Source: a virus. Taken from it: 64,000 nucleotides of DNA. Every line of letters begins with the position of its first letter. Position 1 is the stretch's first letter. Made by a program: the position numbers and the translations under genes. Where the stretch lies: IMG/VR virus record IMGVR_UViG_3300017956_000007, positions 20,466 to 84,465 of that record. One strand, given 5' to 3'. The notes beneath the pieces were generated by a model that was not told the DNA's origin, made no database searches, and saw only the letters and a program-made list of their open reading frames with translations. Below are positions 1 to 64,000 of this stretch, piece after piece.

Positions 1-3000
1 CTATCAAATATTCATTATCATAAAACCTAAATTTCTGTCCTCCAAAAACAGTATATAATGGGGAATTTTGAATTAAAACCGTATCATAGTTTTTTAAATT
101 GTGATTTATTTCTGTTTCAATTTTTATAGTTCGCAAAGAATAATCCAAATTTTTCACTTTTGGTAATGGATAATTATAACTATTGGAAAACATCAAATTA
201 GAAGTATAATTTATTATTCCTGCGGTTATATTATTTGTATAGACATTAGTGTTTAAATCAAATCCAGTATTACTATTTAAGGTGTGAGTTAATAATTGTA
301 TATTATTATCTTGATCAACAGTTATTTTACTGATTATAGATCTATACTCTTTACCATCGGATAATCTTTGATAGAGTGGATCATTTAATTTAAATTGATT
401 AAAATTACTTTCTCGATAAAAATAAGTTTCTAGTCCTATTAAAGAGTATCCGTCTTCCATGACCAAATTATCATAATTTTCTAAAACAAATAAATTTTGT
501 TTGGTATATGCAACAGGATTACTCAGTGTTAATAAACTAATTGTATTTTGACTATCCGTAGTTATTTTGCCATAATAATTATGTTCTAACTTTAATTCCC
601 CAAAAGATGTTTTGAATTTTTGCTCATTATCAATTATAATGCTGTTATTAGCATCATAATCATCATTCAATTTTTTAATTGTACTCGTAGCAGATATTAT
701 ATTATTTCCGCCCTGAACTCTAACTAAAGTACCCGATCCATAATCACTAACATTTTTTCTTACCAAATAATTTATTTGATGATTAGGTTCAAAATAGGAT
801 TCGGCAATAATTTTTTTGACATCTTGATTTTCTAATAATATTCCTGATCCATCTTCAAATGTTAAATAATTATCAAAACTAAAATTAATATCATCAGTTG
901 GTATCACATACTCACCAAACATTTTTGTGCCTGCAGGATGTATTAATTTTTTCAATAGTTGTTCATATTCCGCAAACTGTATTTTATTTTTCAATACATA
1001 CGAAAAATCTTGATAATAATAACCATCATATATTTTTTTGTTATAACTTAAAAAACCATTTTCATCAAGATACTTGCCTGAGGTATTTGCTATAGTTCCT
1101 ATATTTGCAGTCAATATAGCATTACCATCTCCTATTAAATTTGCAGAAACAATTGGATTCGTAGTATAACCTGCACCAGGATTAGTTATCTCTATTTCTC
1201 CAATTGCACCTGCATCATTTTCCTTCGCAGAACCAACAATTCTAGCATTTTCCCCTTTATCTAAATTTATTGAGAAAACAGATCCGGAATTTGTCACATA
1301 AGCTTGTGCTCCACTATTATATCCAACAATAAAATCATTTTCTGAAAAATCTACTGTAGAAATCAAAAATCTATCAGAAACATCATGATTATATGGTATT
1401 GTAAATTTTACGTAAATACCTTCATGAAAAAATAAACTTCCTGTGACTGGTGTTGTAGCATTCTCATCTATTTCGTATTGAAATGCGTAATCATTTAAAA
1501 CAACAATTTGATTTTCTCCATTATAAGAATTATCAACTGAACCAACTACATTTACATTAATTCCTGTTGTTAAACCATGCTTGTATAGGGTTGTAGCAAT
1601 TGCTTTATTGCCATCTTTTTCTATCGATTCTATAGGAAAATCTAGTCTTTGCCAATCGGCAGTCATCGATATTGGATCTGAGATGTAATCTATGTCGGTA
1701 AGATTATCCGCTATATCAATGTTTTTATCATTTGCAACTAGTCCTCTTCTAATTTTGAATTGATTAGGACCTGTTCCTTTGCCTCCTTCAGTCACCAATA
1801 AATCATATATGGTTGGATTACTAGGATTGATGTAACTAGAATTATTAACCGTCAAGTCATTAGATCCTAATCCGTAAGTTCCCAAATATTCAGAATTTTT
1901 CATTCGCATTCTGAAGGGACTAAAATCTAACTTTTCCCCGTCATATACTAACCCTAAAAATGTACCTATTTTACTGCCGCCATTGCTGGTAATCGAATAT
2001 ATTCTTTCTCCTGGCGTGAAAGAACCTGTTATAGAAGGAGTAAATACTGATGAATCAGGATCTTTGTTTAAATTTAAGATCAATACACCACTATCTTCTG
2101 GAATTTTTACGGTTATTCGGTCAGTTGCGGTAATTTTGGGCAATGCCTGATATCTCGAACCAATAACTAAAGTTTTGATGGAAGATATTGTCCCCGAATT
2201 TAATTTTCTGAAACCAAAAGCATCTACTAATCTATCGTAATGACCAGCATTTGGATCTCCTGATAAGCCATATTTTGATGCCGAAAGTCTTACGCCTGCA
2301 AAATCAAAAATGATGTCATTATTAAATGAAAAAGTGTAAGAATTAGTTATAGAATTAATTCTACCGGCAAAACCTGATCCTTGTGTTCCAAAATTGTTCA
2401 CCGTTAAAATTGAATCTGTTGTATAACCATCACCTCCATCTAATATATCAAAATCTGTTAAAATTCCTGATGCTACATCCTTAACTCTAGCGGTTGCTTC
2501 TAACCCTCCTCCTCCTGTTATGGTTAATAAGTCTCCAACACTATAATTAGTTCCAGGACTTATTATGTTTACCTTATTGAGAACACCATAAGTAGTACCT
2601 TGTGAAAATTGGTCATCGACAACATTTGTTTTTACAACTTCTCCTATGACAAATCTTCCTGATAAATTTTTTAAATATAATTCTGTTATTGTTAAATTTC
2701 CAATGGCAAATCTATCAACCCTATCTATCACAGCACTAGCTAAACTTTTAACTCCTGTTATAAGTCTGCCCTCAAAATCTGTTAAATCATTGCTTGTTTC
2801 AATTCTAAGTATACTGTCAGATGTCCAATCACCCGATGAAAGTTTAAATATGTCTTCTTTGGGGGTGTAAAAAACTAAATTTTGCTCGTTATATAATGAT
2901 TTGAATAAAAAATCAAATGTGACATTTGTGCCTTTTGATCTATAAACTTCAATGATGTGTTTAATAACGTTTGATTTATCTGCTTCTATGTTTAAATCAA

Positions 3001-3559
3001 AATTGTGTAAAAATGTTTTAAATAAAATATCTATAAAATTTGTTGTTGATGTATTCAAGTCTATATTTTTCAATAAAGATCTTGATGCAAAAATTGGATT
3101 TTTAAAAAAAGAATTTACGTTTGCTTCAACTCTTGATGTTTGTCCTTTGATTACCTCATTTTGTATGAAATCAACTCTTGTTAAATCTTTTACGTAAATT
3201 TTATCATTAGATATGAAAGTATCTCTATCAATAGTTGCGGTCGCACCTGATTCTTGTCCAACTATTTGCTCACCTTGAATAAAACCGCTAAGATTATTTC
3301 TTCCACTTTCTAATATCAATACAAAATCATCTTCTGTCAATAAACTATCTTCACCATTTTCAATATAAAATTTAAATTCAAATTGAGTAACATTTTCAAC
3401 GGTTAATTCATGCAATTCCATCCACTTATAGTACGTTTTGATGAAATTACTGAATTCTGGTCCTTCTTCTAAAATAAAAGAAGGTAACTGATTTTCTATT
3501 AAATTGGAGATTCTTTTTTCTATTAAAAGATTTTCAGAATCGTTTAAAAATATACCCAT
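1..3559 (-). CDS. gp7: Baseplate wedge initiator gp7-like protein (3' end beyond the window, >1186 aa)
   Basis: Not in the ORF track. Partly translated by hand: ATG at 3559 gives MGIFLNDSENLLIEKRISNLIENQLPSFILEEGPEFSNFIKTYYKWME, later KHIIEVYRSKGTNVTFDFLFKSLY and, in the same frame, YDGYYYQDFSYVLK...LKKLIHPAGTKMFGEY (~1040-910). These are gp7 signatures of marine T4-like phages. The frame is also open at the left edge, and the gene directly follows gp6. Confidence 0.88.
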   Translation of the reverse strand, partial: MGIFLNDSENLLIEKRISNLIENQLPSFILEEGPEFSNFIKTYYKWMELHELTVENVTQFEFKFYIENGEDSLLTEDDFVLILESGRNNLSGFIQGEQIVGQESGATATIDRDTFISNDKIYVKDLTRVDFIQNEVIKGQTSRVEANVNSFFKNPIFASRSLLKNIDLNTSTTNFIDILFKTFLHNFDLNIEADKSNVIKHIIEVYRSKGTNVTFDFLFKSLYNEQNLVFYTPKEDIFKLSSGDWTSDSILRIETSNDLTDFEGRLITGVKSLASAVIDRVDRFAIGNLTITELYLKNLSGRFVIGEVVKTNVVDDQFSQGTTYGVLNKVNIISPGTNYSVGDLLTITGGGGLEATARVKDVASGILTDFDILDGGDGYTTDSILTVNNFGTQGSGFAGRINSITNSYTFSFNNDIIFDFAGVRLSASKYGLSGDPNAGHYDRLVDAFGFRKLNSGTISSIKTLVIGSRYQALPKITATDRITVKIPEDSGVLILNLNKDPDSSVFTPSITGSFTPGERIYSITSNGGSKIGTFLGLVYDGEKLDFSPFRMRMKNSEYLGTYGLGSNDLTVNNSSYINPSNPTIYDLLVTEGGKGTGPNQFKIRRGLVANDKNIDIADNLTDIDYISDPISMTADWQRLDFPIESIEKDGNKAIATTLYKHGLTTGINVNVVGSVDNSYNGENQIVVLNDYAFQYEIDENATTPVTGSLFFHEGIYVKFTIPYNHDVSDRFLISTVDFSENDFIVGYNSGAQAYVTNSGSVFSINLDKGENARIVGSAKENDAGAIGEIEITNPGAGYTTNPIVSANLIGDGNAILTANIGTIANTSGKYLDENGFLSYNKKIYDGYYYQDFSYVLKNKIQFAEYEQLLKKLIHPAGTKMFGEYVIPTDDINFSFDNYLTFEDGSGILLENQDVKKIIAESYFEPNHQINYLVRKNVSDYGSGTLVRVQGGNNIISATSTIKKLNDDYDANNSIIIDNEQKFKTSFGELKLEHNYYGKITTDSQNTISLLTLSNPVAYTKQNLFVLENYDNLVMEDGYSLIGLETYFYRESNFNQFKLNDPLYQRLSDGKEYRSIISKITVDQDNNIQLLTHTLNSNTGFDLNTNVYTNNITAGIINYTSNLMFSNSYNYPLPKVKNLDYSLRTIKIETEINHNLKNYDTVLIQNSPLYTVFGGQKFRFYDNEYLI

Positions 3560-3564
3560 ATTTT

Positions 3565-5382
3565 TTAATTATTTGTAGTTAATGTGGAAGATATATCACT
3601 CATTTCAACCGTTACATTATTTTCCTTAATTATCAGTATTTGCTCATTTTTCGTATTGATATCATAAGAATCGGGCATTACAAAAATATCTAATGTAGTT
3701 CCAGTTATAGAACTTGGATTAAAATTATTTAATGTCATAATTCCAGTATCTAAATCGATAGATCCTATATTTGCTTTTCTAATTATTCTTTCCCCATCTA
3801 TAAAATTATAAACTCTTAAAACATTACCATCATTATCTATTCTACAATTTTCTCTAAAAACATTTATATCATCTACAATAGAAAAATACGATGATGTAAC
3901 TGATCCGACAAAACCTGAATAAGGATAATATAACGGATTATTAAATAAAATTGAATAATTTATTTCTGAACCTAAAATGGGATTTAATTCCTTTTTTAAT
4001 AGTATTTTAGTATCATTACCTATTATGGATGAATCAGTATTATCGATACTTCTCTGTAAAGACGATATAACAAATGAATTTTCAAAAGATTCAAGATTTG
4101 ATGATGAATAATTGACAATGGATTGTGTGATTAATCTTTTTATGGTATCTGAACTTCTATTTGTCAAAGTTGAATTAAATTTAACTTTTGCATTAACTAA
4201 AACATCAAGATAATCTATATCTACAAATTCGGGTGTTATGGATGCTACATTATATTTTTTTAATATATCATTTTTTATTCTTTGTTTAACTGAAGTAGAT
4301 AAATTTATTCCTAATTTAGGTCGAATTCCCACAAAAACTTTACCAAATTGCGGAGGATATGCATCTTCCCCACCAAAAACTACAACAGATTGAGCCCCAG
4401 GATAATCTCTATAAATTAAAGATTTATAATCGTCTAATGTTACTGCTCTATTTTGAGTAGAATATTGTCTAGGAGCATTGAATCTAATAGAATCCAAAGA
4501 TTCTTCATCATTTCCTCCATTAGAATTACTATTAGTTGTAATTATAACATTATCATATCCTGCTATTGATCCGATAGAAAAAAATGAATTTGCACCATTA
4601 CCTAAAACTCCTGAACAAACATTATAATCGACTATGACAATATTACCTGTTTTCGGTTTTCTACCCAAAACATTATCTCCAAATATTATTTCCTGATAAA
4701 AATCTGTCGTATCTTCTACAAAATACACATTTGATGTATTTTTTATTTCCAATATATCATCAGCTAAAGTATACTTAGATCTTTTGGTTTCTATGGATGA
4801 TTCTTGAACATAAACTTCTATTGAAGAACTGTCAATACCTCTATTTGGTAATATAAATCTTTGAGTAGTATCAGAAGTATCAACGGTAAATCTATAAGTT
4901 AAAGGTTCTCCTTCTTTTACCGATACATTAGACACAAAAATTGTAGAATTTAAAGTAGGATTAGAAACAGTATATGCGGTATTTGTACAAAATGTATAAT
5001 TTATACCATTTATTGTAGAAAAGATTTTTGTATTTTTAGGAACTGTTAAACTATTGACATTAGTTTCAGTAGAGAATACTAAATTAACATTTGCAGTTGC
5101 ACCTGTCCTAGATCTAGGTTTATATCCAATTTGTTTTGACAATGAAATTAAAGATGATCTTAGCACTGCCGAGTCCAAAAACATCTCATTGGCAACCATA
5201 TTCAAATAAAAAGAATTATAATGTGTATTGTATGCTAAAATATCCAACAATGAATTAATTGTTGAACCTTCATAATCAAAATCTCTAAAATAATCTTGAG
5301 ATTTTAAATATTTTTTAAAATTATTTTTAATTTCATTGAAATCTAATTCGGAAACTCTTAATTTTGATGCTTCATTCATCAT
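3565..5382 (-). CDS. gp6: Baseplate wedge subunit gp6
   Basis: ELDFNEIKNNFKKYL..QDYFRDFDYEGS..LLDILAYNTHYNSFYLNMVANEMFLDSA, and APRQYSTQNRAVTLDDY; lies between gp25 and gp7. Confidence 0.95.
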   Translation of the reverse strand: MMNEASKLRVSELDFNEIKNNFKKYLKSQDYFRDFDYEGSTINSLLDILAYNTHYNSFYLNMVANEMFLDSAVLRSSLISLSKQIGYKPRSRTGATANVNLVFSTETNVNSLTVPKNTKIFSTINGINYTFCTNTAYTVSNPTLNSTIFVSNVSVKEGEPLTYRFTVDTSDTTQRFILPNRGIDSSSIEVYVQESSIETKRSKYTLADDILEIKNTSNVYFVEDTTDFYQEIIFGDNVLGRKPKTGNIVIVDYNVCSGVLGNGANSFFSIGSIAGYDNVIITTNSNSNGGNDEESLDSIRFNAPRQYSTQNRAVTLDDYKSLIYRDYPGAQSVVVFGGEDAYPPQFGKVFVGIRPKLGINLSTSVKQRIKNDILKKYNVASITPEFVDIDYLDVLVNAKVKFNSTLTNRSSDTIKRLITQSIVNYSSSNLESFENSFVISSLQRSIDNTDSSIIGNDTKILLKKELNPILGSEINYSILFNNPLYYPYSGFVGSVTSSYFSIVDDINVFRENCRIDNDGNVLRVYNFIDGERIIRKANIGSIDLDTGIMTLNNFNPSSITGTTLDIFVMPDSYDINTKNEQILIIKENNVTVEMSDISSTLTTNN

Positions 5383-5861
5383 TAGCCTCTTGTTGACTGT
5401 AAAAATGTATCTATTTGTTGTACAATATTAGTATTTTTAAGTGAATAAGTAATAACAACGTCATATCCATCTTCATCTTGTCTGGCTGTCACTGATACTG
5501 ATATTAAATTAACTCTTGGTTCGTAATTATCTATTACATTTGTTATAGAATCTTCCAAAATTCTTTCGCTAATAAAATCGACTGGTTCAAATAATAGTTG
5601 TTTAATATTACTGCCTATATTTGGTCTAAATAATTTTTCGTAAAAATCTGTCAATAACAATGATTTTATCGATTGTTTAACAGAGTTTTCTCCTTTTTTT
5701 ACAACTAAATCCGTATTGGTAGAATTAGTTACAAAAATAATATCTAGATCTAAAGATTCGGATCTTCTTATTCTTTCGTTTATAATTTGTCGACCAACAT
5801 CATCATACTCATAGATATATAAGGAATCATAATAATCTGTTTGTTGAGAATTATTAGCCAT
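5382..5861 (-). CDS. gp25: Baseplate wedge subunit gp25 (GPW/gp25 family)
   Basis: SVKQSIKSLLLTDFYEKLFRPNIGSNIKQLLFEP..I.NYEPRV; 1-nt stop/start overlap with gp6. Confidence 0.93.
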   Translation of the reverse strand: MANNSQQTDYYDSLYIYEYDDVGRQIINERIRRSESLDLDIIFVTNSTNTDLVVKKGENSVKQSIKSLLLTDFYEKLFRPNIGSNIKQLLFEPVDFISERILEDSITNVIDNYEPRVNLISVSVTARQDEDGYDVVITYSLKNTNIVQQIDTFLQSTRG

Positions 5862-5871
5862 TAAATTACTT

Positions 5872-6204
5872 TCAAATTACTGTTGTACTAGCACTAAATG
5901 ACAATTGTTGCACATTTAGAGGAGGTATTACAGGAACAGGAGTAGGTGCTCCTAATGCTGGTATTGTAACAGTTAATGTTCCTGTCGCACTACCGGTTGA
6001 TAAATTAACATTTCCGGGATAGAATAATTCTACCTGTAATTTAGAAGCAAATACTCCAATTGCAGTTGCAATATCATTTGCTAATTCTTCTTTTGCTGTC
6101 GGACTAGGGTTCAATTCTGCTTTGTCTAATGCAAATTTTATTGATGATGCTAAAGTCGCTGTGTCTATCAATTCAAATCTCCTATTTTGTTGTGAATTTT
6201 GCAT
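5872..6204 (-). CDS. Hypothetical protein, possible non-PAAR spike-associated protein
   Basis: 110 aa, co-oriented, in the slot between gp5 and gp25; helical KEELANDIATAI segment then a Gly/Thr/Pro-rich tail; no PAAR motif. Confidence 0.6.
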   Translation of the reverse strand: MQNSQQNRRFELIDTATLASSIKFALDKAELNPSPTAKEELANDIATAIGVFASKLQVELFYPGNVNLSTGSATGTLTVTIPALGAPTPVPVIPPLNVQQLSFSASTTVI

Positions 6205-9200
6205 ATGTATAGGATTTATCTAAAATCACTCCATATGGATTTTCAACAGTATCATTATTATTTATTCGCAAATAATAGTCGGTTAATGTTGTAAGTTCAG
6301 AATCAGGTATAAAAACAATTCTATTTTTATGAATATCATATATCGTCACTGTTCCTGTGATAAAATTACTTTGAAAATTTGGATCCGTAGATAATTCGAA
6401 AGAATTATTTTGTCCTATAGTAAAACTAGATAATGAAACGGTCTCGTTAAAAATAATTTGTATTAAGGGAATTAATGAAATGTCTGTTATACTATTATCT
6501 TGATTTGAATCATATTCCAATAAATTTACATTATCTATTATTAATTTTAAAATTTTAAAATCATCAGTTGTTGAAACTTTAAAAGTATAATTATGAATTA
6601 ATATTTCAGTTTCCGAAGTTTGTGATGAATTTGTTGTGTAAGGAAGTGTTCCTCCTTTAGTTTTAGCGGTTCCTCTAGTACCAAAATATATGAAACTATT
6701 TTGAGATAATTGCAGATCATCATTCTTCATCAATAATGACAATTTAAAAAAAGTATCATTATTTGAACTAGTTATATAAGGACTAAATGGTATGCAATTA
6801 GAAAAATTTGAATCATAAGATAGTATTAAATTGTCAGTACTTTGAATATTCTGATTATTTTTATTTGTGTTGAATGAGAGAGAATCAACATTCATTGTTT
6901 GATCAAAAGCAAAATGGATATCTGTCGTTGGCGAAATATTTTCTTGATTTGAACTAAAATTTGTTACAAGTTGATCACTAATATTAGTGGCATAAAATTT
7001 AACTAAATTTGGTTCGGTTTTTGTATTAAAACCAGGTAATGTTGGTTCTGATGGATCACTTGTTTTTCCAATACCCTTACTCGTATATCCATAAATTCTA
7101 TCGTTTGCTCTAGCAAAAGTCACATCAGTATATTTTTCTCGATATATTAATCTACTTTCATTTTCTATAAATTCTATTACAGTTCCTTCAGGAGCTTTAC
7201 CAATAGCAGTATAATCTACGGAAAATCTATATGTTTGTTCATTTTCCTCAAATCCACATATTTCACCGGGAGCTATATCAATAATGTATTTACCAGATTC
7301 AATTGGAGTGTAGTCAATGTATGATAAATCTCCTTGTTCATCTAAACCATATTGATATACCTTTCCTCTACCTCCAGTGGTAAATCCATAAAAAACTTTT
7401 CCACTTGTTAGTCCGTCTATCTGAAAATTCTGATTTATCAAATTCAATGCTGATCTAACGAACAATCTCTTAGTACCTCTGATAGTCTCTCCAGAAACAT
7501 AGTAATTTTCAACATCATCTGGAATAGTTTGCAAAACCAATGATTTTATATCACTAATTTTTTGTTCTTCCAAATAATTTTTATTTAATGCTTTATCGCC
7601 TACTTTTTTTGTAATTTTTAATTTATAATTTGAATTTGACGATAACTTTGTTAAAGGCTTAAATGAAAATGTGTCCGATTCTTCGATAGTTTTTAGAACT
7701 ACAGGTGATTCCATTTGAACAACCGTATTAAAATCATCACACGATAATTGTATTGTTCCAGAAGGTCTTGTGGATTCAGTGTTAACTGTGATAGTTGTAG
7801 GATCTATAGATTCATCAAACATAATAAGTATAGATTCACCATTTAAATCCAATTCAACATCTTCATATGTGGTAGGATCAGATATTTGAGATATTGTCCT
7901 GCTATCTAAGATTTTTTGATAAAGCACACTACTTGAATTACTGTCGGAAAAATATATTTTTTTCACTGTAGGAGGTGTGGTATCTAATTCATAGATAGGA
8001 ATTTCTGAAGGTTCATTAGTTGTCGTATCAGATTCAACAGGCCTAAAACCAGTAGTAATTGGTTCTGTGGTTTGAAAATTATAAGTCATAGTAGTTCCAC
8101 CCAAATCAGAAACATCGGATTTAACTTTTAAATAATAGTTTGTATATTTTTCAATTGTGCTAGGTGTCAAGATGAATTGTGAATTTCCTGTGTTTGATGT
8201 CACACTGTCAAAATCAACTAAAGACAGTAAATCAAAATTGTCATTTGATTTTGACAATTGAATTGTGCTACTTAATTTTGTTAAATTTTCAGAAAAAGGA
8301 ATAATGACACCATTTGAACATATTAAATGTGAAGAGTTTGATACAGTTATAGTAGAAGTATTCATTGATTGACTGAAATTGATTTGAATAATTCCTACCT
8401 TCTCTTGATAATTATCGACATCATTTAAATTTTCAGATGTTTCTTCAATACCAGTTAAAAAATATAAAAGTTCTGTTCGTTGAGTGCTAAGTACAGGAGA
8501 ATTTTCATTTATTGTTTTAGTAATTAGATATCTAAATGAATATTCATCTAAAATTTCAGACACTAAAAAAGGACCAGTAAAAATCGTGTCAATTTTTCCA
8601 TCAATGTAAATTTTATCTCCGATAGACAAAGTATGCTTTAAATTTGTTGTAACTGAAGCAGTTGAATCGTTTCTACTAATTTCGGAGATTTTAATTTTAC
8701 TCGTTGTTGATTGGCCTTCTGATGGATAAATTTGTGTAATTTCTGGTGCCGAAGTATTAAAAGGATGAACATTATGATTTGGATAGGTATTTGCTTTAAT
8801 GTGACATAATAATTTTTCTTGGCCATTTGATATTTCTAGAATTGAATTATTTACAAAATTATCTGTTATAATTTGATTATCAGAATTCACGCAAACATAA
8901 TTTATAACATCTTCATCTTTTTTTATTATGCGCCCTAACATAACATCATTATCAGGAGAAATTGATGCTCCTCCATTCGGATTAGCATACAATAAAGTTT
9001 TCATCGATGAATTCAAATTGATATCATCTCTAAATCGTATGTGATTTTGAAATGTTGTTGCTTTTTTTAGTGTTACTTTTTTCTGACCGTCAATAGTTTT
9101 AACATTAACTATATCTTGATTTTTAGACAACATCGGATGATAATTTAATCTACCTGCATTTTTTGATGAAATGTTATAAGGAATCGTAAATTTAAAATCA

Positions 9201-10258
9201 TCTTTTCTGGTCACACGATAAGTATCAGTTTTAACATCACCAGATACTACATCATAAATTTTTATCAAATCTTCATCATTTAAATTATGTTTATTGTATG
9301 TTGTTATTTCAGTATTCGTGCCATCAGAAGAATATGCTACATTCATTCGATAACAACTTAAATCAAGAGTAAATTTTAAATTATTTTTATCTACATTTGT
9401 TATTTTTCCAAACAATGGTTTATTTAAATTATAGTTATCAATAGTATCATTTTCTCGCAATAAATAAAAATTATCTCCAACAATAAAATCGGTTCTAAAT
9501 GATTCCAAATCTATATTTAAATATTCTTCCTGACTGACTTGTTGCGGAATCTGTTCCGTTCTTCCATTAATTACAATGCGTTCTCCATTTTCATCTAATC
9601 TATCAACTAAAATAGTAATTGTTTTTTCTTGAGTTTGAGATAATTTTAAAAAATATAGAGTTAAATTTTCAGAATCAATTGTATTGACATTGAATCCTGA
9701 ATATATTCCTTGAGAAGAAATTATCAAACTTCTAGAATTATCCGTCATAAATCCAGAACCTACCTCAAAAGAAATTTGTTTTTCTGTGCTATCTAATATT
9801 CCATCGTCTGCTAAATTTAAAAAATATACAGTATTAGATGACAAATTAATTTTTGGTATTATTGAAATTTTTTCATTTACTGATGAGGAATTTTCATCAA
9901 GCATTACTATGTCTTCAATATAAGAACTTATTGATTCTATTTGTGTTATCTTTGAAGGTTTTGCTTCATTTTTTAACGTTAAAATATTGTTGTCTTCATT
10001 TGAAGATGAGGAGCATATATGAGTCAACTGAACAGTTCCTCTAATCAAATTATTATCTGTAGAAAAAGTTACAGATTCGGTATATAAGTTTGATGTAAAT
10101 GTGACATCAAAATTTGAATCAATCGGAACAAAAATTACACCATTTGCTAAATCCAAATCAGAAAATTTTCTAGTATCCTGACCATAATCAAAATCAACTT
10201 CAGAAGATATATTATTATCATCTATTGATGTAATTTTTCCTGTTCTGTTATATGGCAT
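6182..10258 (-). CDS. Large putative virion protein with several bacterial Ig-like (Big_5/SbsA-type) domains
   Basis: Recurrent pattern TSAPEI/DTTPPTV...FSQSMNTSTIT / FDESIDPTTIT / FDQTMNVDSL / FNETVSLSSFT...F.L.P...Y.L.I; also KHNLNDED and KHTLSIGD beta-rich modules and GETIRG-type repeats typical of T4-like virion proteins. Confidence 0.7.
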   Translation of the reverse strand: MPYNRTGKITSIDDNNISSEVDFDYGQDTRKFSDLDLANGVIFVPIDSNFDVTFTSNLYTESVTFSTDNNLIRGTVQLTHICSSSSNEDNNILTLKNEAKPSKITQIESISSYIEDIVMLDENSSSVNEKISIIPKINLSSNTVYFLNLADDGILDSTEKQISFEVGSGFMTDNSRSLIISSQGIYSGFNVNTIDSENLTLYFLKLSQTQEKTITILVDRLDENGERIVINGRTEQIPQQVSQEEYLNIDLESFRTDFIVGDNFYLLRENDTIDNYNLNKPLFGKITNVDKNNLKFTLDLSCYRMNVAYSSDGTNTEITTYNKHNLNDEDLIKIYDVVSGDVKTDTYRVTRKDDFKFTIPYNISSKNAGRLNYHPMLSKNQDIVNVKTIDGQKKVTLKKATTFQNHIRFRDDINLNSSMKTLLYANPNGGASISPDNDVMLGRIIKKDEDVINYVCVNSDNQIITDNFVNNSILEISNGQEKLLCHIKANTYPNHNVHPFNTSAPEITQIYPSEGQSTTSKIKISEISRNDSTASVTTNLKHTLSIGDKIYIDGKIDTIFTGPFLVSEILDEYSFRYLITKTINENSPVLSTQRTELLYFLTGIEETSENLNDVDNYQEKVGIIQINFSQSMNTSTITVSNSSHLICSNGVIIPFSENLTKLSSTIQLSKSNDNFDLLSLVDFDSVTSNTGNSQFILTPSTIEKYTNYYLKVKSDVSDLGGTTMTYNFQTTEPITTGFRPVESDTTTNEPSEIPIYELDTTPPTVKKIYFSDSNSSSVLYQKILDSRTISQISDPTTYEDVELDLNGESILIMFDESIDPTTITVNTESTRPSGTIQLSCDDFNTVVQMESPVVLKTIEESDTFSFKPLTKLSSNSNYKLKITKKVGDKALNKNYLEEQKISDIKSLVLQTIPDDVENYYVSGETIRGTKRLFVRSALNLINQNFQIDGLTSGKVFYGFTTGGRGKVYQYGLDEQGDLSYIDYTPIESGKYIIDIAPGEICGFEENEQTYRFSVDYTAIGKAPEGTVIEFIENESRLIYREKYTDVTFARANDRIYGYTSKGIGKTSDPSEPTLPGFNTKTEPNLVKFYATNISDQLVTNFSSNQENISPTTDIHFAFDQTMNVDSLSFNTNKNNQNIQSTDNLILSYDSNFSNCIPFSPYITSSNNDTFFKLSLLMKNDDLQLSQNSFIYFGTRGTAKTKGGTLPYTTNSSQTSETEILIHNYTFKVSTTDDFKILKLIIDNVNLLEYDSNQDNSITDISLIPLIQIIFNETVSLSSFTIGQNNSFELSTDPNFQSNFITGTVTIYDIHKNRIVFIPDSELTTLTDYYLRINNNDTVENPYGVILDKSYTYAKFTTK

Positions 10259-13200
10259 TATTTTATTTCCACGTCTAAAACGGTTGTTTGTAAAATTTTA
10301 AAGCCTCTTTTTAATGTCATTCCTCTATCAGAATCAACTTTCATTTTTTCTATGCTGTACACTGGATTTTTAACCGCAGAAAATATATAATTAGAATCAC
10401 CAGGTTCTGTTGCTGATAATGTGTCAACCGGTGTAAAATCAACATTAAAAAATTCTCTACCATTTTCAAATGTTGTACTAACTGAAGGAGGATTTTTTAA
10501 AAGGAAACTATTTGTTCCTTGCGTTAATGTAAATTCTGATTTACCATTATCGACATCTTCTTGTGATAATTTAAATGCCGATGTTAATACCGTTGGAGAC
10601 ATATTAATTGTTCTGCCTTGTATTTTATTTATTATTTCAATTTCATCGCTCGAAAACAAATGTGAATCATTTGCAAATATAACTCTAATTTTCGAATTAC
10701 CTGGAATAATTGCAGATTCTGCATCGACAAATTCATTGTTAGTATTTTGAACTCTAATATCATACACATACGGTTTTATTTTATCAGAAATAGTTCTACT
10801 ATCTCCTTCTCCTAATAACTGTTCTATAAGAGATTCTAATGGTGAGCCTTCCACCAAAGATCTTGCAAAATTTGTACTAAAATCTTGTGCTAGTTTAAAA
10901 TTATTTACAAATTTATTAAATCCTTTTGAATCAGTTCCAGAAGCATAAAAAACTATTGCAATAGTGTATTTTAAATCATCTAAATCTTGGGCAGATAATA
11001 CAGTAGGGGTATCACTAGATTTATCTGCCGGAACTAAAACAGGTTTTAGTGTTTCAGTAGTCACTGTTTCCTCAATTCCAGTGATTGGATTTATTACTGT
11101 TGAATTTACCTTTACAGTTTCTATTTCCATGCTAGGAAATGGATTTGCTTTCTTTTGTAAAAATTTTGCATTAACCAATTTTGTTTTGAATTCATTCACC
11201 CCTCCAAAACCACTTAAAGATAAAGTATATAATCCATTTGCATTCAATCCTTGTGTCAAAACAGTTAAAGCATCTAAAATTAATTTATTTGTATCATTTA
11301 ACCATTTTATAAAATCTTCTATAAAATTTAATGCCTCATCAATTAATCCCAAAGGCTCTTCAATCCAGCCTCTTACAGTACTTGTTAATCCATAAATTCT
11401 ATCTATTAATCTCCCGTAAACAGGTAAAAACTCAGCAATTGTAAAATAATTCCAGTTAGGGGGTATTGATGAATCTTGCTCGGAAAATAAATCAAAAAAA
11501 ACATTTGATGTACCATCTTCTTTAGTATTGAAAAAATCGAACCAGTCCGTTTTACCATTTGGAACTTTTACTGCATTGTCCAACAGAGAGGAAGAATCAT
11601 CTATAGATTTATCCGCTATCATTCTACCCAATTTCACCTGAATTTTATTCATACCTATAATTTGTCTATCAACTTTTTCCTTTGACTTTCTCTCAGGAAC
11701 TGAATACCTGAATAATTCAACATTTCCTCTATTATCGGCAACGTTAGTTGAATTTCCTTTATCATCAATAATATTAACTTCTTTAATGTGAAGATTTGTT
11801 CCCATTCCAGGAATTAATTTTTTCAACGATTGCCAATTAAACGCAGAATTATCTTTCTTCAAATCCTCAGTGTCCACAGTACTCTCAAGTTCATCTGAAC
11901 CCAAAAAAGGATGATTTACTTGCATACCAGGAACTAATTTATTCTTAACAAATTCATTCATTAAAAAAACAAAGTCTTCATCATATAAATCTGGTCTGTT
12001 GTAAATATCTTCTCCGTTCTGTGCCAATTTTGCAAATTTTCTAACCCTAGGATCATTAGGAAAAACTTCTTCTAATGCTAAATTAGAAGAAGTAACTGTA
12101 CCCGCAGCTGAACCAACCGGTTTGATGGATGTTTGATCCGAATCGCCAGGTAAAAACATAGGAGACATTAAAATATCTCCATCATTAATATTTTTTCTAA
12201 TCGTACCTGGATTTGAACTATCTCTAGTAGAATGGTTCAATAACAATTCGCCATCTACATTTTTCACCTGAACGGTATTAGATATGACTTCATTATTGAC
12301 AATAATGATAGGATTATGTTTCACAACGGTGGCGGAAAAACTTTTTTGAAATAAACCTTCATTAGTTTGAACAATTTTATCGCCTTTTTTAAACATTGGT
12401 ATTGTAACGGGTTCATCTGTAATTTTATAAGTTCCATCTTTAACTTTTTTAATTTTTACATCATTGAACCAATATCTGCTTACTTGATCAGTTTTATTTC
12501 TCAACTGAACAGGACTACCTAAATTAATCGTCTGAGTTTGTTCTTCTTTGTCTGAAATTACTTTTCCATCCTCTGGAGTTAAAATTTCGAATATTCCTGC
12601 TAAAAAATTTGCCAAAGAATTTATTACTTTATTCACTCCACTAAAAGAAGGCAAAGTCGCTAAAATGACAAGTGATGAATACTCGCCTGTTCCTGTCGGT
12701 CTATTACTATCATTACTATCATCAAATGATTTAATGATATGATCTATTGCTTCTTTTGGGGTAAGTTCTCTCTTATTTAAAAATGTAGACAAATAACCAA
12801 GTGCTTCTCCTATTAATGAATCTGCCCATGTTGATGAATCTAAATCCAAAAAATTTTTTAGTGACTGATAACTTTCTAAAACATTTTCTCTAAGTTGTGA
12901 TGAAGATTGAGCTGGTTGTTGGATAAAGGATTTCGAATCAATTAATCTAGAAGTTCCTGAACGTATTGAACTAGATATTCCAAAAGGTTTTTCTACTCCC
13001 ATCTCAATTTCAAATCCTGAAATGCCTGCTTTATATTCACTGGGTAATGTTACACCGGCCAAATCAGAAATTGCATCTGTTACTGATGCTGTATTTACAC
13101 CAGAAACTATTTGATTAAGTACAGAATTTGCAGTTTGTACATTAGTGACCTCATTAAAATCAATTCCTGTTCCTAGAGGAACCTCAAAATTTTCTTCAAT

Positions 13201-13632
13201 TCTCAATGATTCTTCAATAGATTCATCCGTTCTCAATGATTCTTCAATAGATTCATCCGTTGATTTACTTTTTAAATATTCTTCAAATTTTTTAAATGCA
13301 ATCAATAACTGAGAAAAATTTACAGGTTCAGGAACTGTTCCTACCTCCCAAGGATAAACTGTTAGAATTCCAGCACCAATATTTTTTAATTCATTGATAT
13401 AAGATTGTAAACTATCTATAACAGGTAATAAAATTAACTCTAGAGGACTTTTTATGGCTTTTAAAAATACTGAAGCAATATCTAAAAATCTACTAATATC
13501 TTCAATAATATCTGCCAAATTATCTGAGAATTCATATGCATTTTGTACAAATTGATTGACAGGACCTTCAAGATTTAAAATTTGATCTCGTTGAACAAAA
13601 TTACTTCCATCAGCGTTTGGTAAAACTGCCAT
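10258..13632 (-). CDS. Hypothetical large protein (1124 aa), probably structural
   Basis: Long intact ORF translationally coupled to its neighbours within the baseplate operon; amphipathic helical N-terminal and late segments; no family recognised. Confidence 0.7.
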   Translation of the reverse strand: MAVLPNADGSNFVQRDQILNLEGPVNQFVQNAYEFSDNLADIIEDISRFLDIASVFLKAIKSPLELILLPVIDSLQSYINELKNIGAGILTVYPWEVGTVPEPVNFSQLLIAFKKFEEYLKSKSTDESIEESLRTDESIEESLRIEENFEVPLGTGIDFNEVTNVQTANSVLNQIVSGVNTASVTDAISDLAGVTLPSEYKAGISGFEIEMGVEKPFGISSSIRSGTSRLIDSKSFIQQPAQSSSQLRENVLESYQSLKNFLDLDSSTWADSLIGEALGYLSTFLNKRELTPKEAIDHIIKSFDDSNDSNRPTGTGEYSSLVILATLPSFSGVNKVINSLANFLAGIFEILTPEDGKVISDKEEQTQTINLGSPVQLRNKTDQVSRYWFNDVKIKKVKDGTYKITDEPVTIPMFKKGDKIVQTNEGLFQKSFSATVVKHNPIIIVNNEVISNTVQVKNVDGELLLNHSTRDSSNPGTIRKNINDGDILMSPMFLPGDSDQTSIKPVGSAAGTVTSSNLALEEVFPNDPRVRKFAKLAQNGEDIYNRPDLYDEDFVFLMNEFVKNKLVPGMQVNHPFLGSDELESTVDTEDLKKDNSAFNWQSLKKLIPGMGTNLHIKEVNIIDDKGNSTNVADNRGNVELFRYSVPERKSKEKVDRQIIGMNKIQVKLGRMIADKSIDDSSSLLDNAVKVPNGKTDWFDFFNTKEDGTSNVFFDLFSEQDSSIPPNWNYFTIAEFLPVYGRLIDRIYGLTSTVRGWIEEPLGLIDEALNFIEDFIKWLNDTNKLILDALTVLTQGLNANGLYTLSLSGFGGVNEFKTKLVNAKFLQKKANPFPSMEIETVKVNSTVINPITGIEETVTTETLKPVLVPADKSSDTPTVLSAQDLDDLKYTIAIVFYASGTDSKGFNKFVNNFKLAQDFSTNFARSLVEGSPLESLIEQLLGEGDSRTISDKIKPYVYDIRVQNTNNEFVDAESAIIPGNSKIRVIFANDSHLFSSDEIEIINKIQGRTINMSPTVLTSAFKLSQEDVDNGKSEFTLTQGTNSFLLKNPPSVSTTFENGREFFNVDFTPVDTLSATEPGDSNYIFSAVKNPVYSIEKMKVDSDRGMTLKRGFKILQTTVLDVEIK
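13200..13261. repeat. Perfect in-frame 30-bp tandem duplication (TDESIEESLR x2)
   Basis: tctcaatgattcttcaatagattcatccgt at both 13201-13230 and 13231-13260. Confidence 0.97.
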
Positions 13633-13792
13633 TTTCTTTTGCCTTTTCTAATACTTTTTTATGCTCATTTAATAATTTTAAAAGACTATTATTGAATTCT
13701 AAAGTTTTATTAAATATTTCTACTAATTGATTATTATACAAAGTTTTATTTTCAAAAAAATTTTCTGTTAGTTGTTGTTTTTTTTCTTCCAT
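13610..13792 (-). CDS. Small hypothetical coiled-coil protein
   Basis: 60 aa helical ORF filling the gap directly after gp5, co-oriented. Confidence 0.65.
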   Translation of the reverse strand: MEEKKQQLTENFFENKTLYNNQLVEIFNKTLEFNNSLLKLLNEHKKVLEKAKENGSFTKR

Positions 13793-13797
13793 AAATT

Positions 13798-15846
13798 TTA
13801 ATTCAAAAATGTTGATAGTTCTTGTTTTATTGCCGTAAATGCAGAACTATTAATTGGAGGACCACTTGGTCCACTAGGAGTTGTGACTGTTAAACTGTTT
13901 ATGGCATCTAACAACTTATCTACAATACCTTTTAATGAAGATGTTTGATTTTTTATACTAATGCGACCATCATTACCTATACTAATATTAGCTAAAAGAT
14001 TTTGTAAATTAATTTTTCCTCCTAAAGAATTTAAATCTATACTGCTACCACTAGACACAGAAAAAGAAGATGTAGGTCCATTTAAATTAAACTCAGCATT
14101 TCCCAATCTAGATTCCACTCTAACCCCCTGACCTCCTATTTTTAACCCGGTGTAAGTTGGAGTTAAAATTCCCTCATCATCTTCATCAAAAGAATGTTTT
14201 AAAATAATATCTCTTAATGGATTAACTACGTAATGCATTAAATTACCAGTTGATGCGGATTCTACTTTAGCATTACTGCCTAATAGATTGTTATAAGTTT
14301 CTGAAGCCTTACCTAATACAGTTTTTATGTATTTGTCATCTATTGTATTATTAAAAACACCAAGAACATTTTGATCTAGTTGACCGGCATTAACACCCAT
14401 AGATCCTAATGTTTTTAATGCAAATTGTTGAACATTATCGAAATTTATAATTGGTGAATTTTTTACTTCTAGATTAAATTTTTCGAAAGTTTGAGTTAAT
14501 AAATCTTCATTGCCATCCTGTCTCGTATGAAGAATTTTTTTTGCTTTAAGTATTATATTTTCACCAGCAGTTATCATAATGTTACCCGAATCAGATTTTA
14601 TCTCATAATTACCTTTACCTTTAATTCTAAAAATAGAATTTGTAGTCGCTCCACGGCTATTGATTAATATGTTTTGATTACCTCCAACATTCTTAATTTC
14701 ATTACCCATTATGAAAGATTCAAAATTAGAATCAGTAGTTAAATAATATCTTCCGATTACATTATCTATTCTAGAACCATCATTTTGAAAATCTATAAAA
14801 CTAGTGCTTCTATGTAAAATTCTAATTCTTTCTTTATTTGGTGTATCATCCATCTCAAAAGCATGGCCGCTCTCCGTATATGTAACATGATTAAACGGGT
14901 ATTCAGGATCATAACAATTTACTGGTACTGAAATTGTGACTTTTGGATCAGCAGTTAAAATTCCTGTATGCAAATTTCTACGATATTCATCAATCATATT
15001 ATTGACGCCATATAAAGATTTATAAATTTCAGAAAAAGGATTTAAAGTCGTTTGATACTCTTCTGAATCAGATTCTACCGGATTATCTTTATAATAACGA
15101 TCAGTTTTTAATTTAAGTCTTTGCTTAGTGAATGATAATAAAGGTATCGAAGGAAAACTATATAACATTTTACCTTCATCGTCAAATTCCATAAAATTTT
15201 CATTAGGATTTGATGAATAAGTTTGTAAGGATGCTCTTACAAAATCATCGTTTGTTTGCTTCACAATTGCAATTGCTTTATCAGAAACGCTGTCATATTC
15301 ATAATATAATTTCGAACCAGTTTTTGCATACGTATTTTCTCCTCTAAAATAATAAACTTTATCAACATTTTCATGAAAATCTACTATATGACCCGGCTTG
15401 CCATCTCTTGTTCGATCTATATAAAAAGGAGGATAAGGATACATTGTTTTATCTTCAAAAGATCTAGGATCAAAAAAACCTTTTCTTCTATTAGCCATGA
15501 CAGAAGGTATGCCTACACAAGACCCTAGAACAACAGGTTCTTGTCCTTCTTTACCATCTCTAAAAAAACCAAAAACATGAGATCCTTCTATTAAACCTAC
15601 AGGAGTCGTACCAATACCAGATATACCTGAAGAAGTGATTGGACTAATAACTTGTGCCCATGGCAATTCATCTGTTGGAATTTCATCCTTATTATCTGTA
15701 TGAAATCCTATACATCTTACTTTTAATCTGCCTAAATATAATGGATCTTTTCTGTCCTCGACAACACCATACCACCAAACAAAGTCAGACAAACCTGCAA
15801 AATCTTGGTTATCAATTTGATTTAAAATTTGTGATAATTTTTCCAT
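13798..15846 (-). CDS. gp5: Baseplate hub/central spike gp5 without a recognisable lysozyme domain
   Basis: Gp5 OB fold FVWWYGVVEDRKDPLYLGRLKVRCIGFH..LPWAQV..GFFRDG..QEPVVLG; YPFNHVTYTESGHAFEMDDTP..ERI motif; beta-helix-like C-terminal half. Confidence 0.93.
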   Translation of the reverse strand: MEKLSQILNQIDNQDFAGLSDFVWWYGVVEDRKDPLYLGRLKVRCIGFHTDNKDEIPTDELPWAQVISPITSSGISGIGTTPVGLIEGSHVFGFFRDGKEGQEPVVLGSCVGIPSVMANRRKGFFDPRSFEDKTMYPYPPFYIDRTRDGKPGHIVDFHENVDKVYYFRGENTYAKTGSKLYYEYDSVSDKAIAIVKQTNDDFVRASLQTYSSNPNENFMEFDDEGKMLYSFPSIPLLSFTKQRLKLKTDRYYKDNPVESDSEEYQTTLNPFSEIYKSLYGVNNMIDEYRRNLHTGILTADPKVTISVPVNCYDPEYPFNHVTYTESGHAFEMDDTPNKERIRILHRSTSFIDFQNDGSRIDNVIGRYYLTTDSNFESFIMGNEIKNVGGNQNILINSRGATTNSIFRIKGKGNYEIKSDSGNIMITAGENIILKAKKILHTRQDGNEDLLTQTFEKFNLEVKNSPIINFDNVQQFALKTLGSMGVNAGQLDQNVLGVFNNTIDDKYIKTVLGKASETYNNLLGSNAKVESASTGNLMHYVVNPLRDIILKHSFDEDDEGILTPTYTGLKIGGQGVRVESRLGNAEFNLNGPTSSFSVSSGSSIDLNSLGGKINLQNLLANISIGNDGRISIKNQTSSLKGIVDKLLDAINSLTVTTPSGPSGPPINSSAFTAIKQELSTFLN

Positions 15847-17654
15847 TAATCTAAAACCTCTTGATTTGTGCCAGGCTTAACTGGCAAAGTAGATGGATTT
15901 GTTAATTTATTGGAATTTATTGAACCAGAATAAATTTCCTCATCATCAGGAATTTCATACTCCGTTAATGCCTGAGAATAACTTTCAACTGGCTGTAAAG
16001 TATTAAATAAAGAATCTTTCACTAGTTCCATTTCTGTTCTATATTTTGAATCTTGAGTAATTGTATGTCTTATTTTTGTTATCAAATAATTGCCTTGATA
16101 AAAGGTGTGTTCATCAGATCCACCTACACTTGAGTAATACATTGATGGTATTTTTAATCTAACAATTTCACCTATTTTTCTATTTTGATCTCCTGATACT
16201 TTTATTTGTATAATTATATTTTTTAACATTCTTTTTTGTGCATTTGAGGTCAATAAGTATCTTTCTACCTGATTATCAAAAGTTGAAAATTTTGTAGTAT
16301 TTCCTGTTAAAATTCCTCTCAACAAATTTATATTTCTTTTTTGAGAATGTCCAAAATTTGTAAATTTTAATTTGTATGATGCATCAGCACCCTTTAAGGC
16401 AATATGATTACTAGATGTTAAAGGTGCGTTAAATATACCATCTCCCTCTGTAACATGTCTAAAATCATAAAAATCAACAAGATAATTATACTCATATTCA
16501 AAAATTCCACCTCTATAATCAAATATTTTTTTTACATTATCTGTTCTACCTCTTGAAATTTCAGATATTGAAGGAAGTTTTATTCTGTCAATGTTTTCAC
16601 CTATTGTTTGTGTTATAGGATCATATGTTAATAATTTCGATCCATACATACCTCCAACCAAATTAGAAATCACATCAAATGTAGATAAAAATTTATATGA
16701 TTGAACTGAAATATCGCTTGCGGAAAAACTATATCCAAAATTATTTTGAGGCACAATAACATATGTTGCCATCGGAACTCTCACCGAACTCGCAACCGAT
16801 GATACATTTACTCTTAACTTGTTCTTATTTTCTCTTAAAGATGAAGAAACATTTTGAGAATCCAAACCTTTTTCTTCATATATCTCATCCAATGAATTTT
16901 CAGCAAATTCGGCAGCACTATTTGATCTTAGAGGATTTAATAGATCCCCAATAGACTTAAACCAAAAACCCATACTATTTTCGTAAAAAACAAAAGAACT
17001 AAAATTTCTAGATTCTAAATTTGTATCAATATTTTTAACGTTTATTGGAGTTGCTTTTCTAGCCAACATATTTATTGCCTGAAAAGGTCTAATTCTAGGA
17101 AATACTATGTGATTTAAATAAAAAGATGAATCTGAATCTCCAACCTTATCGAAATATAAAGGTTTACGATTTTTTGTTACATTTTTTGCTATGTAAGTAT
17201 CATATATACTTGAAACTATTTCAGATGCGGTTTTTGCCTTATAAGATTTTGAAACTTTATTTTTTAAATTAATAATATATTCTTCCGAAATAAAAAATAA
17301 AGTATACATCTGTATTCTATCTCGAATCATTTTTTCGGACATCTTATAAACTATGTAAGTACCTTCAAATTTATTTGCCGGAATTCTTTTATTAAAAAAA
17401 GAAATTTTTATTTTTTCTTGACCTATGATAGGTAATCTTTCTTCCCATCCAGCCGAATCTGAAAAAGTTATATCACCATTAACAACATTATCCTCAAATA
17501 ATGATTCATAAATGTTTATTTCAGTGAATAACGATGGTCCTACCTTGAACTCTACATTTTTATAATTATAGAATGAAATGTCATAATCGCATTCATTTTC
17601 ATAATTTTGTAAAGTATTTGTAGAGTTGTCTAAATTAGTTAATTGCTGTGTCAT
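15846..17654 (-). CDS. Baseplate hub protein (gp27-like)
   Basis: EINIYESLF..GDITFSDS..LPIIGQEKIKI at the N-terminus; IKVSGD..IGEIV.L.IP..GNYLITKIRHTI..TEMELVKDS at the C-terminus; between gp53 and gp5. Confidence 0.8.
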   Translation of the reverse strand: MTQQLTNLDNSTNTLQNYENECDYDISFYNYKNVEFKVGPSLFTEINIYESLFEDNVVNGDITFSDSAGWEERLPIIGQEKIKISFFNKRIPANKFEGTYIVYKMSEKMIRDRIQMYTLFFISEEYIINLKNKVSKSYKAKTASEIVSSIYDTYIAKNVTKNRKPLYFDKVGDSDSSFYLNHIVFPRIRPFQAINMLARKATPINVKNIDTNLESRNFSSFVFYENSMGFWFKSIGDLLNPLRSNSAAEFAENSLDEIYEEKGLDSQNVSSSLRENKNKLRVNVSSVASSVRVPMATYVIVPQNNFGYSFSASDISVQSYKFLSTFDVISNLVGGMYGSKLLTYDPITQTIGENIDRIKLPSISEISRGRTDNVKKIFDYRGGIFEYEYNYLVDFYDFRHVTEGDGIFNAPLTSSNHIALKGADASYKLKFTNFGHSQKRNINLLRGILTGNTTKFSTFDNQVERYLLTSNAQKRMLKNIIIQIKVSGDQNRKIGEIVRLKIPSMYYSSVGGSDEHTFYQGNYLITKIRHTITQDSKYRTEMELVKDSLFNTLQPVESYSQALTEYEIPDDEEIYSGSINSNKLTNPSTLPVKPGTNQEVLD

Positions 17655-18233
17655 TTAATACAAATTCCTAAATTCTTTTTCTATCTGTGAAACATAAGAT
17701 TTATCGATAAGAATTATATTTCTTTTTTTCTCATTTTCTATGATCTCATAATCATAATTTGTCACTGCATTTTTAAGACCACTATCGGTTTCTAAATAAC
17801 TTTGTTCATCAATAATTACTTTTTTTTCTAAAATTCTTTTATAAGATCCGTCTACCAAAATTTGAGTTTCTTGTCTAAGAATTTTTTCATAATGATGAAT
17901 GGATGTTTGCGCTTGCTCAACAGAACCGTATTTAGAAGAAATGTAATTAGTTAAAGATATACCAAATAATGGCCAATCATAATGTACATCAATTATATCA
18001 TTGGCAAGTAAAATAATCCAAGTAAATCTAACATTACCATAATAATCATATGATATTGAATCAGGTCTCTCGTAATCTTTAATAATGTAAGGATAAAAAG
18101 ATGTTAAATTTTTCTTGACCAGATCTCTTAATTTTACTCTATTCATCACATTCACTGAACTTGTTGTGATTATTGGTAATTGCTTTTCTATGTTGTAATT
18201 AATTTTTGAATAATTTTTAAAAAATTCAGACAT
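17655..18233 (-). CDS. gp53: Baseplate wedge subunit gp53
   Basis: Y.IKDYERPDSISYDYYG..WIILLANDIIDVHYDWPL..IHHYE..NYDYEIIENEKKRNI. Confidence 0.93.
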   Translation of the reverse strand: MSEFFKNYSKINYNIEKQLPIITTSSVNVMNRVKLRDLVKKNLTSFYPYIIKDYERPDSISYDYYGNVRFTWIILLANDIIDVHYDWPLFGISLTNYISSKYGSVEQAQTSIHHYEKILRQETQILVDGSYKRILEKKVIIDEQSYLETDSGLKNAVTNYDYEIIENEKKRNIILIDKSYVSQIEKEFRNLY

Positions 18234-19411
18234 TAATATCCTTGTGCAGCAAATTGATTGTTCAACGCAAAATTTTCTTTAAAAGAAATACTTAATGAAA
18301 TATTAGTCGGGTATGATTGATCTTCAAAAAATGTATTGCCATATTTAACCGATAATGATTCCAAAACCGATTGTCCTATTTTAAATAGATACTCATTTCC
18401 TGTTGTTTCACCATCTAAATCATAAAAAGTTATTGTATATACGTTTGGAAATTTAAAAAATTGAGAAGGCATTGTTGCTGTGTTTGTCGTTGTTATAGTT
18501 TTGGATTTTTTATTTTCTGTTGACATTGACGCTAAATCATTTTTATCAACATCAGTTAAAGAATCGTCTTGTATATCTGTAGTAATTACCTCATCTCTTT
18601 CATGTTTACCTAGAGAAGGTAACATGCCTTTTTTTAAATTTGATATAATTTTTATTGCATTTTTCGCATCATCCGCACTTCTTGGTTTAAATTCAAAATT
18701 AAATGAATGTTGTCTTAAATTTCTCACTCCATTGAATGATAATGCCGCATATGGATTTATTTGTCTTCTCATTGATTGAGCTGCGATGTCTACAGTTGAA
18801 GCATCGAATGCAGGAGATAAAAAAGTTGCACCTGCAGTTATGGCATTATATTTGATTCTATCAGTAAAATTATTCATATAGGCATCTAATGCTTTTTCAG
18901 TGTATGGAGATAATGATTGCCATACATCTCCATATAATTCTTTAGTTTTTTCCCAAAAAGAATCATTACTATTAGTGTAATTATTATATGCTTGTTGAAG
19001 TCTATTTCTATCAGTAGAAGAAAATTGTTCAAATGCTTTACCTATTAAGCCTAATTCTACGTTCTGATAATCTGCGACATAACTAGTATTTAATGATCCT
19101 GATGGTAAAAATAAAACATAAGAATTTAAACTTTGATAAGATTCACTTGTATTACTGGATGTAAGATAACTACTAATTTCAAAAGAATTGTCCTCTAAAA
19201 AATTTGTCAATCCATTATACGGATCATTTTGTTTTTCTTGTTCTAATAATCTATACTCCCTTATAATCATAAAATGATGAAGTCCTTCAGATTTATCTCC
19301 TATATTTTTAGGGTATCTATATACATTCTTACTTGTGACTAATTTTTGTATATAACTTATATAACCAGTAGGGTCATTGTTTGTTGATAAAGTAGATACC
19401 CCTTTTTCCAT
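18233..19411 (-). CDS. gp48: Baseplate tail-tube cap gp48-like protein, paralogue 1
   Basis: YRYP..; LFLP..L.TSY..Y; INPY..L.F.G..LRQHSFNFEFKPRSADDA..II..LK..MLP; F.FPNVYTI; L.ISFKE. Confidence 0.8.
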   Translation of the reverse strand: MEKGVSTLSTNNDPTGYISYIQKLVTSKNVYRYPKNIGDKSEGLHHFMIIREYRLLEQEKQNDPYNGLTNFLEDNSFEISSYLTSSNTSESYQSLNSYVLFLPSGSLNTSYVADYQNVELGLIGKAFEQFSSTDRNRLQQAYNNYTNSNDSFWEKTKELYGDVWQSLSPYTEKALDAYMNNFTDRIKYNAITAGATFLSPAFDASTVDIAAQSMRRQINPYAALSFNGVRNLRQHSFNFEFKPRSADDAKNAIKIISNLKKGMLPSLGKHERDEVITTDIQDDSLTDVDKNDLASMSTENKKSKTITTTNTATMPSQFFKFPNVYTITFYDLDGETTGNEYLFKIGQSVLESLSVKYGNTFFEDQSYPTNISLSISFKENFALNNQFAAQGY

Positions 19412-20349
19412 TATGCCCCCTCTTCTAGAATTTGATTATAATCACTCTCACATCTCTCTCTAGTATAGATGACAGTTTCTTTTAAGTTTAGAGTTAAATT
19501 AACCGAATGCGGAGAATTATTTTCCTCGTGAAAAACTGGTTGAGGTGTATCACCAGAATATGTTACATCAAATTTTGTCATAACAGCATCTTCAATTTTG
19601 AACATCAAATTTCCTTTTTGCGAAGAAAAATTTTTTGTTGTGGGATAAAATCTAACACCAAAAACGTCTGGTAATAATTGAACACCATTATTTTCAAAAG
19701 TCATACCATTTAGAGACTCTGGACTAGTTACAAGATCTTGTGGTAACATGCTAGATTTGAATATTTGAATCACCCTATTTAGAGCAATAGAATCATTTTT
19801 ATTTTTGGGTACTAAATTGAAATTAAAAGAAAATTCTCTAAAACCAACTCCAGAAAAAGTTGAAGTCATAAATGGATTTTCTATTTTATTTTCATTATTC
19901 GTAAAAACTGCCCTAAGACCGGGTTTACCTTTTAAAGCCAATTCTGCTGCAATATTGAAAAAATTGGAACTATTGAAAGAACCTACTCCTTTTTTCAAAA
20001 TTCTTGTAGCATTGGATCTGATTTCATCAAATTTTTCACCACTTATATTACCTCGCAATGAACCTACAGCAGCAGCTCCCACTGCACCGAATGATGAAGT
20101 ATTATAACTCACATTCAATCCATCATTTAATTCTAAAGGTATAGGCAATGCAATAAAACCCTTTAATATCTTTGAATTTCCGGATCTTCTTTTTTTAATT
20201 GTAAATACACAAAATTTAGCACTTTCTCCTCCTGCGTTTGAGAAAATTAAATCAGAAGGAAATCTAGCAACATATGTAGAATCACCACTATCTGAAATTG
20301 GTAAATCAGTGACAATGTTTTTTAGTTTATCAGTCATTGATAAAGTCAT
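19411..20349 (-). CDS. gp48: Baseplate tail-tube cap gp48-like protein, paralogue 2
   Basis: IALPIP..L.DG..V.Y; ENPF...F.GV.FREFSFNFNLVPKN..DS..L..VI..FK..MLP; LTLNLKETVIYTR. Confidence 0.82.
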   Translation of the reverse strand: MTLSMTDKLKNIVTDLPISDSGDSTYVARFPSDLIFSNAGGESAKFCVFTIKKRRSGNSKILKGFIALPIPLELNDGLNVSYNTSSFGAVGAAAVGSLRGNISGEKFDEIRSNATRILKKGVGSFNSSNFFNIAAELALKGKPGLRAVFTNNENKIENPFMTSTFSGVGFREFSFNFNLVPKNKNDSIALNRVIQIFKSSMLPQDLVTSPESLNGMTFENNGVQLLPDVFGVRFYPTTKNFSSQKGNLMFKIEDAVMTKFDVTYSGDTPQPVFHEENNSPHSVNLTLNLKETVIYTRERCESDYNQILEEGA

Positions 20350-20377
20350 GTATTTCCTTATAGAATTTTTTGTTGTA

Positions 20378-20389
20378 ATATATATTTAG
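20378..20389. promoter_or_regulatory. Back-to-back T4-type late promoter candidates between gp48 and gp4
   Basis: CTAAATA on the - strand (20383-20389) facing gp48; ATATATA on the + strand (20378-20384) 6 nt before the gp4 ATG. Each differs by one base from the T4 late core ATAAATA. Confidence 0.6.
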
Positions 20390-20390
20390 T

Positions 20391-20825
20391 ATGGCTTACA
20401 AAGGAAAATATAATATAAAAAATATAAAAAAATATAAAGGTGATCCCACTAATGTTACATATCGTTCATTGTGGGAAAGAAAATTTATGAAATATTGCGA
20501 TGAAAATTTGAATATTATTGAATGGTCCAGTGAAGAAATAATAATACCTTACCGATCTCCAATCGATAGAAAAATACACAGATATTATCCGGATTTTTGG
20601 GTAAAACTAAGAAGAAATGATAAAAAAATAGAATGCTTTTTAATTGAAATAAAACCAAAAAAACAAACAATTCCGCCCAAAAAACCTTCTAACATGACAC
20701 AAAAATATATTAAAGAAGCATATACATATGGAATAAATGAAGCAAAATGGAATGCAGCAAAAGAATATTGTAAGGACAGAAATTGGAAATTTGAAATTAT
20801 TACAGAAGATCATTTATTTAACTAA
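20391..20825 (+). CDS. gp4: Head completion nuclease gp4
   Basis: MAYKGKY..KKYKGDPTNVTYRSLWERKFMKYCD..WSSEEIIIPY.SP.D..HRYYPDF..IEIKPKKQT..N.AKW.AA..C. Confidence 0.96.
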   Translation: MAYKGKYNIKNIKKYKGDPTNVTYRSLWERKFMKYCDENLNIIEWSSEEIIIPYRSPIDRKIHRYYPDFWVKLRRNDKKIECFLIEIKPKKQTIPPKKPSNMTQKYIKEAYTYGINEAKWNAAKEYCKDRNWKFEIITEDHLFN

Positions 20826-20828
20826 ATA
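20822..20828 (+). promoter_or_regulatory. T4-type late promoter candidate (CTAAATA) before gp2
   Basis: actaaatatagatATG: motif ends 5 nt before the gp2 start; no Shine-Dalgarno sequence in between. Confidence 0.6.
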
Positions 20829-20833
20829 TAGAT

Positions 20834-21409
20834 ATGGCAAAAGAAACGTTTTCAGATAAATTAAAAAAATTAATAAGAACCAGTCAGGGTACTCAAAAAA
20901 CTAAAGACGCATCAAAATGGCTAAAAAGAAGAATCAGAAGCATTTCAACCGGACTAACAAATCGTTTTTCACAAATAAAAAATGCAGATGATTTTTACAG
21001 AAAAAATGATAAAAAAACTATATCATATGTAGAACCTGGTGTAATGGCTACTTATTTTTATGATCCCAAATGGAAAAATATATTACCTTATTATGATAGA
21101 TTTCCTTTAATTTTATGCGTAAAAATGTATAAAGATGGATTTTTAGGATTAAATTTTCACTATCTTCATCCAGTAATGAGAGCAAAACTAATGGATTCTA
21201 TTGATAAAATTAATGAAATCAATTGGAACAATGTTTCGAAAATAAAACAAATTAGGCCAACGGTAAAAAGATACCTATACAAACACATAACATCAAAGGT
21301 AGTTATTTTAAATGATGAGGAAAAAGAATTAGCATTGTTTTTACCACTTGAAAAATTCGAAAAACAAGACAAAAAAACTGTATGGAAAGATAGCAAAGGA
21401 ATGATATAA
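20834..21409 (+). CDS. gp2: DNA end protector gp2
   Basis: G.M.TYFYDPKWKNILPYYDRFPLI..GFLGLNFHYL..RAKL..VKRYL..HI.S..LFLPLEKF..VW.DS. Confidence 0.94.
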   Translation: MAKETFSDKLKKLIRTSQGTQKTKDASKWLKRRIRSISTGLTNRFSQIKNADDFYRKNDKKTISYVEPGVMATYFYDPKWKNILPYYDRFPLILCVKMYKDGFLGLNFHYLHPVMRAKLMDSIDKINEINWNNVSKIKQIRPTVKRYLYKHITSKVVILNDEEKELALFLPLEKFEKQDKKTVWKDSKGMI

Positions 21410-22005
21410 TGCCCATATCTATCAGCGAATTTAGAACAAAGATAAATCTAAATAAAAGTGTTACTCCTGTAAACAGGTTTGAAGTAAGATTTAAAAATAG
21501 TTTAAATCAAACGTATAATCCAGAAAACCTAAGTTTTTTTTGTGAAATTGCAGAATTGCCGGGTAGGAATTTATTAACTACAGAAGAAAGAATGTACGGA
21601 CCAATAAGAAAAATTGCTTATGGCAGCTCTTATGTAGAAACCAATATGACTTTCTTATGCACAAACAATGGAATGTTGGAAAAAAGATATTTTGATGAAT
21701 GGATGGACAATATCATACATCCAACATCATTTGACACTAATTACTATGAAAATTATACAAAAGAAATAGATTTAAGCATTTTTACAGAAACAAATGAATT
21801 AGTATATTTCTGTACATTCTATGAAGCATATCCAACTCTAGTCAGTGGAATTTCATTAAACGCTGCAGCAAAAGATGATTATGCTAAAATAAATGTAACT
21901 TTTTCATATAGATATTGGTTGAGAAATAGTGATCAAAATACAAATCTTGATACTATTTTAGATACCAATTTTGAAATGAGGCGTCAATATGGAATTGGGC
22001 CATAG
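21409..22005 (+). CDS. gp54: Tail-tube-like baseplate initiator (gp54 / gp19 fold)
   Basis: NRFEV..LSFFCE.AELPGRN..YGP.RKIAYG..TF.C..KRYFDEWM..EAYP..V..I.L..V.FSYRYW. Confidence 0.8.
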   Translation: MPISISEFRTKINLNKSVTPVNRFEVRFKNSLNQTYNPENLSFFCEIAELPGRNLLTTEERMYGPIRKIAYGSSYVETNMTFLCTNNGMLEKRYFDEWMDNIIHPTSFDTNYYENYTKEIDLSIFTETNELVYFCTFYEAYPTLVSGISLNAAAKDDYAKINVTFSYRYWLRNSDQNTNLDTILDTNFEMRRQYGIGP

Positions 22006-22099
22006 GCTAATAGTATTGACTTATATTATAATCACATAACAAAAATCAATTGTTAAAAATTGATTTAAATTGAAAATTTTTAATGACACAGGCAAAATT

Positions 22100-22834
22100 A
22101 TGTTACCGAAATTAGACATACCTACTTATGAAATAAGTCTAGTATCAAATGATCAAAAAATAAAATTTAGACCTTTTTTGGTGAAAGAGGAAAAAATATT
22201 ATTAATGGCACTGGAATCTGGACAAGAAAATGATATATTAAGGGCTATAAAACAAATACTACAAAATTGTATCATAACAGAAATAAATATAGATGATCTT
22301 CCATTATTCGATCTTCAATATATTTTCTTACAACTTAGAGCAAGATCTGTAGGAGAAACTATTGAAGTTAGATTGAGACACAGGGATGGTATAAACAAAA
22401 ATGGTGTTGAATGTGACGGAACTCAACTAATTAAAATAAACATTGATGAAATAAGACCATCAAAAAATAAAAAATTAGAACCGAAGATTGAACTATCCAA
22501 AGATATCGGAATAGTTTTAAAATATCCTACTGTAGATATTCTTGATAAGATTTCAACAACATCAAATACGCAAGGAATATTAGACAACACTTTTGAGATA
22601 GTTGCAGAATCTGTCGATTACATATATGAAAAAGATGAAATATATCATAGAAAAGACCATAAAAAAGAAGAATTTGTAGAATTTTTAAATAATTTAAATT
22701 CAGAACAATTTGAAAAAATAAAAGAGTTTTTTTCAAATATGCCAACTATGTCTTTGACCAAAAACTATAGATGTAAAAAATGCGGAATTGATGAAGAATT
22801 AGAATTGAAAACATTAGAAGATTTTTTTTCGTGA
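22100..22834 (+). CDS. gp26: Baseplate hub assembly protein gp26
   Basis: MLPKLDIPTYEISL.S..KIKFRPFLVKEEKILLMALES..LPLFDLQYIFLQLRARSVGE..KIKEFF..MP..C..C..LEDFF. ATG at 22100 preferred over the track's TTG at 22070. Confidence 0.93.
   Translation: MLPKLDIPTYEISLVSNDQKIKFRPFLVKEEKILLMALESGQENDILRAIKQILQNCIITEINIDDLPLFDLQYIFLQLRARSVGETIEVRLRHRDGINKNGVECDGTQLIKINIDEIRPSKNKKLEPKIELSKDIGIVLKYPTVDILDKISTTSNTQGILDNTFEIVAESVDYIYEKDEIYHRKDHKKEEFVEFLNNLNSEQFEKIKEFFSNMPTMSLTKNYRCKKCGIDEELELKTLEDFFS
22822..22829 (+). promoter_or_regulatory. Candidate -1 ribosomal frameshift slippery site (T TTT TTT)
   Basis: gp26 ends GAT TTT TTT TCG TGA; the -1 frame reads TTT TTT TTC GTG AGC CTG... straight into gp51. 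Confidence 0.6.
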
Positions 22835-23022
22835 GCCTGTGTCATAGTTCATTAGAAAATTATTATATTTTAAATTTTAATTTAATGCAACATCACAAAT
22901 ATAGTTTATCAGATCTGGATAACATGATGCCTTATGAACGTGACATTTATGTTACTTTATTGTCGAATTTTATTAAAGAAGAAAATGAAAGATTAAAACA
23001 ACAACAATTAGCGAGAAAATAA
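22831..23022 (+). CDS. gp51: Baseplate hub assembly chaperone gp51-like protein
   Basis: H.SLENYY.LNF.LMQHHKYSLSDLDNMMPYERDIYV.LL..IKEENER; GTG start overlapping the gp26 stop. Confidence 0.9.
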   Translation: MSLCHSSLENYYILNFNLMQHHKYSLSDLDNMMPYERDIYVTLLSNFIKEENERLKQQQLARK

Positions 23023-25877
23023 TGCCCCAAGAAAAAAATTTTTCTAATTTAATTAATTATGCTAGAGAAAATTTTAAAAATAAAAATGAAAAAAGTAATG
23101 ATATTGAAAAAAATTTAAAAAATATAACTCCAAGTATAAAAGGTATTCTAAAAAATACAAATTCGATTAGTGGAAATTTAGACATACAATTAAATTCTCA
23201 GCGAGAAAATTATAATCAATTATTAGATAATCAGATTAAAAATAATAGTTTTCTAATAGGAAGTTTGATTGATTTAAAAAATTATATCTCTTCTTTATCT
23301 TACAATACAAAAAATAACGAAAAAGATAACCCTAGATCTTTTGTGGAAAATAAAAATTCTAGTTATTTGAATAATTCATTTATAAAAAATAATAATCTAC
23401 AAAAAAACATTCAATATAAAACATTCGATAACGATCAGAATAATCAAAATATCGATAACTTCATAAAAAATGGTTCTCCACTAACAAAAATATATACAAA
23501 ATTAGCCACTAAGCCATATGACTGGGTTTCAAAAGATCCTGGACCATATAGACAAGGTTTTGAATTAAAATCCAAAGAATTATACGGTAAAAATGCCATA
23601 GAAGAATTGATAAAAGAAATTTCAAACGGAATACAAAAAAAATTTAAAACAATAGACATCAATAAATTTTTATCAGATGCGGTACAATATAAAAACATTT
23701 CAAATAATACAAATAATTCTAATATTATTTACGATAATACAAATACTGAAAATAATTTTAATAATGAGAAAAAATTATTTTCAGATAATGAAGTATTTGG
23801 TAATATTTTAAAATTTACAGAAAACATATACAAATCATCTCAAAAAATATTAAATGTAAATAGAAAAAATAATGATCAATTAAAAACATTTAATGATTCT
23901 GTATTATCTTTAATAGGTAAAGATCAACAAGTTGAAAATGAAGAAAATATTGAAAAAGTTATTGAAAAATTAGAAGGAATTAATAATTCTACTGAAAATT
24001 TAAAAAAATCCAATGAAAAAGAAAATAATGAAACACAAAATAATCAAGAAGAAACACAAAATAATCAAAAAGAAGGAAATAATTTTTTAAGAAAATTGTT
24101 GTTAATATTTGATAGAAAAAAATATCAAGATCTTGAAGATAGACTTGAAGGAATGAAGGAAAGATTTAGTTCAATAGGAGGCACAAAAATACCAAATTTG
24201 CCAAATAAAGGACTAGGAGGATTTTTATCAAGTATATTGTCATCAATATTTTTAGGACCGAAAGGTGCGGCATTATTATCTAGTATGATACCTGCAACAT
24301 TAGGAGTTGCAGGCAAAACACTTTTTGGGGGAATAGCAGCAATACTATTAGGTCCTAAATTATTTGAATCTATAAAGGCAGGTTTAGAAAAGGGGGGTGA
24401 TGAAGGTTTTACAGCAGGTGTAGGAGAACTACTTGATACTTTTTTTAAAGAAGAAGATATTAAATCAAATTTAGGAGCAGGAGCTGCTCTTGGATTTTTA
24501 GCATTTAAAGGACCCAGAGGCATTATACCAGGAATGATTTTGGGTGGTACAATGAATTTCTTAAAAAAAATGTGGGGCGATAAAGTTTTTGAGCCTGAAG
24601 GAGGTGTGACAAAAGGTAAATTCCATAAAATTTTAACAGATAGCGCCATTGGTGGACTACTCGGAGCAGCAGTTTTAGGAATACCAGGAATTTTACTTGG
24701 AGGTTCGTTTAATGCTTTATACGGAGTATTAACCGATAAAGACACGCACATAAATCCAACTTCTATAACAACAGGTATAATGGGTCTTATAGCAGGACTT
24801 TCGGGTGGAGCATTATTAGGAGCAAAATTGGGTCTGGTTGGCGGACCAATAGGTGCATTAGCAGGTGCAATGTTAGGAGCAGCATTAGGTGTTGCCTTTG
24901 GTTCGTGGATTACAGATACAGAAGCAAAAAAAGCAGTTCAAGATATTGCAAAAGATTCTAATGAACATTTACAATTGATGAACAAAAAATTATCACCTGA
25001 AGGTCTTACTGAACAAGAATCTGTCAGAATGAATGAATTAAATGAAAATTATCAATTAAAAATGAGTAAAGTTGCAAGTAGTCCCCAAGAAGCATCAACA
25101 AAATTGTTTGCTGCACATGCTGTTGATCCTAGTCAAATTAATGATACTATGGAATTAATTGATAGAATGAATTTAAAAAATGAATTATCTACTATTAATA
25201 GAATTTTAAATACAAATATGTCTAAAATAGGAGATTTATTTACTTTTGATGTGGATGAACAATCATTAAAATTAAAAAATAATGCTAGTTTTGATGTTAA
25301 AAAAATTCCAGGAGATCCCAGACCAGATGCTCCTAAACATAACATAAAATTTGATGCAAATGAAAACCTTGAGAATATTTTATTAAAAGCTGGAGGAAAT
25401 ACTGCATCACAGATTTCTCAAAGATTGATAAATCAATTAAACAGTATTGCCAGATCATCACCTGAATTTGATAGAATGAGTCGAGAGAGAATGCAAGATA
25501 AATCAAGAAGATTTGGTCCACAAGATCGTAAAAATCTTCAAGGAAAATATATTAATGATATTTTATTAGAAATTCCGATGAAAAAAACTGGAGGAGTTTT
25601 TAATAACCCTGAATTGATTATGGTAGGAGAATCATCACCGAACAATCCTGAAATTTTATTCAATAGACAACAATTAGAAGCGTTGGGACAAATTTTTAGT
25701 ATGCAAAAAGAAAACAAAAATATGAGTCAATCATTAAATGTTGCTCCAATTGTAATACCGCCTAACACTTCTAATTATTTTGATAACAAAAATATTTCGG
25801 TTCAAGAATATAACATTACTGAAATACCGCCTGAACCGAATTCATCTGTATCTTTTAAAGATAGTCTATCGTATTAA
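23022..25877 (+). CDS. Putative tape-measure / gp29-like protein
   Basis: 951 aa; Asn/Lys-rich helical N-terminus, central Gly/Ala/Leu-rich hydrophobic stretches (GALLGAKLGLVGGPIGALAGAMLGAALG), C-terminal GG.F..P.LIMVGE...PE motif common in tape measure proteins; follows gp26-gp51. Confidence 0.7.
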   Translation: MPQEKNFSNLINYARENFKNKNEKSNDIEKNLKNITPSIKGILKNTNSISGNLDIQLNSQRENYNQLLDNQIKNNSFLIGSLIDLKNYISSLSYNTKNNEKDNPRSFVENKNSSYLNNSFIKNNNLQKNIQYKTFDNDQNNQNIDNFIKNGSPLTKIYTKLATKPYDWVSKDPGPYRQGFELKSKELYGKNAIEELIKEISNGIQKKFKTIDINKFLSDAVQYKNISNNTNNSNIIYDNTNTENNFNNEKKLFSDNEVFGNILKFTENIYKSSQKILNVNRKNNDQLKTFNDSVLSLIGKDQQVENEENIEKVIEKLEGINNSTENLKKSNEKENNETQNNQEETQNNQKEGNNFLRKLLLIFDRKKYQDLEDRLEGMKERFSSIGGTKIPNLPNKGLGGFLSSILSSIFLGPKGAALLSSMIPATLGVAGKTLFGGIAAILLGPKLFESIKAGLEKGGDEGFTAGVGELLDTFFKEEDIKSNLGAGAALGFLAFKGPRGIIPGMILGGTMNFLKKMWGDKVFEPEGGVTKGKFHKILTDSAIGGLLGAAVLGIPGILLGGSFNALYGVLTDKDTHINPTSITTGIMGLIAGLSGGALLGAKLGLVGGPIGALAGAMLGAALGVAFGSWITDTEAKKAVQDIAKDSNEHLQLMNKKLSPEGLTEQESVRMNELNENYQLKMSKVASSPQEASTKLFAAHAVDPSQINDTMELIDRMNLKNELSTINRILNTNMSKIGDLFTFDVDEQSLKLKNNASFDVKKIPGDPRPDAPKHNIKFDANENLENILLKAGGNTASQISQRLINQLNSIARSSPEFDRMSRERMQDKSRRFGPQDRKNLQGKYINDILLEIPMKKTGGVFNNPELIMVGESSPNNPEILFNRQQLEALGQIFSMQKENKNMSQSLNVAPIVIPPNTSNYFDNKNISVQEYNITEIPPEPNSSVSFKDSLSY
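24030..24074. repeat. In-frame 21-bp tandem repeat (ETQNNQE/K x2)
   Basis: gaaacacaaaataatcaagaa followed by gaaacacaaaataatcaaaaa, one mismatch. Confidence 0.9.
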
Positions 25878-26785
25878 CCTTCTTCTGCCAGTTTTGCAAA
25901 ATATGACATATCTTCATCATCGTCATCAACATTCATACTTGCATATGCTGGCATAGGCTTACGATCCTGCTGCATTTCTTCCTCAGCTGTAGGACGTTTT
26001 TGAACAGATTGAACCACAGGTTCCTCAATTCTTGGTTTATCTAGGGCAAGAACCATATCTAATCTTTCTTTTAGTTCATCATAGGTTTTGAAGTTATCGT
26101 CCGCAGTAAACTCAGACAGAGAATACTGAGAATTCCAAACAGCTTCAAGTTCTTCATCAGTTTCAAGTAATTGACCTGGTGAATCAAATTCAGATTTATC
26201 ATAATTTTGATAACCTTCTACTTTACGAATTTTCAATTTAAAATTCGCACCCTCCCATAAATCAAAAGGATTTACAGGTGTTTCGTCTTCAAATTCAGGA
26301 TTCATAAGATCATTGATCTTATCGAAAATCTTTTTACCAAATTTGTAAAGAAAAACTTTTCCTTCATTTTGAGGATTTTTTGGGTCAGAAATAACATAAA
26401 TGTTACTAATATATGTCAAACGGCGCTTTTGCTTTCTCGCCACTTCTTTATTTGCTTCAATACCAGAATTCCATAATTGAGTATTATATTCTGATACTGG
26501 ATCTTTTTTTCCAAGGGTGGTCAAAGAATTTTCGATATACCATAGTCCTGTTGGACCTTGAAAACCATGATTAAAAACTCTAGCCCAAGGAATATCTTCT
26601 CCTTGCACTGGAGGTAAAAATCTAATAACGGCATAACCATTACCAGATTTATCTACTTCTGGTTTCCAGAACCTATCATCAATATAACTCTTTGATTCAG
26701 AAGGAGTGTCAATTTTTTCAATTTCTTTATTGAGTTGCTTTAAAAAAGAATTGCGGTTTTTCTTGAGTTCGGATAGTGAAGTCAT
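25874..26785 (-). CDS. gp32: Single-stranded DNA-binding protein gp32
   Basis: DDRFWKPEVDKSGNGYAVIRFLP..HGFQGPTG.WYIENSLTTLG..DPV..KQKRRL.Y.SNI..GKVFLYKFGKKIFDKI..NYDKSEF; acidic tail ending YFAKLAEE. Confidence 0.98.
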   Translation of the reverse strand: MTSLSELKKNRNSFLKQLNKEIEKIDTPSESKSYIDDRFWKPEVDKSGNGYAVIRFLPPVQGEDIPWARVFNHGFQGPTGLWYIENSLTTLGKKDPVSEYNTQLWNSGIEANKEVARKQKRRLTYISNIYVISDPKNPQNEGKVFLYKFGKKIFDKINDLMNPEFEDETPVNPFDLWEGANFKLKIRKVEGYQNYDKSEFDSPGQLLETDEELEAVWNSQYSLSEFTADDNFKTYDELKERLDMVLALDKPRIEEPVVQSVQKRPTAEEEMQQDRKPMPAYASMNVDDDDEDMSYFAKLAEEG

Positions 26786-26810
26786 ATCGTTCCTTTCGTA
26801 TTTCGAAATA

Positions 26811-27422
26811 TTACGTTGTATATTGCTGTATCTTGTTTCGTAAAATTTTACGAAACTTGGTCTTATCCACCTCCAAAAATGGAGTATACTTCAAAACTTT
26901 ATTTCTAAATTGAGGCCATACAAATTTTTCAGAAATTTTTCTGTCCCAATCAGGTATAAAATTAAGAATTAAATTTAGTATGGAGAATGTTTCCATACTA
27001 ATATATTTAGCAATGGCCAATCTCAATAAAAGTGGATGATGACCTTTATCGATTTTGAACCATTGATCAAAATCTCCTTCATTTAATAGTTTATCTATTT
27101 CATTACTAAACATGTAACCCATGCTTTGAACACGTTTATTCCAATTAGTATAACATATTTCTGCTTGAGTGTCAAGCGCTTCTCCAATCCACATATTTTC
27201 ATCATCGATGAAATTTGCCACAAAAAATTTAACGATTTCTTCATCTTTGAAATTTTTTGCTAATTTTACAAAAAAGAAATGATCATTACGCTTTTTAAAT
27301 GTTTCGTATGAGACCTTTCTTTTTCCTTTTCCATACTTAAAATAATCAAATTTTTCAGTAAGAAAATGATTTTTGATTGCTACATATTCCTTATAACAAT
27401 CGAACGGTTCCATTTTAATCAT
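26811..27422 (-). CDS. gp59: Helicase loader gp59
   Basis: FDCYKEYVAIKNHF..FDYFKYG..F.KR.D.FFF.KL..FFVANF..WIG..HP.LL..ISMET..YTPFL; upstream of gp32. Confidence 0.93.
   Translation of the reverse strand: MIKMEPFDCYKEYVAIKNHFLTEKFDYFKYGKGKRKVSYETFKKRNDHFFFVKLAKNFKDEEIVKFFVANFIDDENMWIGEALDTQAEICYTNWNKRVQSMGYMFSNEIDKLLNEGDFDQWFKIDKGHHPLLLRLAIAKYISMETFSILNLILNFIPDWDRKISEKFVWPQFRNKVLKYTPFLEVDKTKFRKILRNKIQQYTT
26835..26856. repeat. Perfect 22-bp palindrome about 50 nt upstream of the gp32 start
   Basis: gtttcgtaaaa|ttttacgaaac; a second 12-bp palindrome tatttcgaaata at 26799-26810. Confidence 0.85.
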
Positions 27423-27643
27423 AATCCAGGTATTGTAGCAGTTTTTGGTAAAAAGTGCAAATCAATTGCCTCTTCTCTAACTTTCTGTTTTAAAGCTCCT
27501 TGAATTATTTTTCCTGCCGTTTCAGGTTCAATTTTATTTTCTTCACAATAATATGAAATAGCCTCAATATAAGTCATTTTTGTCTGTATGACTAATTGTT
27601 CAATTATTACTGAAAATTCTTGAGGTTTAAGAGTTTTAATCAT
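27419..27643 (-). CDS. gp33: Late transcription coactivator gp33
   Basis: FS..IE.LV....TYIEAI..YCEEN.IE.E...K.I...LK.KV..EA..L.FLP. Confidence 0.92.
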   Translation of the reverse strand: MIKTLKPQEFSVIIEQLVIQTKMTYIEAISYYCEENKIEPETAGKIIQGALKQKVREEAIDLHFLPKTATIPGL

Positions 27644-27827
27644 AAATTTTAAAAAATTCTTTCAAAATAGGTTTTAACAAATCCCTGTCTTTTAGTATTT
27701 TACCGACATTATGACCACAATTTTGAATAGTCATTTTTTTAATATTATCACAATCCTCTATTAATGTCAATTGTTTTTGCTCATTAGAAGAGTCTCCATT
27801 AATAATTAAATATTCTGTTTTAATCAA
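27636..27827 (-). CDS. Hypothetical protein
   Basis: 63 aa ORF with overlapping start/stop junctions to both ClpP and gp33. Confidence 0.6.
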   Translation of the reverse strand: MIKTEYLIINGDSSNEQKQLTLIEDCDNIKKMTIQNCGHNVGKILKDRDLLKPILKEFFKIYD

Positions 27828-28468
27828 GATAATTCCTTGACCTCATCACAAATTCCATATTTCAATGCCTCATTTGAAGATAACCAAACATCGTGCGGAG
27901 GCAATAAAAATTTACGTATTTCATCATCATCAATGCCTGTACACTTTCTATAATGATTTAACATTCTTTCGGTTGTTAAATCATATTCTTTTTGTACAGC
28001 AAAAAGTTCATGCTCTTTACCAAAAGAACCCCAAGAATATTGATGAGATAAAATACTTGTATTCGGTGTTAATAGTCGTCTTCCTTTTTTCCCAGCCATA
28101 AAAATTGAAAGTGCGGCACTTCCTATAATACCAAGACCGACTGTATGAATAGGAATAGAAGACCCTCTCATAACGTCAATCAAAGCAAAACCAGCCGTCA
28201 TATCTCCTCCATGAGAATTTATGCACAATGTCAAAAATTCTGGTCTTGACGTTTTTTTCATATTATTGAGTAATACCCATTCAATCGCATGTAAAACCGA
28301 ACCATTATAGATATCATCAAATAAAAAATAATATCCTCTATTTTCCAAAGATGCGCCATCATCCTCAACATTTTCTGATGGTGCATTTGCTATAAATTTC
28401 TCAGCAACTAACGTTGCAAATTCTGGATTTACTAATGATTGTGCTATCTTATCTTCATTTATTTTCAT
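27824..28468 (-). CDS. clpP: ClpP-family serine peptidase
   Basis: LCINSHGGD..GFALIDVM..IHTVGLG.IGSAA..IFMAG.KG.R...PN..ILSHQ..D.WLS..EALKYG..DEV; Ser, His and Asp positions all present. Confidence 0.9.
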   Translation of the reverse strand: MKINEDKIAQSLVNPEFATLVAEKFIANAPSENVEDDGASLENRGYYFLFDDIYNGSVLHAIEWVLLNNMKKTSRPEFLTLCINSHGGDMTAGFALIDVMRGSSIPIHTVGLGIIGSAALSIFMAGKKGRRLLTPNTSILSHQYSWGSFGKEHELFAVQKEYDLTTERMLNHYRKCTGIDDDEIRKFLLPPHDVWLSSNEALKYGICDEVKELS

Positions 28469-31400
28469 ATTTTACCATTTGAATAATTTTATCAATTCCA
28501 TCAAAAACCATCTCAGTAGAGATATTTTTTGTACACTCAAACATTCTATCGGTTCCTTTATGATCCGGACACCAAAGCCAATCGCCTGGATCGAACTTAT
28601 GTCTATTATAGCAACTATTGCAAGTTTTGTCATTAAAAATCCTAACACATTTTGTGGAAAATTCTGAATTAGGATTACTAAACCCAGAAATTAATAAAAC
28701 GTGCTTATTCATAGACCATGCTAACCATGACAATCCTGACCCTAATCCTATGAAAAACTCAGATTTATTTATAGTCGCAATTGTCTGATTTAAAGTTCTA
28801 TTATGTCTCGGTATAATACCATCTGGACAATAGTTAAAATATTCACCCTGTCCAAAAGAAGGATGTTTGTCAATACAAACCACATCATACCCCTTAGTCT
28901 TTACATATTCAACAACTTTATTCCAAGCACCAGGATTATTCCAATATTTTGCCTGAGCAGTTGATTGCGTAGCAATTGCAACATAAGGTTTATTCAATTC
29001 GTATTCTTTTTCGTACACTGTAATTTTTGATGGTTTTTCCTTCCAATCCTTAAATCCTAAAATACTTGCGCACAATGTTTGCAATGGAACATCTTTACAA
29101 TCGACTGGAGACAAATCACATTTTTCAAAAAATCCTATTCTATATTGATGGTCAAAATCTTTAAATCCTGAATTAGGTTTTTCAAATTTTATTTCAGGAT
29201 ATTCATTTTCGAATAATTCATTGAAAAAAGTGCTACATATGACTTTACATTTATGTTTTTTTCTAAATGCTTCGACCGGTTCCATCCAAGCAATATTATC
29301 GCCTAATGCGGAAGAATCTAGCCAAATGAAAACTTTTTTATTTTCCATTTTCATATCATACACATGCACTAATTCTTCAGTTTTTTCATCAAAAATTTCA
29401 ATTTTCCAAGGTATAAAATAAGATAATGTTGATGCGGCCCAACAATTGTTTCCTATTTTAGTTTGAAAATGTATATAATCAGTTTCTGAATCTTTGAAAT
29501 TAATTTTAAAGTTTTTATCTACATTACCTTTTATAGACACATAAGGATTCGGGTTAACTGTTATATTATAATAAGATTTTTTTCTATCGTGTCTGTATTT
29601 ACTAAAATCATGTTCACTAGCATTTTTCAAATCATTTTGATATATGCTTATTAATCTTTCTCCCATATCCAATGGTATAGTTTGTTTCAATTCTTTTGCT
29701 CGGTAATAATATTTTTCTAAATTTAAAAAAATGTTATCCCAATCTCTTTCCATAGCAAATTTTCTAGCATCTTTTGATGACTGGTCTAAATCATTCAAAT
29801 GATGTAAAATACCCTCAACTATTGTATCCACACTTCTATCGCATTGATAAAAACCTGGTATTTTCATTTCATCTTGTAATGTTCCAACAACTGGCAATCC
29901 ACATGCCATTCCTTCTAGTACACCTAAACAAGGTTGTCCAGTTTCCATTGATGCCGGATGTACAATAATATCTTGTTCGGATAAAATATCTCTTAGATCT
30001 TTTTTGAAAACATTGCCTAATAGATTTATTTCTATGTCTTTTTTGCAATCGTTGTATATCTGATAAAAAACTTTATTGTAATCGTCATGTATAGAATCCG
30101 CTCCGACTATTGTTATAGGAAAGCCTAATTTATGGGCAGCCAAAATCGCTAAATGAAATCCTTTTCTATCGTCTCCCCCTCCAACACAAACCAATCTATT
30201 GCTTCTTTTTTTAGTATAATTGGGATAATAGAAATTAGTATCAACTCCATGATGTAAATGAAATAATTTATCCTGAGCATCAAAATATGATATGAATTTA
30301 TTGATAGGGGTTAAACTTAGAACAGAATTTTCAATTGTAGATTTTATTTGGTTATATGAATAACTATATTTTTCCTGTAATCCTACCCACGCATCATGAA
30401 CTGTATGAATAAACGGCACAAATTTATGTTTTAGTGAATCATTAAAATTAACCATATGATTATGAAAAACATCGTAATTTTCCAATTCCGTTTGTGTAAT
30501 TTCACTTAACCACATCAATTTTACGTTATGTCCTCTTCTCTTACCGGCATTGATATATTGACCAACAACTTCCTCAACACCTCCATAACCTTTAGGAGGT
30601 ATTTCTATACCGCATCCTGGATTTATTTGAATTATATTTAATTTTTCAAAATTATTATCATGAATTATACGTTCAAAGTTTTCGACAGGTAAATTTTCAA
30701 TTTCGCTTTTTTTCTCAGATTCTGGTTCACTAATTACCTCAACTATTTTCTTAATTTCTCCGTTTTTCGATCTTGTAATTAATGTGAACCTATTGTCTTT
30801 ATTATACCAGTTAAAATGATAATTTAAATCCGTCATCATACTAATAACATCAGATATTATGTCAATACCTGTTCTATTATTTTTCATTAAATGAGAATTA
30901 TCACAAAAAATTACAATCTCACAGTTAAAACTCAAGTTATTTTCAATAGATTCTATAAATTTTGATATTTCTTCTACAGTATCTTCAAGATTTATTTTAA
31001 TGAAAAAATAATCAACGTTTTTAACTCCATCGAAAAAAACATTGTGATCAAAAAATAATTTTTTCAATTTTTCTTTTTTAAGAATATCATATTTAAAATT
31101 TAAGAAACTAATATTTTTAGCTTGAATTTCATGATTTAGATATGATATGTAAGTTGATTCCGCTGAATCATATATATCATCAAAATATTTTAAATTTCTA
31201 GGATATTCTAAAATAAAATTTTTTCTTCTTTCTTTAGCATCAATTGCTAATTGTGCCTCTCCTCTTGTATTCCAATTTCTGTAATTCTCGGAATCATTAT
31301 GGTCTCTTGCCAAATAAGTAGTTCTTGGAATTGTAATCCATTTACCTCTCTCTTCCATCATTAATAACCACTGTCCATCATTAGAAGAACATGCTTCTCC

Positions 31401-31961
31401 GTCTTTATGTACAGGAAATTTAATGCCTGGCAAATTTCTAAAAATTCTTAAATATCCAAAAATATTTGTTCTATTTGGCCATAATTTTTCAAATCCTTCA
31501 AGAAAAGAATCATTATCGGTTGTCATAAAAACGTTATCTTTGAAATTCGACAAAAAATCCTGATTAGATTTTATAGTAAAATTATCATAGTATTTGTTCG
31601 CATTAAAATGCATCAAAACACTCTCTGGAAACAAATTAAAATAATAATTTATACGTTTTAACGTATTAGGCAATATAAAATCATCAGAATCAATGTGACA
31701 AACTATATCTCCAGTAGCGTGTGTCTGGGGATTCCACCATATTTCTTTTTTATATTTTGGTTGTATAATTTTTATTCTATCATCTCTGAGACTGATATCA
31801 TTGATAATTTCCAAAGTTTTATCATTAGAAAAATCATCTGATATTAACCATTCCCAATTATCATAATTTTGACATAATATAGATTCTGCGGTTTCTCGTA
31901 TATATTTTTCAGCATTAAAACATGAAGTTATTAATGACAATTTCAATTCATCATACATCAA
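28455..31961 (-). CDS. Three-domain glycosyltransferase: GT2 + GT4 + TibC/Aah-type heptosyltransferase-like domain
   Basis: N-terminal LSLITSCFNAEKYI..EWLISDDFS.D..HIDSDD (GT2); central IPPKGYGGVEEVV..HGVDTNFY..RKGFHLAI..E..C...LEGMACGLPVVGT (GT4); C-terminal ALGDNIAW..YVAIATQSTAQAKYWNNP..FFIGLGSGLSWLAW..LISGFS..CNSC..WCP.H.GT.RMFEC (TibC/Aah). Confidence 0.88.
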   Translation of the reverse strand: MMYDELKLSLITSCFNAEKYIRETAESILCQNYDNWEWLISDDFSNDKTLEIINDISLRDDRIKIIQPKYKKEIWWNPQTHATGDIVCHIDSDDFILPNTLKRINYYFNLFPESVLMHFNANKYYDNFTIKSNQDFLSNFKDNVFMTTDNDSFLEGFEKLWPNRTNIFGYLRIFRNLPGIKFPVHKDGEACSSNDGQWLLMMEERGKWITIPRTTYLARDHNDSENYRNWNTRGEAQLAIDAKERRKNFILEYPRNLKYFDDIYDSAESTYISYLNHEIQAKNISFLNFKYDILKKEKLKKLFFDHNVFFDGVKNVDYFFIKINLEDTVEEISKFIESIENNLSFNCEIVIFCDNSHLMKNNRTGIDIISDVISMMTDLNYHFNWYNKDNRFTLITRSKNGEIKKIVEVISEPESEKKSEIENLPVENFERIIHDNNFEKLNIIQINPGCGIEIPPKGYGGVEEVVGQYINAGKRRGHNVKLMWLSEITQTELENYDVFHNHMVNFNDSLKHKFVPFIHTVHDAWVGLQEKYSYSYNQIKSTIENSVLSLTPINKFISYFDAQDKLFHLHHGVDTNFYYPNYTKKRSNRLVCVGGGDDRKGFHLAILAAHKLGFPITIVGADSIHDDYNKVFYQIYNDCKKDIEINLLGNVFKKDLRDILSEQDIIVHPASMETGQPCLGVLEGMACGLPVVGTLQDEMKIPGFYQCDRSVDTIVEGILHHLNDLDQSSKDARKFAMERDWDNIFLNLEKYYYRAKELKQTIPLDMGERLISIYQNDLKNASEHDFSKYRHDRKKSYYNITVNPNPYVSIKGNVDKNFKINFKDSETDYIHFQTKIGNNCWAASTLSYFIPWKIEIFDEKTEELVHVYDMKMENKKVFIWLDSSALGDNIAWMEPVEAFRKKHKCKVICSTFFNELFENEYPEIKFEKPNSGFKDFDHQYRIGFFEKCDLSPVDCKDVPLQTLCASILGFKDWKEKPSKITVYEKEYELNKPYVAIATQSTAQAKYWNNPGAWNKVVEYVKTKGYDVVCIDKHPSFGQGEYFNYCPDGIIPRHNRTLNQTIATINKSEFFIGLGSGLSWLAWSMNKHVLLISGFSNPNSEFSTKCVRIFNDKTCNSCYNRHKFDPGDWLWCPDHKGTDRMFECTKNISTEMVFDGIDKIIQMVKYENK

Positions 31962-32984
31962 TTACCTTTTAAAATAAATTGTAGTTGTTTTTTTAATATT
32001 ATTGACTAATGTTTGATCATTTAAATCAAAAGTTTTTATCAACTCATCATTCATAAAAATTTCTATCAATTGACCTTTATTAAATTTAACTAGATTATAA
32101 AAACCTTTCATAAAAAATGAATCCGATACTATTTGATTATCTACAACTATTTTCATTTTCATATCAATAAAATGATTTAAATGAAATATATAATCTTCTT
32201 CATTATCACCTATATAAAGTGCCACCCAAGGTTTTGTTTCTTCTATGTGCATCCTATCTTGTTCAAATTGTATTCGATTCAAATTAGGAACAAAATCGAT
32301 TAATTCCACATTTGAATTTTTTTCATCATTGTATTTTGTCAATCCCAAAACATAAGCAAAAAACTCCTCACCTGGTAAGAATTGATACTTCAAAGTTATT
32401 TCTTTTTGAACTTCTAAATCCAAATACTTCATAAAGCGTTCATACATATAATCTACGTTTCCGGACATCAATCTTGTAGTAACTTGCATTTTGCCGTGAG
32501 TGTCGGAATTGTCTTCACTGGACCAATAATAAAAAACACCATCTAATTTTTTAGATAATATCTTATATTCATTCATAATCAATTCATGTGGACTTTTAAT
32601 AAGACCATCATAATCCATGATATGAATAATTTTTTTTCTTAAAATTTTTGCATAATTAATACCCAAAGTTAATAATCTGTAAACCGCAAAAGTTGTATTG
32701 TGACCATGAAATTGTTTTGTTGATAAATCAAACCCATCTGTGTAATACGTTATATAACCTAAATATTCTGGATCTTTTAACACAATATTGTCTTTATCAT
32801 AAACAAAATAATCAACTTTTTCCTGAATTTCTTTTGACACCGGTGTATGGGTAGTTAATATTATTTCATAATTAAAATATTTTATATTATTAATCAACTC
32901 TAAACAACATTTTATTCTCTCAGGAGTTGAAAGATGGGCATGAATTAATACAATAGAATCAGAGGACATATGTGATGTCTCCAT
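31962..32984 (-). CDS. Hypothetical protein, possible GT-A fold glycosyltransferase
   Basis: IILTTHTPV..IQEKVDYFVYDKDN and a DYD (DxD-like) motif; located between two glycosyltransferases. Confidence 0.55.
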   Translation of the reverse strand: METSHMSSDSIVLIHAHLSTPERIKCCLELINNIKYFNYEIILTTHTPVSKEIQEKVDYFVYDKDNIVLKDPEYLGYITYYTDGFDLSTKQFHGHNTTFAVYRLLTLGINYAKILRKKIIHIMDYDGLIKSPHELIMNEYKILSKKLDGVFYYWSSEDNSDTHGKMQVTTRLMSGNVDYMYERFMKYLDLEVQKEITLKYQFLPGEEFFAYVLGLTKYNDEKNSNVELIDFVPNLNRIQFEQDRMHIEETKPWVALYIGDNEEDYIFHLNHFIDMKMKIVVDNQIVSDSFFMKGFYNLVKFNKGQLIEIFMNDELIKTFDLNDQTLVNNIKKTTTIYFKR

Positions 32985-35634
32985 CCTTTAATAATGAAGT
33001 TCCATCTTTAAATGATTTATCTAGATATGAATTACCGGAACATTGTATTGAGTATGGGTTTTTTGTGATACCTCCAACCATTTCATTTAATACATTATTA
33101 TTTAACCACAAATCATATGTGTCCCATCCTGTTTTTTCAAATTTATTTAAAAAATATTCTCTACAATTTGCAGGAATTAAATAACAATGCGCTTCTGACA
33201 TTCTGTTTGTCACATCAAAATATTTATTTCGTTTTTGATAATGCCATTCAACAATCCTTTTACCAAAATTCATATATTTTAAATCAAATTCCATTAAATC
33301 ATCAAATCTATCAGTTATTTCTTTATAAACTTCAAAAATTGGTTTAATAAAAATTGCATCACATTCACAAAATAAAACCGCATCTACCTCATCATTCAAA
33401 TGCTCTAACATTGCCTTATAATGTGCCAAATAATTACCGTAATGGGCAGGAGTTAATTTATAATGTCCGGGTTCCATTTGAACATCATCTGGTCTGGCAC
33501 AACTCTCTTTAGGAGGCATGTCAGAATATTTTTTGTTAATCATTTGAACATATTTCCATCCAGAATATTCAGCTAATTTTGTCAAATGTTCTATCGATTT
33601 TTTTTCACGTTCACCTTCAATGTCAACTAACATGTGTACTATTTTAATTTTAGGTACTCTAGATGCCCATAGGTTTCCTAATCCTCCATCAACAATTTCT
33701 TTATCAAATTTAACATCATATCCTAATTTTTTTAACCTATCAATCAATTTACTGGATCTTAAAATTCTAGATTCTAAAGAATTATCATTATTGAAAAAAT
33801 CATGCACTTCCATTGTGATTTTTCGTATGCGATGCTTCAACATATGATCGGAAATGGTAGGCATAATATTCCATTCTGCCCCTTCACAATCTAATTTTAA
33901 CACATCTATTCTATCAACATCATTATTTTTCATGAATGTGTCAAAATTTATAGTTCTAACTTCTTCAATTTTTTTCTTTCCTAAAGTAGTTGGATTTTCT
34001 TCAGAAGTATTAAAACTATCATAAAAAGTATTCACTGCCGAAGAACCTAAGATTTTAAATTCTGAAGTTCCATTTTTATCGGACAATGCCATGTTAAATT
34101 TCTTGACTTGATCATAACCTTTTAAATTTTCACACAATATTTCAAATGTTTTTTTTGCCGGCTCAAATGTGAAAATTTTTGAGGCTCCTTTACTCAAACA
34201 ATATAGGTCAAAAAGACCATAATGACCACCAACATCTAAAACAACATCACCTTGCAATATATTTACGTATTTGTAACATTCTTGATAAAAAACTTCATAT
34301 AATGTAAACCAAGATGCAGGATCATCTTGAATACCCTTTATATTTACATCAACATCATTGATCTTAATATCATCAATTTGATTATCAAAATCAAATGTTT
34401 TCTCATATAAAATATGATGCTCATCCATTAAATTGCCATCAGTTAAACTTGAAAAATAGTCACCAGGAGCATCATAAATTTTTAGATTAATTCCTCCCAG
34501 AATTTTTTGAGAACAATTAGGTTGAACCCAAAGATTAGGACTAAAAATTTTTGATCTGTAAACTAATAAATTAGTTTTTGTATCAAACAAACAAACCAAT
34601 TTATTTTCAAGACATTTAAAATAATCTCCAGTGGAGATTGATATTTTAGTATCATCTTCTAATTTACATGAAATAAAGTTTTCGGTGATGTTCAATTTTC
34701 TCAAAATTTTTAATTTATTTACCTCAAAATTATCATTAGTCAAATATGTTACCTTATCATCTAACTTATTCAAATAAGAATCTAACTTATATACAATAGT
34801 AGGCATTTTCCAACTTAATGCTTCTTTTATCGCTAAAGGATTTGTTTCCTTATCATGTACATTGCCCCTAGATGTGAATAAAAATAAATCCATACAGGAA
34901 TAAAAATTATCAACATCGGATCTTTCACCCCATATTTTACAATTATCAGGAATGTCACTCATCAATGGTTCCCAATATGATTTAAAATTAGGTGCCATAT
35001 TTCCGACAAAATGAAATTCTATAGGAAATTGTCTTAGACTTTTTGCATATTCTATAATTTCTGCCTGATTTTTTCTAGGTGTAAATAGACCTACATTTAA
35101 AACATGATACTTTTCAGGATCTAAATTTAATTGCTTCAAACCTTCTATTCTATCACGTTTATCTTTTATAGGAACTGGATATTCTATTACAGAACTTGGA
35201 ATTTTTAAGGAAGAAAAATTATGTACCTGATTGTCACTACAAAATAAAAATCTATCAGGCAAAAATACTTTATTTGAAGGTTCGAAAGATGAATCGTGAG
35301 ATGTTTCGAAAATTAAATATTTTCTTTCTGTATTGTATATTTTTTTAGAAATATCTTGACTCATGAAAAATTCAGGCATTTCCTCAAAATGAATAATATC
35401 AGGTTGAATTTTTTCTATAATTTGAAAAATTTCTTCCTTTTCCTCTCCAAGAGTAAAAACTTTATCATTTAATAAATTAATTATTTTGTTTTTTTGTACT
35501 CTGTAAATTCCGTAGTCGTTATATTCTATGACATAAATATTATAAATATTTTTCAAAAATTCTATTTTTTTTAATAGATACTGAGGAGCTCCTCCAGTTG
35601 ACAAATGAGGAGTAATGTACAATATATTTTTCAT
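32959..35634 (-). CDS. Fusion of GT4 glycosyltransferase + FkbM-family methyltransferase + GT-A-like domain
   Basis: ILYITPHLSTGGAPQY..NVGLFTPRKNQ..GERSDV..DLFLFTS..E.NPL.IKEA (GT4); VLDVGGHYGLF..FEP..IDVLKLDCEGAE..MEVH (FkbM); C-terminal HYGNYLAH..ECDA..AHCY. Confidence 0.85.
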   Translation of the reverse strand: MKNILYITPHLSTGGAPQYLLKKIEFLKNIYNIYVIEYNDYGIYRVQKNKIINLLNDKVFTLGEEKEEIFQIIEKIQPDIIHFEEMPEFFMSQDISKKIYNTERKYLIFETSHDSSFEPSNKVFLPDRFLFCSDNQVHNFSSLKIPSSVIEYPVPIKDKRDRIEGLKQLNLDPEKYHVLNVGLFTPRKNQAEIIEYAKSLRQFPIEFHFVGNMAPNFKSYWEPLMSDIPDNCKIWGERSDVDNFYSCMDLFLFTSRGNVHDKETNPLAIKEALSWKMPTIVYKLDSYLNKLDDKVTYLTNDNFEVNKLKILRKLNITENFISCKLEDDTKISISTGDYFKCLENKLVCLFDTKTNLLVYRSKIFSPNLWVQPNCSQKILGGINLKIYDAPGDYFSSLTDGNLMDEHHILYEKTFDFDNQIDDIKINDVDVNIKGIQDDPASWFTLYEVFYQECYKYVNILQGDVVLDVGGHYGLFDLYCLSKGASKIFTFEPAKKTFEILCENLKGYDQVKKFNMALSDKNGTSEFKILGSSAVNTFYDSFNTSEENPTTLGKKKIEEVRTINFDTFMKNNDVDRIDVLKLDCEGAEWNIMPTISDHMLKHRIRKITMEVHDFFNNDNSLESRILRSSKLIDRLKKLGYDVKFDKEIVDGGLGNLWASRVPKIKIVHMLVDIEGEREKKSIEHLTKLAEYSGWKYVQMINKKYSDMPPKESCARPDDVQMEPGHYKLTPAHYGNYLAHYKAMLEHLNDEVDAVLFCECDAIFIKPIFEVYKEITDRFDDLMEFDLKYMNFGKRIVEWHYQKRNKYFDVTNRMSEAHCYLIPANCREYFLNKFEKTGWDTYDLWLNNNVLNEMVGGITKNPYSIQCSGNSYLDKSFKDGTSLLKDGDITYVL

Positions 35635-35670
35635 GAATCCACCTTTACATATTTTAATTTTTATACAGAT

Positions 35671-35690
35671 ATATATACTATAGTATATAT
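35671..35690. repeat. Perfect 20-bp palindrome in a divergent intergenic spacer
   Basis: atatatacta|tagtatatat. Confidence 0.9.
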
Positions 35691-35705
35691 TTAATAATTT
35701 GTCAA
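35677..35705 (-). promoter_or_regulatory. Sigma70-type promoter for the leftward GT-ClpP-gp33-gp59-gp32 run
   Basis: On the - strand: TTGACA (35705-35700), 17 nt spacer, TATAGT (35682-35677); AGGTGG Shine-Dalgarno before the ATG at 35634. Confidence 0.7.
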
Positions 35706-35720
35706 TGAAAAAGGATTTTG

Positions 35721-37019
35721 ATGCCGAGACCTTTAGTATATAAAGAAAATACTAGTGGAACTGAATTTGGTCTATATGAACTTACCGATAGCCAATTAGA
35801 ACTACTATCATATCTAGTTAGAGCTAGATATGCGGAAAAATTAGCAGATATCAGTAGTACAACCAGTGGAATAAGAGGACAAATCTATCTCAAAACATTT
35901 TCAAATTCGGCCCCTAGACGAGGAACAACATCGGACTATTTTTCGGGGAGTTTTAGAGACTCTAGAAGAGATTATGCTTTATCAGGAAATTTGTCTGCCT
36001 CTGACGATAGACTTGGGTCTGATTTATTTAGTGGACCATCGTCAGCAGCACAACTAACTGTAGAAGATGTGCCTGGTGCAACATTAACCGATAATAAACT
36101 GATTTCTAATTTTGGTCCTGCACCCTCTGCTGTACCAAGTTATACTACTGGAGGATACACATTTACACCAAGAAGTTATGACAGTTATATGTTATATCAA
36201 AGAAGCGCACAAGAATTAACGCCTTCTGATGCAGATACAAATGAAAATGGGTTTTTAATTTATACATCAAGAAGTCTTAAACCTGCAGGGAAAGATAGAT
36301 CTGTCATAACAGAATTACTCTCAGATTGTTACACCCAAATGAAAACGGGAGATGGAGTTGGAACATATTATGTTGATAAGAGTACAGCAACAAAACCTGG
36401 GGGACAAACAAATGGAACCTTCGTAAACATGGGAACATTTTTTATCGATACAAGATCACAAGTCAGTAGTGTAACAACAACTTCCATGACTATTGATGCG
36501 GATGGATACCCTAGAGGTAAAAACTATGGTTCTGTTGTAGAACAGCACAATTTACCTAATATGTCATATGCTTGGGGTGTTGTTGTTACATATAATTATT
36601 GGGTAAAAACAGAAGATACTGCTTTTGATGTTTCGGGGGGAACAAAACAATTTAGTAATTTAATGTTTTTAAAAAATGATGGTCATAAATTATTAAGAAA
36701 AGATAGAACTTCAACTTCTGCCCCAACAAGTACTTCTGATTTGAAGACTAAATATGGAGTATTTATGGATATGATAGATAAAGTAATAATTCCTCAATTT
36801 GCTAACGGATCTGATTTACCAACTTATTACAAAACAAATAATAATCCTCCATCCCCTGCTTCGAAAATAAGAGGAACTATAGAAGATACATATTATGCAG
36901 GAACAAATACTTATTTGTACAGATCAACTTCAGGATTAACATATAAGAGACTTGATATTCCAAAAATAGACAACAACAATGTCTTTACAACAACTATGTA
37001 TTGGTATATTAATAATTAA
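35721..37019 (+). CDS. Ser/Thr/Tyr/Gly-rich putative virion protein, paralogue A1
   Basis: AAGGA then ATG at 35721; composition typical of structural proteins; shares RPL..L.D..L..LSY.VR..YA and DGVG.Y..GT.VNMG...DT with 37826-38857. Confidence 0.7.
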   Translation: MPRPLVYKENTSGTEFGLYELTDSQLELLSYLVRARYAEKLADISSTTSGIRGQIYLKTFSNSAPRRGTTSDYFSGSFRDSRRDYALSGNLSASDDRLGSDLFSGPSSAAQLTVEDVPGATLTDNKLISNFGPAPSAVPSYTTGGYTFTPRSYDSYMLYQRSAQELTPSDADTNENGFLIYTSRSLKPAGKDRSVITELLSDCYTQMKTGDGVGTYYVDKSTATKPGGQTNGTFVNMGTFFIDTRSQVSSVTTTSMTIDADGYPRGKNYGSVVEQHNLPNMSYAWGVVVTYNYWVKTEDTAFDVSGGTKQFSNLMFLKNDGHKLLRKDRTSTSAPTSTSDLKTKYGVFMDMIDKVIIPQFANGSDLPTYYKTNNNPPSPASKIRGTIEDTYYAGTNTYLYRSTSGLTYKRLDIPKIDNNNVFTTTMYWYINN

Positions 37020-37037
37020 ATTATTTAAGGTAAAATA

Positions 37038-37823
37038 ATGGAAAACACTGATAATGTTGTAATATCAACAATTGAAACTTCAAACGATGAAATTATTGCA
37101 AATAATGAATCCGTAAATGTGTATATTCAAGAGAGTGATAGTGCTAGTGATAGTACGATAGAAAATCCTGAATATTTCTCAAATGAAACTGATGAATCCT
37201 CCATAACTGATATTTCATCAGAAACAGAATTAGAAAGTGATGAATCGGTAAATGAATTAGATGAGGAAATTGAAGAGGAAGAAATAGAATTATTTACAAT
37301 AAATGGCGTTACGTTAACTAACAAAATGCATGATCCTTGTCCAGAATTTAGACCGATATATGCACATTTTAATGATGAAAAAAATACGGTGGTTAGAATA
37401 TTTTTCATTAGTCTAGATGAAAATGAAAAAGGAGAAACATATTGGTCAAAGTTGCAAAATGGTTTATTTTCTTATCAAAAACCCATACCCGAAATACAGA
37501 AACTTTCAATATTTTTCAGTGAACAAGACTTAATTGACAATCACAATAAACTAATATATGATGATTTAGAATTTCAAAGAGAAGTTTTTAATTACATGGA
37601 ATGGAAAGCTACAGGATTATCAGGATCCGAAGAAAAAATTACTTTAAATAACATTAAACAATTAAGTTCAGAAGCACTTTTTAAAATAAAATTAGAATTA
37701 TTTGAAGAAGCCGTCATTCAAGAATGCGAAAGTGTTGAATTAAGAGCCAATTTGAGAAAATCAAATAATTTAATAGAATTGTTTTATCATTATCAAACTA
37801 TTTTAAATCAAAGTAAAGAATAA
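37038..37823 (+). CDS. Acidic hypothetical protein, paralogue B1 (possible chaperone)
   Basis: Very acidic N-terminus; C-terminal EWK..G..LFKIKLELFE..ELRANLRKSNNLIEL.YHY shared with 38869-39399. Confidence 0.7.
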   Translation: MENTDNVVISTIETSNDEIIANNESVNVYIQESDSASDSTIENPEYFSNETDESSITDISSETELESDESVNELDEEIEEEEIELFTINGVTLTNKMHDPCPEFRPIYAHFNDEKNTVVRIFFISLDENEKGETYWSKLQNGLFSYQKPIPEIQKLSIFFSEQDLIDNHNKLIYDDLEFQREVFNYMEWKATGLSGSEEKITLNNIKQLSSEALFKIKLELFEEAVIQECESVELRANLRKSNNLIELFYHYQTILNQSKE

Positions 37824-37825
37824 AA

Positions 37826-38857
37826 ATGGCAACAAATAGACCTTTAAGATTTGATGAAACGGTCAAATCATTTAGACAAATGAGTGATGCAGAATTAGAT
37901 ATTTTGAGTTATGTTGTAAGAAAAAAATATGCACAATTATTGAGTAGCGGTACCGCTACCATTGGAGGAAAAATTTCTCCGGGCACATCTGCTTCTAATT
38001 ATTCCTCATTAGGATCAGTAACAGATACAAAAACCTTACAATATACTGCTACTAACGCAGACAGTCCAACTGGTGGTGCAGATAACATATTTCCAACAAC
38101 ATTAAATTCATCATATCATCAAGAAACTGAAACGATTTATAATTATAGACAATATATACCTTCAATCAATTTATCCTCATCAACACTTAATTCTTACAGT
38201 TATCTTGTTTATGATCAAAATACAAAAACTTTTAAAATTGAAGGTGACATTTCCAATATATTCGACACTATCGTAAGTGATTGTGTGAACAAAATACATG
38301 ATCCTAACAGTGATGGTGTCGGATCATATCATTTTGGTTTATCCTCTCCAACGACAGGAACATACGTAAATATGGGAATGATATATCAAGATACGACATA
38401 TTGGAATAGTACAGTACAATTTAATCATTATATTAAAACGGCTGCCGATAATGAAAACGATATACTAAACGATGCCAGTGCATATAAATATATATCAAGA
38501 TACATAGGAATTGTTGATGGCAGTGTTAAAATATCAGAAATACCAATAAATGATATCACAGAAAATATAGTAGTTGATATACTAGAAAAAATATTGGAAA
38601 AAAGATTTCCAAAATACACATTAACAAGAGTAGGAAGCACAGATTCAACAACAACTGCTACCACAACAATGGCAGGCTACACCTCAAATAATTTTGGTTT
38701 TTTACATGAAAGATTTGTATTTTCTTCATATACCGTAGTATCCACTTCTGGTGTATCAGGAGGAACTTACACAGCAAACTATCAACCAGATAACAATAGT
38801 TATAGATATAATGTATGGGCATTGACTGCCAATGGTTATAATACAACTGATTTATAA
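37826..38857 (+). CDS. Ser/Thr/Tyr-rich putative virion protein, paralogue A2
   Basis: MATNRPLRFD..QMSDAELDILSYVVRKKYA; SDGVGSY..GTYVNMG..QDT; Thr run STTTATTT. Confidence 0.7.
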   Translation: MATNRPLRFDETVKSFRQMSDAELDILSYVVRKKYAQLLSSGTATIGGKISPGTSASNYSSLGSVTDTKTLQYTATNADSPTGGADNIFPTTLNSSYHQETETIYNYRQYIPSINLSSSTLNSYSYLVYDQNTKTFKIEGDISNIFDTIVSDCVNKIHDPNSDGVGSYHFGLSSPTTGTYVNMGMIYQDTTYWNSTVQFNHYIKTAADNENDILNDASAYKYISRYIGIVDGSVKISEIPINDITENIVVDILEKILEKRFPKYTLTRVGSTDSTTTATTTMAGYTSNNFGFLHERFVFSSYTVVSTSGVSGGTYTANYQPDNNSYRYNVWALTANGYNTTDL

Positions 38858-38868
38858 AAAGGAACATT

Positions 38869-39399
38869 ATGTTAATTGATGTCGATAATATTGAAATATT
38901 AAATGCTACATTTCCTAATTTGACCTCTAGAAATTTAATAATGGTTGATTATTCCGACATAAATGGCGAAAGAAAAAGTATGGTCATAGGTTCTGATGAT
39001 GATTCGGATTTTGGTTTAAAAGTTTTTGATAAATTTAATCTATCTACGATTGAAAACAATACAAAATTACTACACGAAGAAAACAAAAAGCAGGCTAAAA
39101 ATTTTTTACAATTTTTAGAATGGAAAGAAAGTGGATTAATTAAAACTATAGATGATGATGAAGAAAAAATAATTGAAGAAAAAATTTCAGAAATACAGCC
39201 TCAGGAAATAACTTTAGATTTTTTAGAGAATTTGGACAATGAAAATTTATTCAAATTAAAGTTGAGTATTTTTGACATCGAAGAATTTCAAGATATTGAT
39301 GATAGAGAATTGAGATCACAAGTTAGAAAATCAAAAAATTTACCAGAATTAATGCATTATTATCACATCTTTAAAATTAATCAAAATTCAAATAATTAG
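38869..39399 (+). CDS. Acidic hypothetical protein, paralogue B2 (possible chaperone)
   Basis: AAGGA Shine-Dalgarno; EWKESG..LFKLKLSIFD..ELRSQVRKSKNLPELMHYY. Confidence 0.7.
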   Translation: MLIDVDNIEILNATFPNLTSRNLIMVDYSDINGERKSMVIGSDDDSDFGLKVFDKFNLSTIENNTKLLHEENKKQAKNFLQFLEWKESGLIKTIDDDEEKIIEEKISEIQPQEITLDFLENLDNENLFKLKLSIFDIEEFQDIDDRELRSQVRKSKNLPELMHYYHIFKINQNSNN

Positions 39400-40075
39400 G
39401 GTCAAATTTATTAATAATGGTTGAATCAAATTTTGCGTTCATAAAATGAACTATTTTTATATCATCATTAAAACATCCATCTAAATACAACCAACCGGAT
39501 GGATGTTTCGTATTTAAGTAATAATACATCATTCTATCGTAAGAATCGTTTTTTAATTCAAATTTCATATCATATCTCACAAACCAACTATCTGGTAAAA
39601 ATTTTAATTTTAATTTTTTTCTAGCAAATGTTTCAACAAAAAATTGTTCACCATTAACATCCCCAGTTGTTATTTTATTTTCTAAAAAATATTTCATCCA
39701 AAAATCAGGTTTTTTCATAAATTCATCATAAATATATTTACAATCTTTTGGATAATATTTTTGAAAACCTCCATTTAAATTATACTGACCAACATCTGTA
39801 TCTTTCCACCAAGAATTGGCGGTTAAAAATTCTCCTCTTTCAATGGGATATAAAATAGCATCCATATAATTGTTTATAAAAAGCATATCAATATCAATAA
39901 CTAATACCGGGTCATCAATATTTAAATTCATTATTTTCAACTTATTCCATTGTAATTTTAACCCATCGGATTCTTCCCTGATCCAATTTACATTTGGTAT
40001 TTTAGAATTAATATAATTTTCAACATCCTGACCGTATTTTGAACCAATCCTTATTGCAAATATTTTAGGAATCAC
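39377..40075 (-). CDS. Small GT-A-like (nucleotide-diphospho-sugar transferase) protein
   Basis: IGSKYG..WNKL..LVIDID..WW..LNGG..GEQ.F..IKIVHF. Confidence 0.65.
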   Translation of the reverse strand: MIPKIFAIRIGSKYGQDVENYINSKIPNVNWIREESDGLKLQWNKLKIMNLNIDDPVLVIDIDMLFINNYMDAILYPIERGEFLTANSWWKDTDVGQYNLNGGFQKYYPKDCKYIYDEFMKKPDFWMKYFLENKITTGDVNGEQFFVETFARKKLKLKFLPDSWFVRYDMKFELKNDSYDRMMYYYLNTKHPSGWLYLDGCFNDDIKIVHFMNAKFDSTIINKFDPNYLNFD

Positions 40076-40514
40076 AAACCCATCCTACCAATGAATATCT
40101 AATACCAGATTTTAAAACATTAACTCTATGATCAAGTTTAGAATTAAAACTGACACAATCTCCTTTTAATAATTTTATAATACCAACGTTTTTTATCTCA
40201 AATTCACCTCCTGCAAATTCATCATTTAATAGAACCGTAAAACTCTCAATTCTATTAAAATTTCCATCAGTTTTAAAATCAGAATGCCAATTGTAAAATT
40301 GATTTTTAGTATATTGTGTAAATTGAAACAACATTTTTTTACGATTGAATTTTTTCTCTAATTCTAAATCATTTTTCCATATATAAACTCTAGAAATTCT
40401 AGTTGAAAAATCGAAAGAATTTTTTCCAACAGCAGCAGGAACTACTTTTTTTCGATACGTTAGAATCATATCAAAACATTCTTCATCAGTAAAAAAATTT
40501 TTAATAATTTTCAT
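40065..40514 (-). CDS. 2OG-Fe(II) oxygenase (prolyl-4-hydroxylase-like)
   Basis: IIKNFFTDEEC..YNWHSD..TVLLNDEF.GGEF..HRV..L.SG.RYSLVGW (HxD...H...R). Confidence 0.9.
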   Translation of the reverse strand: MKIIKNFFTDEECFDMILTYRKKVVPAAVGKNSFDFSTRISRVYIWKNDLELEKKFNRKKMLFQFTQYTKNQFYNWHSDFKTDGNFNRIESFTVLLNDEFAGGEFEIKNVGIIKLLKGDCVSFNSKLDHRVNVLKSGIRYSLVGWVCDS

Positions 40515-41064
40515 TTAAAATATATTCCTTTACCCATTCACATTCTCTCATATGTTCATATGATTGGTTGAAAAGACATACTGAATAATCTTTTTCATTT
40601 CTATCAAACATCCAAGACCAGCAAACTTTATCATAAGTTTCGTATTTTATTTCTTTATAAATATACTCATCAATACCTTTCCAATATTTGACTCTGCTAT
40701 AATCTTCATCTTCATAAAATTTATTATAAATATATGATTGATCACCATACCATGACATAATTGAAGAATTTAAAGGAGTGTGAGCTGGTTCACGCCACCA
40801 TGCATATAATAGTGTAAAATTATTTCTAACTAAATGTGAAATATCACCTTTAATAACAACATCTAAATCAAAATACAAATATTGTTCTTGATTTTTAAAC
40901 TCATTGAACAACTGTAACTTATCATATACCGATCCTTCACCATCAACGATACCTCTTACATCTATTAAATCACAGTTGACACAGTGATTATACAACATAT
41001 ATTTAAGATTGTCAATCCACCAAGAAGAATATTTTGTGCCTGTACACACATAAAGAATTACCAC
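40501..41064 (-). CDS. Small GT-A-like protein
   Basis: VCTGTKYS..KLQLF..LYFDLDVVI.GDI..WW..LNSSIM.W..GIDEY. Confidence 0.7.
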   Translation of the reverse strand: MVILYVCTGTKYSSWWIDNLKYMLYNHCVNCDLIDVRGIVDGEGSVYDKLQLFNEFKNQEQYLYFDLDVVIKGDISHLVRNNFTLLYAWWREPAHTPLNSSIMSWYGDQSYIYNKFYEDEDYSRVKYWKGIDEYIYKEIKYETYDKVCWSWMFDRNEKDYSVCLFNQSYEHMRECEWVKEYILNENY

Positions 41065-41687
41065 TGACCTATCACCATAAATCTAGTGTAATTGTCCATT
41101 TTTTTACTACCAGAATAAAAAACTTTTTTGATATTATTTTTTTCAATCAATTCTTCGGCAGAATTTACGCAATTTACATGTTCTACTAAATCATAATAAT
41201 CATTAGATTGTAGGACTAATATTGGGGGTTCTGGATAATCTTTGTAGTAAGGCTTCATTCTTACAACATCTTCCATATGTTCAGATGATGTATTAACAAT
41301 CAAATGTCTTCTCCTCAATTCTTTTCTCTCAAAATAATCATCGAAGACTTTTACTTTAAAATTTAGATTAAAATAATTAGTGTATTGCACTAAAATTTTT
41401 TTATTAATTTCATCCAATTCATAAAAATCCAAGCTTTCTATGTCAATTACATAATCTAACATTTCAATTAAAGGAAAACCAAACCAACCGCCAATAATTT
41501 CAACATGAACGGGATATAAAAAATCATATGAAATATTTAATTTTTCTATCAGCCATGTTTTAGATTCAAATTGACCATCAGATAATGAATCTTCTAATTT
41601 ATCAAAATAATTCGGATAATTATTTAAAACAAAATTCTTCACTTTAAAATATGGAGAATTTACGTAGTTATTAATCTTTAAGTTCAT
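41058..41687 (-). CDS. Class I SAM-dependent methyltransferase-like protein
   Basis: DSLS.GQ..SK.WL..IIGGWFG (Gly-rich motif I)..ELD..LIVNTSSEHM..LQSN.Y..HVNCV..RFMVIG. Confidence 0.7.
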   Translation of the reverse strand: MNLKINNYVNSPYFKVKNFVLNNYPNYFDKLEDSLSDGQFESKTWLIEKLNISYDFLYPVHVEIIGGWFGFPLIEMLDYVIDIESLDFYELDEINKKILVQYTNYFNLNFKVKVFDDYFERKELRRRHLIVNTSSEHMEDVVRMKPYYKDYPEPPILVLQSNDYYDLVEHVNCVNSAEELIEKNNIKKVFYSGSKKMDNYTRFMVIGQW

Positions 41688-42286
41688 AGATTATCTCCGC
41701 AAACCATATAATAATTTAATACCTTCTGATCGTATTCACGAATCATTTGCCAATTCGTTTCGTAATAAACGTTTTTTATTTTATTTTGCCTAATCAATTG
41801 TTTTGTAGAATTTATAGGATTGCAAATATGTAAACCATCATCGTTATTACCAACCAATATAAATTTTCCTTTATATACTCTACCTATAGGATAAGTATAT
41901 TCACAGTACTTTTGTAAAAAATTTCCTGTTAAATTTAATTCGTCAAAAATAACATCGCAATGAAAACTGTTTTTAGTTAATATTTCATTCGACTCATGAA
42001 CAGCATAATCAAAATCAAAAAAATTAAATTTTTGCATATCAAATTTTAATTTTTTTATATAATTCAAATCTATGTCACAAAACCAACTACACATTACATT
42101 AAAATTATCTTCAAGTAAATCAAAATTAGAGAAAATATAATCGTATATTTTTAGATTTAAATTCAAATGTGTTTTTCTATTATATCTAATTCGAATATAA
42201 TCATAATTTTTGTCCAATCTCATAGGAAAAGGAACTCCAAATGATTCATATTTATCACGCAATTTAGTATATTCATGCTTTTTCAT
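41684..42286 (-). CDS. Divergent paralogue of the adjacent methyltransferase-like protein
   Basis: VMCSWF aligns by eye to IIGGWF, and ICNPINSTKQLIRQNKIKNVYY..YMVCG to VNCVNSAEELIEKNNIKKVFY..FMVIG; glycine motif lost. Confidence 0.5.
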   Translation of the reverse strand: MKKHEYTKLRDKYESFGVPFPMRLDKNYDYIRIRYNRKTHLNLNLKIYDYIFSNFDLLEDNFNVMCSWFCDIDLNYIKKLKFDMQKFNFFDFDYAVHESNEILTKNSFHCDVIFDELNLTGNFLQKYCEYTYPIGRVYKGKFILVGNNDDGLHICNPINSTKQLIRQNKIKNVYYETNWQMIREYDQKVLNYYMVCGDNL

Positions 42287-43028
42287 ATTTCATCCATAAA
42301 TCTTTTGCCCACCCTGTTGCTTCATGTAATTCTATTTGTGTTTCGTTTTTTCTAGCCCATGCTTTATGAGATGTGTTGAATAGGCATATTTTATATTTCT
42401 CACGGTATTCTTTTGGTGATAAATCATCAGGAAATCTAGCTCCAATATTATAATTGTAAATAATACCTTTATCCCAAAGATTTATTAAATTTTTTCTGTA
42501 GAACTGATAAAAAACAAATTTATCCAAAGACGGATACATAAAAAACGCTTTTTCTTCATGTTTGACTAAAAATTCATATAAATTGTACCCAACATCATCT
42601 TGCCACGCCACAAATGAAGAATTTAAAGGTGTAGTCATAAAGGAATAATTTTTAATATGAGACATTGGATCTCTCCAATAATTCATAATAAATCTAGGCT
42701 TATCATGTTCCATATCAATTAAATTTGTGATATCACTTTGAATTAAAATATCCAAATCAAACCATGCTTTTTTGCCAGCAACATTTTTAAAATCATAAAA
42801 AAAACACATTTTTTCAGAAGTAAAAATTCTTTTTCTGGTATGTCTTAAAAATCTTGTAGGTAAAGGTAAAATTTTAATATCAGGGTCTAAAAATTCTGAA
42901 TTATCAGTTAAACAATGAAAATTAAAATTTTTTTTATAATTTATTTTTAAAGAATTAAATAATCTATTAACATATTCTGGACCATATTTTAAGCCCCATT
43001 TTAAACAATAAAAATTAGTCATTTCCAT
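42273..43028 (-). CDS. Small GT-A-like protein
   Basis: CLKWG.KYGPEYVNRL..F.F.CLTD..K...F..FDLDILI..I..LNSS...W..ICLFN. Confidence 0.75.
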   Translation of the reverse strand: MEMTNFYCLKWGLKYGPEYVNRLFNSLKINYKKNFNFHCLTDNSEFLDPDIKILPLPTRFLRHTRKRIFTSEKMCFFYDFKNVAGKKAWFDLDILIQSDITNLIDMEHDKPRFIMNYWRDPMSHIKNYSFMTTPLNSSFVAWQDDVGYNLYEFLVKHEEKAFFMYPSLDKFVFYQFYRKNLINLWDKGIIYNYNIGARFPDDLSPKEYREKYKICLFNTSHKAWARKNETQIELHEATGWAKDLWMKYEKA

Positions 43029-44053
43029 TGATCTCCATAAGCATCAAACCCATTTCCACATTTTTGTGCGCATATTTCTGCTTTCCCTTCTTTACAAGAA
43101 GATAAACTCCATGATTTTTCAATTTTTTTAAAAAAATCTCCGTCAATTATTTTTCTCAACGGAACATTTTTCGCATTAATTTTTTCCAAATCTTCAATAA
43201 AATTCCATATTTGATCTTCGCCTATTTTCTGATATGTTTTATACAATCTACCCGCAGTCCAACAACAAGGAAAAATTAAACCTTCAGCGGATATATAAAT
43301 TTCTTTATTTAAAATTGATTTACAAGATATTACAGTATTGTCTAAATAATTTTGAAAACTGCCAAATTTTGTTATCAGATCATCATAAGTATTAACACTT
43401 TTATTTTGATAATTTTGATTCGATGGAGGTTTAATATAATTTCCTTTATTCGTTTCTTTTTCTGATATTTTATTTTTTGTTTGTACCCATCTACCACTTT
43501 TTTTCTTTATAAACTGAAGACCAAATAGTTTAGCCATTCTCTCAGCATCATCGACCTGATGTTCATTGTGTTCAAAAATTAAAAAAACCCATAAACCTTT
43601 ACCTCCTGCACTCGTAAATGCGTCCATTGAATTTTCAATTCTATCCCAATCGACATTTACTCTATACAAGTGGTTCGTATCCTCTAATCCATCTACTGAA
43701 AATGTGACCTTTCCCCTATTACCGAAAATTTTCGCCAATTCTCTCCACCATTTATCGTTTCTTGCTCCTCCATTTGTTGTCATGTGTAAATATATTTTAG
43801 AATTCTCTTGACGCAAATAATCATAAATTTTCAATGTGTCTTTTGCAATGATCGGATCACCATGATTTCCGCACATTATTAAACTGTTCAATTGGTGAAC
43901 AAAATCTGAATCGACTATTTTTTTAAATGTCGTTATATCTAAATCAGCATTTTTCAAATGTTTATTATTTGTTCTGTCACACATTGGACATTCTGCTTGA
44001 CATTTTTGTGTTGGTTCTAAATGTATGTGTGTTATTTCATTTGATTTGTACAT
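43019..44053 (-). CDS. Radical SAM protein with C-terminal SPASM/twitch motif (group C)
   Basis: HLEPTQKCQAECPMC (CxxxCxxC); CGNHGDP; TNG; FSVDG; W.FLIFEHNEHQ; C-terminal C..PCCW..CAQKC. Confidence 0.92.
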   Translation of the reverse strand: MYKSNEITHIHLEPTQKCQAECPMCDRTNNKHLKNADLDITTFKKIVDSDFVHQLNSLIMCGNHGDPIIAKDTLKIYDYLRQENSKIYLHMTTNGGARNDKWWRELAKIFGNRGKVTFSVDGLEDTNHLYRVNVDWDRIENSMDAFTSAGGKGLWVFLIFEHNEHQVDDAERMAKLFGLQFIKKKSGRWVQTKNKISEKETNKGNYIKPPSNQNYQNKSVNTYDDLITKFGSFQNYLDNTVISCKSILNKEIYISAEGLIFPCCWTAGRLYKTYQKIGEDQIWNFIEDLEKINAKNVPLRKIIDGDFFKKIEKSWSLSSCKEGKAEICAQKCGNGFDAYGDQWK

Positions 44054-44253
44054 ATATCATCATCAGGAAATGAATTATATTTTGTTATATACCAAAATAT
44101 AACATTTTTATAAAATTGAACACTATCATGTTCAGATTGAAATTGTTTTATAAAACTACTAGTTGCGTTGTGCGCAGACAAAATTTTTGAGGAATATATT
44201 TGCAATTCTCGTAATGTATAATCATCTAAAAGCTTTATCAAAAAATCACTCAT
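44032..44253 (-). CDS. Small hypothetical protein
   Basis: 73 aa, overlaps both neighbours in the same orientation. Confidence 0.6.
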   Translation of the reverse strand: MSDFLIKLLDDYTLRELQIYSSKILSAHNATSSFIKQFQSEHDSVQFYKNVIFWYITKYNSFPDDDICTNQMK

Positions 44254-45079
44254 ATATAAAATCTTTTTTATTATTATTTGATTTAATTATTAAAATATCA
44301 TTATAATCTTTAAAATTTGTTTTAAATTTTGGTAAATTTTTATAATCATTATTTAATATGTTTAAAAGATACTCGAACATTTTTTCATGATTTTCAGGAG
44401 ATAGATGATTTTTTCTTAAATCCAAGTAAAGTTTTTCTCTATAATAATATTCTTGTTCTTTAAGAAGTTCTCGATAACTTAAATCAAACAAATTTACAGG
44501 AGAGAAAAAAAAATTATTATAATTCAATTTAAAAAAATTATCAAATTCTCCACTTAAATCATTAGCAAATACTATAATTTTTATATCATATAATAAAGAT
44601 ATAGAATATAAAAAAGACAAATTTTTTGAATTTTCATACAATAATTGTTTTGATATAGTCATGAAAAAAAATTCTATTTCTTTTTTATACATTTCATAAT
44701 ATTTTAATAATTTTTTTTCTTTATCATTACCTTCTGTCCAATCTGATACTATATATGTTCTATTATTGATAAAATCATATTTTATTCTAGTGGAAACATC
44801 AAACGTTAAAGATGGATGTGTAATGAATTGAATTCTGTCAAAATGTGAAAGGTGAAACAATACAATGTCACCTGCATAAATTTTATTTTCATTGAATAAA
44901 TGGTCATTAAACAAATTAAAAGAATAATGGGGTCCTGTACCAGATTGAGCATAGTTAAAAAAACAATATTTGTTTTTAAAATGGTTCTTCAATTTAACTA
45001 ACCAGGAGTATTTTACGTATTCTTCATCATGTTCACATTCTTCAAAATAACTATCACCATATATGAAAAAATTTTTCAT
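44246..45079 (-). CDS. SGNH/GDSL-like hydrolase or acyltransferase-like protein
   Basis: FIYGDSY (block I)..NYAQSGTG (block II)..NHLSPENH; AAGGTGA Shine-Dalgarno. Confidence 0.65.
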   Translation of the reverse strand: MKNFFIYGDSYFEECEHDEEYVKYSWLVKLKNHFKNKYCFFNYAQSGTGPHYSFNLFNDHLFNENKIYAGDIVLFHLSHFDRIQFITHPSLTFDVSTRIKYDFINNRTYIVSDWTEGNDKEKKLLKYYEMYKKEIEFFFMTISKQLLYENSKNLSFLYSISLLYDIKIIVFANDLSGEFDNFFKLNYNNFFFSPVNLFDLSYRELLKEQEYYYREKLYLDLRKNHLSPENHEKMFEYLLNILNNDYKNLPKFKTNFKDYNDILIIKSNNNKKDFIYE

Positions 45080-45089
45080 TCATCACCTT

Positions 45090-45118
45090 ATATTATCATT
45101 ATTTTTTCAAATTGTCAA
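45090..45118 (-). promoter_or_regulatory. Internal sigma70-type promoter with extended -10
   Basis: On the - strand: TTGACA (45118-45113), 17 nt spacer ending TGA, TAATAT (45095-45090), then the Shine-Dalgarno and ATG of the SGNH-like gene. Confidence 0.6.
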
Positions 45119-46412
45119 GTATTTCCTTTAAATCTTTACTGACATAATCACTATAGTTTTGATTCCTTGCTTGATCTAAAATTGTTATCTCATCATATAA
45201 CTTAAATTTATTTTTTTCATAAAAGTTATTCTCAATAGAGTTGTCTAAAATTTGAAAAATATTTTCACTCTCATAAAAAAAATGATTTTTTAACCCCATT
45301 TCTTTCTGTCTGATTTTTTCGAAAAAATTATAGAATTTTAAAAATTTTGATTTGATTTTTATTAAATGATTTACGGGTAAATTTCTAATGTGAATCCCTC
45401 TCTCAATTGGTCTGACTGAGGAGAAGAAAATATTACATTTTATCTTCAAATGAAACATCATAATAATCCAATCCATAAAATCAATAATGTTATCTAAATT
45501 TAATGCTGATATTACAAAATTACAATTAAAAGATTTAATATTGTTTGATTTTTTAAACCAATTGATTAAATTTTTTTCTAAAACATTAAAATTAGAATAA
45601 TGTCTAATATAATTATATGTATTATCTACTCCATCAATGCTAAACGTATGCATTTGACTTTTAAATTTATTCAATATTTGTATCATAGAATCATCTATTA
45701 AAATACCATTAGTATGAAAAACTAATCTTGTATTTTTTGAATTTCCGTCTTTGATAAATTTTTGTAACAATTTTATGACGTTATTGTCGTAAAAAGGTTC
45801 ACCTCCTGATATCTTTAAAACTTTTATTTTGTCTGTATTATCAAATATCCATTTAAACAATAAATTATTAGTAGTATTTTTTGGTAATGATTTTGAATTC
45901 ATAGAAAAATCAGAGGCATAATTAAATTTTTCCATTAAATTTAATTTTTTTATTTCATCAAGATCTTTATATAATTGATGTGATGATCCAATATTGCACA
46001 TTCGACAGGCCAGATTACACTTATTTGACAATGAAATATCAACCTCTCTCAATTCTGTACTAAAAGGCTCATCAAAATCCCATCCAGTATACATACGATG
46101 TGAAATAAAACCATTTTCCTCTAATTTCCAACAAGTTTGACATCTAGGATCTTTTATATTATTTAAAATATTATTTCTAAATTCCACAAATTTTTGATGA
46201 TTGAAAATTTGATCAGGATCTAAATTTTGCAACTCAGATTTTTCTAATATTGTATTTTGATTGGTATCGTGCATCATACAGCAAGGTGCGACCTTTGATA
46301 ATTTATCATTTTCATATAATTTAAAAACTAATGCGTAAAATGGATAATAACAAAAAGTGTTGGTTTTATCGGGGACTCTAAAAATTTTTTGAAATTCTCT
46401 CGGCTCATGCAT
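45099..46412 (-). CDS. Radical SAM protein with N-terminal twitch-like domain (group A)
   Basis: FCYYPF..PCC..CQTCW, then CNLACRMC, SGGEPF, FHTNG, FSIDG..YIR. Confidence 0.92.
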   Translation of the reverse strand: MHEPREFQKIFRVPDKTNTFCYYPFYALVFKLYENDKLSKVAPCCMMHDTNQNTILEKSELQNLDPDQIFNHQKFVEFRNNILNNIKDPRCQTCWKLEENGFISHRMYTGWDFDEPFSTELREVDISLSNKCNLACRMCNIGSSHQLYKDLDEIKKLNLMEKFNYASDFSMNSKSLPKNTTNNLLFKWIFDNTDKIKVLKISGGEPFYDNNVIKLLQKFIKDGNSKNTRLVFHTNGILIDDSMIQILNKFKSQMHTFSIDGVDNTYNYIRHYSNFNVLEKNLINWFKKSNNIKSFNCNFVISALNLDNIIDFMDWIIMMFHLKIKCNIFFSSVRPIERGIHIRNLPVNHLIKIKSKFLKFYNFFEKIRQKEMGLKNHFFYESENIFQILDNSIENNFYEKNKFKLYDEITILDQARNQNYSDYVSKDLKEILDNLKK

Positions 46413-47469
46413 TTATCACATCCTGTTTTATATTTTTTGGTATTTTGCTATCTGCTGAACTCACACATGAATTGGTTATACAGGGTATAGGTTTAGAAAA
46501 CAACTTAAATCCAGTTTCAATATTACCTAATGGAACATCAGCACAACTATAACTTCTTTTTATACTTCCATCGGGTTCTCGTATAATGATACTTTGATAT
46601 CCTGCTCTACAATTCCATCCCTTAAAATTATTGAAATTAAAAGCATTGAATCGTTCTGCTTGATCAAGATACCATTCTTTGCCGGTAGAATCTTTCATGA
46701 TTATTTCAAATTCTTGACGAATATTTTTTTCTTTTTTTGATTTAACTTCCATATTTGTAATCTGAGGCATTCCGTTATGTAGAATATTCAATTGTTCTTT
46801 TGTATATCCGTCAACAACTTTACTCGCTGTAGGATCACTCTGTGGTTTCAATGTGATATTGATACCTCGTTGATAGAAATACATAAGATCATCATAAATT
46901 TCATCAAATTTCTCTGGAACCATTACTGAATTAATGGTCACTCTTACACCATTCTGTTGACAAAATTCTAATTTATCTGCCCATTCTTGTCGTTTATTGT
47001 GACTATTAATGAATTCTCTATGAAATGATGCTGTGATGGATGATCGTGTAAAACGTTTCGTGTAATTAACATATTCCTCAAACCATTTCATTGGCCGAGA
47101 ACAATTTGAAGTCATATGATTTGAGGTATAATTAGTGTTTTCAACATCATCAGCTAAACGCTGAATAATATCAAGATATCCGGGATGAAACGTGGGTTCT
47201 CCGCCGGAAAGACTAAAATGAAAACTATTAAAACCATTTTCTCTTGCTTGTTTTTTTATTTCATCTATTGTGTCTAAACATAATGATGTAGGTCGGTGAT
47301 CTTTGGTATTGCTTCTAGCATAAGGCCAGCAGTAAGAACATCTATAATTGCAAAATCTACCTAATAACCATGATACTGTAAATAAATCACTTTCAAGCAT
47401 CTTAAAAGTTCCAACACTTTGAATATCATCCCAGGGAATTTTTGAAAAATCATAATTACTTTTAATCAT
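46405..47469 (-). CDS. Radical SAM protein (group D)
   Basis: SWLLGRFCNYRCSYC; SGGEPT; TSN; SFH.E; C-terminal N.FKGW.C.AG..C..C....C. ATG at 47469 preferred because it avoids head-on overlap with 47480. Confidence 0.9.
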   Translation of the reverse strand: MIKSNYDFSKIPWDDIQSVGTFKMLESDLFTVSWLLGRFCNYRCSYCWPYARSNTKDHRPTSLCLDTIDEIKKQARENGFNSFHFSLSGGEPTFHPGYLDIIQRLADDVENTNYTSNHMTSNCSRPMKWFEEYVNYTKRFTRSSITASFHREFINSHNKRQEWADKLEFCQQNGVRVTINSVMVPEKFDEIYDDLMYFYQRGINITLKPQSDPTASKVVDGYTKEQLNILHNGMPQITNMEVKSKKEKNIRQEFEIIMKDSTGKEWYLDQAERFNAFNFNNFKGWNCRAGYQSIIIREPDGSIKRSYSCADVPLGNIETGFKLFSKPIPCITNSCVSSADSKIPKNIKQDVINA

Positions 47470-47474
47470 AAATA
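47468..47474 (+). promoter_or_regulatory. T4-type late promoter candidate (ATAAATA) for the MTase-TctA-TctC unit
   Basis: cATAAATAcactcATG: 5 nt before the ATG at 47480, the same spacing as before gp2. Confidence 0.65.
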
Positions 47475-47479
47475 CACTC

Positions 47480-47989
47480 ATGAACAATGATTTGAAATTT
47501 TACTTTGATAAAGTATGGAAACCAAACTATAATAAATTTATTTATAGTGGTTGGAATTTAATAAAAAAAATAAATGATGATGAAACCATTTTAGACGTAG
47601 GTTGCGGTTTTAATTTATTTAAACCATATTTTAAAGATAGGTTATATGGTATTGATATAGTAAATAAATTTGCCGATGAAATAGTTTCTATTGAAGATTT
47701 TGTAACCAATAAAACCTGGAATGTAGGATTTTGTTTAGGTAGTTTAAATTTTGGAACAAATGATCAAGTGTATGAACAGGTAAAAAAAGTATGTAAATTA
47801 ACAGAAAGAATTTACTTCAGACAAAATCCTGGTGTAGCTGATCATAAATATGAAGGTGTCGAAAAAATAAAATTCTTCCCTTGGACCATTAACTTAAATT
47901 ATGAATGGGCTGAAAAAAATAATTTTACAGTAAAGGAAATAAAATGGGATAAAGGTAATAGAATTTATTCCGAGTGGATTAAAAATTAA
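47480..47989 (+). CDS. Class I SAM-dependent methyltransferase
   Basis: ILDVGCG.N..YGID..FCLGSLNFG..RQNPG. Confidence 0.85.
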   Translation: MNNDLKFYFDKVWKPNYNKFIYSGWNLIKKINDDETILDVGCGFNLFKPYFKDRLYGIDIVNKFADEIVSIEDFVTNKTWNVGFCLGSLNFGTNDQVYEQVKKVCKLTERIYFRQNPGVADHKYEGVEKIKFFPWTINLNYEWAEKNNFTVKEIKWDKGNRIYSEWIKN

Positions 47990-48009
47990 CAGAAGATAAG
48001 AATTTAATT

Positions 48010-49440
48010 ATGCTTTTTATTATATTATTGGGTACATTATATGGTTTTATATTTGGTTTAATTCCAGTAGCAGGAGCGACAACTGCCCTCATAACAGTTT
48101 TTTCTTTTTATCAATATTTTCAATACGAACCCTACCTTTTAGTTGCATTCACAACCTCTATTGTGGTTTCATCTTCTATAGGTGATAGTTTTTCAAGTAT
48201 TATGTTGAACATACCTGGTGCCGGAGGAAGTGCAGCAACAATGATTGATGGTTTTCCTATGGCACAAAGAAATGAAGGAGCAAGAGCATTAGGTGCAGCA
48301 ATATGTGTTTCAACAGTTAACGGTTTACTCTGGGGCATCATCGTTTTTCTTTTTTTACCACATTATACTGGATTTGTGTTAAATTTTGGTATACCTGAAA
48401 TGTTTGTATTTCTTATTCTAGCATTTTTTTCTGTCATTTTTATAAATAACCAACATTATTTTCGTGGATTTTTAGCACTCATCATTGGCATATTTTTAGG
48501 AATGATTGGTCAAAATCCAATCACAGGAGATGAAAGATTTACTCTTGATATTCAATACCTAGGTGATGGTATTCAACTTGTCCCTATCATGGCAGGAATT
48601 TTAGCATTTCCTGAATTGCTTCATGCATATCTAAATGATAAAAATAAATCATCAGATATTTTTGACATCAAAAAACAAATAGTACAAGGTTTTAAAGACA
48701 GCTGGATATACAAATGGGATGGACTTCGAGGAGGATTTATCGGTGCTGTTATCGGTGCTATACCTGGAATTGGAGGAAATGTTGCCGATTGGTTGGCATA
48801 TGGACAAACGATTGCCTTGAATAAAAAAGAAACATTTGGAAACGGAAATGTAAGAGGCGTAGTAGGGTGTGAAGGAGCAAATAATGCACAAAAAGCGACC
48901 AGTTATATTCCTACAATACTGTTTGGAATTCCGGGTGCACCATTTGAAATTATCATAATTAGTTTGTTTATGCTTGTAGGTTTAGAACTAGGTTCGCCTG
49001 ATCTATTACTTGACATAACTTTTTTTAACTATATGACAGAAAGTTATATATTGAGTTTAATTTTAACATTTTTTATTGCTGTCATTTTTGTAAGATATGC
49101 AGTAAACATTGTTAAAATACCTTTCAAATATTTCTTCTGGTTCATTATGTTGTTATTGATTTGGGTGTCTATACAATATACAAAAGGTATTGAAGATTAT
49201 CTAATATTCGGTTTCTTTTGTATATTCGGTCTAATACTAAAACGATTTCATTTCAATCGTGCCGCACTTATACTCGGATTTATTTTAGCGGAAAGATTAG
49301 AAAGTTTGTATATTCAATTCAATGCTCTATATTCTTATGATATTTTATTACAAAGACCAATTAGTTTAGGAATCTTATCTCTGACATTTATATTGGTAGG
49401 TATTGGTTTAACAACAAAAACAAGGATTAAATACTCATGA
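48010..49440 (+). CDS. tctA: Tripartite tricarboxylate transporter permease TctA
   Basis: Highly hydrophobic; LNIPG...AATM.DGFPMA..G....ALG; G..IGAIPGIGG; GV...EGANNA..IPT.LFGIPG; LILGFILA..LE. Confidence 0.93.
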   Translation: MLFIILLGTLYGFIFGLIPVAGATTALITVFSFYQYFQYEPYLLVAFTTSIVVSSSIGDSFSSIMLNIPGAGGSAATMIDGFPMAQRNEGARALGAAICVSTVNGLLWGIIVFLFLPHYTGFVLNFGIPEMFVFLILAFFSVIFINNQHYFRGFLALIIGIFLGMIGQNPITGDERFTLDIQYLGDGIQLVPIMAGILAFPELLHAYLNDKNKSSDIFDIKKQIVQGFKDSWIYKWDGLRGGFIGAVIGAIPGIGGNVADWLAYGQTIALNKKETFGNGNVRGVVGCEGANNAQKATSYIPTILFGIPGAPFEIIIISLFMLVGLELGSPDLLLDITFFNYMTESYILSLILTFFIAVIFVRYAVNIVKIPFKYFFWFIMLLLIWVSIQYTKGIEDYLIFGFFCIFGLILKRFHFNRAALILGFILAERLESLYIQFNALYSYDILLQRPISLGILSLTFILVGIGLTTKTRIKYS

Positions 49441-50456
49441 AAAAAATTATTTTATTTATAACATTAATGTTGATTGCAACTGCAACTTTTGCCGATTACA
49501 CATTTATTGTACCTCAAAAACCAGGAGGAGGTACTGATCTTTGGGCAAGAACAATTGCACAAGAATTGGAAAAGAAATTGGGTGAAAAAATTAAAATTAA
49601 TAACTTACCTGGAATTAATGATGTTCCAGGGTTTAATAAATTTCACAATGAATTGCAGTATGATGATAAAAATGTCATGGTTGCGCATGGAGGTAATGCG
49701 GAAAGTTTTTTAGTTCAAAATGTTGATTATGATTATTTTGATTATGAACCCATAGCACTGCAAAATCTTACCATTATGGTAGGTAAAAGAAATGATCATA
49801 ATCATCTTGAAAATGTAAAATTTGCCGCAGGTTCTGGAATGAACCCAGATGCAATGGCAATTACAATGTTAATATGTGGACCGAAAAATTCATTATTAGA
49901 ATATAAACAGTGCTTTGATCAAAAATTTATTTATGTAAAAGGAATGTCGGGCGGAGAACGAAGATTAGCATATATGCGAGGAGAATTAAACGTAACTAGA
50001 GAAAATCCTCTTGCATATAAAAAACATGCAGAAAAAATTAAAGAAAATGTCAACTGGTTTTCTCATGGTGTAATGAATATAGATACGCTAGAAATTATCA
50101 ATGATGCAAATTTTCCAAATTTATCTTTTGTTGAGGTATATAAAAATTTATGGAAAGAAGAACCGAAAGGAGATTTTTATCATGCCTATATATTATCTAA
50201 AAGTTATAGAGATGTATTGCAAAAAAGTTTATGGGTAAGAAAAGATAATTCAAATGTGAATAAATTAATCACAGCTTTCAATGATATGATAAATGACGAT
50301 GAGGCAATGAATAGAATATATGAAAAAACAGGTAAATACGATTTCATTGTCGGTAAAAAAATTGAACCACTTTTAGTTTCTTTACAAACATTGAAAGATG
50401 AAAATAATTTGATGAATTTGAAATGGATTATAAAAAATATGTTACACGTTAATTAA
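49437..50456 (+). CDS. tctC: TctC/Bug-like periplasmic substrate-binding protein
   Basis: Signal peptide MKKIILFITLMLIATATFA; IVP.KPGGGTDLWAR.IA..LEK.LG; G..GGE..LA..RGE; ATGA overlap with tctA. Confidence 0.8.
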   Translation: MKKIILFITLMLIATATFADYTFIVPQKPGGGTDLWARTIAQELEKKLGEKIKINNLPGINDVPGFNKFHNELQYDDKNVMVAHGGNAESFLVQNVDYDYFDYEPIALQNLTIMVGKRNDHNHLENVKFAAGSGMNPDAMAITMLICGPKNSLLEYKQCFDQKFIYVKGMSGGERRLAYMRGELNVTRENPLAYKKHAEKIKENVNWFSHGVMNIDTLEIINDANFPNLSFVEVYKNLWKEEPKGDFYHAYILSKSYRDVLQKSLWVRKDNSNVNKLITAFNDMINDDEAMNRIYEKTGKYDFIVGKKIEPLLVSLQTLKDENNLMNLKWIIKNMLHVN

Positions 50457-51635
50457 TTCAATAATTCTAGGATCAAGATAGTTTATGTAAGATTGATTAC
50501 GTACAATATCTAAACAATAAATTTCATCTTTTAATAACTTTAAATTTTCTTGATTATTTTTTATAGAATTGTCTATTAATGATATAACTTTTTTATTTTT
50601 AGTTTTATCTTTAGCAATATTTAATACAGATACTGGTAGTCTTCTGATGTTTATACCTCTATTGAAAGGATAAACATCAGAAAAATTAATATTATAGTTT
50701 ATATTTTTACTTTTAAAAATAATTTTTACCCACTCCTCAAATTCAGATATATTAAAAATATTTAAACTACTTAAAACTAAATTTACATCAATAATATCAA
50801 TGTTTTTTGATTTTGATAAAAAATTTAACACACTTTTTTCTAAAGATAAAAAATTATGAAATCTTATATATTCATAAACAAGATCAACGCCATCGATACT
50901 GAACGTATGTGAAACGGATTTGAATTGGTTGTTTATTTCAACAATTTCATCTGTAAACAAAGTTGCATTGGTATGAAATTGTAAAATTGTATTTTTTGAC
51001 GTTCCATCTTCAATAAATTTTTTCAGTAAAAATAAAACTTTTTTATCATAAAAAGGTTCTCCTCCAGAACAACTTAAAATAGAAATTTTATCAGTATTAT
51101 TTAACATCCATTCGAATTGTTTTGAATTAATATTTTGATTATTAACTACTTTTTTACTGTAATCACCAAAAATAGATTTTTGGTATTTTTCCTTCAAGTT
51201 TAACTCAGACAACTTTTTTTCATCTATCATTAAAGAATGCGAACAGTCAGGAAAACACATTCTACATCTTAAATTGCATAAATTGCTGGTTGTAAAATCA
51301 ATTTGAATAAGTTTTTTTTCTTCAGAGTCATGTTTATTAAAAGAATCTAATCTAAATGATCTCAATCCACCTTTTTCCATGTCCCAGCACACTTTACAGT
51401 TATGATTTTTAATACCATTAATTAAATCATATCTTAATTTATCAAAACTATCACTATTAAAAATTTCATCAGGATTTTTTTCTGATATATTCGGTATCAT
51501 CAAATTTTTACCAGTTGCAGCAGACATTTGACAACAAGGATTACTAACTCTAAGATTACCGTAAGAATCCCATTTTTTTAAAGTAATTTGTTTGAAAGGA
51601 AAATGGCAATAGGTATTTTCTCTATCTGGTTTCAT
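50442..51635 (-). CDS. Radical SAM protein with N-terminal twitch-like domain (group A)
   Basis: YCHFPF..PCC..CKVCW; CNLRCRMC; SGGEPFYD; FHTN; HTFSIDGVD..YIR; close paralogue of 45099-46412. Confidence 0.92.
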   Translation of the reverse strand: MKPDRENTYCHFPFKQITLKKWDSYGNLRVSNPCCQMSAATGKNLMIPNISEKNPDEIFNSDSFDKLRYDLINGIKNHNCKVCWDMEKGGLRSFRLDSFNKHDSEEKKLIQIDFTTSNLCNLRCRMCFPDCSHSLMIDEKKLSELNLKEKYQKSIFGDYSKKVVNNQNINSKQFEWMLNNTDKISILSCSGGEPFYDKKVLFLLKKFIEDGTSKNTILQFHTNATLFTDEIVEINNQFKSVSHTFSIDGVDLVYEYIRFHNFLSLEKSVLNFLSKSKNIDIIDVNLVLSSLNIFNISEFEEWVKIIFKSKNINYNINFSDVYPFNRGINIRRLPVSVLNIAKDKTKNKKVISLIDNSIKNNQENLKLLKDEIYCLDIVRNQSYINYLDPRIIELINV

Positions 51636-52921
51636 TGAATCCTTATTAATTCATCATCCTCTATTTGATAATTTTTAAAATAATCATTAAAATTCTGGTC
51701 CCATATTTGATCTGATTTCTTACGATAAATCAACCATCTATTAAATTGTTTATATTCTGAAGACGTATTTAAAACATATTTTTTTATATAATCAAACCAA
51801 TGTAATGAACTGTATTTAGAAAATTTATTAACTAATTTCTCAGTATTTTCTAGATCCTTGATTACATGCTCTTTAAAGTCAAACATCAATAATGATGGAT
51901 CTAAATATCTAGGAGTTTGAACGATTGACGCATCAAAATTACAATCTAACTCTATAAAGGATTCAAAAACATCATAAATATCTAACATCTGATATATAGA
52001 TGTTGTGCAAGAAATGTCTATTCCAGTAAAATTATTATATCTTTTAAAATCATTAATATTTTTTTGTAATTTTTCCCAAGTTCCTCCATGTCTAAAATAA
52101 GAATAAAATGTTTTTCCCGCATCAACAGAAATAATGATGGATGATTGACCGAAAGGTTCTAATAAATCACTTAATTTTATAATATCAAAATCAGCATTAA
52201 AATTTGTATGAAATGATATTAAAATATTTTTTGCATTAGGATGATCAGCTAACTTTTTTAGAGTTGGAAAAAATTGTTTTTGATACAACACCTCACCGCC
52301 AGCAAAATCAACATATTGTAAATATGGAAAATTTTCATTTAAATCCTCAACAATTTCTAATGATTGTTTTGTTGTTAATGACATTTCATTAGTATCGTTA
52401 GGACCATGTCTATGTTCTGTTCCTAACAATTGTCTTAAATCATACAATATAGTTTCATGATCCGGTATAAAATTTTTTAATTTTTTAGTCCATCCCGAAG
52501 AATAAACTTTTGAACAATGTAAGCAAGCAAAATTACATGCAGTGCTAAATCTAAACTCTACATGTCTCAAGCCATTATTATTAACTGTATGATCAATAGT
52601 ATTATAGCAATCTAACAATTTTATTTTGGTTTCAGGTGTTCCATCTATATCGTGTTTTCTAAAAACATTATTTGTATCTAACACATAATCTTTTCTCATG
52701 GAATTTAAATTATTTTTTTCCATATCTTCGCATGTATTACAACCCTTAGGCCAAACATCATTATTTAATTTTTTTCTTAACTGCAAAAAATTTTTATGAT
52801 TATAAATTTTTGATGGCAGTATTGTTTCATTGGCATACACTAATTGATCAGCTTGTCTAGGACAAGTAGTGATTACTCCATTTTTATAATTTATTCCACC
52901 CAAAGCATAATAACATTTCAT
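51632..52921 (-). CDS. Radical SAM protein with N-terminal twitch-like domain (group B)
   Basis: CYYALGG.NYKN..ITTCPRQ..WP.GC.TC; EFRFS..CNFACLHC; FAGGE; SFHTNFN. Confidence 0.92.
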   Translation of the reverse strand: MKCYYALGGINYKNGVITTCPRQADQLVYANETILPSKIYNHKNFLQLRKKLNNDVWPKGCNTCEDMEKNNLNSMRKDYVLDTNNVFRKHDIDGTPETKIKLLDCYNTIDHTVNNNGLRHVEFRFSTACNFACLHCSKVYSSGWTKKLKNFIPDHETILYDLRQLLGTEHRHGPNDTNEMSLTTKQSLEIVEDLNENFPYLQYVDFAGGEVLYQKQFFPTLKKLADHPNAKNILISFHTNFNADFDIIKLSDLLEPFGQSSIIISVDAGKTFYSYFRHGGTWEKLQKNINDFKRYNNFTGIDISCTTSIYQMLDIYDVFESFIELDCNFDASIVQTPRYLDPSLLMFDFKEHVIKDLENTEKLVNKFSKYSSLHWFDYIKKYVLNTSSEYKQFNRWLIYRKKSDQIWDQNFNDYFKNYQIEDDELIRIQ

Positions 52922-53868
52922 TTGTTTCTACTATCCATAAAAATATCATAGTTTTTTTGCGCACAAGTTTTATAACATTTTTGTACAGGATTTTTTGTTT
53001 TCCAAGATTTAATTACATTTGAAAATACATCTCCCTCTAAAACTTCGTCAACTGTGTTATATTTTAAATTCGTTGATAACATACTTCCACTTTCTTTATA
53101 TAAATGTCCATAATTAGTTTTTATTTTATTAGAAGCATTGTACTCTAATGTTTCCGCATTCAAATGACAACAAGGAATCAAATCTCCCATATGATTTAAA
53201 AATAATCTTTTATTTTTCCAATACTTACATTCAATTATGTCATCACCTATGCGTTCTTTCTTTTTTTCGCCACTGGTTTTTCTGTGAGAATATATTACTC
53301 TAAATTTTGAAAAACCCTCATTCAGAGAAAAGTCTTTTGCTCTTTCCAGTTGATGCTCATTCCAATCAAAAACTATAAATTGCCATATAGCATTACCTCC
53401 GCTATCAATAAAAGATCTATAATTTTCTCGAACTTTTTCATATTTACTGCCGATTCGATATTTTTCACTTAATCCATCAAGACCATCAATACCGAAAAAA
53501 ACAGCATGATCTTTGCCTTTCAATAATTCTCCAAACTTTGCCCAAAAATGTTTTGTTCTCGTAGATCCATTTGTAGATATACTGATATGTACGTTCCAAT
53601 TAAAAAAATATTTCAGTATTTTAAAAAGTTCAGGATGTGTTGTAGGTTCATCTATGGTTCCACAAAAATTAATAGTTTTAATATTTGGAAAATTTTCATT
53701 TTTTAACCAGTCTTTTATATTTTGAAAACTTATAGTTTTATCATTTTTTAAGGAATCTATATGATTAGATTGCTGTCTTAAACAACCAGAACAAAATATG
53801 TTACAATAAGATGTTAGTTCTATATCTAACCATTCTACATTTTCACTTTTCCACATTCTTTTTAACAT
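52918..53868 (-). CDS. Radical SAM protein with C-terminal SPASM/twitch motif (group C)
   Basis: IELTSYCNIFCSGC.R; CG...EP; STNG; GIDG; WQFIVF.WNEHQ; PCCHL..CYKTC. Confidence 0.92.
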   Translation of the reverse strand: MLKRMWKSENVEWLDIELTSYCNIFCSGCLRQQSNHIDSLKNDKTISFQNIKDWLKNENFPNIKTINFCGTIDEPTTHPELFKILKYFFNWNVHISISTNGSTRTKHFWAKFGELLKGKDHAVFFGIDGLDGLSEKYRIGSKYEKVRENYRSFIDSGGNAIWQFIVFDWNEHQLERAKDFSLNEGFSKFRVIYSHRKTSGEKKKERIGDDIIECKYWKNKRLFLNHMGDLIPCCHLNAETLEYNASNKIKTNYGHLYKESGSMLSTNLKYNTVDEVLEGDVFSNVIKSWKTKNPVQKCYKTCAQKNYDIFMDSRNK

Positions 53869-54961
53869 CTTTTATAATAATTTTAGAAATTTCAGGAATT
53901 TCAGTTACAGTGTTTAAAAAATTATAATACTTCAAAAAATTTAAATTCACTTCATTATTCTGTTTAGCATCACCTAAAAAATTTTCAACTAAGTTATTAA
54001 AAAAACCATTTTTTACATAATCTAAAATAATTTTTTTTGTTGATTTCGGTAAATATTTAATATTCAAATATTCCGGTGAGTCCAAAAAATCATACGACAA
54101 AAAACAATCTGTATCAAAAAATTTTCTCAACCATTTATATGTATCATTGATAGACAATATGTTAAAATTATGTATGACCAAATGCGGTATTACTTTTAAT
54201 TTTGGAACATTTTCTGAAATATTTAACCACCTTTTAAAATTTTTTTCGAATTTACTGAATTTAATACCATATCTGACAAATTCTCCGACATCATCAATAC
54301 CATCGATACTTATGTTAATCTTTATTTTTTTAAATTTAAGTATAGAATCTAAAAATTCTTTTTTTGGAAAAAAAGTTGCATTCGTTACTAAAAATAAAGT
54401 TATATTATTTGCAGACAGTTTTTCAAAAAAATTAACATACTCAGGATACATAAATGGTTCGCCACCTAAAATTTTTAATTCTTTCAATTCTGAAAAATCA
54501 TAATCTAAAAAATTATCATCTATTGAAACTGATGGTTTTTTATGAATTTTTCTAGGAATTAAATTATTTAAAATTTTATCAGTTTTTTCCCAAGCACTGC
54601 TATAATAACCATTGCATGTAACACACCTTAAATTACATTTATTTCCCAATGCTAATTCTAATTCTTTAATTTTAGGTTCAACTATATTTTTTTCAGAATA
54701 ATATCTTTTATTAAAACGCAAACGATAACTTTCTTTACCTATTGATTCATCAATATAACATTTGTTGCATTCTAATATTTTTTCTCCGTCTAACATTTTT
54801 TGACGCAAATTTTTATTTTCATCACTATCAAAAATATCAGTAATAGATTTATATTCTTTATCATATATTGTAGGATAAAACATACAACATGGCCGCACTC
54901 TACTCTGGGCATCTATAGCTAAATGTGTAAAGGGTGCCATGCAAAAATACTTACCAACCAT
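53843..54961 (-). CDS. Radical SAM protein with N-terminal twitch-like domain (group A)
   Basis: FCMAPF..RPCC..CNKC; CNLRCVTC; LGGEPF; TNAT; SIDG..VR. Confidence 0.92.
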   Translation of the reverse strand: MVGKYFCMAPFTHLAIDAQSRVRPCCMFYPTIYDKEYKSITDIFDSDENKNLRQKMLDGEKILECNKCYIDESIGKESYRLRFNKRYYSEKNIVEPKIKELELALGNKCNLRCVTCNGYYSSAWEKTDKILNNLIPRKIHKKPSVSIDDNFLDYDFSELKELKILGGEPFMYPEYVNFFEKLSANNITLFLVTNATFFPKKEFLDSILKFKKIKINISIDGIDDVGEFVRYGIKFSKFEKNFKRWLNISENVPKLKVIPHLVIHNFNILSINDTYKWLRKFFDTDCFLSYDFLDSPEYLNIKYLPKSTKKIILDYVKNGFFNNLVENFLGDAKQNNEVNLNFLKYYNFLNTVTEIPEISKIIIKDVKKNVEK

Positions 54962-56159
54962 GTATTTCCTTTAAATTTTGATAAATATACAAACATTCTT
55001 CCGGAGGATATTTTGTGTGTTCTAACAAATAATCAGTATATTTAACAAATTTAAGACAATATTCTTCATCATATGAATCCATTGTTAATAAATGGTGAGT
55101 AAAATCTTCATGCCCCTTATTGAAAAAAATCATTTTTTCCAAAATCATATCCTTTAACATAAACGGTAATTTAGATGGACATATCGTATTAGTGTTTGAA
55201 TTATTATAAGATAATATGTACTGATATTCATTCAATCCTAAATTTTCAATAAATTCTAAAGTATTGTAAATATTAAATATATTATAATTATGAACACAAA
55301 TATTGATAATCAATCCGGATCTGTTCATATTTTCATAAAAAAAATCTTCTTTATCTTTCAATAACTCAATCCATCTATTTAAATTTTTACGAATTATTCT
55401 CATCTTCATACCATATCTACACCACTCACCAACTTGATCAACGCCATCTAAACTAAACATAATTAAAACTTTTTTTAATTTTTTTATTAATTTTTCACCC
55501 GATTCATTTATAAATCTTGATCCGTTAGTAATCATGCCAAAACCAAAATCATCATCTACCGTTTTTAATATTTTTTCAAAAAATTCATTGTCAAATTTTT
55601 TTTGAATTGTCGGTTCTCCTCCAGATAATATTAAATGCTTTAAGGTTGGTAAATATTTTTCAATTTCAAATGACGTAGGTTTTTTCAATGAATTTGTAAA
55701 AGATCTATTTCCCAAATTATTTAATCTGAATCCTGTAGGTCCAATGGAATCGCCAATTCTATTTACCCATGCTGAACTTGCCCTTGGTGTGCATGTTATG
55801 CACATATAGTTACAAGTATTGTCAATCGATAATTCTAAATCCGTAATATATGCCTCAGGAATTATATTATTTTTTATGTAATAATCCGCATTATACTCAT
55901 TATTATAGTGCATTCTTTGAGATCTAAAACGTTTATGACCAGGAGATTTCTCATGCATATGACATATTTTACAACCTTCCAATTTTTCACCATTTATCAT
56001 TTGTTGTCTATGTAAATCCATCTCCTCTCCATAAAATGCTTCTCTTATATCAACGTGAGATTTTTTCAAATCGGTATAATGACAACAAGTTCTGAGTCTA
56101 CCATTTGGATTTTCAAGCATTTTTCTGAAAGGTGCCATGCAAAAATATTTCTCATTCAT
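54951..56159 (-). CDS. Radical SAM protein with N-terminal twitch-like domain (group A)
   Basis: FCMAPF..RTCC..CKIC; CNYMCITC; SGGEPT; TNG; SLDG..R. Confidence 0.92.
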   Translation of the reverse strand: MNEKYFCMAPFRKMLENPNGRLRTCCHYTDLKKSHVDIREAFYGEEMDLHRQQMINGEKLEGCKICHMHEKSPGHKRFRSQRMHYNNEYNADYYIKNNIIPEAYITDLELSIDNTCNYMCITCTPRASSAWVNRIGDSIGPTGFRLNNLGNRSFTNSLKKPTSFEIEKYLPTLKHLILSGGEPTIQKKFDNEFFEKILKTVDDDFGFGMITNGSRFINESGEKLIKKLKKVLIMFSLDGVDQVGEWCRYGMKMRIIRKNLNRWIELLKDKEDFFYENMNRSGLIINICVHNYNIFNIYNTLEFIENLGLNEYQYILSYNNSNTNTICPSKLPFMLKDMILEKMIFFNKGHEDFTHHLLTMDSYDEEYCLKFVKYTDYLLEHTKYPPEECLYIYQNLKEIHGW

Positions 56160-57457
56160 TTTCTAAACAATTCCTTATCATGAAAATAAAATTTCGAAAA
56201 ATAATCATTAAAATTTTGATCTAAAATATGATCCATTCTATCTCTATAATATAAAAATTTATTAAAATATCTATGATTCATTTTATTATTGCAAAGATAA
56301 TTTTTTATATTTTTTAAATTGAATAAAAAATTATTTTTCATTTTTTTATTTTTATGATTAAGAATCATTCTCTCAGTAGAATCAAAATCGGACATTATTT
56401 CTTTACCATATTCATGCATTATTAAAGATGGATCTAAATATAATGGACTTTGAACAATAGAACTTTCCATTCTCAAATCAATGTCCAAAAATGATTCAAA
56501 TATATTTTCAATATCTAAAATTTGAAATATAGAGGTTGTACAAGTTATATATTTTTTTGTATTGAAATTAATTTTTTTAAATTTTTTAATATTTTTTAGT
56601 AATTTATTCCAATCACCACCTTTTCTAAAATATTCATAAATATTTTTACCTCCATCTATAGAAATAACTATTGAGCTGGCATAATATGATTTTAATAATT
56701 CATTTAAATACTCAACATCAAAATCAACATTAAAATTAGTATGAAATGATATATAAATTTTATGTGCGTTTGGGTGTTTTCTCAATTTTTCTAATGCGTA
56801 CCAAAATTTTTTTTGATATAGAAGTTCTCCTCCACTAAAATCAATTCTTTCCAATTTTTTAAAATTTTTGCACAAGTCATCAATAATTGAATCTATCTGA
56901 TCGTATGTCATTTCTATTTTTAGATTATCATTATCATTTTTTCTATGTTCTTTACCAGTCAACTGTGTAATTTCCAATAAATGATCAAATTCATTGTATT
57001 CTAAATTATTCACTAAACGAGACCATTTGCTAGAAAATACATCACTACAATGTAAACAACTAAAATTACAAGAATTACTAAATCTAAATTCAATTGTTCT
57101 TAACCCATTATTATCCATTAAGTAGTTTTCATCCAAACAACTTAGTATACTCTGATTATCAAATTCGGATAACTGGCACAATTCTTGTCTATCGTTGAAA
57201 AATAATCCGTCAATAATTTTGAAATCATTTCTCATAGATTTTAAATTATTTTCTTCCATTTTTTGACATGTATCGCATCCTTGCGGCCATACATCATTAG
57301 ATAATAATTTTCTCACATTTATAAAATTTTCATTATTATAAACTTCAGAAGGCAATATTGATTTGGAAAATTCACTTAGAGAATCAGATTGTCTTGGACA
57401 TGTAGTTATTTTTGAATTTTTATAATTCAATCCAGATAATGCATAGTAACAAAACAT
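56156..57457 (-). CDS. Radical SAM protein with N-terminal twitch-like domain (group B)
   Basis: CYYALSG.NYKN..ITTCPRQ..WP.GC.TC; EFRFS..CNFSCLHC; FSGGE; SFHTNFN; close paralogue of 51632-52921. Confidence 0.92.
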   Translation of the reverse strand: MFCYYALSGLNYKNSKITTCPRQSDSLSEFSKSILPSEVYNNENFINVRKLLSNDVWPQGCDTCQKMEENNLKSMRNDFKIIDGLFFNDRQELCQLSEFDNQSILSCLDENYLMDNNGLRTIEFRFSNSCNFSCLHCSDVFSSKWSRLVNNLEYNEFDHLLEITQLTGKEHRKNDNDNLKIEMTYDQIDSIIDDLCKNFKKLERIDFSGGELLYQKKFWYALEKLRKHPNAHKIYISFHTNFNVDFDVEYLNELLKSYYASSIVISIDGGKNIYEYFRKGGDWNKLLKNIKKFKKINFNTKKYITCTTSIFQILDIENIFESFLDIDLRMESSIVQSPLYLDPSLIMHEYGKEIMSDFDSTERMILNHKNKKMKNNFLFNLKNIKNYLCNNKMNHRYFNKFLYYRDRMDHILDQNFNDYFSKFYFHDKELFRK

Positions 57458-58437
57458 TAAAATTCCATATTTTTTATTACACTACGTTTTCCTTTATCAC
57501 CACAAGTTAAATAACATCTAGGAATATGTAATTCATGATTTTTTTTCCAACTTTCTTCTAGTATTCTAGAGTACCAACTAGATTCAACAATATCTGTTAA
57601 TTTGTTTACATATAAATTATTAAAATCTTTTCCCATTTTCATTAAAACTTTTCTAATCTGTTCAGCTTCTTTCGACACTATTTCATCATATAGATGACAA
57701 CATGGCCAAACTCTACCATCAACTCCTATGTAAATTTCATTGTCTGTTTTATGTCTACATAAAATATTAGGATTCTCATAATTTAAAGTATATGCTTTAT
57801 GTTCAATTACCTCATAATTTAAATCCATTTTAGATTGTTGTGATTTAAATTTTGCCGTTCCAAGAGTGTTTCTCCAACTTTTTCTAGTTGCAAATTTCAT
57901 ATTATTTTTTTTGGCAATATTCCTAGCATCTTCAATTTCATGCTCATTATAATCAAATATTATAAATTGCCAAACAGACTTTCCTCCAGTTGAATGATAA
58001 CTATTAACATTTTCCCAAACTTTTTCTAATGAAACATTTTCCCTATAAAAATTGGTTTTTACCCCGTCTATTGCCCAATGAATGTAAAATCTATCTTTCG
58101 AATTTTTAGACATTTGACCTAAACTCTGCCAAAAATTACCACTTCTCGTTCCTCCGTTTGTAGACATTTCAATAGTTTTTACATTTTTTTCATATAAAAA
58201 ATAAAAAATTATATCTTCCAAATCTAAATTTGTGATTGGATCACCCAGAACACCACATAATTTTAAATTCACATCTTTTAAATTAATATCATTAAACCAT
58301 CTATGTATGTCAGCAAAATCTAAATATTTTTTCAAATATTTTTCCTGTCTTTCATCAAGCATTGTTCTCATGCAACCAGAACATTTTGCATTGCAGAGAG
58401 TTGATACTTCTATTTCAATTTTTTTTATTTCAAACAT
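57457..58437 (-). CDS. Radical SAM protein with C-terminal SPASM/twitch motif (group C)
   Basis: IEVSTLCNAKCSGC.R; CG..GDP; STNG; AIDG; WQFIIF.YNEHE; PCCHL..CYLTC. Confidence 0.92.
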   Translation of the reverse strand: MFEIKKIEIEVSTLCNAKCSGCMRTMLDERQEKYLKKYLDFADIHRWFNDINLKDVNLKLCGVLGDPITNLDLEDIIFYFLYEKNVKTIEMSTNGGTRSGNFWQSLGQMSKNSKDRFYIHWAIDGVKTNFYRENVSLEKVWENVNSYHSTGGKSVWQFIIFDYNEHEIEDARNIAKKNNMKFATRKSWRNTLGTAKFKSQQSKMDLNYEVIEHKAYTLNYENPNILCRHKTDNEIYIGVDGRVWPCCHLYDEIVSKEAEQIRKVLMKMGKDFNNLYVNKLTDIVESSWYSRILEESWKKNHELHIPRCYLTCGDKGKRSVIKNMEF

Positions 58438-59510
58438 TTGTGACTACATTCTACAAAACAGTTTTGTTTATTTTTCCAAGAGGAAATAACTTTATACCAA
58501 TGGTGACTATTAATAACGTCTTCGATTGTGTTTTTATTTAAATCAAAACATTTCTTATCTTTGACCCATAATGAATCTTTAAACTCAATTTCACGATTAG
58601 AAAAATTACTTTTTTTAATTTTATAAGGATGACTGACCCAACTGCAAGGGTACATTATACCTTCAGCATCAATGTATTTACCATAATCTCCTTTAAAGCA
58701 TTTAGGAGTTATCAAATCAGTCTCATATAATTTAGCCTCATCATCACATCTTTTCAAATATTCATTATACTTTTTAGTTTTTTCTCGCCTTAAATCAATG
58801 TACTTAATTTTATCACTCATTAACACATATTGATTTCTAAAATGAACCGGATATTTTCCTATAAACTCCTCGGACGGCTGCAAAGGATCATAACCGAGAA
58901 ATTGATCAATATATTTTTCATGTTTTTTTCCAAAATTAGTTGAATTTACAATTCTAAATTGATCAACATTTAAAGATTGTGCTTTATCTTTTATATTATT
59001 CAAATGATTTTGATTGAAACTAAAAACAATGGTTGACCATTTTACAAGTGCTTCTGATTTTACAACTTCTTTAATACCAGTTTCAATGGTATCCCAGTCA
59101 GAATTAACTCTATATTTTTGATTCGATTCTTGATCCCATCCATCTATTGAAAAAACCACAGTATCGTATATATTTAAATGAGAACTTAATTCATTCCACC
59201 ACTCTGCTTTTTTATAGCTGCCATTCGTGATTATCTTAATTTCTAAATCTTTTTTAATATTTTTTAAATATTCAATTATTCGAATTATGTCTTTGCAATA
59301 TATAGGGTCCCCTTGTCCGCCACAAAAATCTATATATTTAACATAATCATTAATGAATTTTTCAGTAAAATTTTTTTTAAAAAAATTTAAATTCAACTCA
59401 GTTATTTTATAACTACCGGGATATTCTGTTCTAGGACATCTGGGACATTTTAGTGCGCATTTTGAAGATAATTCAATATGCCAATGTGCAAATAAATTAT
59501 TATAATTCAT
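58425..59510 (-). CDS. Radical SAM protein with C-terminal SPASM/twitch motif (group C)
   Basis: HIELSSKCALKCPRC; CGGQGDP; TNG; FSIDG..YRVN..W; IVF.FN..H; PCSW..CSHKC. Confidence 0.92.
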   Translation of the reverse strand: MNYNNLFAHWHIELSSKCALKCPRCPRTEYPGSYKITELNLNFFKKNFTEKFINDYVKYIDFCGGQGDPIYCKDIIRIIEYLKNIKKDLEIKIITNGSYKKAEWWNELSSHLNIYDTVVFSIDGWDQESNQKYRVNSDWDTIETGIKEVVKSEALVKWSTIVFSFNQNHLNNIKDKAQSLNVDQFRIVNSTNFGKKHEKYIDQFLGYDPLQPSEEFIGKYPVHFRNQYVLMSDKIKYIDLRREKTKKYNEYLKRCDDEAKLYETDLITPKCFKGDYGKYIDAEGIMYPCSWVSHPYKIKKSNFSNREIEFKDSLWVKDKKCFDLNKNTIEDVINSHHWYKVISSWKNKQNCFVECSHKCLK

Positions 59511-60057
59511 TTCTTGTTTCTATTACCATTTCACCTATCAAAAAATCGACAGGTGTGTTCAATAAATATGTTATTAGATTGTAATATTCGATTTCCGTAA
59601 TTCCTCTTCCCTTCCATTCTTTTTTATTTCTATTGATTTCCGTGTCTAACAATCCTAATTTTAAATTTGTAACTTTGAAATTTATTTTTTTACTTTGAAA
59701 TTGCTTAAAAGACATTTTGCAAAGTTCATCCAATGCCGTTTTTATAGATAAATTTGAAGTTAAATTATCATAATTTTTAAAATGTGTATTTATTGAGCCC
59801 GTATTGATTATATAACCATCTTTATTAAATTTTTTCCAACACTTTATAATATCATATAATAGAGTATATTGTGAGTGATCTCCAGACCATGCGTGATTAA
59901 TAAAAACATCATAATCAATACTTTTTCTGATGATTTCATGTCTATCTTTTTCTGATGAGATATCAAAACCTGTTGATCTTGAATAATCTATTGCTGAAAA
60001 TTTTTTAACAATAATATTTCCTATTCCATAAGATCCTCCAACGATAGCAACTCTCAT
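59500..60057 (-). CDS. Short-chain dehydrogenase/reductase-like (Rossmann) protein
   Basis: VAIVGGSYGIG..SRS.GFDI..DVFINHA..IINTGS..K.AL..G..DT. Confidence 0.8.
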   Translation of the reverse strand: MRVAIVGGSYGIGNIIVKKFSAIDYSRSTGFDISSEKDRHEIIRKSIDYDVFINHAWSGDHSQYTLLYDIIKCWKKFNKDGYIINTGSINTHFKNYDNLTSNLSIKTALDELCKMSFKQFQSKKINFKVTNLKLGLLDTEINRNKKEWKGRGITEIEYYNLITYLLNTPVDFLIGEMVIETRNEL

Positions 60058-60058
60058 A

Positions 60059-61192
60059 TCAATCCTTAAATAATTGCATAGTGGTTTGATCTATTTCATA
60101 ATTACTATTTTTTTGTGAAACAATTTCATAATCTAAATATTTTGTATGATTTTTAAATAAAGAATCAATATCGTGATCATTTTTTGCTTTTGTTATACAT
60201 AAACCACATCCACAAAATGTTTTAGGACATGTTATCATTGGAATTTTTTTATCGGAATATAAAAATTTTGATAAATCATCAATAATTTTATCAAAATTAG
60301 AAATATTTCCTAATGGGGCAACTTCTCCGTTCAAATTAACCGCACAAGTCTGATGAGTCCAAACCTTATCTAATTCTTGATTCAAAAATAAAAAATACCA
60401 ATTAATCATGCACTTCCATCCTTGAAAATTAGTAGATGGTAAAAAATATGCATCATGGTCATTAACTTTAAAACATCTACCTCCACAACAAGGTCTACCC
60501 AATCCTTTTTGACTATCTCCTTTTTTAGATGTTTCTTGACCTTTATTGTTCCAAAATTTTCTGAACCATTTCATCTGATCTCTACTGTAAACATGTGTAT
60601 AACCGTAAGATATAGACAATTCATCATTGATATCATCTCCTATAATTCTTGGTATGTAATTAACTCCCTCTTTTTCCAACAAATCACACAAATCCACACA
60701 CTCATCAAAAAAGTTTTTATGAAACATGACATTGACTTTATAAGTTTTTTTCAATTCTATTATATTTTCTATTACTACTTTTTTTTGTTTTTCCGTTGAT
60801 TCGCAATGATATGAAATTGTTCCAGTTGTTGTATATTTTTTAACTTTTTCTAAATTTTTTTTACCAAACCATCCATTAGTTGTTAATCCTCTAGAATAAT
60901 TTGAATAATTATCAGAGATATATTGCATAAAATCAAAAAACGCAGGATTTAATGTAGGTTCACCTCCAGTAAATGATAATTTCTTAATGGAAGGTTTTTT
61001 TCTAAAATCATCATACAAAGTTGAGTAGTCATTTACATATTTCATAGTTCGACAAAGTTCTTCAAAATCTGCCATGGGAGACCATTTATTGTTTCTGTGA
61101 GGAGGACAATATGAACATGCATATGAACATCTTCTACCTAAATCCCATATAATTTGAAATCTGTTAGATATATCTTCTATTTTATCAAACAT
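60059..61192 (-). CDS. Radical SAM protein with Cys-rich C-terminus (group D)
   Basis: WDLGRRCSYACSYC; FTGGEPT; TTNG; SYH.E; RPCCGGRC, F.GW.C, CPKTFCGCGLC. ATG at 61192 preferred over the track start at 61249. Confidence 0.9.
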   Translation of the reverse strand: MFDKIEDISNRFQIIWDLGRRCSYACSYCPPHRNNKWSPMADFEELCRTMKYVNDYSTLYDDFRKKPSIKKLSFTGGEPTLNPAFFDFMQYISDNYSNYSRGLTTNGWFGKKNLEKVKKYTTTGTISYHCESTEKQKKVVIENIIELKKTYKVNVMFHKNFFDECVDLCDLLEKEGVNYIPRIIGDDINDELSISYGYTHVYSRDQMKWFRKFWNNKGQETSKKGDSQKGLGRPCCGGRCFKVNDHDAYFLPSTNFQGWKCMINWYFLFLNQELDKVWTHQTCAVNLNGEVAPLGNISNFDKIIDDLSKFLYSDKKIPMITCPKTFCGCGLCITKAKNDHDIDSLFKNHTKYLDYEIVSQKNSNYEIDQTTMQLFKD

Positions 61193-62198
61193 AGGATTCC
61201 ATTTTTCCAGTTCTAGAAATGTCCTGCGAACAACAATGCGCACCTCCATCCCAAAAATATCTATGTCTATGATTCCAGGTGATCACATCAATCTGGTGTT
61301 TTTCTATATTTTTTATATTTTCAATGTCATTACCAGTAGTTATTATTGTATTTTCATCAACAGAAAGACAGTTAACATCAAACCAAGTTTCTTTCGAATA
61401 GCCTACCCAATCGCTAAGATATTTCATCACATAATCAGTATAAAATCTCTTTTTTCTAGTTTCTTTAAATTCTTTAGGAAATTTAGAGTTGTCTTTGATA
61501 ATAATTTTATCCCAATTTTTCAATTCTTCAGGAATAAATTTTTCCCTCCAGGTCATTAATAATCCTGGACGCAAAAGTGCTATTTTTCCGTCAATATGAC
61601 CTCCAGCAGAAACTTCAATGAATTTATATTCGGTTAATAAAGATTTCATCCACTCTAAACCTTTCTCCGTTCCTTTACCATTTTTAGGATCTTTATCAGC
61701 TGATTGAGTGTGTATAATACAATCTCCGCATTTTATAAAATTTGCAGTTTCCCACAATATCATATTTTTATATTTGTCATATCTTTGTTGAATCTTAATT
61801 TTATTGGAGTGGTCTTCAATTATATCATAATCTTCAGTTTTGTCAATATCTGGTTTCCACATTTTAAATAATTCATAATCATCTAAACAGTCTCTAACAA
61901 CATCCGAATAAAGTGTATGCTCTTCAAATCTTGAATGTATTGCGCCAAAAGTTTGAAACATTTTATTACCATAAAATCCAAATATATCTCTTGGCATTAT
62001 AGGATGATGCAAATCTATTGAAAATTTAGGCTGTATTGGACGTAAAACTTTAACATTTTGTTTCACTAAAATATTTTCCAATTCATTAAGATCTTCATTT
62101 GTCTCATCAATAATTTTATCTAACCCTTTAATATCGCAAGATTTGTAAGAAATACCTACCAAACACTTTTCTAATTTTGTAAATTCATCATGTATCAT
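61185..62198 (-). CDS. Amidinotransferase (glycine / inosamine-phosphate amidinotransferase family)
   Basis: DEF..L..C.VG..T.EDL..L..V.VLRP..PRD..GHIDG.I.LLRPGL..FDVN.LS..RHR.FWDGG.HC...D..R; AAGGAAG Shine-Dalgarno before the ATG at 62198. Confidence 0.88.
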   Translation of the reverse strand: MIHDEFTKLEKCLVGISYKSCDIKGLDKIIDETNEDLNELENILVKQNVKVLRPIQPKFSIDLHHPIMPRDIFGFYGNKMFQTFGAIHSRFEEHTLYSDVVRDCLDDYELFKMWKPDIDKTEDYDIIEDHSNKIKIQQRYDKYKNMILWETANFIKCGDCIIHTQSADKDPKNGKGTEKGLEWMKSLLTEYKFIEVSAGGHIDGKIALLRPGLLMTWREKFIPEELKNWDKIIIKDNSKFPKEFKETRKKRFYTDYVMKYLSDWVGYSKETWFDVNCLSVDENTIITTGNDIENIKNIEKHQIDVITWNHRHRYFWDGGAHCCSQDISRTGKMESYV

Positions 62199-62727
62199 AT
62201 AATACTTCCTTATTACTCCAATTATCATCCATAAAAGATAAAATTATTGTGGTTCTAGTACCATTAATAATTTGTTTTTCAACACCATGCGGTATTTGAC
62301 TTAAATCGTAAGTATGCAAACCGACAGTATTGAACTCTACCGCACGATTTATTTTAAAATCAACTGTAAATTTTTCATTCGAATAAAATGTAGTTCCAGG
62401 CCCATCACCGTCCAAATATATTAATATAGTTTTTTTTCTTTCTGGATGATCATTATGAGGTTTTAACCAAAAACCATTTTTATCTTTACATATTTCTATT
62501 CTGACATTATTTCTTTTTTCATAGTTTGATAAAATTTTTTCAGCTAAAACTTTATGCTCATCGATAGAATTTTTAGTTATAAAATATCTGTTCACAAGTT
62601 CAGATCTTTTCCCTAAAAAATTTTTATAATCATTGTCTATTTTCAAATTCCTTGATATCTTCTGTGCCAATTTAAGAGTTGATGGTTCTAAAAAATCTTC
62701 TATTATTTTTATATTTAACTTTTCCAT
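62188..62727 (-). CDS. 2OG-Fe(II) oxygenase
   Basis: RIEICKD..GFWL.PHND..ILIYL..GT.FY..HG...R (HxD...H...R). Confidence 0.8.
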   Translation of the reverse strand: MEKLNIKIIEDFLEPSTLKLAQKISRNLKIDNDYKNFLGKRSELVNRYFITKNSIDEHKVLAEKILSNYEKRNNVRIEICKDKNGFWLKPHNDHPERKKTILIYLDGDGPGTTFYSNEKFTVDFKINRAVEFNTVGLHTYDLSQIPHGVEKQIINGTRTTIILSFMDDNWSNKEVLYDT

Positions 62728-63500
62728 GACATAATTTTTTCGTGTAATTCTTTAATAATTTTATATTCTTTAATAGTTATTCTCATTTTATTTCCATAAG
62801 ATTTTACTAAAATCTTATGTTCTTTTAATTTCTCTGAAAAATCATAATCACACATAACATAATTAGAATATCCGTTATAGTGATAAAAATCAAACTGTAA
62901 TAAAAAACTCAATGATTTTTTAAATTGATTCATTGAGTTTTTTAACTCATCATTTTCAACCATTTTGCTATATGCCACACTTAATGAATATTCATTAGAT
63001 TCATATCCTCCCCTATACTCCTGAATATGTTCTGTCAAATGACCTGTCATATATCCTATTCTCAATCCTGCCAGACCGTATGCTTTAGAAAAAGATCTCA
63101 GTATAGTGACATTCGGCAACAAATAATCCCAATTATGATTATGATAATGTTGAAAAACATCATCTATGACAACATAATCATAATTAAAATCCACTTCTGT
63201 TTTTGGATTTACAATAAATTGTATAGAAGGTCCTACAGGTTGACAATAGATTTTTTCAAAAACAGGATATAATGAGAAATCCGAATCATATGAAATTTTT
63301 GAAGGCTTTAATACCTCCATTATATTTTTAATTCCTCCCGAAACACCTTCAGTAAAAAATAAATTATCATATTTTAAATAATCTTTAAATTTTGTATAAT
63401 AGTATTGTAAATTAGGATAATTTGACCAATAACCTAGCCCTTCATTTCTATCTAATCTAATATAGTCGTCGGAATATTCTTCTTTTCTAAATCTATTCAT
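62715..63500 (-). CDS. PLP-dependent aminotransferase class I/II (compact HisC-like)
   Basis: IRLDRNE..T.G..VNP..VIDD.F..LRSFSKAYGLAGLRIGY (PLP lysine)..N...RITI. Confidence 0.88.
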   Translation of the reverse strand: MNRFRKEEYSDDYIRLDRNEGLGYWSNYPNLQYYYTKFKDYLKYDNLFFTEGVSGGIKNIMEVLKPSKISYDSDFSLYPVFEKIYCQPVGPSIQFIVNPKTEVDFNYDYVVIDDVFQHYHNHNWDYLLPNVTILRSFSKAYGLAGLRIGYMTGHLTEHIQEYRGGYESNEYSLSVAYSKMVENDELKNSMNQFKKSLSFLLQFDFYHYNGYSNYVMCDYDFSEKLKEHKILVKSYGNKMRITIKEYKIIKELHEKIMSWKS

Positions 63501-64000
63501 AATATTTTTTAAAAAAATTAAAATGTTCTAAACCTTCTTGTTTATTCGTGTAGGTATTAATTTTACCATTTACATTACATTTATTACAAGGAGAAATATT
63601 TTTTCTATTATTAACTATCAACTCTTTTCTCATATATTCATAAGATTTATACCATAAATTTTCTAAACTATCATTTTTTAAATTACCCATAACTTTTTTT
63701 TCTTTCCAATCATGACAACAAAATCTAATATCTAAATTCCAATCTATTTTCATCCTATAAAAAGGTACATAACAGGTTTTGTTTTCTAATTTTTTTTCCT
63801 CAAACCATCCTCCACAATTATTAAACATTATTGAATTTATATATTGTTTTCTAATATCGACCGCATAATTTTTAGTTTTACTCTTAATATATTCATATCT
63901 TTCGTCACCATCATAAACTGATATTCTAATCTGATCAAAATATTTAAAAAATGAAAAATCTTTTTTGCCTATATAATCACCATTAGTTGTCATTTTTATT
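63493..64000 (-). CDS. Radical SAM/SPASM protein, 5' end beyond the window
   Basis: Frame open to the right edge; TTNGD..IRISVY..; C-terminal CYVPF..IDW....CCHDW..GNL...L..LW..R..L..R....PC.KC. The CxxxCxxC motif would lie outside the window. Confidence 0.8.
   Translation of the reverse strand, partial: IKMTTNGDYIGKKDFSFFKYFDQIRISVYDGDERYEYIKSKTKNYAVDIRKQYINSIMFNNCGGWFEEKKLENKTCYVPFYRMKIDWNLDIRFCCHDWKEKKVMGNLKNDSLENLWYKSYEYMRKELIVNNRKNISPCNKCNVNGKINTYTNKQEGLEHFNFFKKYYE

Follow-up and report, generated by a model that had tools for sequence, protein, structure and literature searches.

What does a phage do with a dozen or more radical SAM (rSAM) enzymes encoded side by side? This question is raised by a stretch of 64,000 nucleotides (the window), which belongs to an 84.5 kb IMG/VR contig with an estimated completeness of 34%. 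The contig covers part of the genome of an uncultured aquatic T4-like phage. T4-type gp6, gp25, gp5, gp53, gp19, gp32, and gp59 are encoded at the left side of the window, and the rSAM island comes after gp32, gp59, and ClpP. The array is not a misassembly, a possibility raised in the preliminary description. In three other DNA runs, which come from different studies, there are near-identical contigs that leave none of the 30 bins of positions 43001-63000 uncovered, and such contigs from other runs span both the left and right edges of a TctA transporter insert.

In these 21 kb (43019-64000), the minus strand holds twelve complete rSAM ORFs and a further, truncated ORF that has a Cys domain at its C-terminus. 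The ORF list and a motif scan agree with the earlier count, and each of the twelve complete ORFs contains one CxxxCxxC motif. Nearly all neighboring genes overlap at their start and stop codons, as had been described, and the proposed groups A, B, C, and D were recovered by all-against-all BLASTP. The genes are as follows.

43019..44053, minus strand: RS-C1, rSAM group C, N-terminal CxxxCxxC and C-terminal twitch-like Cys domain; orthologues in L018, L012, and L078 at 65-75% identity
45099..46412, minus strand: RS-A2, N-terminal-twitch rSAM group A (NF033640, 217 bits); member of an orthologue clade with 100% support
46405..47487, minus strand: RS-D3, rSAM group D, Cys-rich C-terminus; about 80% identity to orthologues in L018, L024, and L078
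50442..51635, minus strand: RS-A4, N-terminal-twitch rSAM group A (NF033640, 195.5 bits)
51632..52921, minus strand: RS-B5, N-terminal-twitch rSAM group B (NF033640, 212 bits); orthologue clade with one member per phage, 100% support
52918..53868, minus strand: RS-C6, rSAM group C
53843..54961, minus strand: RS-A7, N-terminal-twitch rSAM group A (NF033640, 258 bits); Pfam SPASM match at residues 7-69
54951..56159, minus strand: RS-A8, N-terminal-twitch rSAM group A (NF033640, 174.6 bits)
56156..57457, minus strand: RS-B9, N-terminal-twitch rSAM group B (NF033640, 193.5 bits); 47% identity to RS-B5
57457..58437, minus strand: RS-C10, rSAM group C (PF04055 and PF13186)
58425..59510, minus strand: RS-C11, rSAM group C, seven C-terminal Cys; homologue in L116 at 40% identity
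60059..61249, minus strand: RS-D12, rSAM group D, Cys-rich C-terminus; orthologues at 63-65% identity
63493..64000, minus strand: probable thirteenth rSAM, of which the contig end leaves only the C-terminal part

All twelve complete ORFs match PF04055, and eleven of these exceed its gathering score of 29.5 bits. RS-A4 scores 22.9 bits, yet it passes NF033640, the model for N-terminal twitch rSAM proteins. Six ORFs exceed the curated whole-protein cut-off of that model (170 bits) over their full length, with scores of 174.6-258.3 bits. It is not reached by groups C and D or by the truncated ORF. In the six members, an N-terminal 4-Cys motif precedes CxxxCxxC. C7, C25, C65, and C68 are invariant in these paralogues, and C25, C65, and C68 are also invariant among 26 homologues. 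NF033640 is a large family. At E<=1e-30 it has 4,514 cluster representatives, and many of these are double fusions about 800 aa long. Members from Bdellovibrionota score 300-440 bits versus 174-258 bits for the phage members, which are thus divergent. No tblastn match to group B was found among 50,697 cultured-phage records.

Group C had been described as SPASM/twitch. PF13186 is passed by RS-C10 alone (26.4 bits; RS-C6 has 18.8 bits), and the family conserves just four to six Cys versus seven in the SPASM motif. Judged by these residues, the group resembles a twitch with a single cluster more than a full 7-Cys SPASM. The conserved auxiliary-cluster Cys are present, and all 12 rSAM genes are intact. 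The truncated ORF (63493-63999) has a C-terminal twitch/SPASM-like Cys domain only. Its homologues in L078 and L010 are 251-262 aa long and carry CxxxCxxC. Since the L078 homologue (262 aa) bears this motif, the ORF is likely a thirteenth rSAM with its core off the contig.

Housekeeping identities are not supported. For MoaA, QueE, NrdG, NirJ/AhbD, and viperin, no ORF reaches the NCBIfam equivalog cut-off, the best scores being 20-60 bits against cut-offs of 130-650 bits. The earlier suggestion of a biosynthetic or tailoring cluster is therefore supported. Profiles of the rSAM proteins gave only remote matches to solved structures. The nearest were MoaA, viperin, the cytosylglucuronate decarboxylase BlsE, and Tes, which have small-molecule, nucleotide, or lipid substrates, together with the peptide-modifying SkfB and the 5wgg and 5v1q chains. 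No BtrN-type chain was found in these searches.

The proteins encoded among and beside the rSAM genes are listed below.

28455..35634, minus strand: multi-domain glycosyltransferase/methyltransferase fusions (GT2+GT1+GT9, GT1+FkbM) neighboring the array
40065..43028, minus strand: conserved cluster tail of five genes, given in the next five lines
40065-40514, minus strand: 2OG oxygenase
40501-41064, minus strand: GT8-like protein
41058-41687, minus strand: methyltransferase-like unk209 (motifs only)
41684-42286, minus strand: unk200
42273-43028, minus strand: GT-A-like unk251 (motifs only)
44032..44253, minus strand: conserved 73-aa helical protein, in the array's sole gap
44246..45079, minus strand: SGNH/GDSL-type esterase or acyltransferase (SGNH blocks and Foldseek)
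47480..50456, plus strand: inserted block of a 169-aa ORF, a TctA transporter (48010-49440), and a 339-aa ORF
59500..60057, minus strand: short SDR-like Rossmann protein, 185 aa
61185..62228, minus strand: StrB1-type (pentein) amidinotransferase
62188..62727, minus strand: weak 2OG-Fe(II) oxygenase-like protein (E 0.0028, under cut-off)
62715..63500, minus strand: HisC/CobD-like class I/II PLP enzyme, short form, 261 aa

Three of these features had been overlooked in the preliminary description: the 73-aa ORF, the SGNH identity of 44246-45079, and the TctA block as an insertion. The sequence-profile match of the SGNH protein is weak. S9, G46/G48, N188, and H224 are invariant in its family (13 sequences), and hhalign joins it to families c24 and c33 at 95-98%. 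Its top Foldseek matches are all GDSL/TesA/PatB/acetyl-esterases (probability 0.99-1.0, E 2.6e-3, TM 0.5-0.58). In relatives, several SGNH paralogues per array are interleaved with the rSAM genes. The TctA match is strong (E 8e-92), and the block is missing from the same position in L001, L014, L018, and L078. It is an insertion and lies outside the conserved array. Among the island proteins of the phage, membrane spans were seen in TctA only, so the chemistry is expected to be cytoplasmic.

The amidinotransferase family profile aligns with StrB1 (PDB 1bwd) over positions 2-329 of 330 (E 6.8e-68); HsvA, SxtG, and AGAT score lower. The His-Cys pair of its GGxHC motif is kept, with H330 invariant and C331 nearly invariant. 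The hisC model covers the C-terminal two thirds alone of the PLP enzyme (E 2.5e-18). The short SDR was considered as a gene fragment and this was rejected, for it belongs to a conserved family with homologues of 184-223 aa, one in L018 and two in L116. The order of the tail after RS-C1 is identical in L007, L010, L011, L014, L031, and L077.

Many related phages share this conserved gene set, and so do predatory bacteria of the Bdellovibrio type. There were 276 matches to viral contigs, and related loci hold as many as 16 rSAM genes per 21 kb. The rSAM tree has clades with one orthologue per phage, the upper bounds of dN/dS are 0.14-0.45, and population variants within the rSAM genes number 15 synonymous versus 5 non-synonymous. 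The earlier proposal of selection on distinct paralogues is borne out by these values. As the orthologues also keep their order from phage to phage, the paralogues are old, individually conserved, and under purifying selection. The preliminary description had suggested diversification of receptor binding. The conserved order argues instead for a pathway with a fixed series of steps, in which some cassettes are optional, and not for a diversity generator.

A check of gene neighborhoods, proposed earlier, found sugar-pathway genes in both viral and bacterial relatives. There is no gene for NDP-sugar synthesis within the window. Related phage arrays add a DegT aminotransferase, an NDP-sugar epimerase/dehydratase, UDP-glucose dehydrogenase, and GT7. 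Clusters in Bdellovibrionota encode proteins orthologous to groups A, C, and D, to the short SDR, and to the methyltransferase-like protein (28-59% identity); the homologue of the phage RS-D3 orthologue in the Bdellovibrionales locus L116 is 59% identical. These clusters also hold three GT2 genes, GT1, a carbamoyltransferase, a GDSL gene, and ABC-2 and ABC exporter genes. In five Bdellovibrionota genomes with rSAM clusters, no amidinotransferase was found, so the core in common is narrower than the phage set.

Taken together, we give about an even chance to the reading that the array supplies the rSAM steps of a conserved tailoring pathway, which would run in the cytoplasm and act on a sugar-type substrate. 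As none of the enzymes has a characterized close relative, each reaction is inferred, and likewise the substrate class and the final target. Candidate substrates are a nucleotide-sugar, an aminocyclitol-like unit, or a glycan made by the neighboring glycosyltransferases. Each rSAM paralogue would perform a separate conserved step. If the twitch-type rSAM enzymes of sugar and cyclitol chemistry are taken as a model, this step would begin with abstraction of a hydrogen at an unactivated C-H. The outcome could be dehydrogenation, epimerization, deoxygenation, or a C-C or C-methyl change. The HisC-like enzyme could convert a keto group to an amine, and the StrB1-like amidinotransferase could convert the amine to a guanidino group. 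The SGNH proteins may add or remove acyl groups, the 2OG oxygenases may hydroxylate, and the methyltransferase-like protein may methylate. The final target would possibly be a glycan, either on a virion protein or on the host surface.

This sugar or glycan reading fits the partner enzymes both here and in the relatives. The closeness of the amidinotransferase to StrB1, an aminocyclitol-phosphate enzyme, counts in its favor, as do the GT2/GT1/GT9 and GT1/FkbM fusions and the GT8-like gene that flank the array. The peptide-modifying enzymes among the nearest structures count against it. So do the lack of an NDP-sugar synthesis gene in the window and the failure to find the amidinotransferase in the five Bdellovibrionota genomes. 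Pathway size counts against it as well, since we know of no described sugar pathway that requires 12 or more rSAM steps.

It is possible, though unlikely, that no polymer is decorated and that the product is instead a free small molecule, namely a secondary metabolite of guanidino-aminocyclitol or aminoglycoside-like type that is released inside the infected cell or out of it. An amidinotransferase, a PLP aminotransferase, twitch rSAM enzymes, and an SDR recall the logic of streptomycin and butirosin, and related arrays hold AMP-binding enzymes and a flavin halogenase-like gene. A similar trio in cyanophage S-SCSM2R was named "antibiotic synthesis genes" by its authors (PMC12801897). However, no exporter, resistance gene, or inositol/cyclitol synthase was found in the window, the array adjoins large glycosyltransferase fusions, and the bacterial clusters have polysaccharide-type ABC-2 exporters and GT2 genes.

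Distinctly less probable is direct modification of a peptide or protein, either RiPP-like or as cross-links or epimerization in virion proteins, with the 73-aa protein or the A1/A2 proteins as substrate. Peptides are frequent substrates of SPASM/twitch enzymes, and besides the structural matches there are weak NCBIfam matches to sactipeptide and ranthipeptide maturases, but all of these maturase matches are far under the cut-offs. Pfam and NCBIfam reported no PqqD/RRE leader-binding domain in any of the 12 ORFs, although a very divergent RRE would escape them, and the N-terminal domain is an Fe-S twitch rather than a leader-binding domain. An A2-like gene adjoins the cluster in L031 as well. 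The 73-aa protein is the array's one small conserved ORF, with 59-68% identity in L001, L002, L014-L018, L031, and L078. However, it has no Cys or Gly-rich core, it is fused at the N-terminus of an enzyme-sized ORF (319 aa) in L018, and no copy of it was found in the arrays of L007, L010, and L011. Its AF2 model is a helical bundle (pLDDT 73) with no clear fold match by Foldseek or VIA-align. Its invariant Ser44 lies at a helix start, the place of the carrier Ser in the four-helix fold of acyl/peptidyl carrier proteins (ACP), but no ACP was among those matches.

Hypermodification of phage DNA, or production of modified nucleotides, for evasion of defenses is very doubtful. Group D is nearest to MoaA and viperin-like enzymes, relatives have a QueC-like PP-loop protein inside the array, and rSAM enzymes reportedly participate in thymidine hypermodification, which counts for this explanation. 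Against it, the viperin and QueE models are far under their cut-offs, the bacterial context is polysaccharide-like, and Pfam detected no DpdA/TGT, hydroxymethylase, nucleotide kinase, or DNA glycosyl- or amino-acid transferase among window ORFs of at least 90 aa. That the genes are unrelated auxiliary metabolic genes aiding host Fe-S or anaerobic metabolism in infection, as suggested in PMC2853527 and PMC5332604, is scarcely credible given their tight overlap, co-orientation, conserved order with tailoring enzymes, and lack of a match to any housekeeping family.

The array can be compared with several known systems. Calling it undescribed, as was done at first, overstated the case. Campylobacter phages CP220/CPt10 have 11-12 rSAM genes and an amidinotransferase module with five rSAM (PMC2853527), the marine T4-like genome TARA_ERS488813_N000010 has 12 (PMC5332604), and pelagimyophages carry rSAM cassettes in a hypervariable island with glycosyltransferases (PMC7029224). 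In these reports from 2010, 2017, and 2020, the genes were counted without pathway or family analysis, and function was never tested. The pelagimyophage island is a host recognition cluster with tail-fibre genes between VrlC and gp14 (PMC7029224). Neither of these flanks is in the window, where the island follows gp32, gp59, and ClpP. The window amidinotransferase finds the CP220/CPt10 module at 24% identity, and its homologues in cultured phages range over 24-36%. As for NF033640, it is a large uncharacterized family, of which the six window proteins share the N-terminal 4-Cys motif followed by CxxxCxxC.

Chloroviruses and mycobacteriophages encode soluble glycosyltransferases and methyltransferases that act in the cytoplasm on virions. 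To our knowledge, no rSAM enzymes are involved in that glycosylation. The window phage is like them in having its own soluble glycosyltransferases and methyltransferases. Among aminoglycoside twitch rSAM enzymes, the dehydrogenase BtrN and the epimerase HygY have one auxiliary 4Fe-4S cluster on a 4-Cys motif. Enzymes of this type act on sugars or aminocyclitols and work beside aminotransferases, and in the streptomycin pathway the amidinotransferase StrB1 works alongside. The twitch domain is C-terminal in the aminoglycoside enzymes but N-terminal in the window enzymes, and those pathways have one or two rSAM enzymes whereas the window has 12 or more. The window amidinotransferase, in turn, has full-length homology to the inosamine-phosphate amidinotransferase StrB1 and conserves its catalytic His-Cys.

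The source record is an 84.5-kb IMG/VR virus contig that is 34% complete according to CheckV; the window covers its bases 20466-84465 and has a GC content of about 28%. The stretch between 43019 and the contig end contains 12 complete radical SAM (rSAM) ORFs, all on the minus strand. Each has one CxxxCxxC motif, as stated in the preliminary description, and all 12 match PF04055. BLASTP among them recovered the groups that had been assigned in that description. The genes are named here by group letter and order in the array (RS-C1 to RS-D12). The description had also counted a thirteenth rSAM gene. Homologues elsewhere (251-262 aa) do possess the CxxxCxxC motif, but the window ORF is cut by the contig end and shows only a C-terminal twitch-like domain. 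The rSAM genes account for about a quarter of the 84-kb phage fragment, and ORF coordinates indicate that array genes overlap by 1-65 bases at almost all junctions. The remaining features are as follows.

Left half of the window: T4-type baseplate and replication proteins (gp6, gp25, gp5, gp53, gp19, T4 baseplate protein, gp32, and gp59), plus ClpP
Between these T4 genes and the array: two giant glycosyltransferase fusions, GT2+GT1+GT9 and GT1+FkbM
44032-44253: 73-aa ORF, overlooked in the preliminary description, filling the sole gap of the array
44246-45079: SGNH-type protein, no Pfam annotation
47480-50456, plus strand: TctA block in mid-array, a TctA tricarboxylate-transporter gene with an unannotated ORF on each side
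59500-60057: short SDR-like protein, with conserved homologues equally long
61185-62228: full-length StrB1-type amidinotransferase (E 6.8e-68 to 1bwd), His-Cys pair conserved
62715-63500: short HisC/CobD-like PLP enzyme

The TctA block is an insertion, since it has no counterpart at the same place in the relatives and both of its junctions are bridged by independent contigs. The two ORFs that flank TctA have no match in PHROGs or the ESM Atlas. A second TctA, only 25% identical, adjoins the rSAM array of another phage (L047:13529-14863). The occurrence of TctA beside rSAM arrays could be due to chance or to a substrate-import link.

Groups A and B (six genes) score above the curated cut-off of NCBIfam NF033640, an N-terminal-twitch rSAM family, and four N-terminal cysteines are invariant across these six proteins. 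In groups C and D the Cys domain is C-terminal. Group D is Cys-rich; in group C only four to six cysteines are conserved, a count closer to a twitch than to a full SPASM. Matches to MoaA, QueE, NrdG, NirJ, and viperin all fall far below the cut-offs, so that assignment to housekeeping families, which the preliminary description had named as the outcome that would overturn it, was not found. Against solved structures, the rSAM profiles gave remote core matches only (MoaA, viperin, BlsE, Tes, SkfB, and the 5wgg and 5v1q chains). The NF033640-type profile matched at least 4,514 clusters at 50% identity (E<=1e-30). Many of these matches join two N-terminal-twitch rSAM units in one protein of about 800 aa, and fusions of this type, up to about 880 aa long, include one encoded at L079:13465-16095. 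Their frequency suggests that such enzymes work together as pairs.

Recurrence was explored with a profile built from 26 homologues, which gave 276 matches in IMG/VR viral contigs; 76 loci were fetched. Single-protein queries against viral contigs returned no loci, and tblastn with group B found no match in 50,697 cultured-phage records. The fetched loci contain up to 16 CxxxCxxC ORFs in 21 kb (L018), and many contain 9-13. The common order of orthologues is amidinotransferase, a 476-aa group A gene, a PP-loop protein, RS-D12, RS-C10, RS-C6, RS-B5, RS-A7, RS-D3, RS-A2, RS-C1, unk251, unk200, unk209, and a GT8-like gene, the three unk genes being part of the cluster tail. The protein tree of groups A and B consists of one-member-per-phage clades, with RS-B5 and RS-A2 clades at 100% support. 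Therefore, the paralogues are old and functionally distinct, with the array varying by cassette gain and loss. In relatives, conservation within the array is highest for the 476-aa group A gene and the neighboring PP-loop protein (SGGADS motif, QueC-like Cys cluster), and these two lie between the amidinotransferase and RS-D12. Both are missing from the window, where the expected site is between 60059-61249 and 61185-62228.

The 73-aa protein recurs in at least seven distinct loci with 59-68% identity, and the L018 copy is part of a fusion with a 319-aa ORF. Its model is a helical bundle without a clear fold match. A role as a carrier protein was considered because its motif and helix position look ACP-like, yet Foldseek and VIA-align matched generic helical bundles only, and this role is not supported. 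The neighboring SGNH-type protein joins a superfamily with two further families from the loci (hhalign 95-98%), whose members usually have rSAM genes on either side. The Ser, Gly, Asn, and His typical of SGNH hydrolases are all retained in it, and the only structures matched by its AF2 model are those of GDSL, TesA, PatB, and acetyl-esterase proteins. Profile searches with unk251 and unk209 returned no relative of solved structure; from their motifs they can be labeled GT-A-like and methyltransferase-like, respectively. The neighboring unannotated proteins A1, B1, A2, and B2 have no match in PHROGs or the ESM Atlas. In locus L031 (10463-12254), homologues of A2 and of unk232 adjoin the cluster tail as they do in the window, an arrangement by which the A-type proteins may be part of the island.

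Other phage arrays possess genes for DegT aminotransferase, NDP-sugar epimerase/dehydratase, UDP-glucose dehydrogenase, GT7, 2OG/TauD oxygenases, nitroreductases, AMP-binding enzymes, and a halogenase-like protein. Near-syntenic copies of about 28-31% GC were also seen in MAGs labeled Acidimicrobiaceae (L077, PBYV01000081.1) and Chloroflexota (L078, PAAV01000055.1). These are evidently phage and look like contigs wrongly binned into the MAGs. Cultured schizoT4-like vibriophages have one to five distant N-terminal-twitch rSAM homologues (K566; KVP40, 143570-144382). In Vibrio phage K566 (L115, OZ196521.1), they form a small cluster at 161-167 kb, near NAMPT and PagP-like genes.

Cellular relatives are mostly from Bdellovibrionota. 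Five bacterial genomes were searched, four Bdellovibrionota and one Bacteroidota; about 4-20 NF033640 genes per genome scored above the cut-off, with just one in the Bacteroidota genome. Predatory Bdellovibrionota (the Bdellovibrionales MAG G004, G001, and G003) have about 9-20 such genes per genome in several clusters, and the NF033640 model scores much higher for these copies than for the phage copies. On a 52%-GC Bdellovibrionales contig, groups A, C, and D, the short SDR, and the methyltransferase-like protein are all present, with identities of 28-59% to their phage counterparts. Accessory genes of the bacterial clusters are those for GT2 (three genes), GT1, carbamoyltransferase, a GDSL protein, ABC-2 and ABC exporters, Asp/Asn hydroxylase, and AsnB, with polytopic membrane proteins alongside. 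The amidinotransferase was not found in the five genomes, some of which are incomplete.

The dN/dS values against orthologues are 0.14-0.45, although dS is saturated and these are upper bounds only. Variants of the rSAM genes in three other DNA runs were 15 synonymous and 5 non-synonymous. The SGNH-like gene had 6 non-synonymous and 1 synonymous population variants, and from this small sample it may be under relaxed or diversifying selection. Near-identical DNA occurs in 20 listed runs from 18 studies, labeled salt marsh, estuary, marine, and "freshwater"; 4 of the 20 are possibly source samples of the contig and hence are not independent support. A salt-marsh metatranscriptome (run X20) contains seven short contigs with 0-1 differences to array genes (window 46763-62388), matching RS-D3, RS-A4, RS-A8, the RS-B9/RS-C10 junction, and the 2OG/amidinotransferase overlap. 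These contigs, which may be DNA carry-over, are a weak hint that the array is expressed.

The array has about an even chance of encoding a conserved pathway, located in the cytoplasm, for the tailoring of a sugar-type substrate. On this substrate, C-H activation steps would be carried out by the rSAM enzymes, and amine, guanidino, acyl, hydroxyl, and methyl groups would be attached by the partner enzymes. More tentatively, the arrays might perform stepwise radical editing of a pre-assembled glycan on a phage or host surface structure, by site-specific epimerization, deoxygenation, and oxidation followed by amination and amidination. Such editing, common to aquatic T4-like phages and predatory Bdellovibrionota, would give rare sugars without dedicated nucleotide-sugar pathways. 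It would also provide the first functions within the N-terminal-twitch rSAM family, which has thousands of members. It is doubtful that the product is instead a free guanidino-aminocyclitol-like metabolite. Direct modification of a peptide or protein is unlikely: Pfam and NCBIfam searches of the 12 rSAM proteins gave no RRE, and the 73-aa ORF product resembles an accessory domain rather than a substrate. A virion protein, the target put forward in the preliminary description, is a possible candidate because the enzymes are all soluble. Modification of DNA or nucleotides has a slim chance, and a set of unrelated metabolic helper genes is highly improbable.

The rSAM enzymes perform chemistry within reach of few other enzymes, and hundreds of viral contigs, as well as predatory bacteria, share this conserved gene set. 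The identity of the product would assign functions across NF033640, a very large family without an assigned reaction, and would reveal which product, be it a small molecule or a decoration on the surface of the virion or host, takes up so much of the coding capacity of abundant aquatic phages. Possible experimental models are the culturable Vibrio phages KVP40 and K566 and Campylobacter phage CP220, which encode distant homologues. A literature search found no functional study of rSAM-rich phage arrays. High rSAM counts in T4-like phages have already been published, and the array is a further case of a kind already noticed but unexplained. CP220 and CPt10 are T4-like phages with a high rSAM count and an amidinotransferase module (PMC2853527), a marine T4-like genome has 12 rSAM genes (PMC5332604), pelagimyophage islands contain rSAM cassettes (PMC7029224), and cyanophage S-SCSM2R possesses a related gene trio (PMC12801897).
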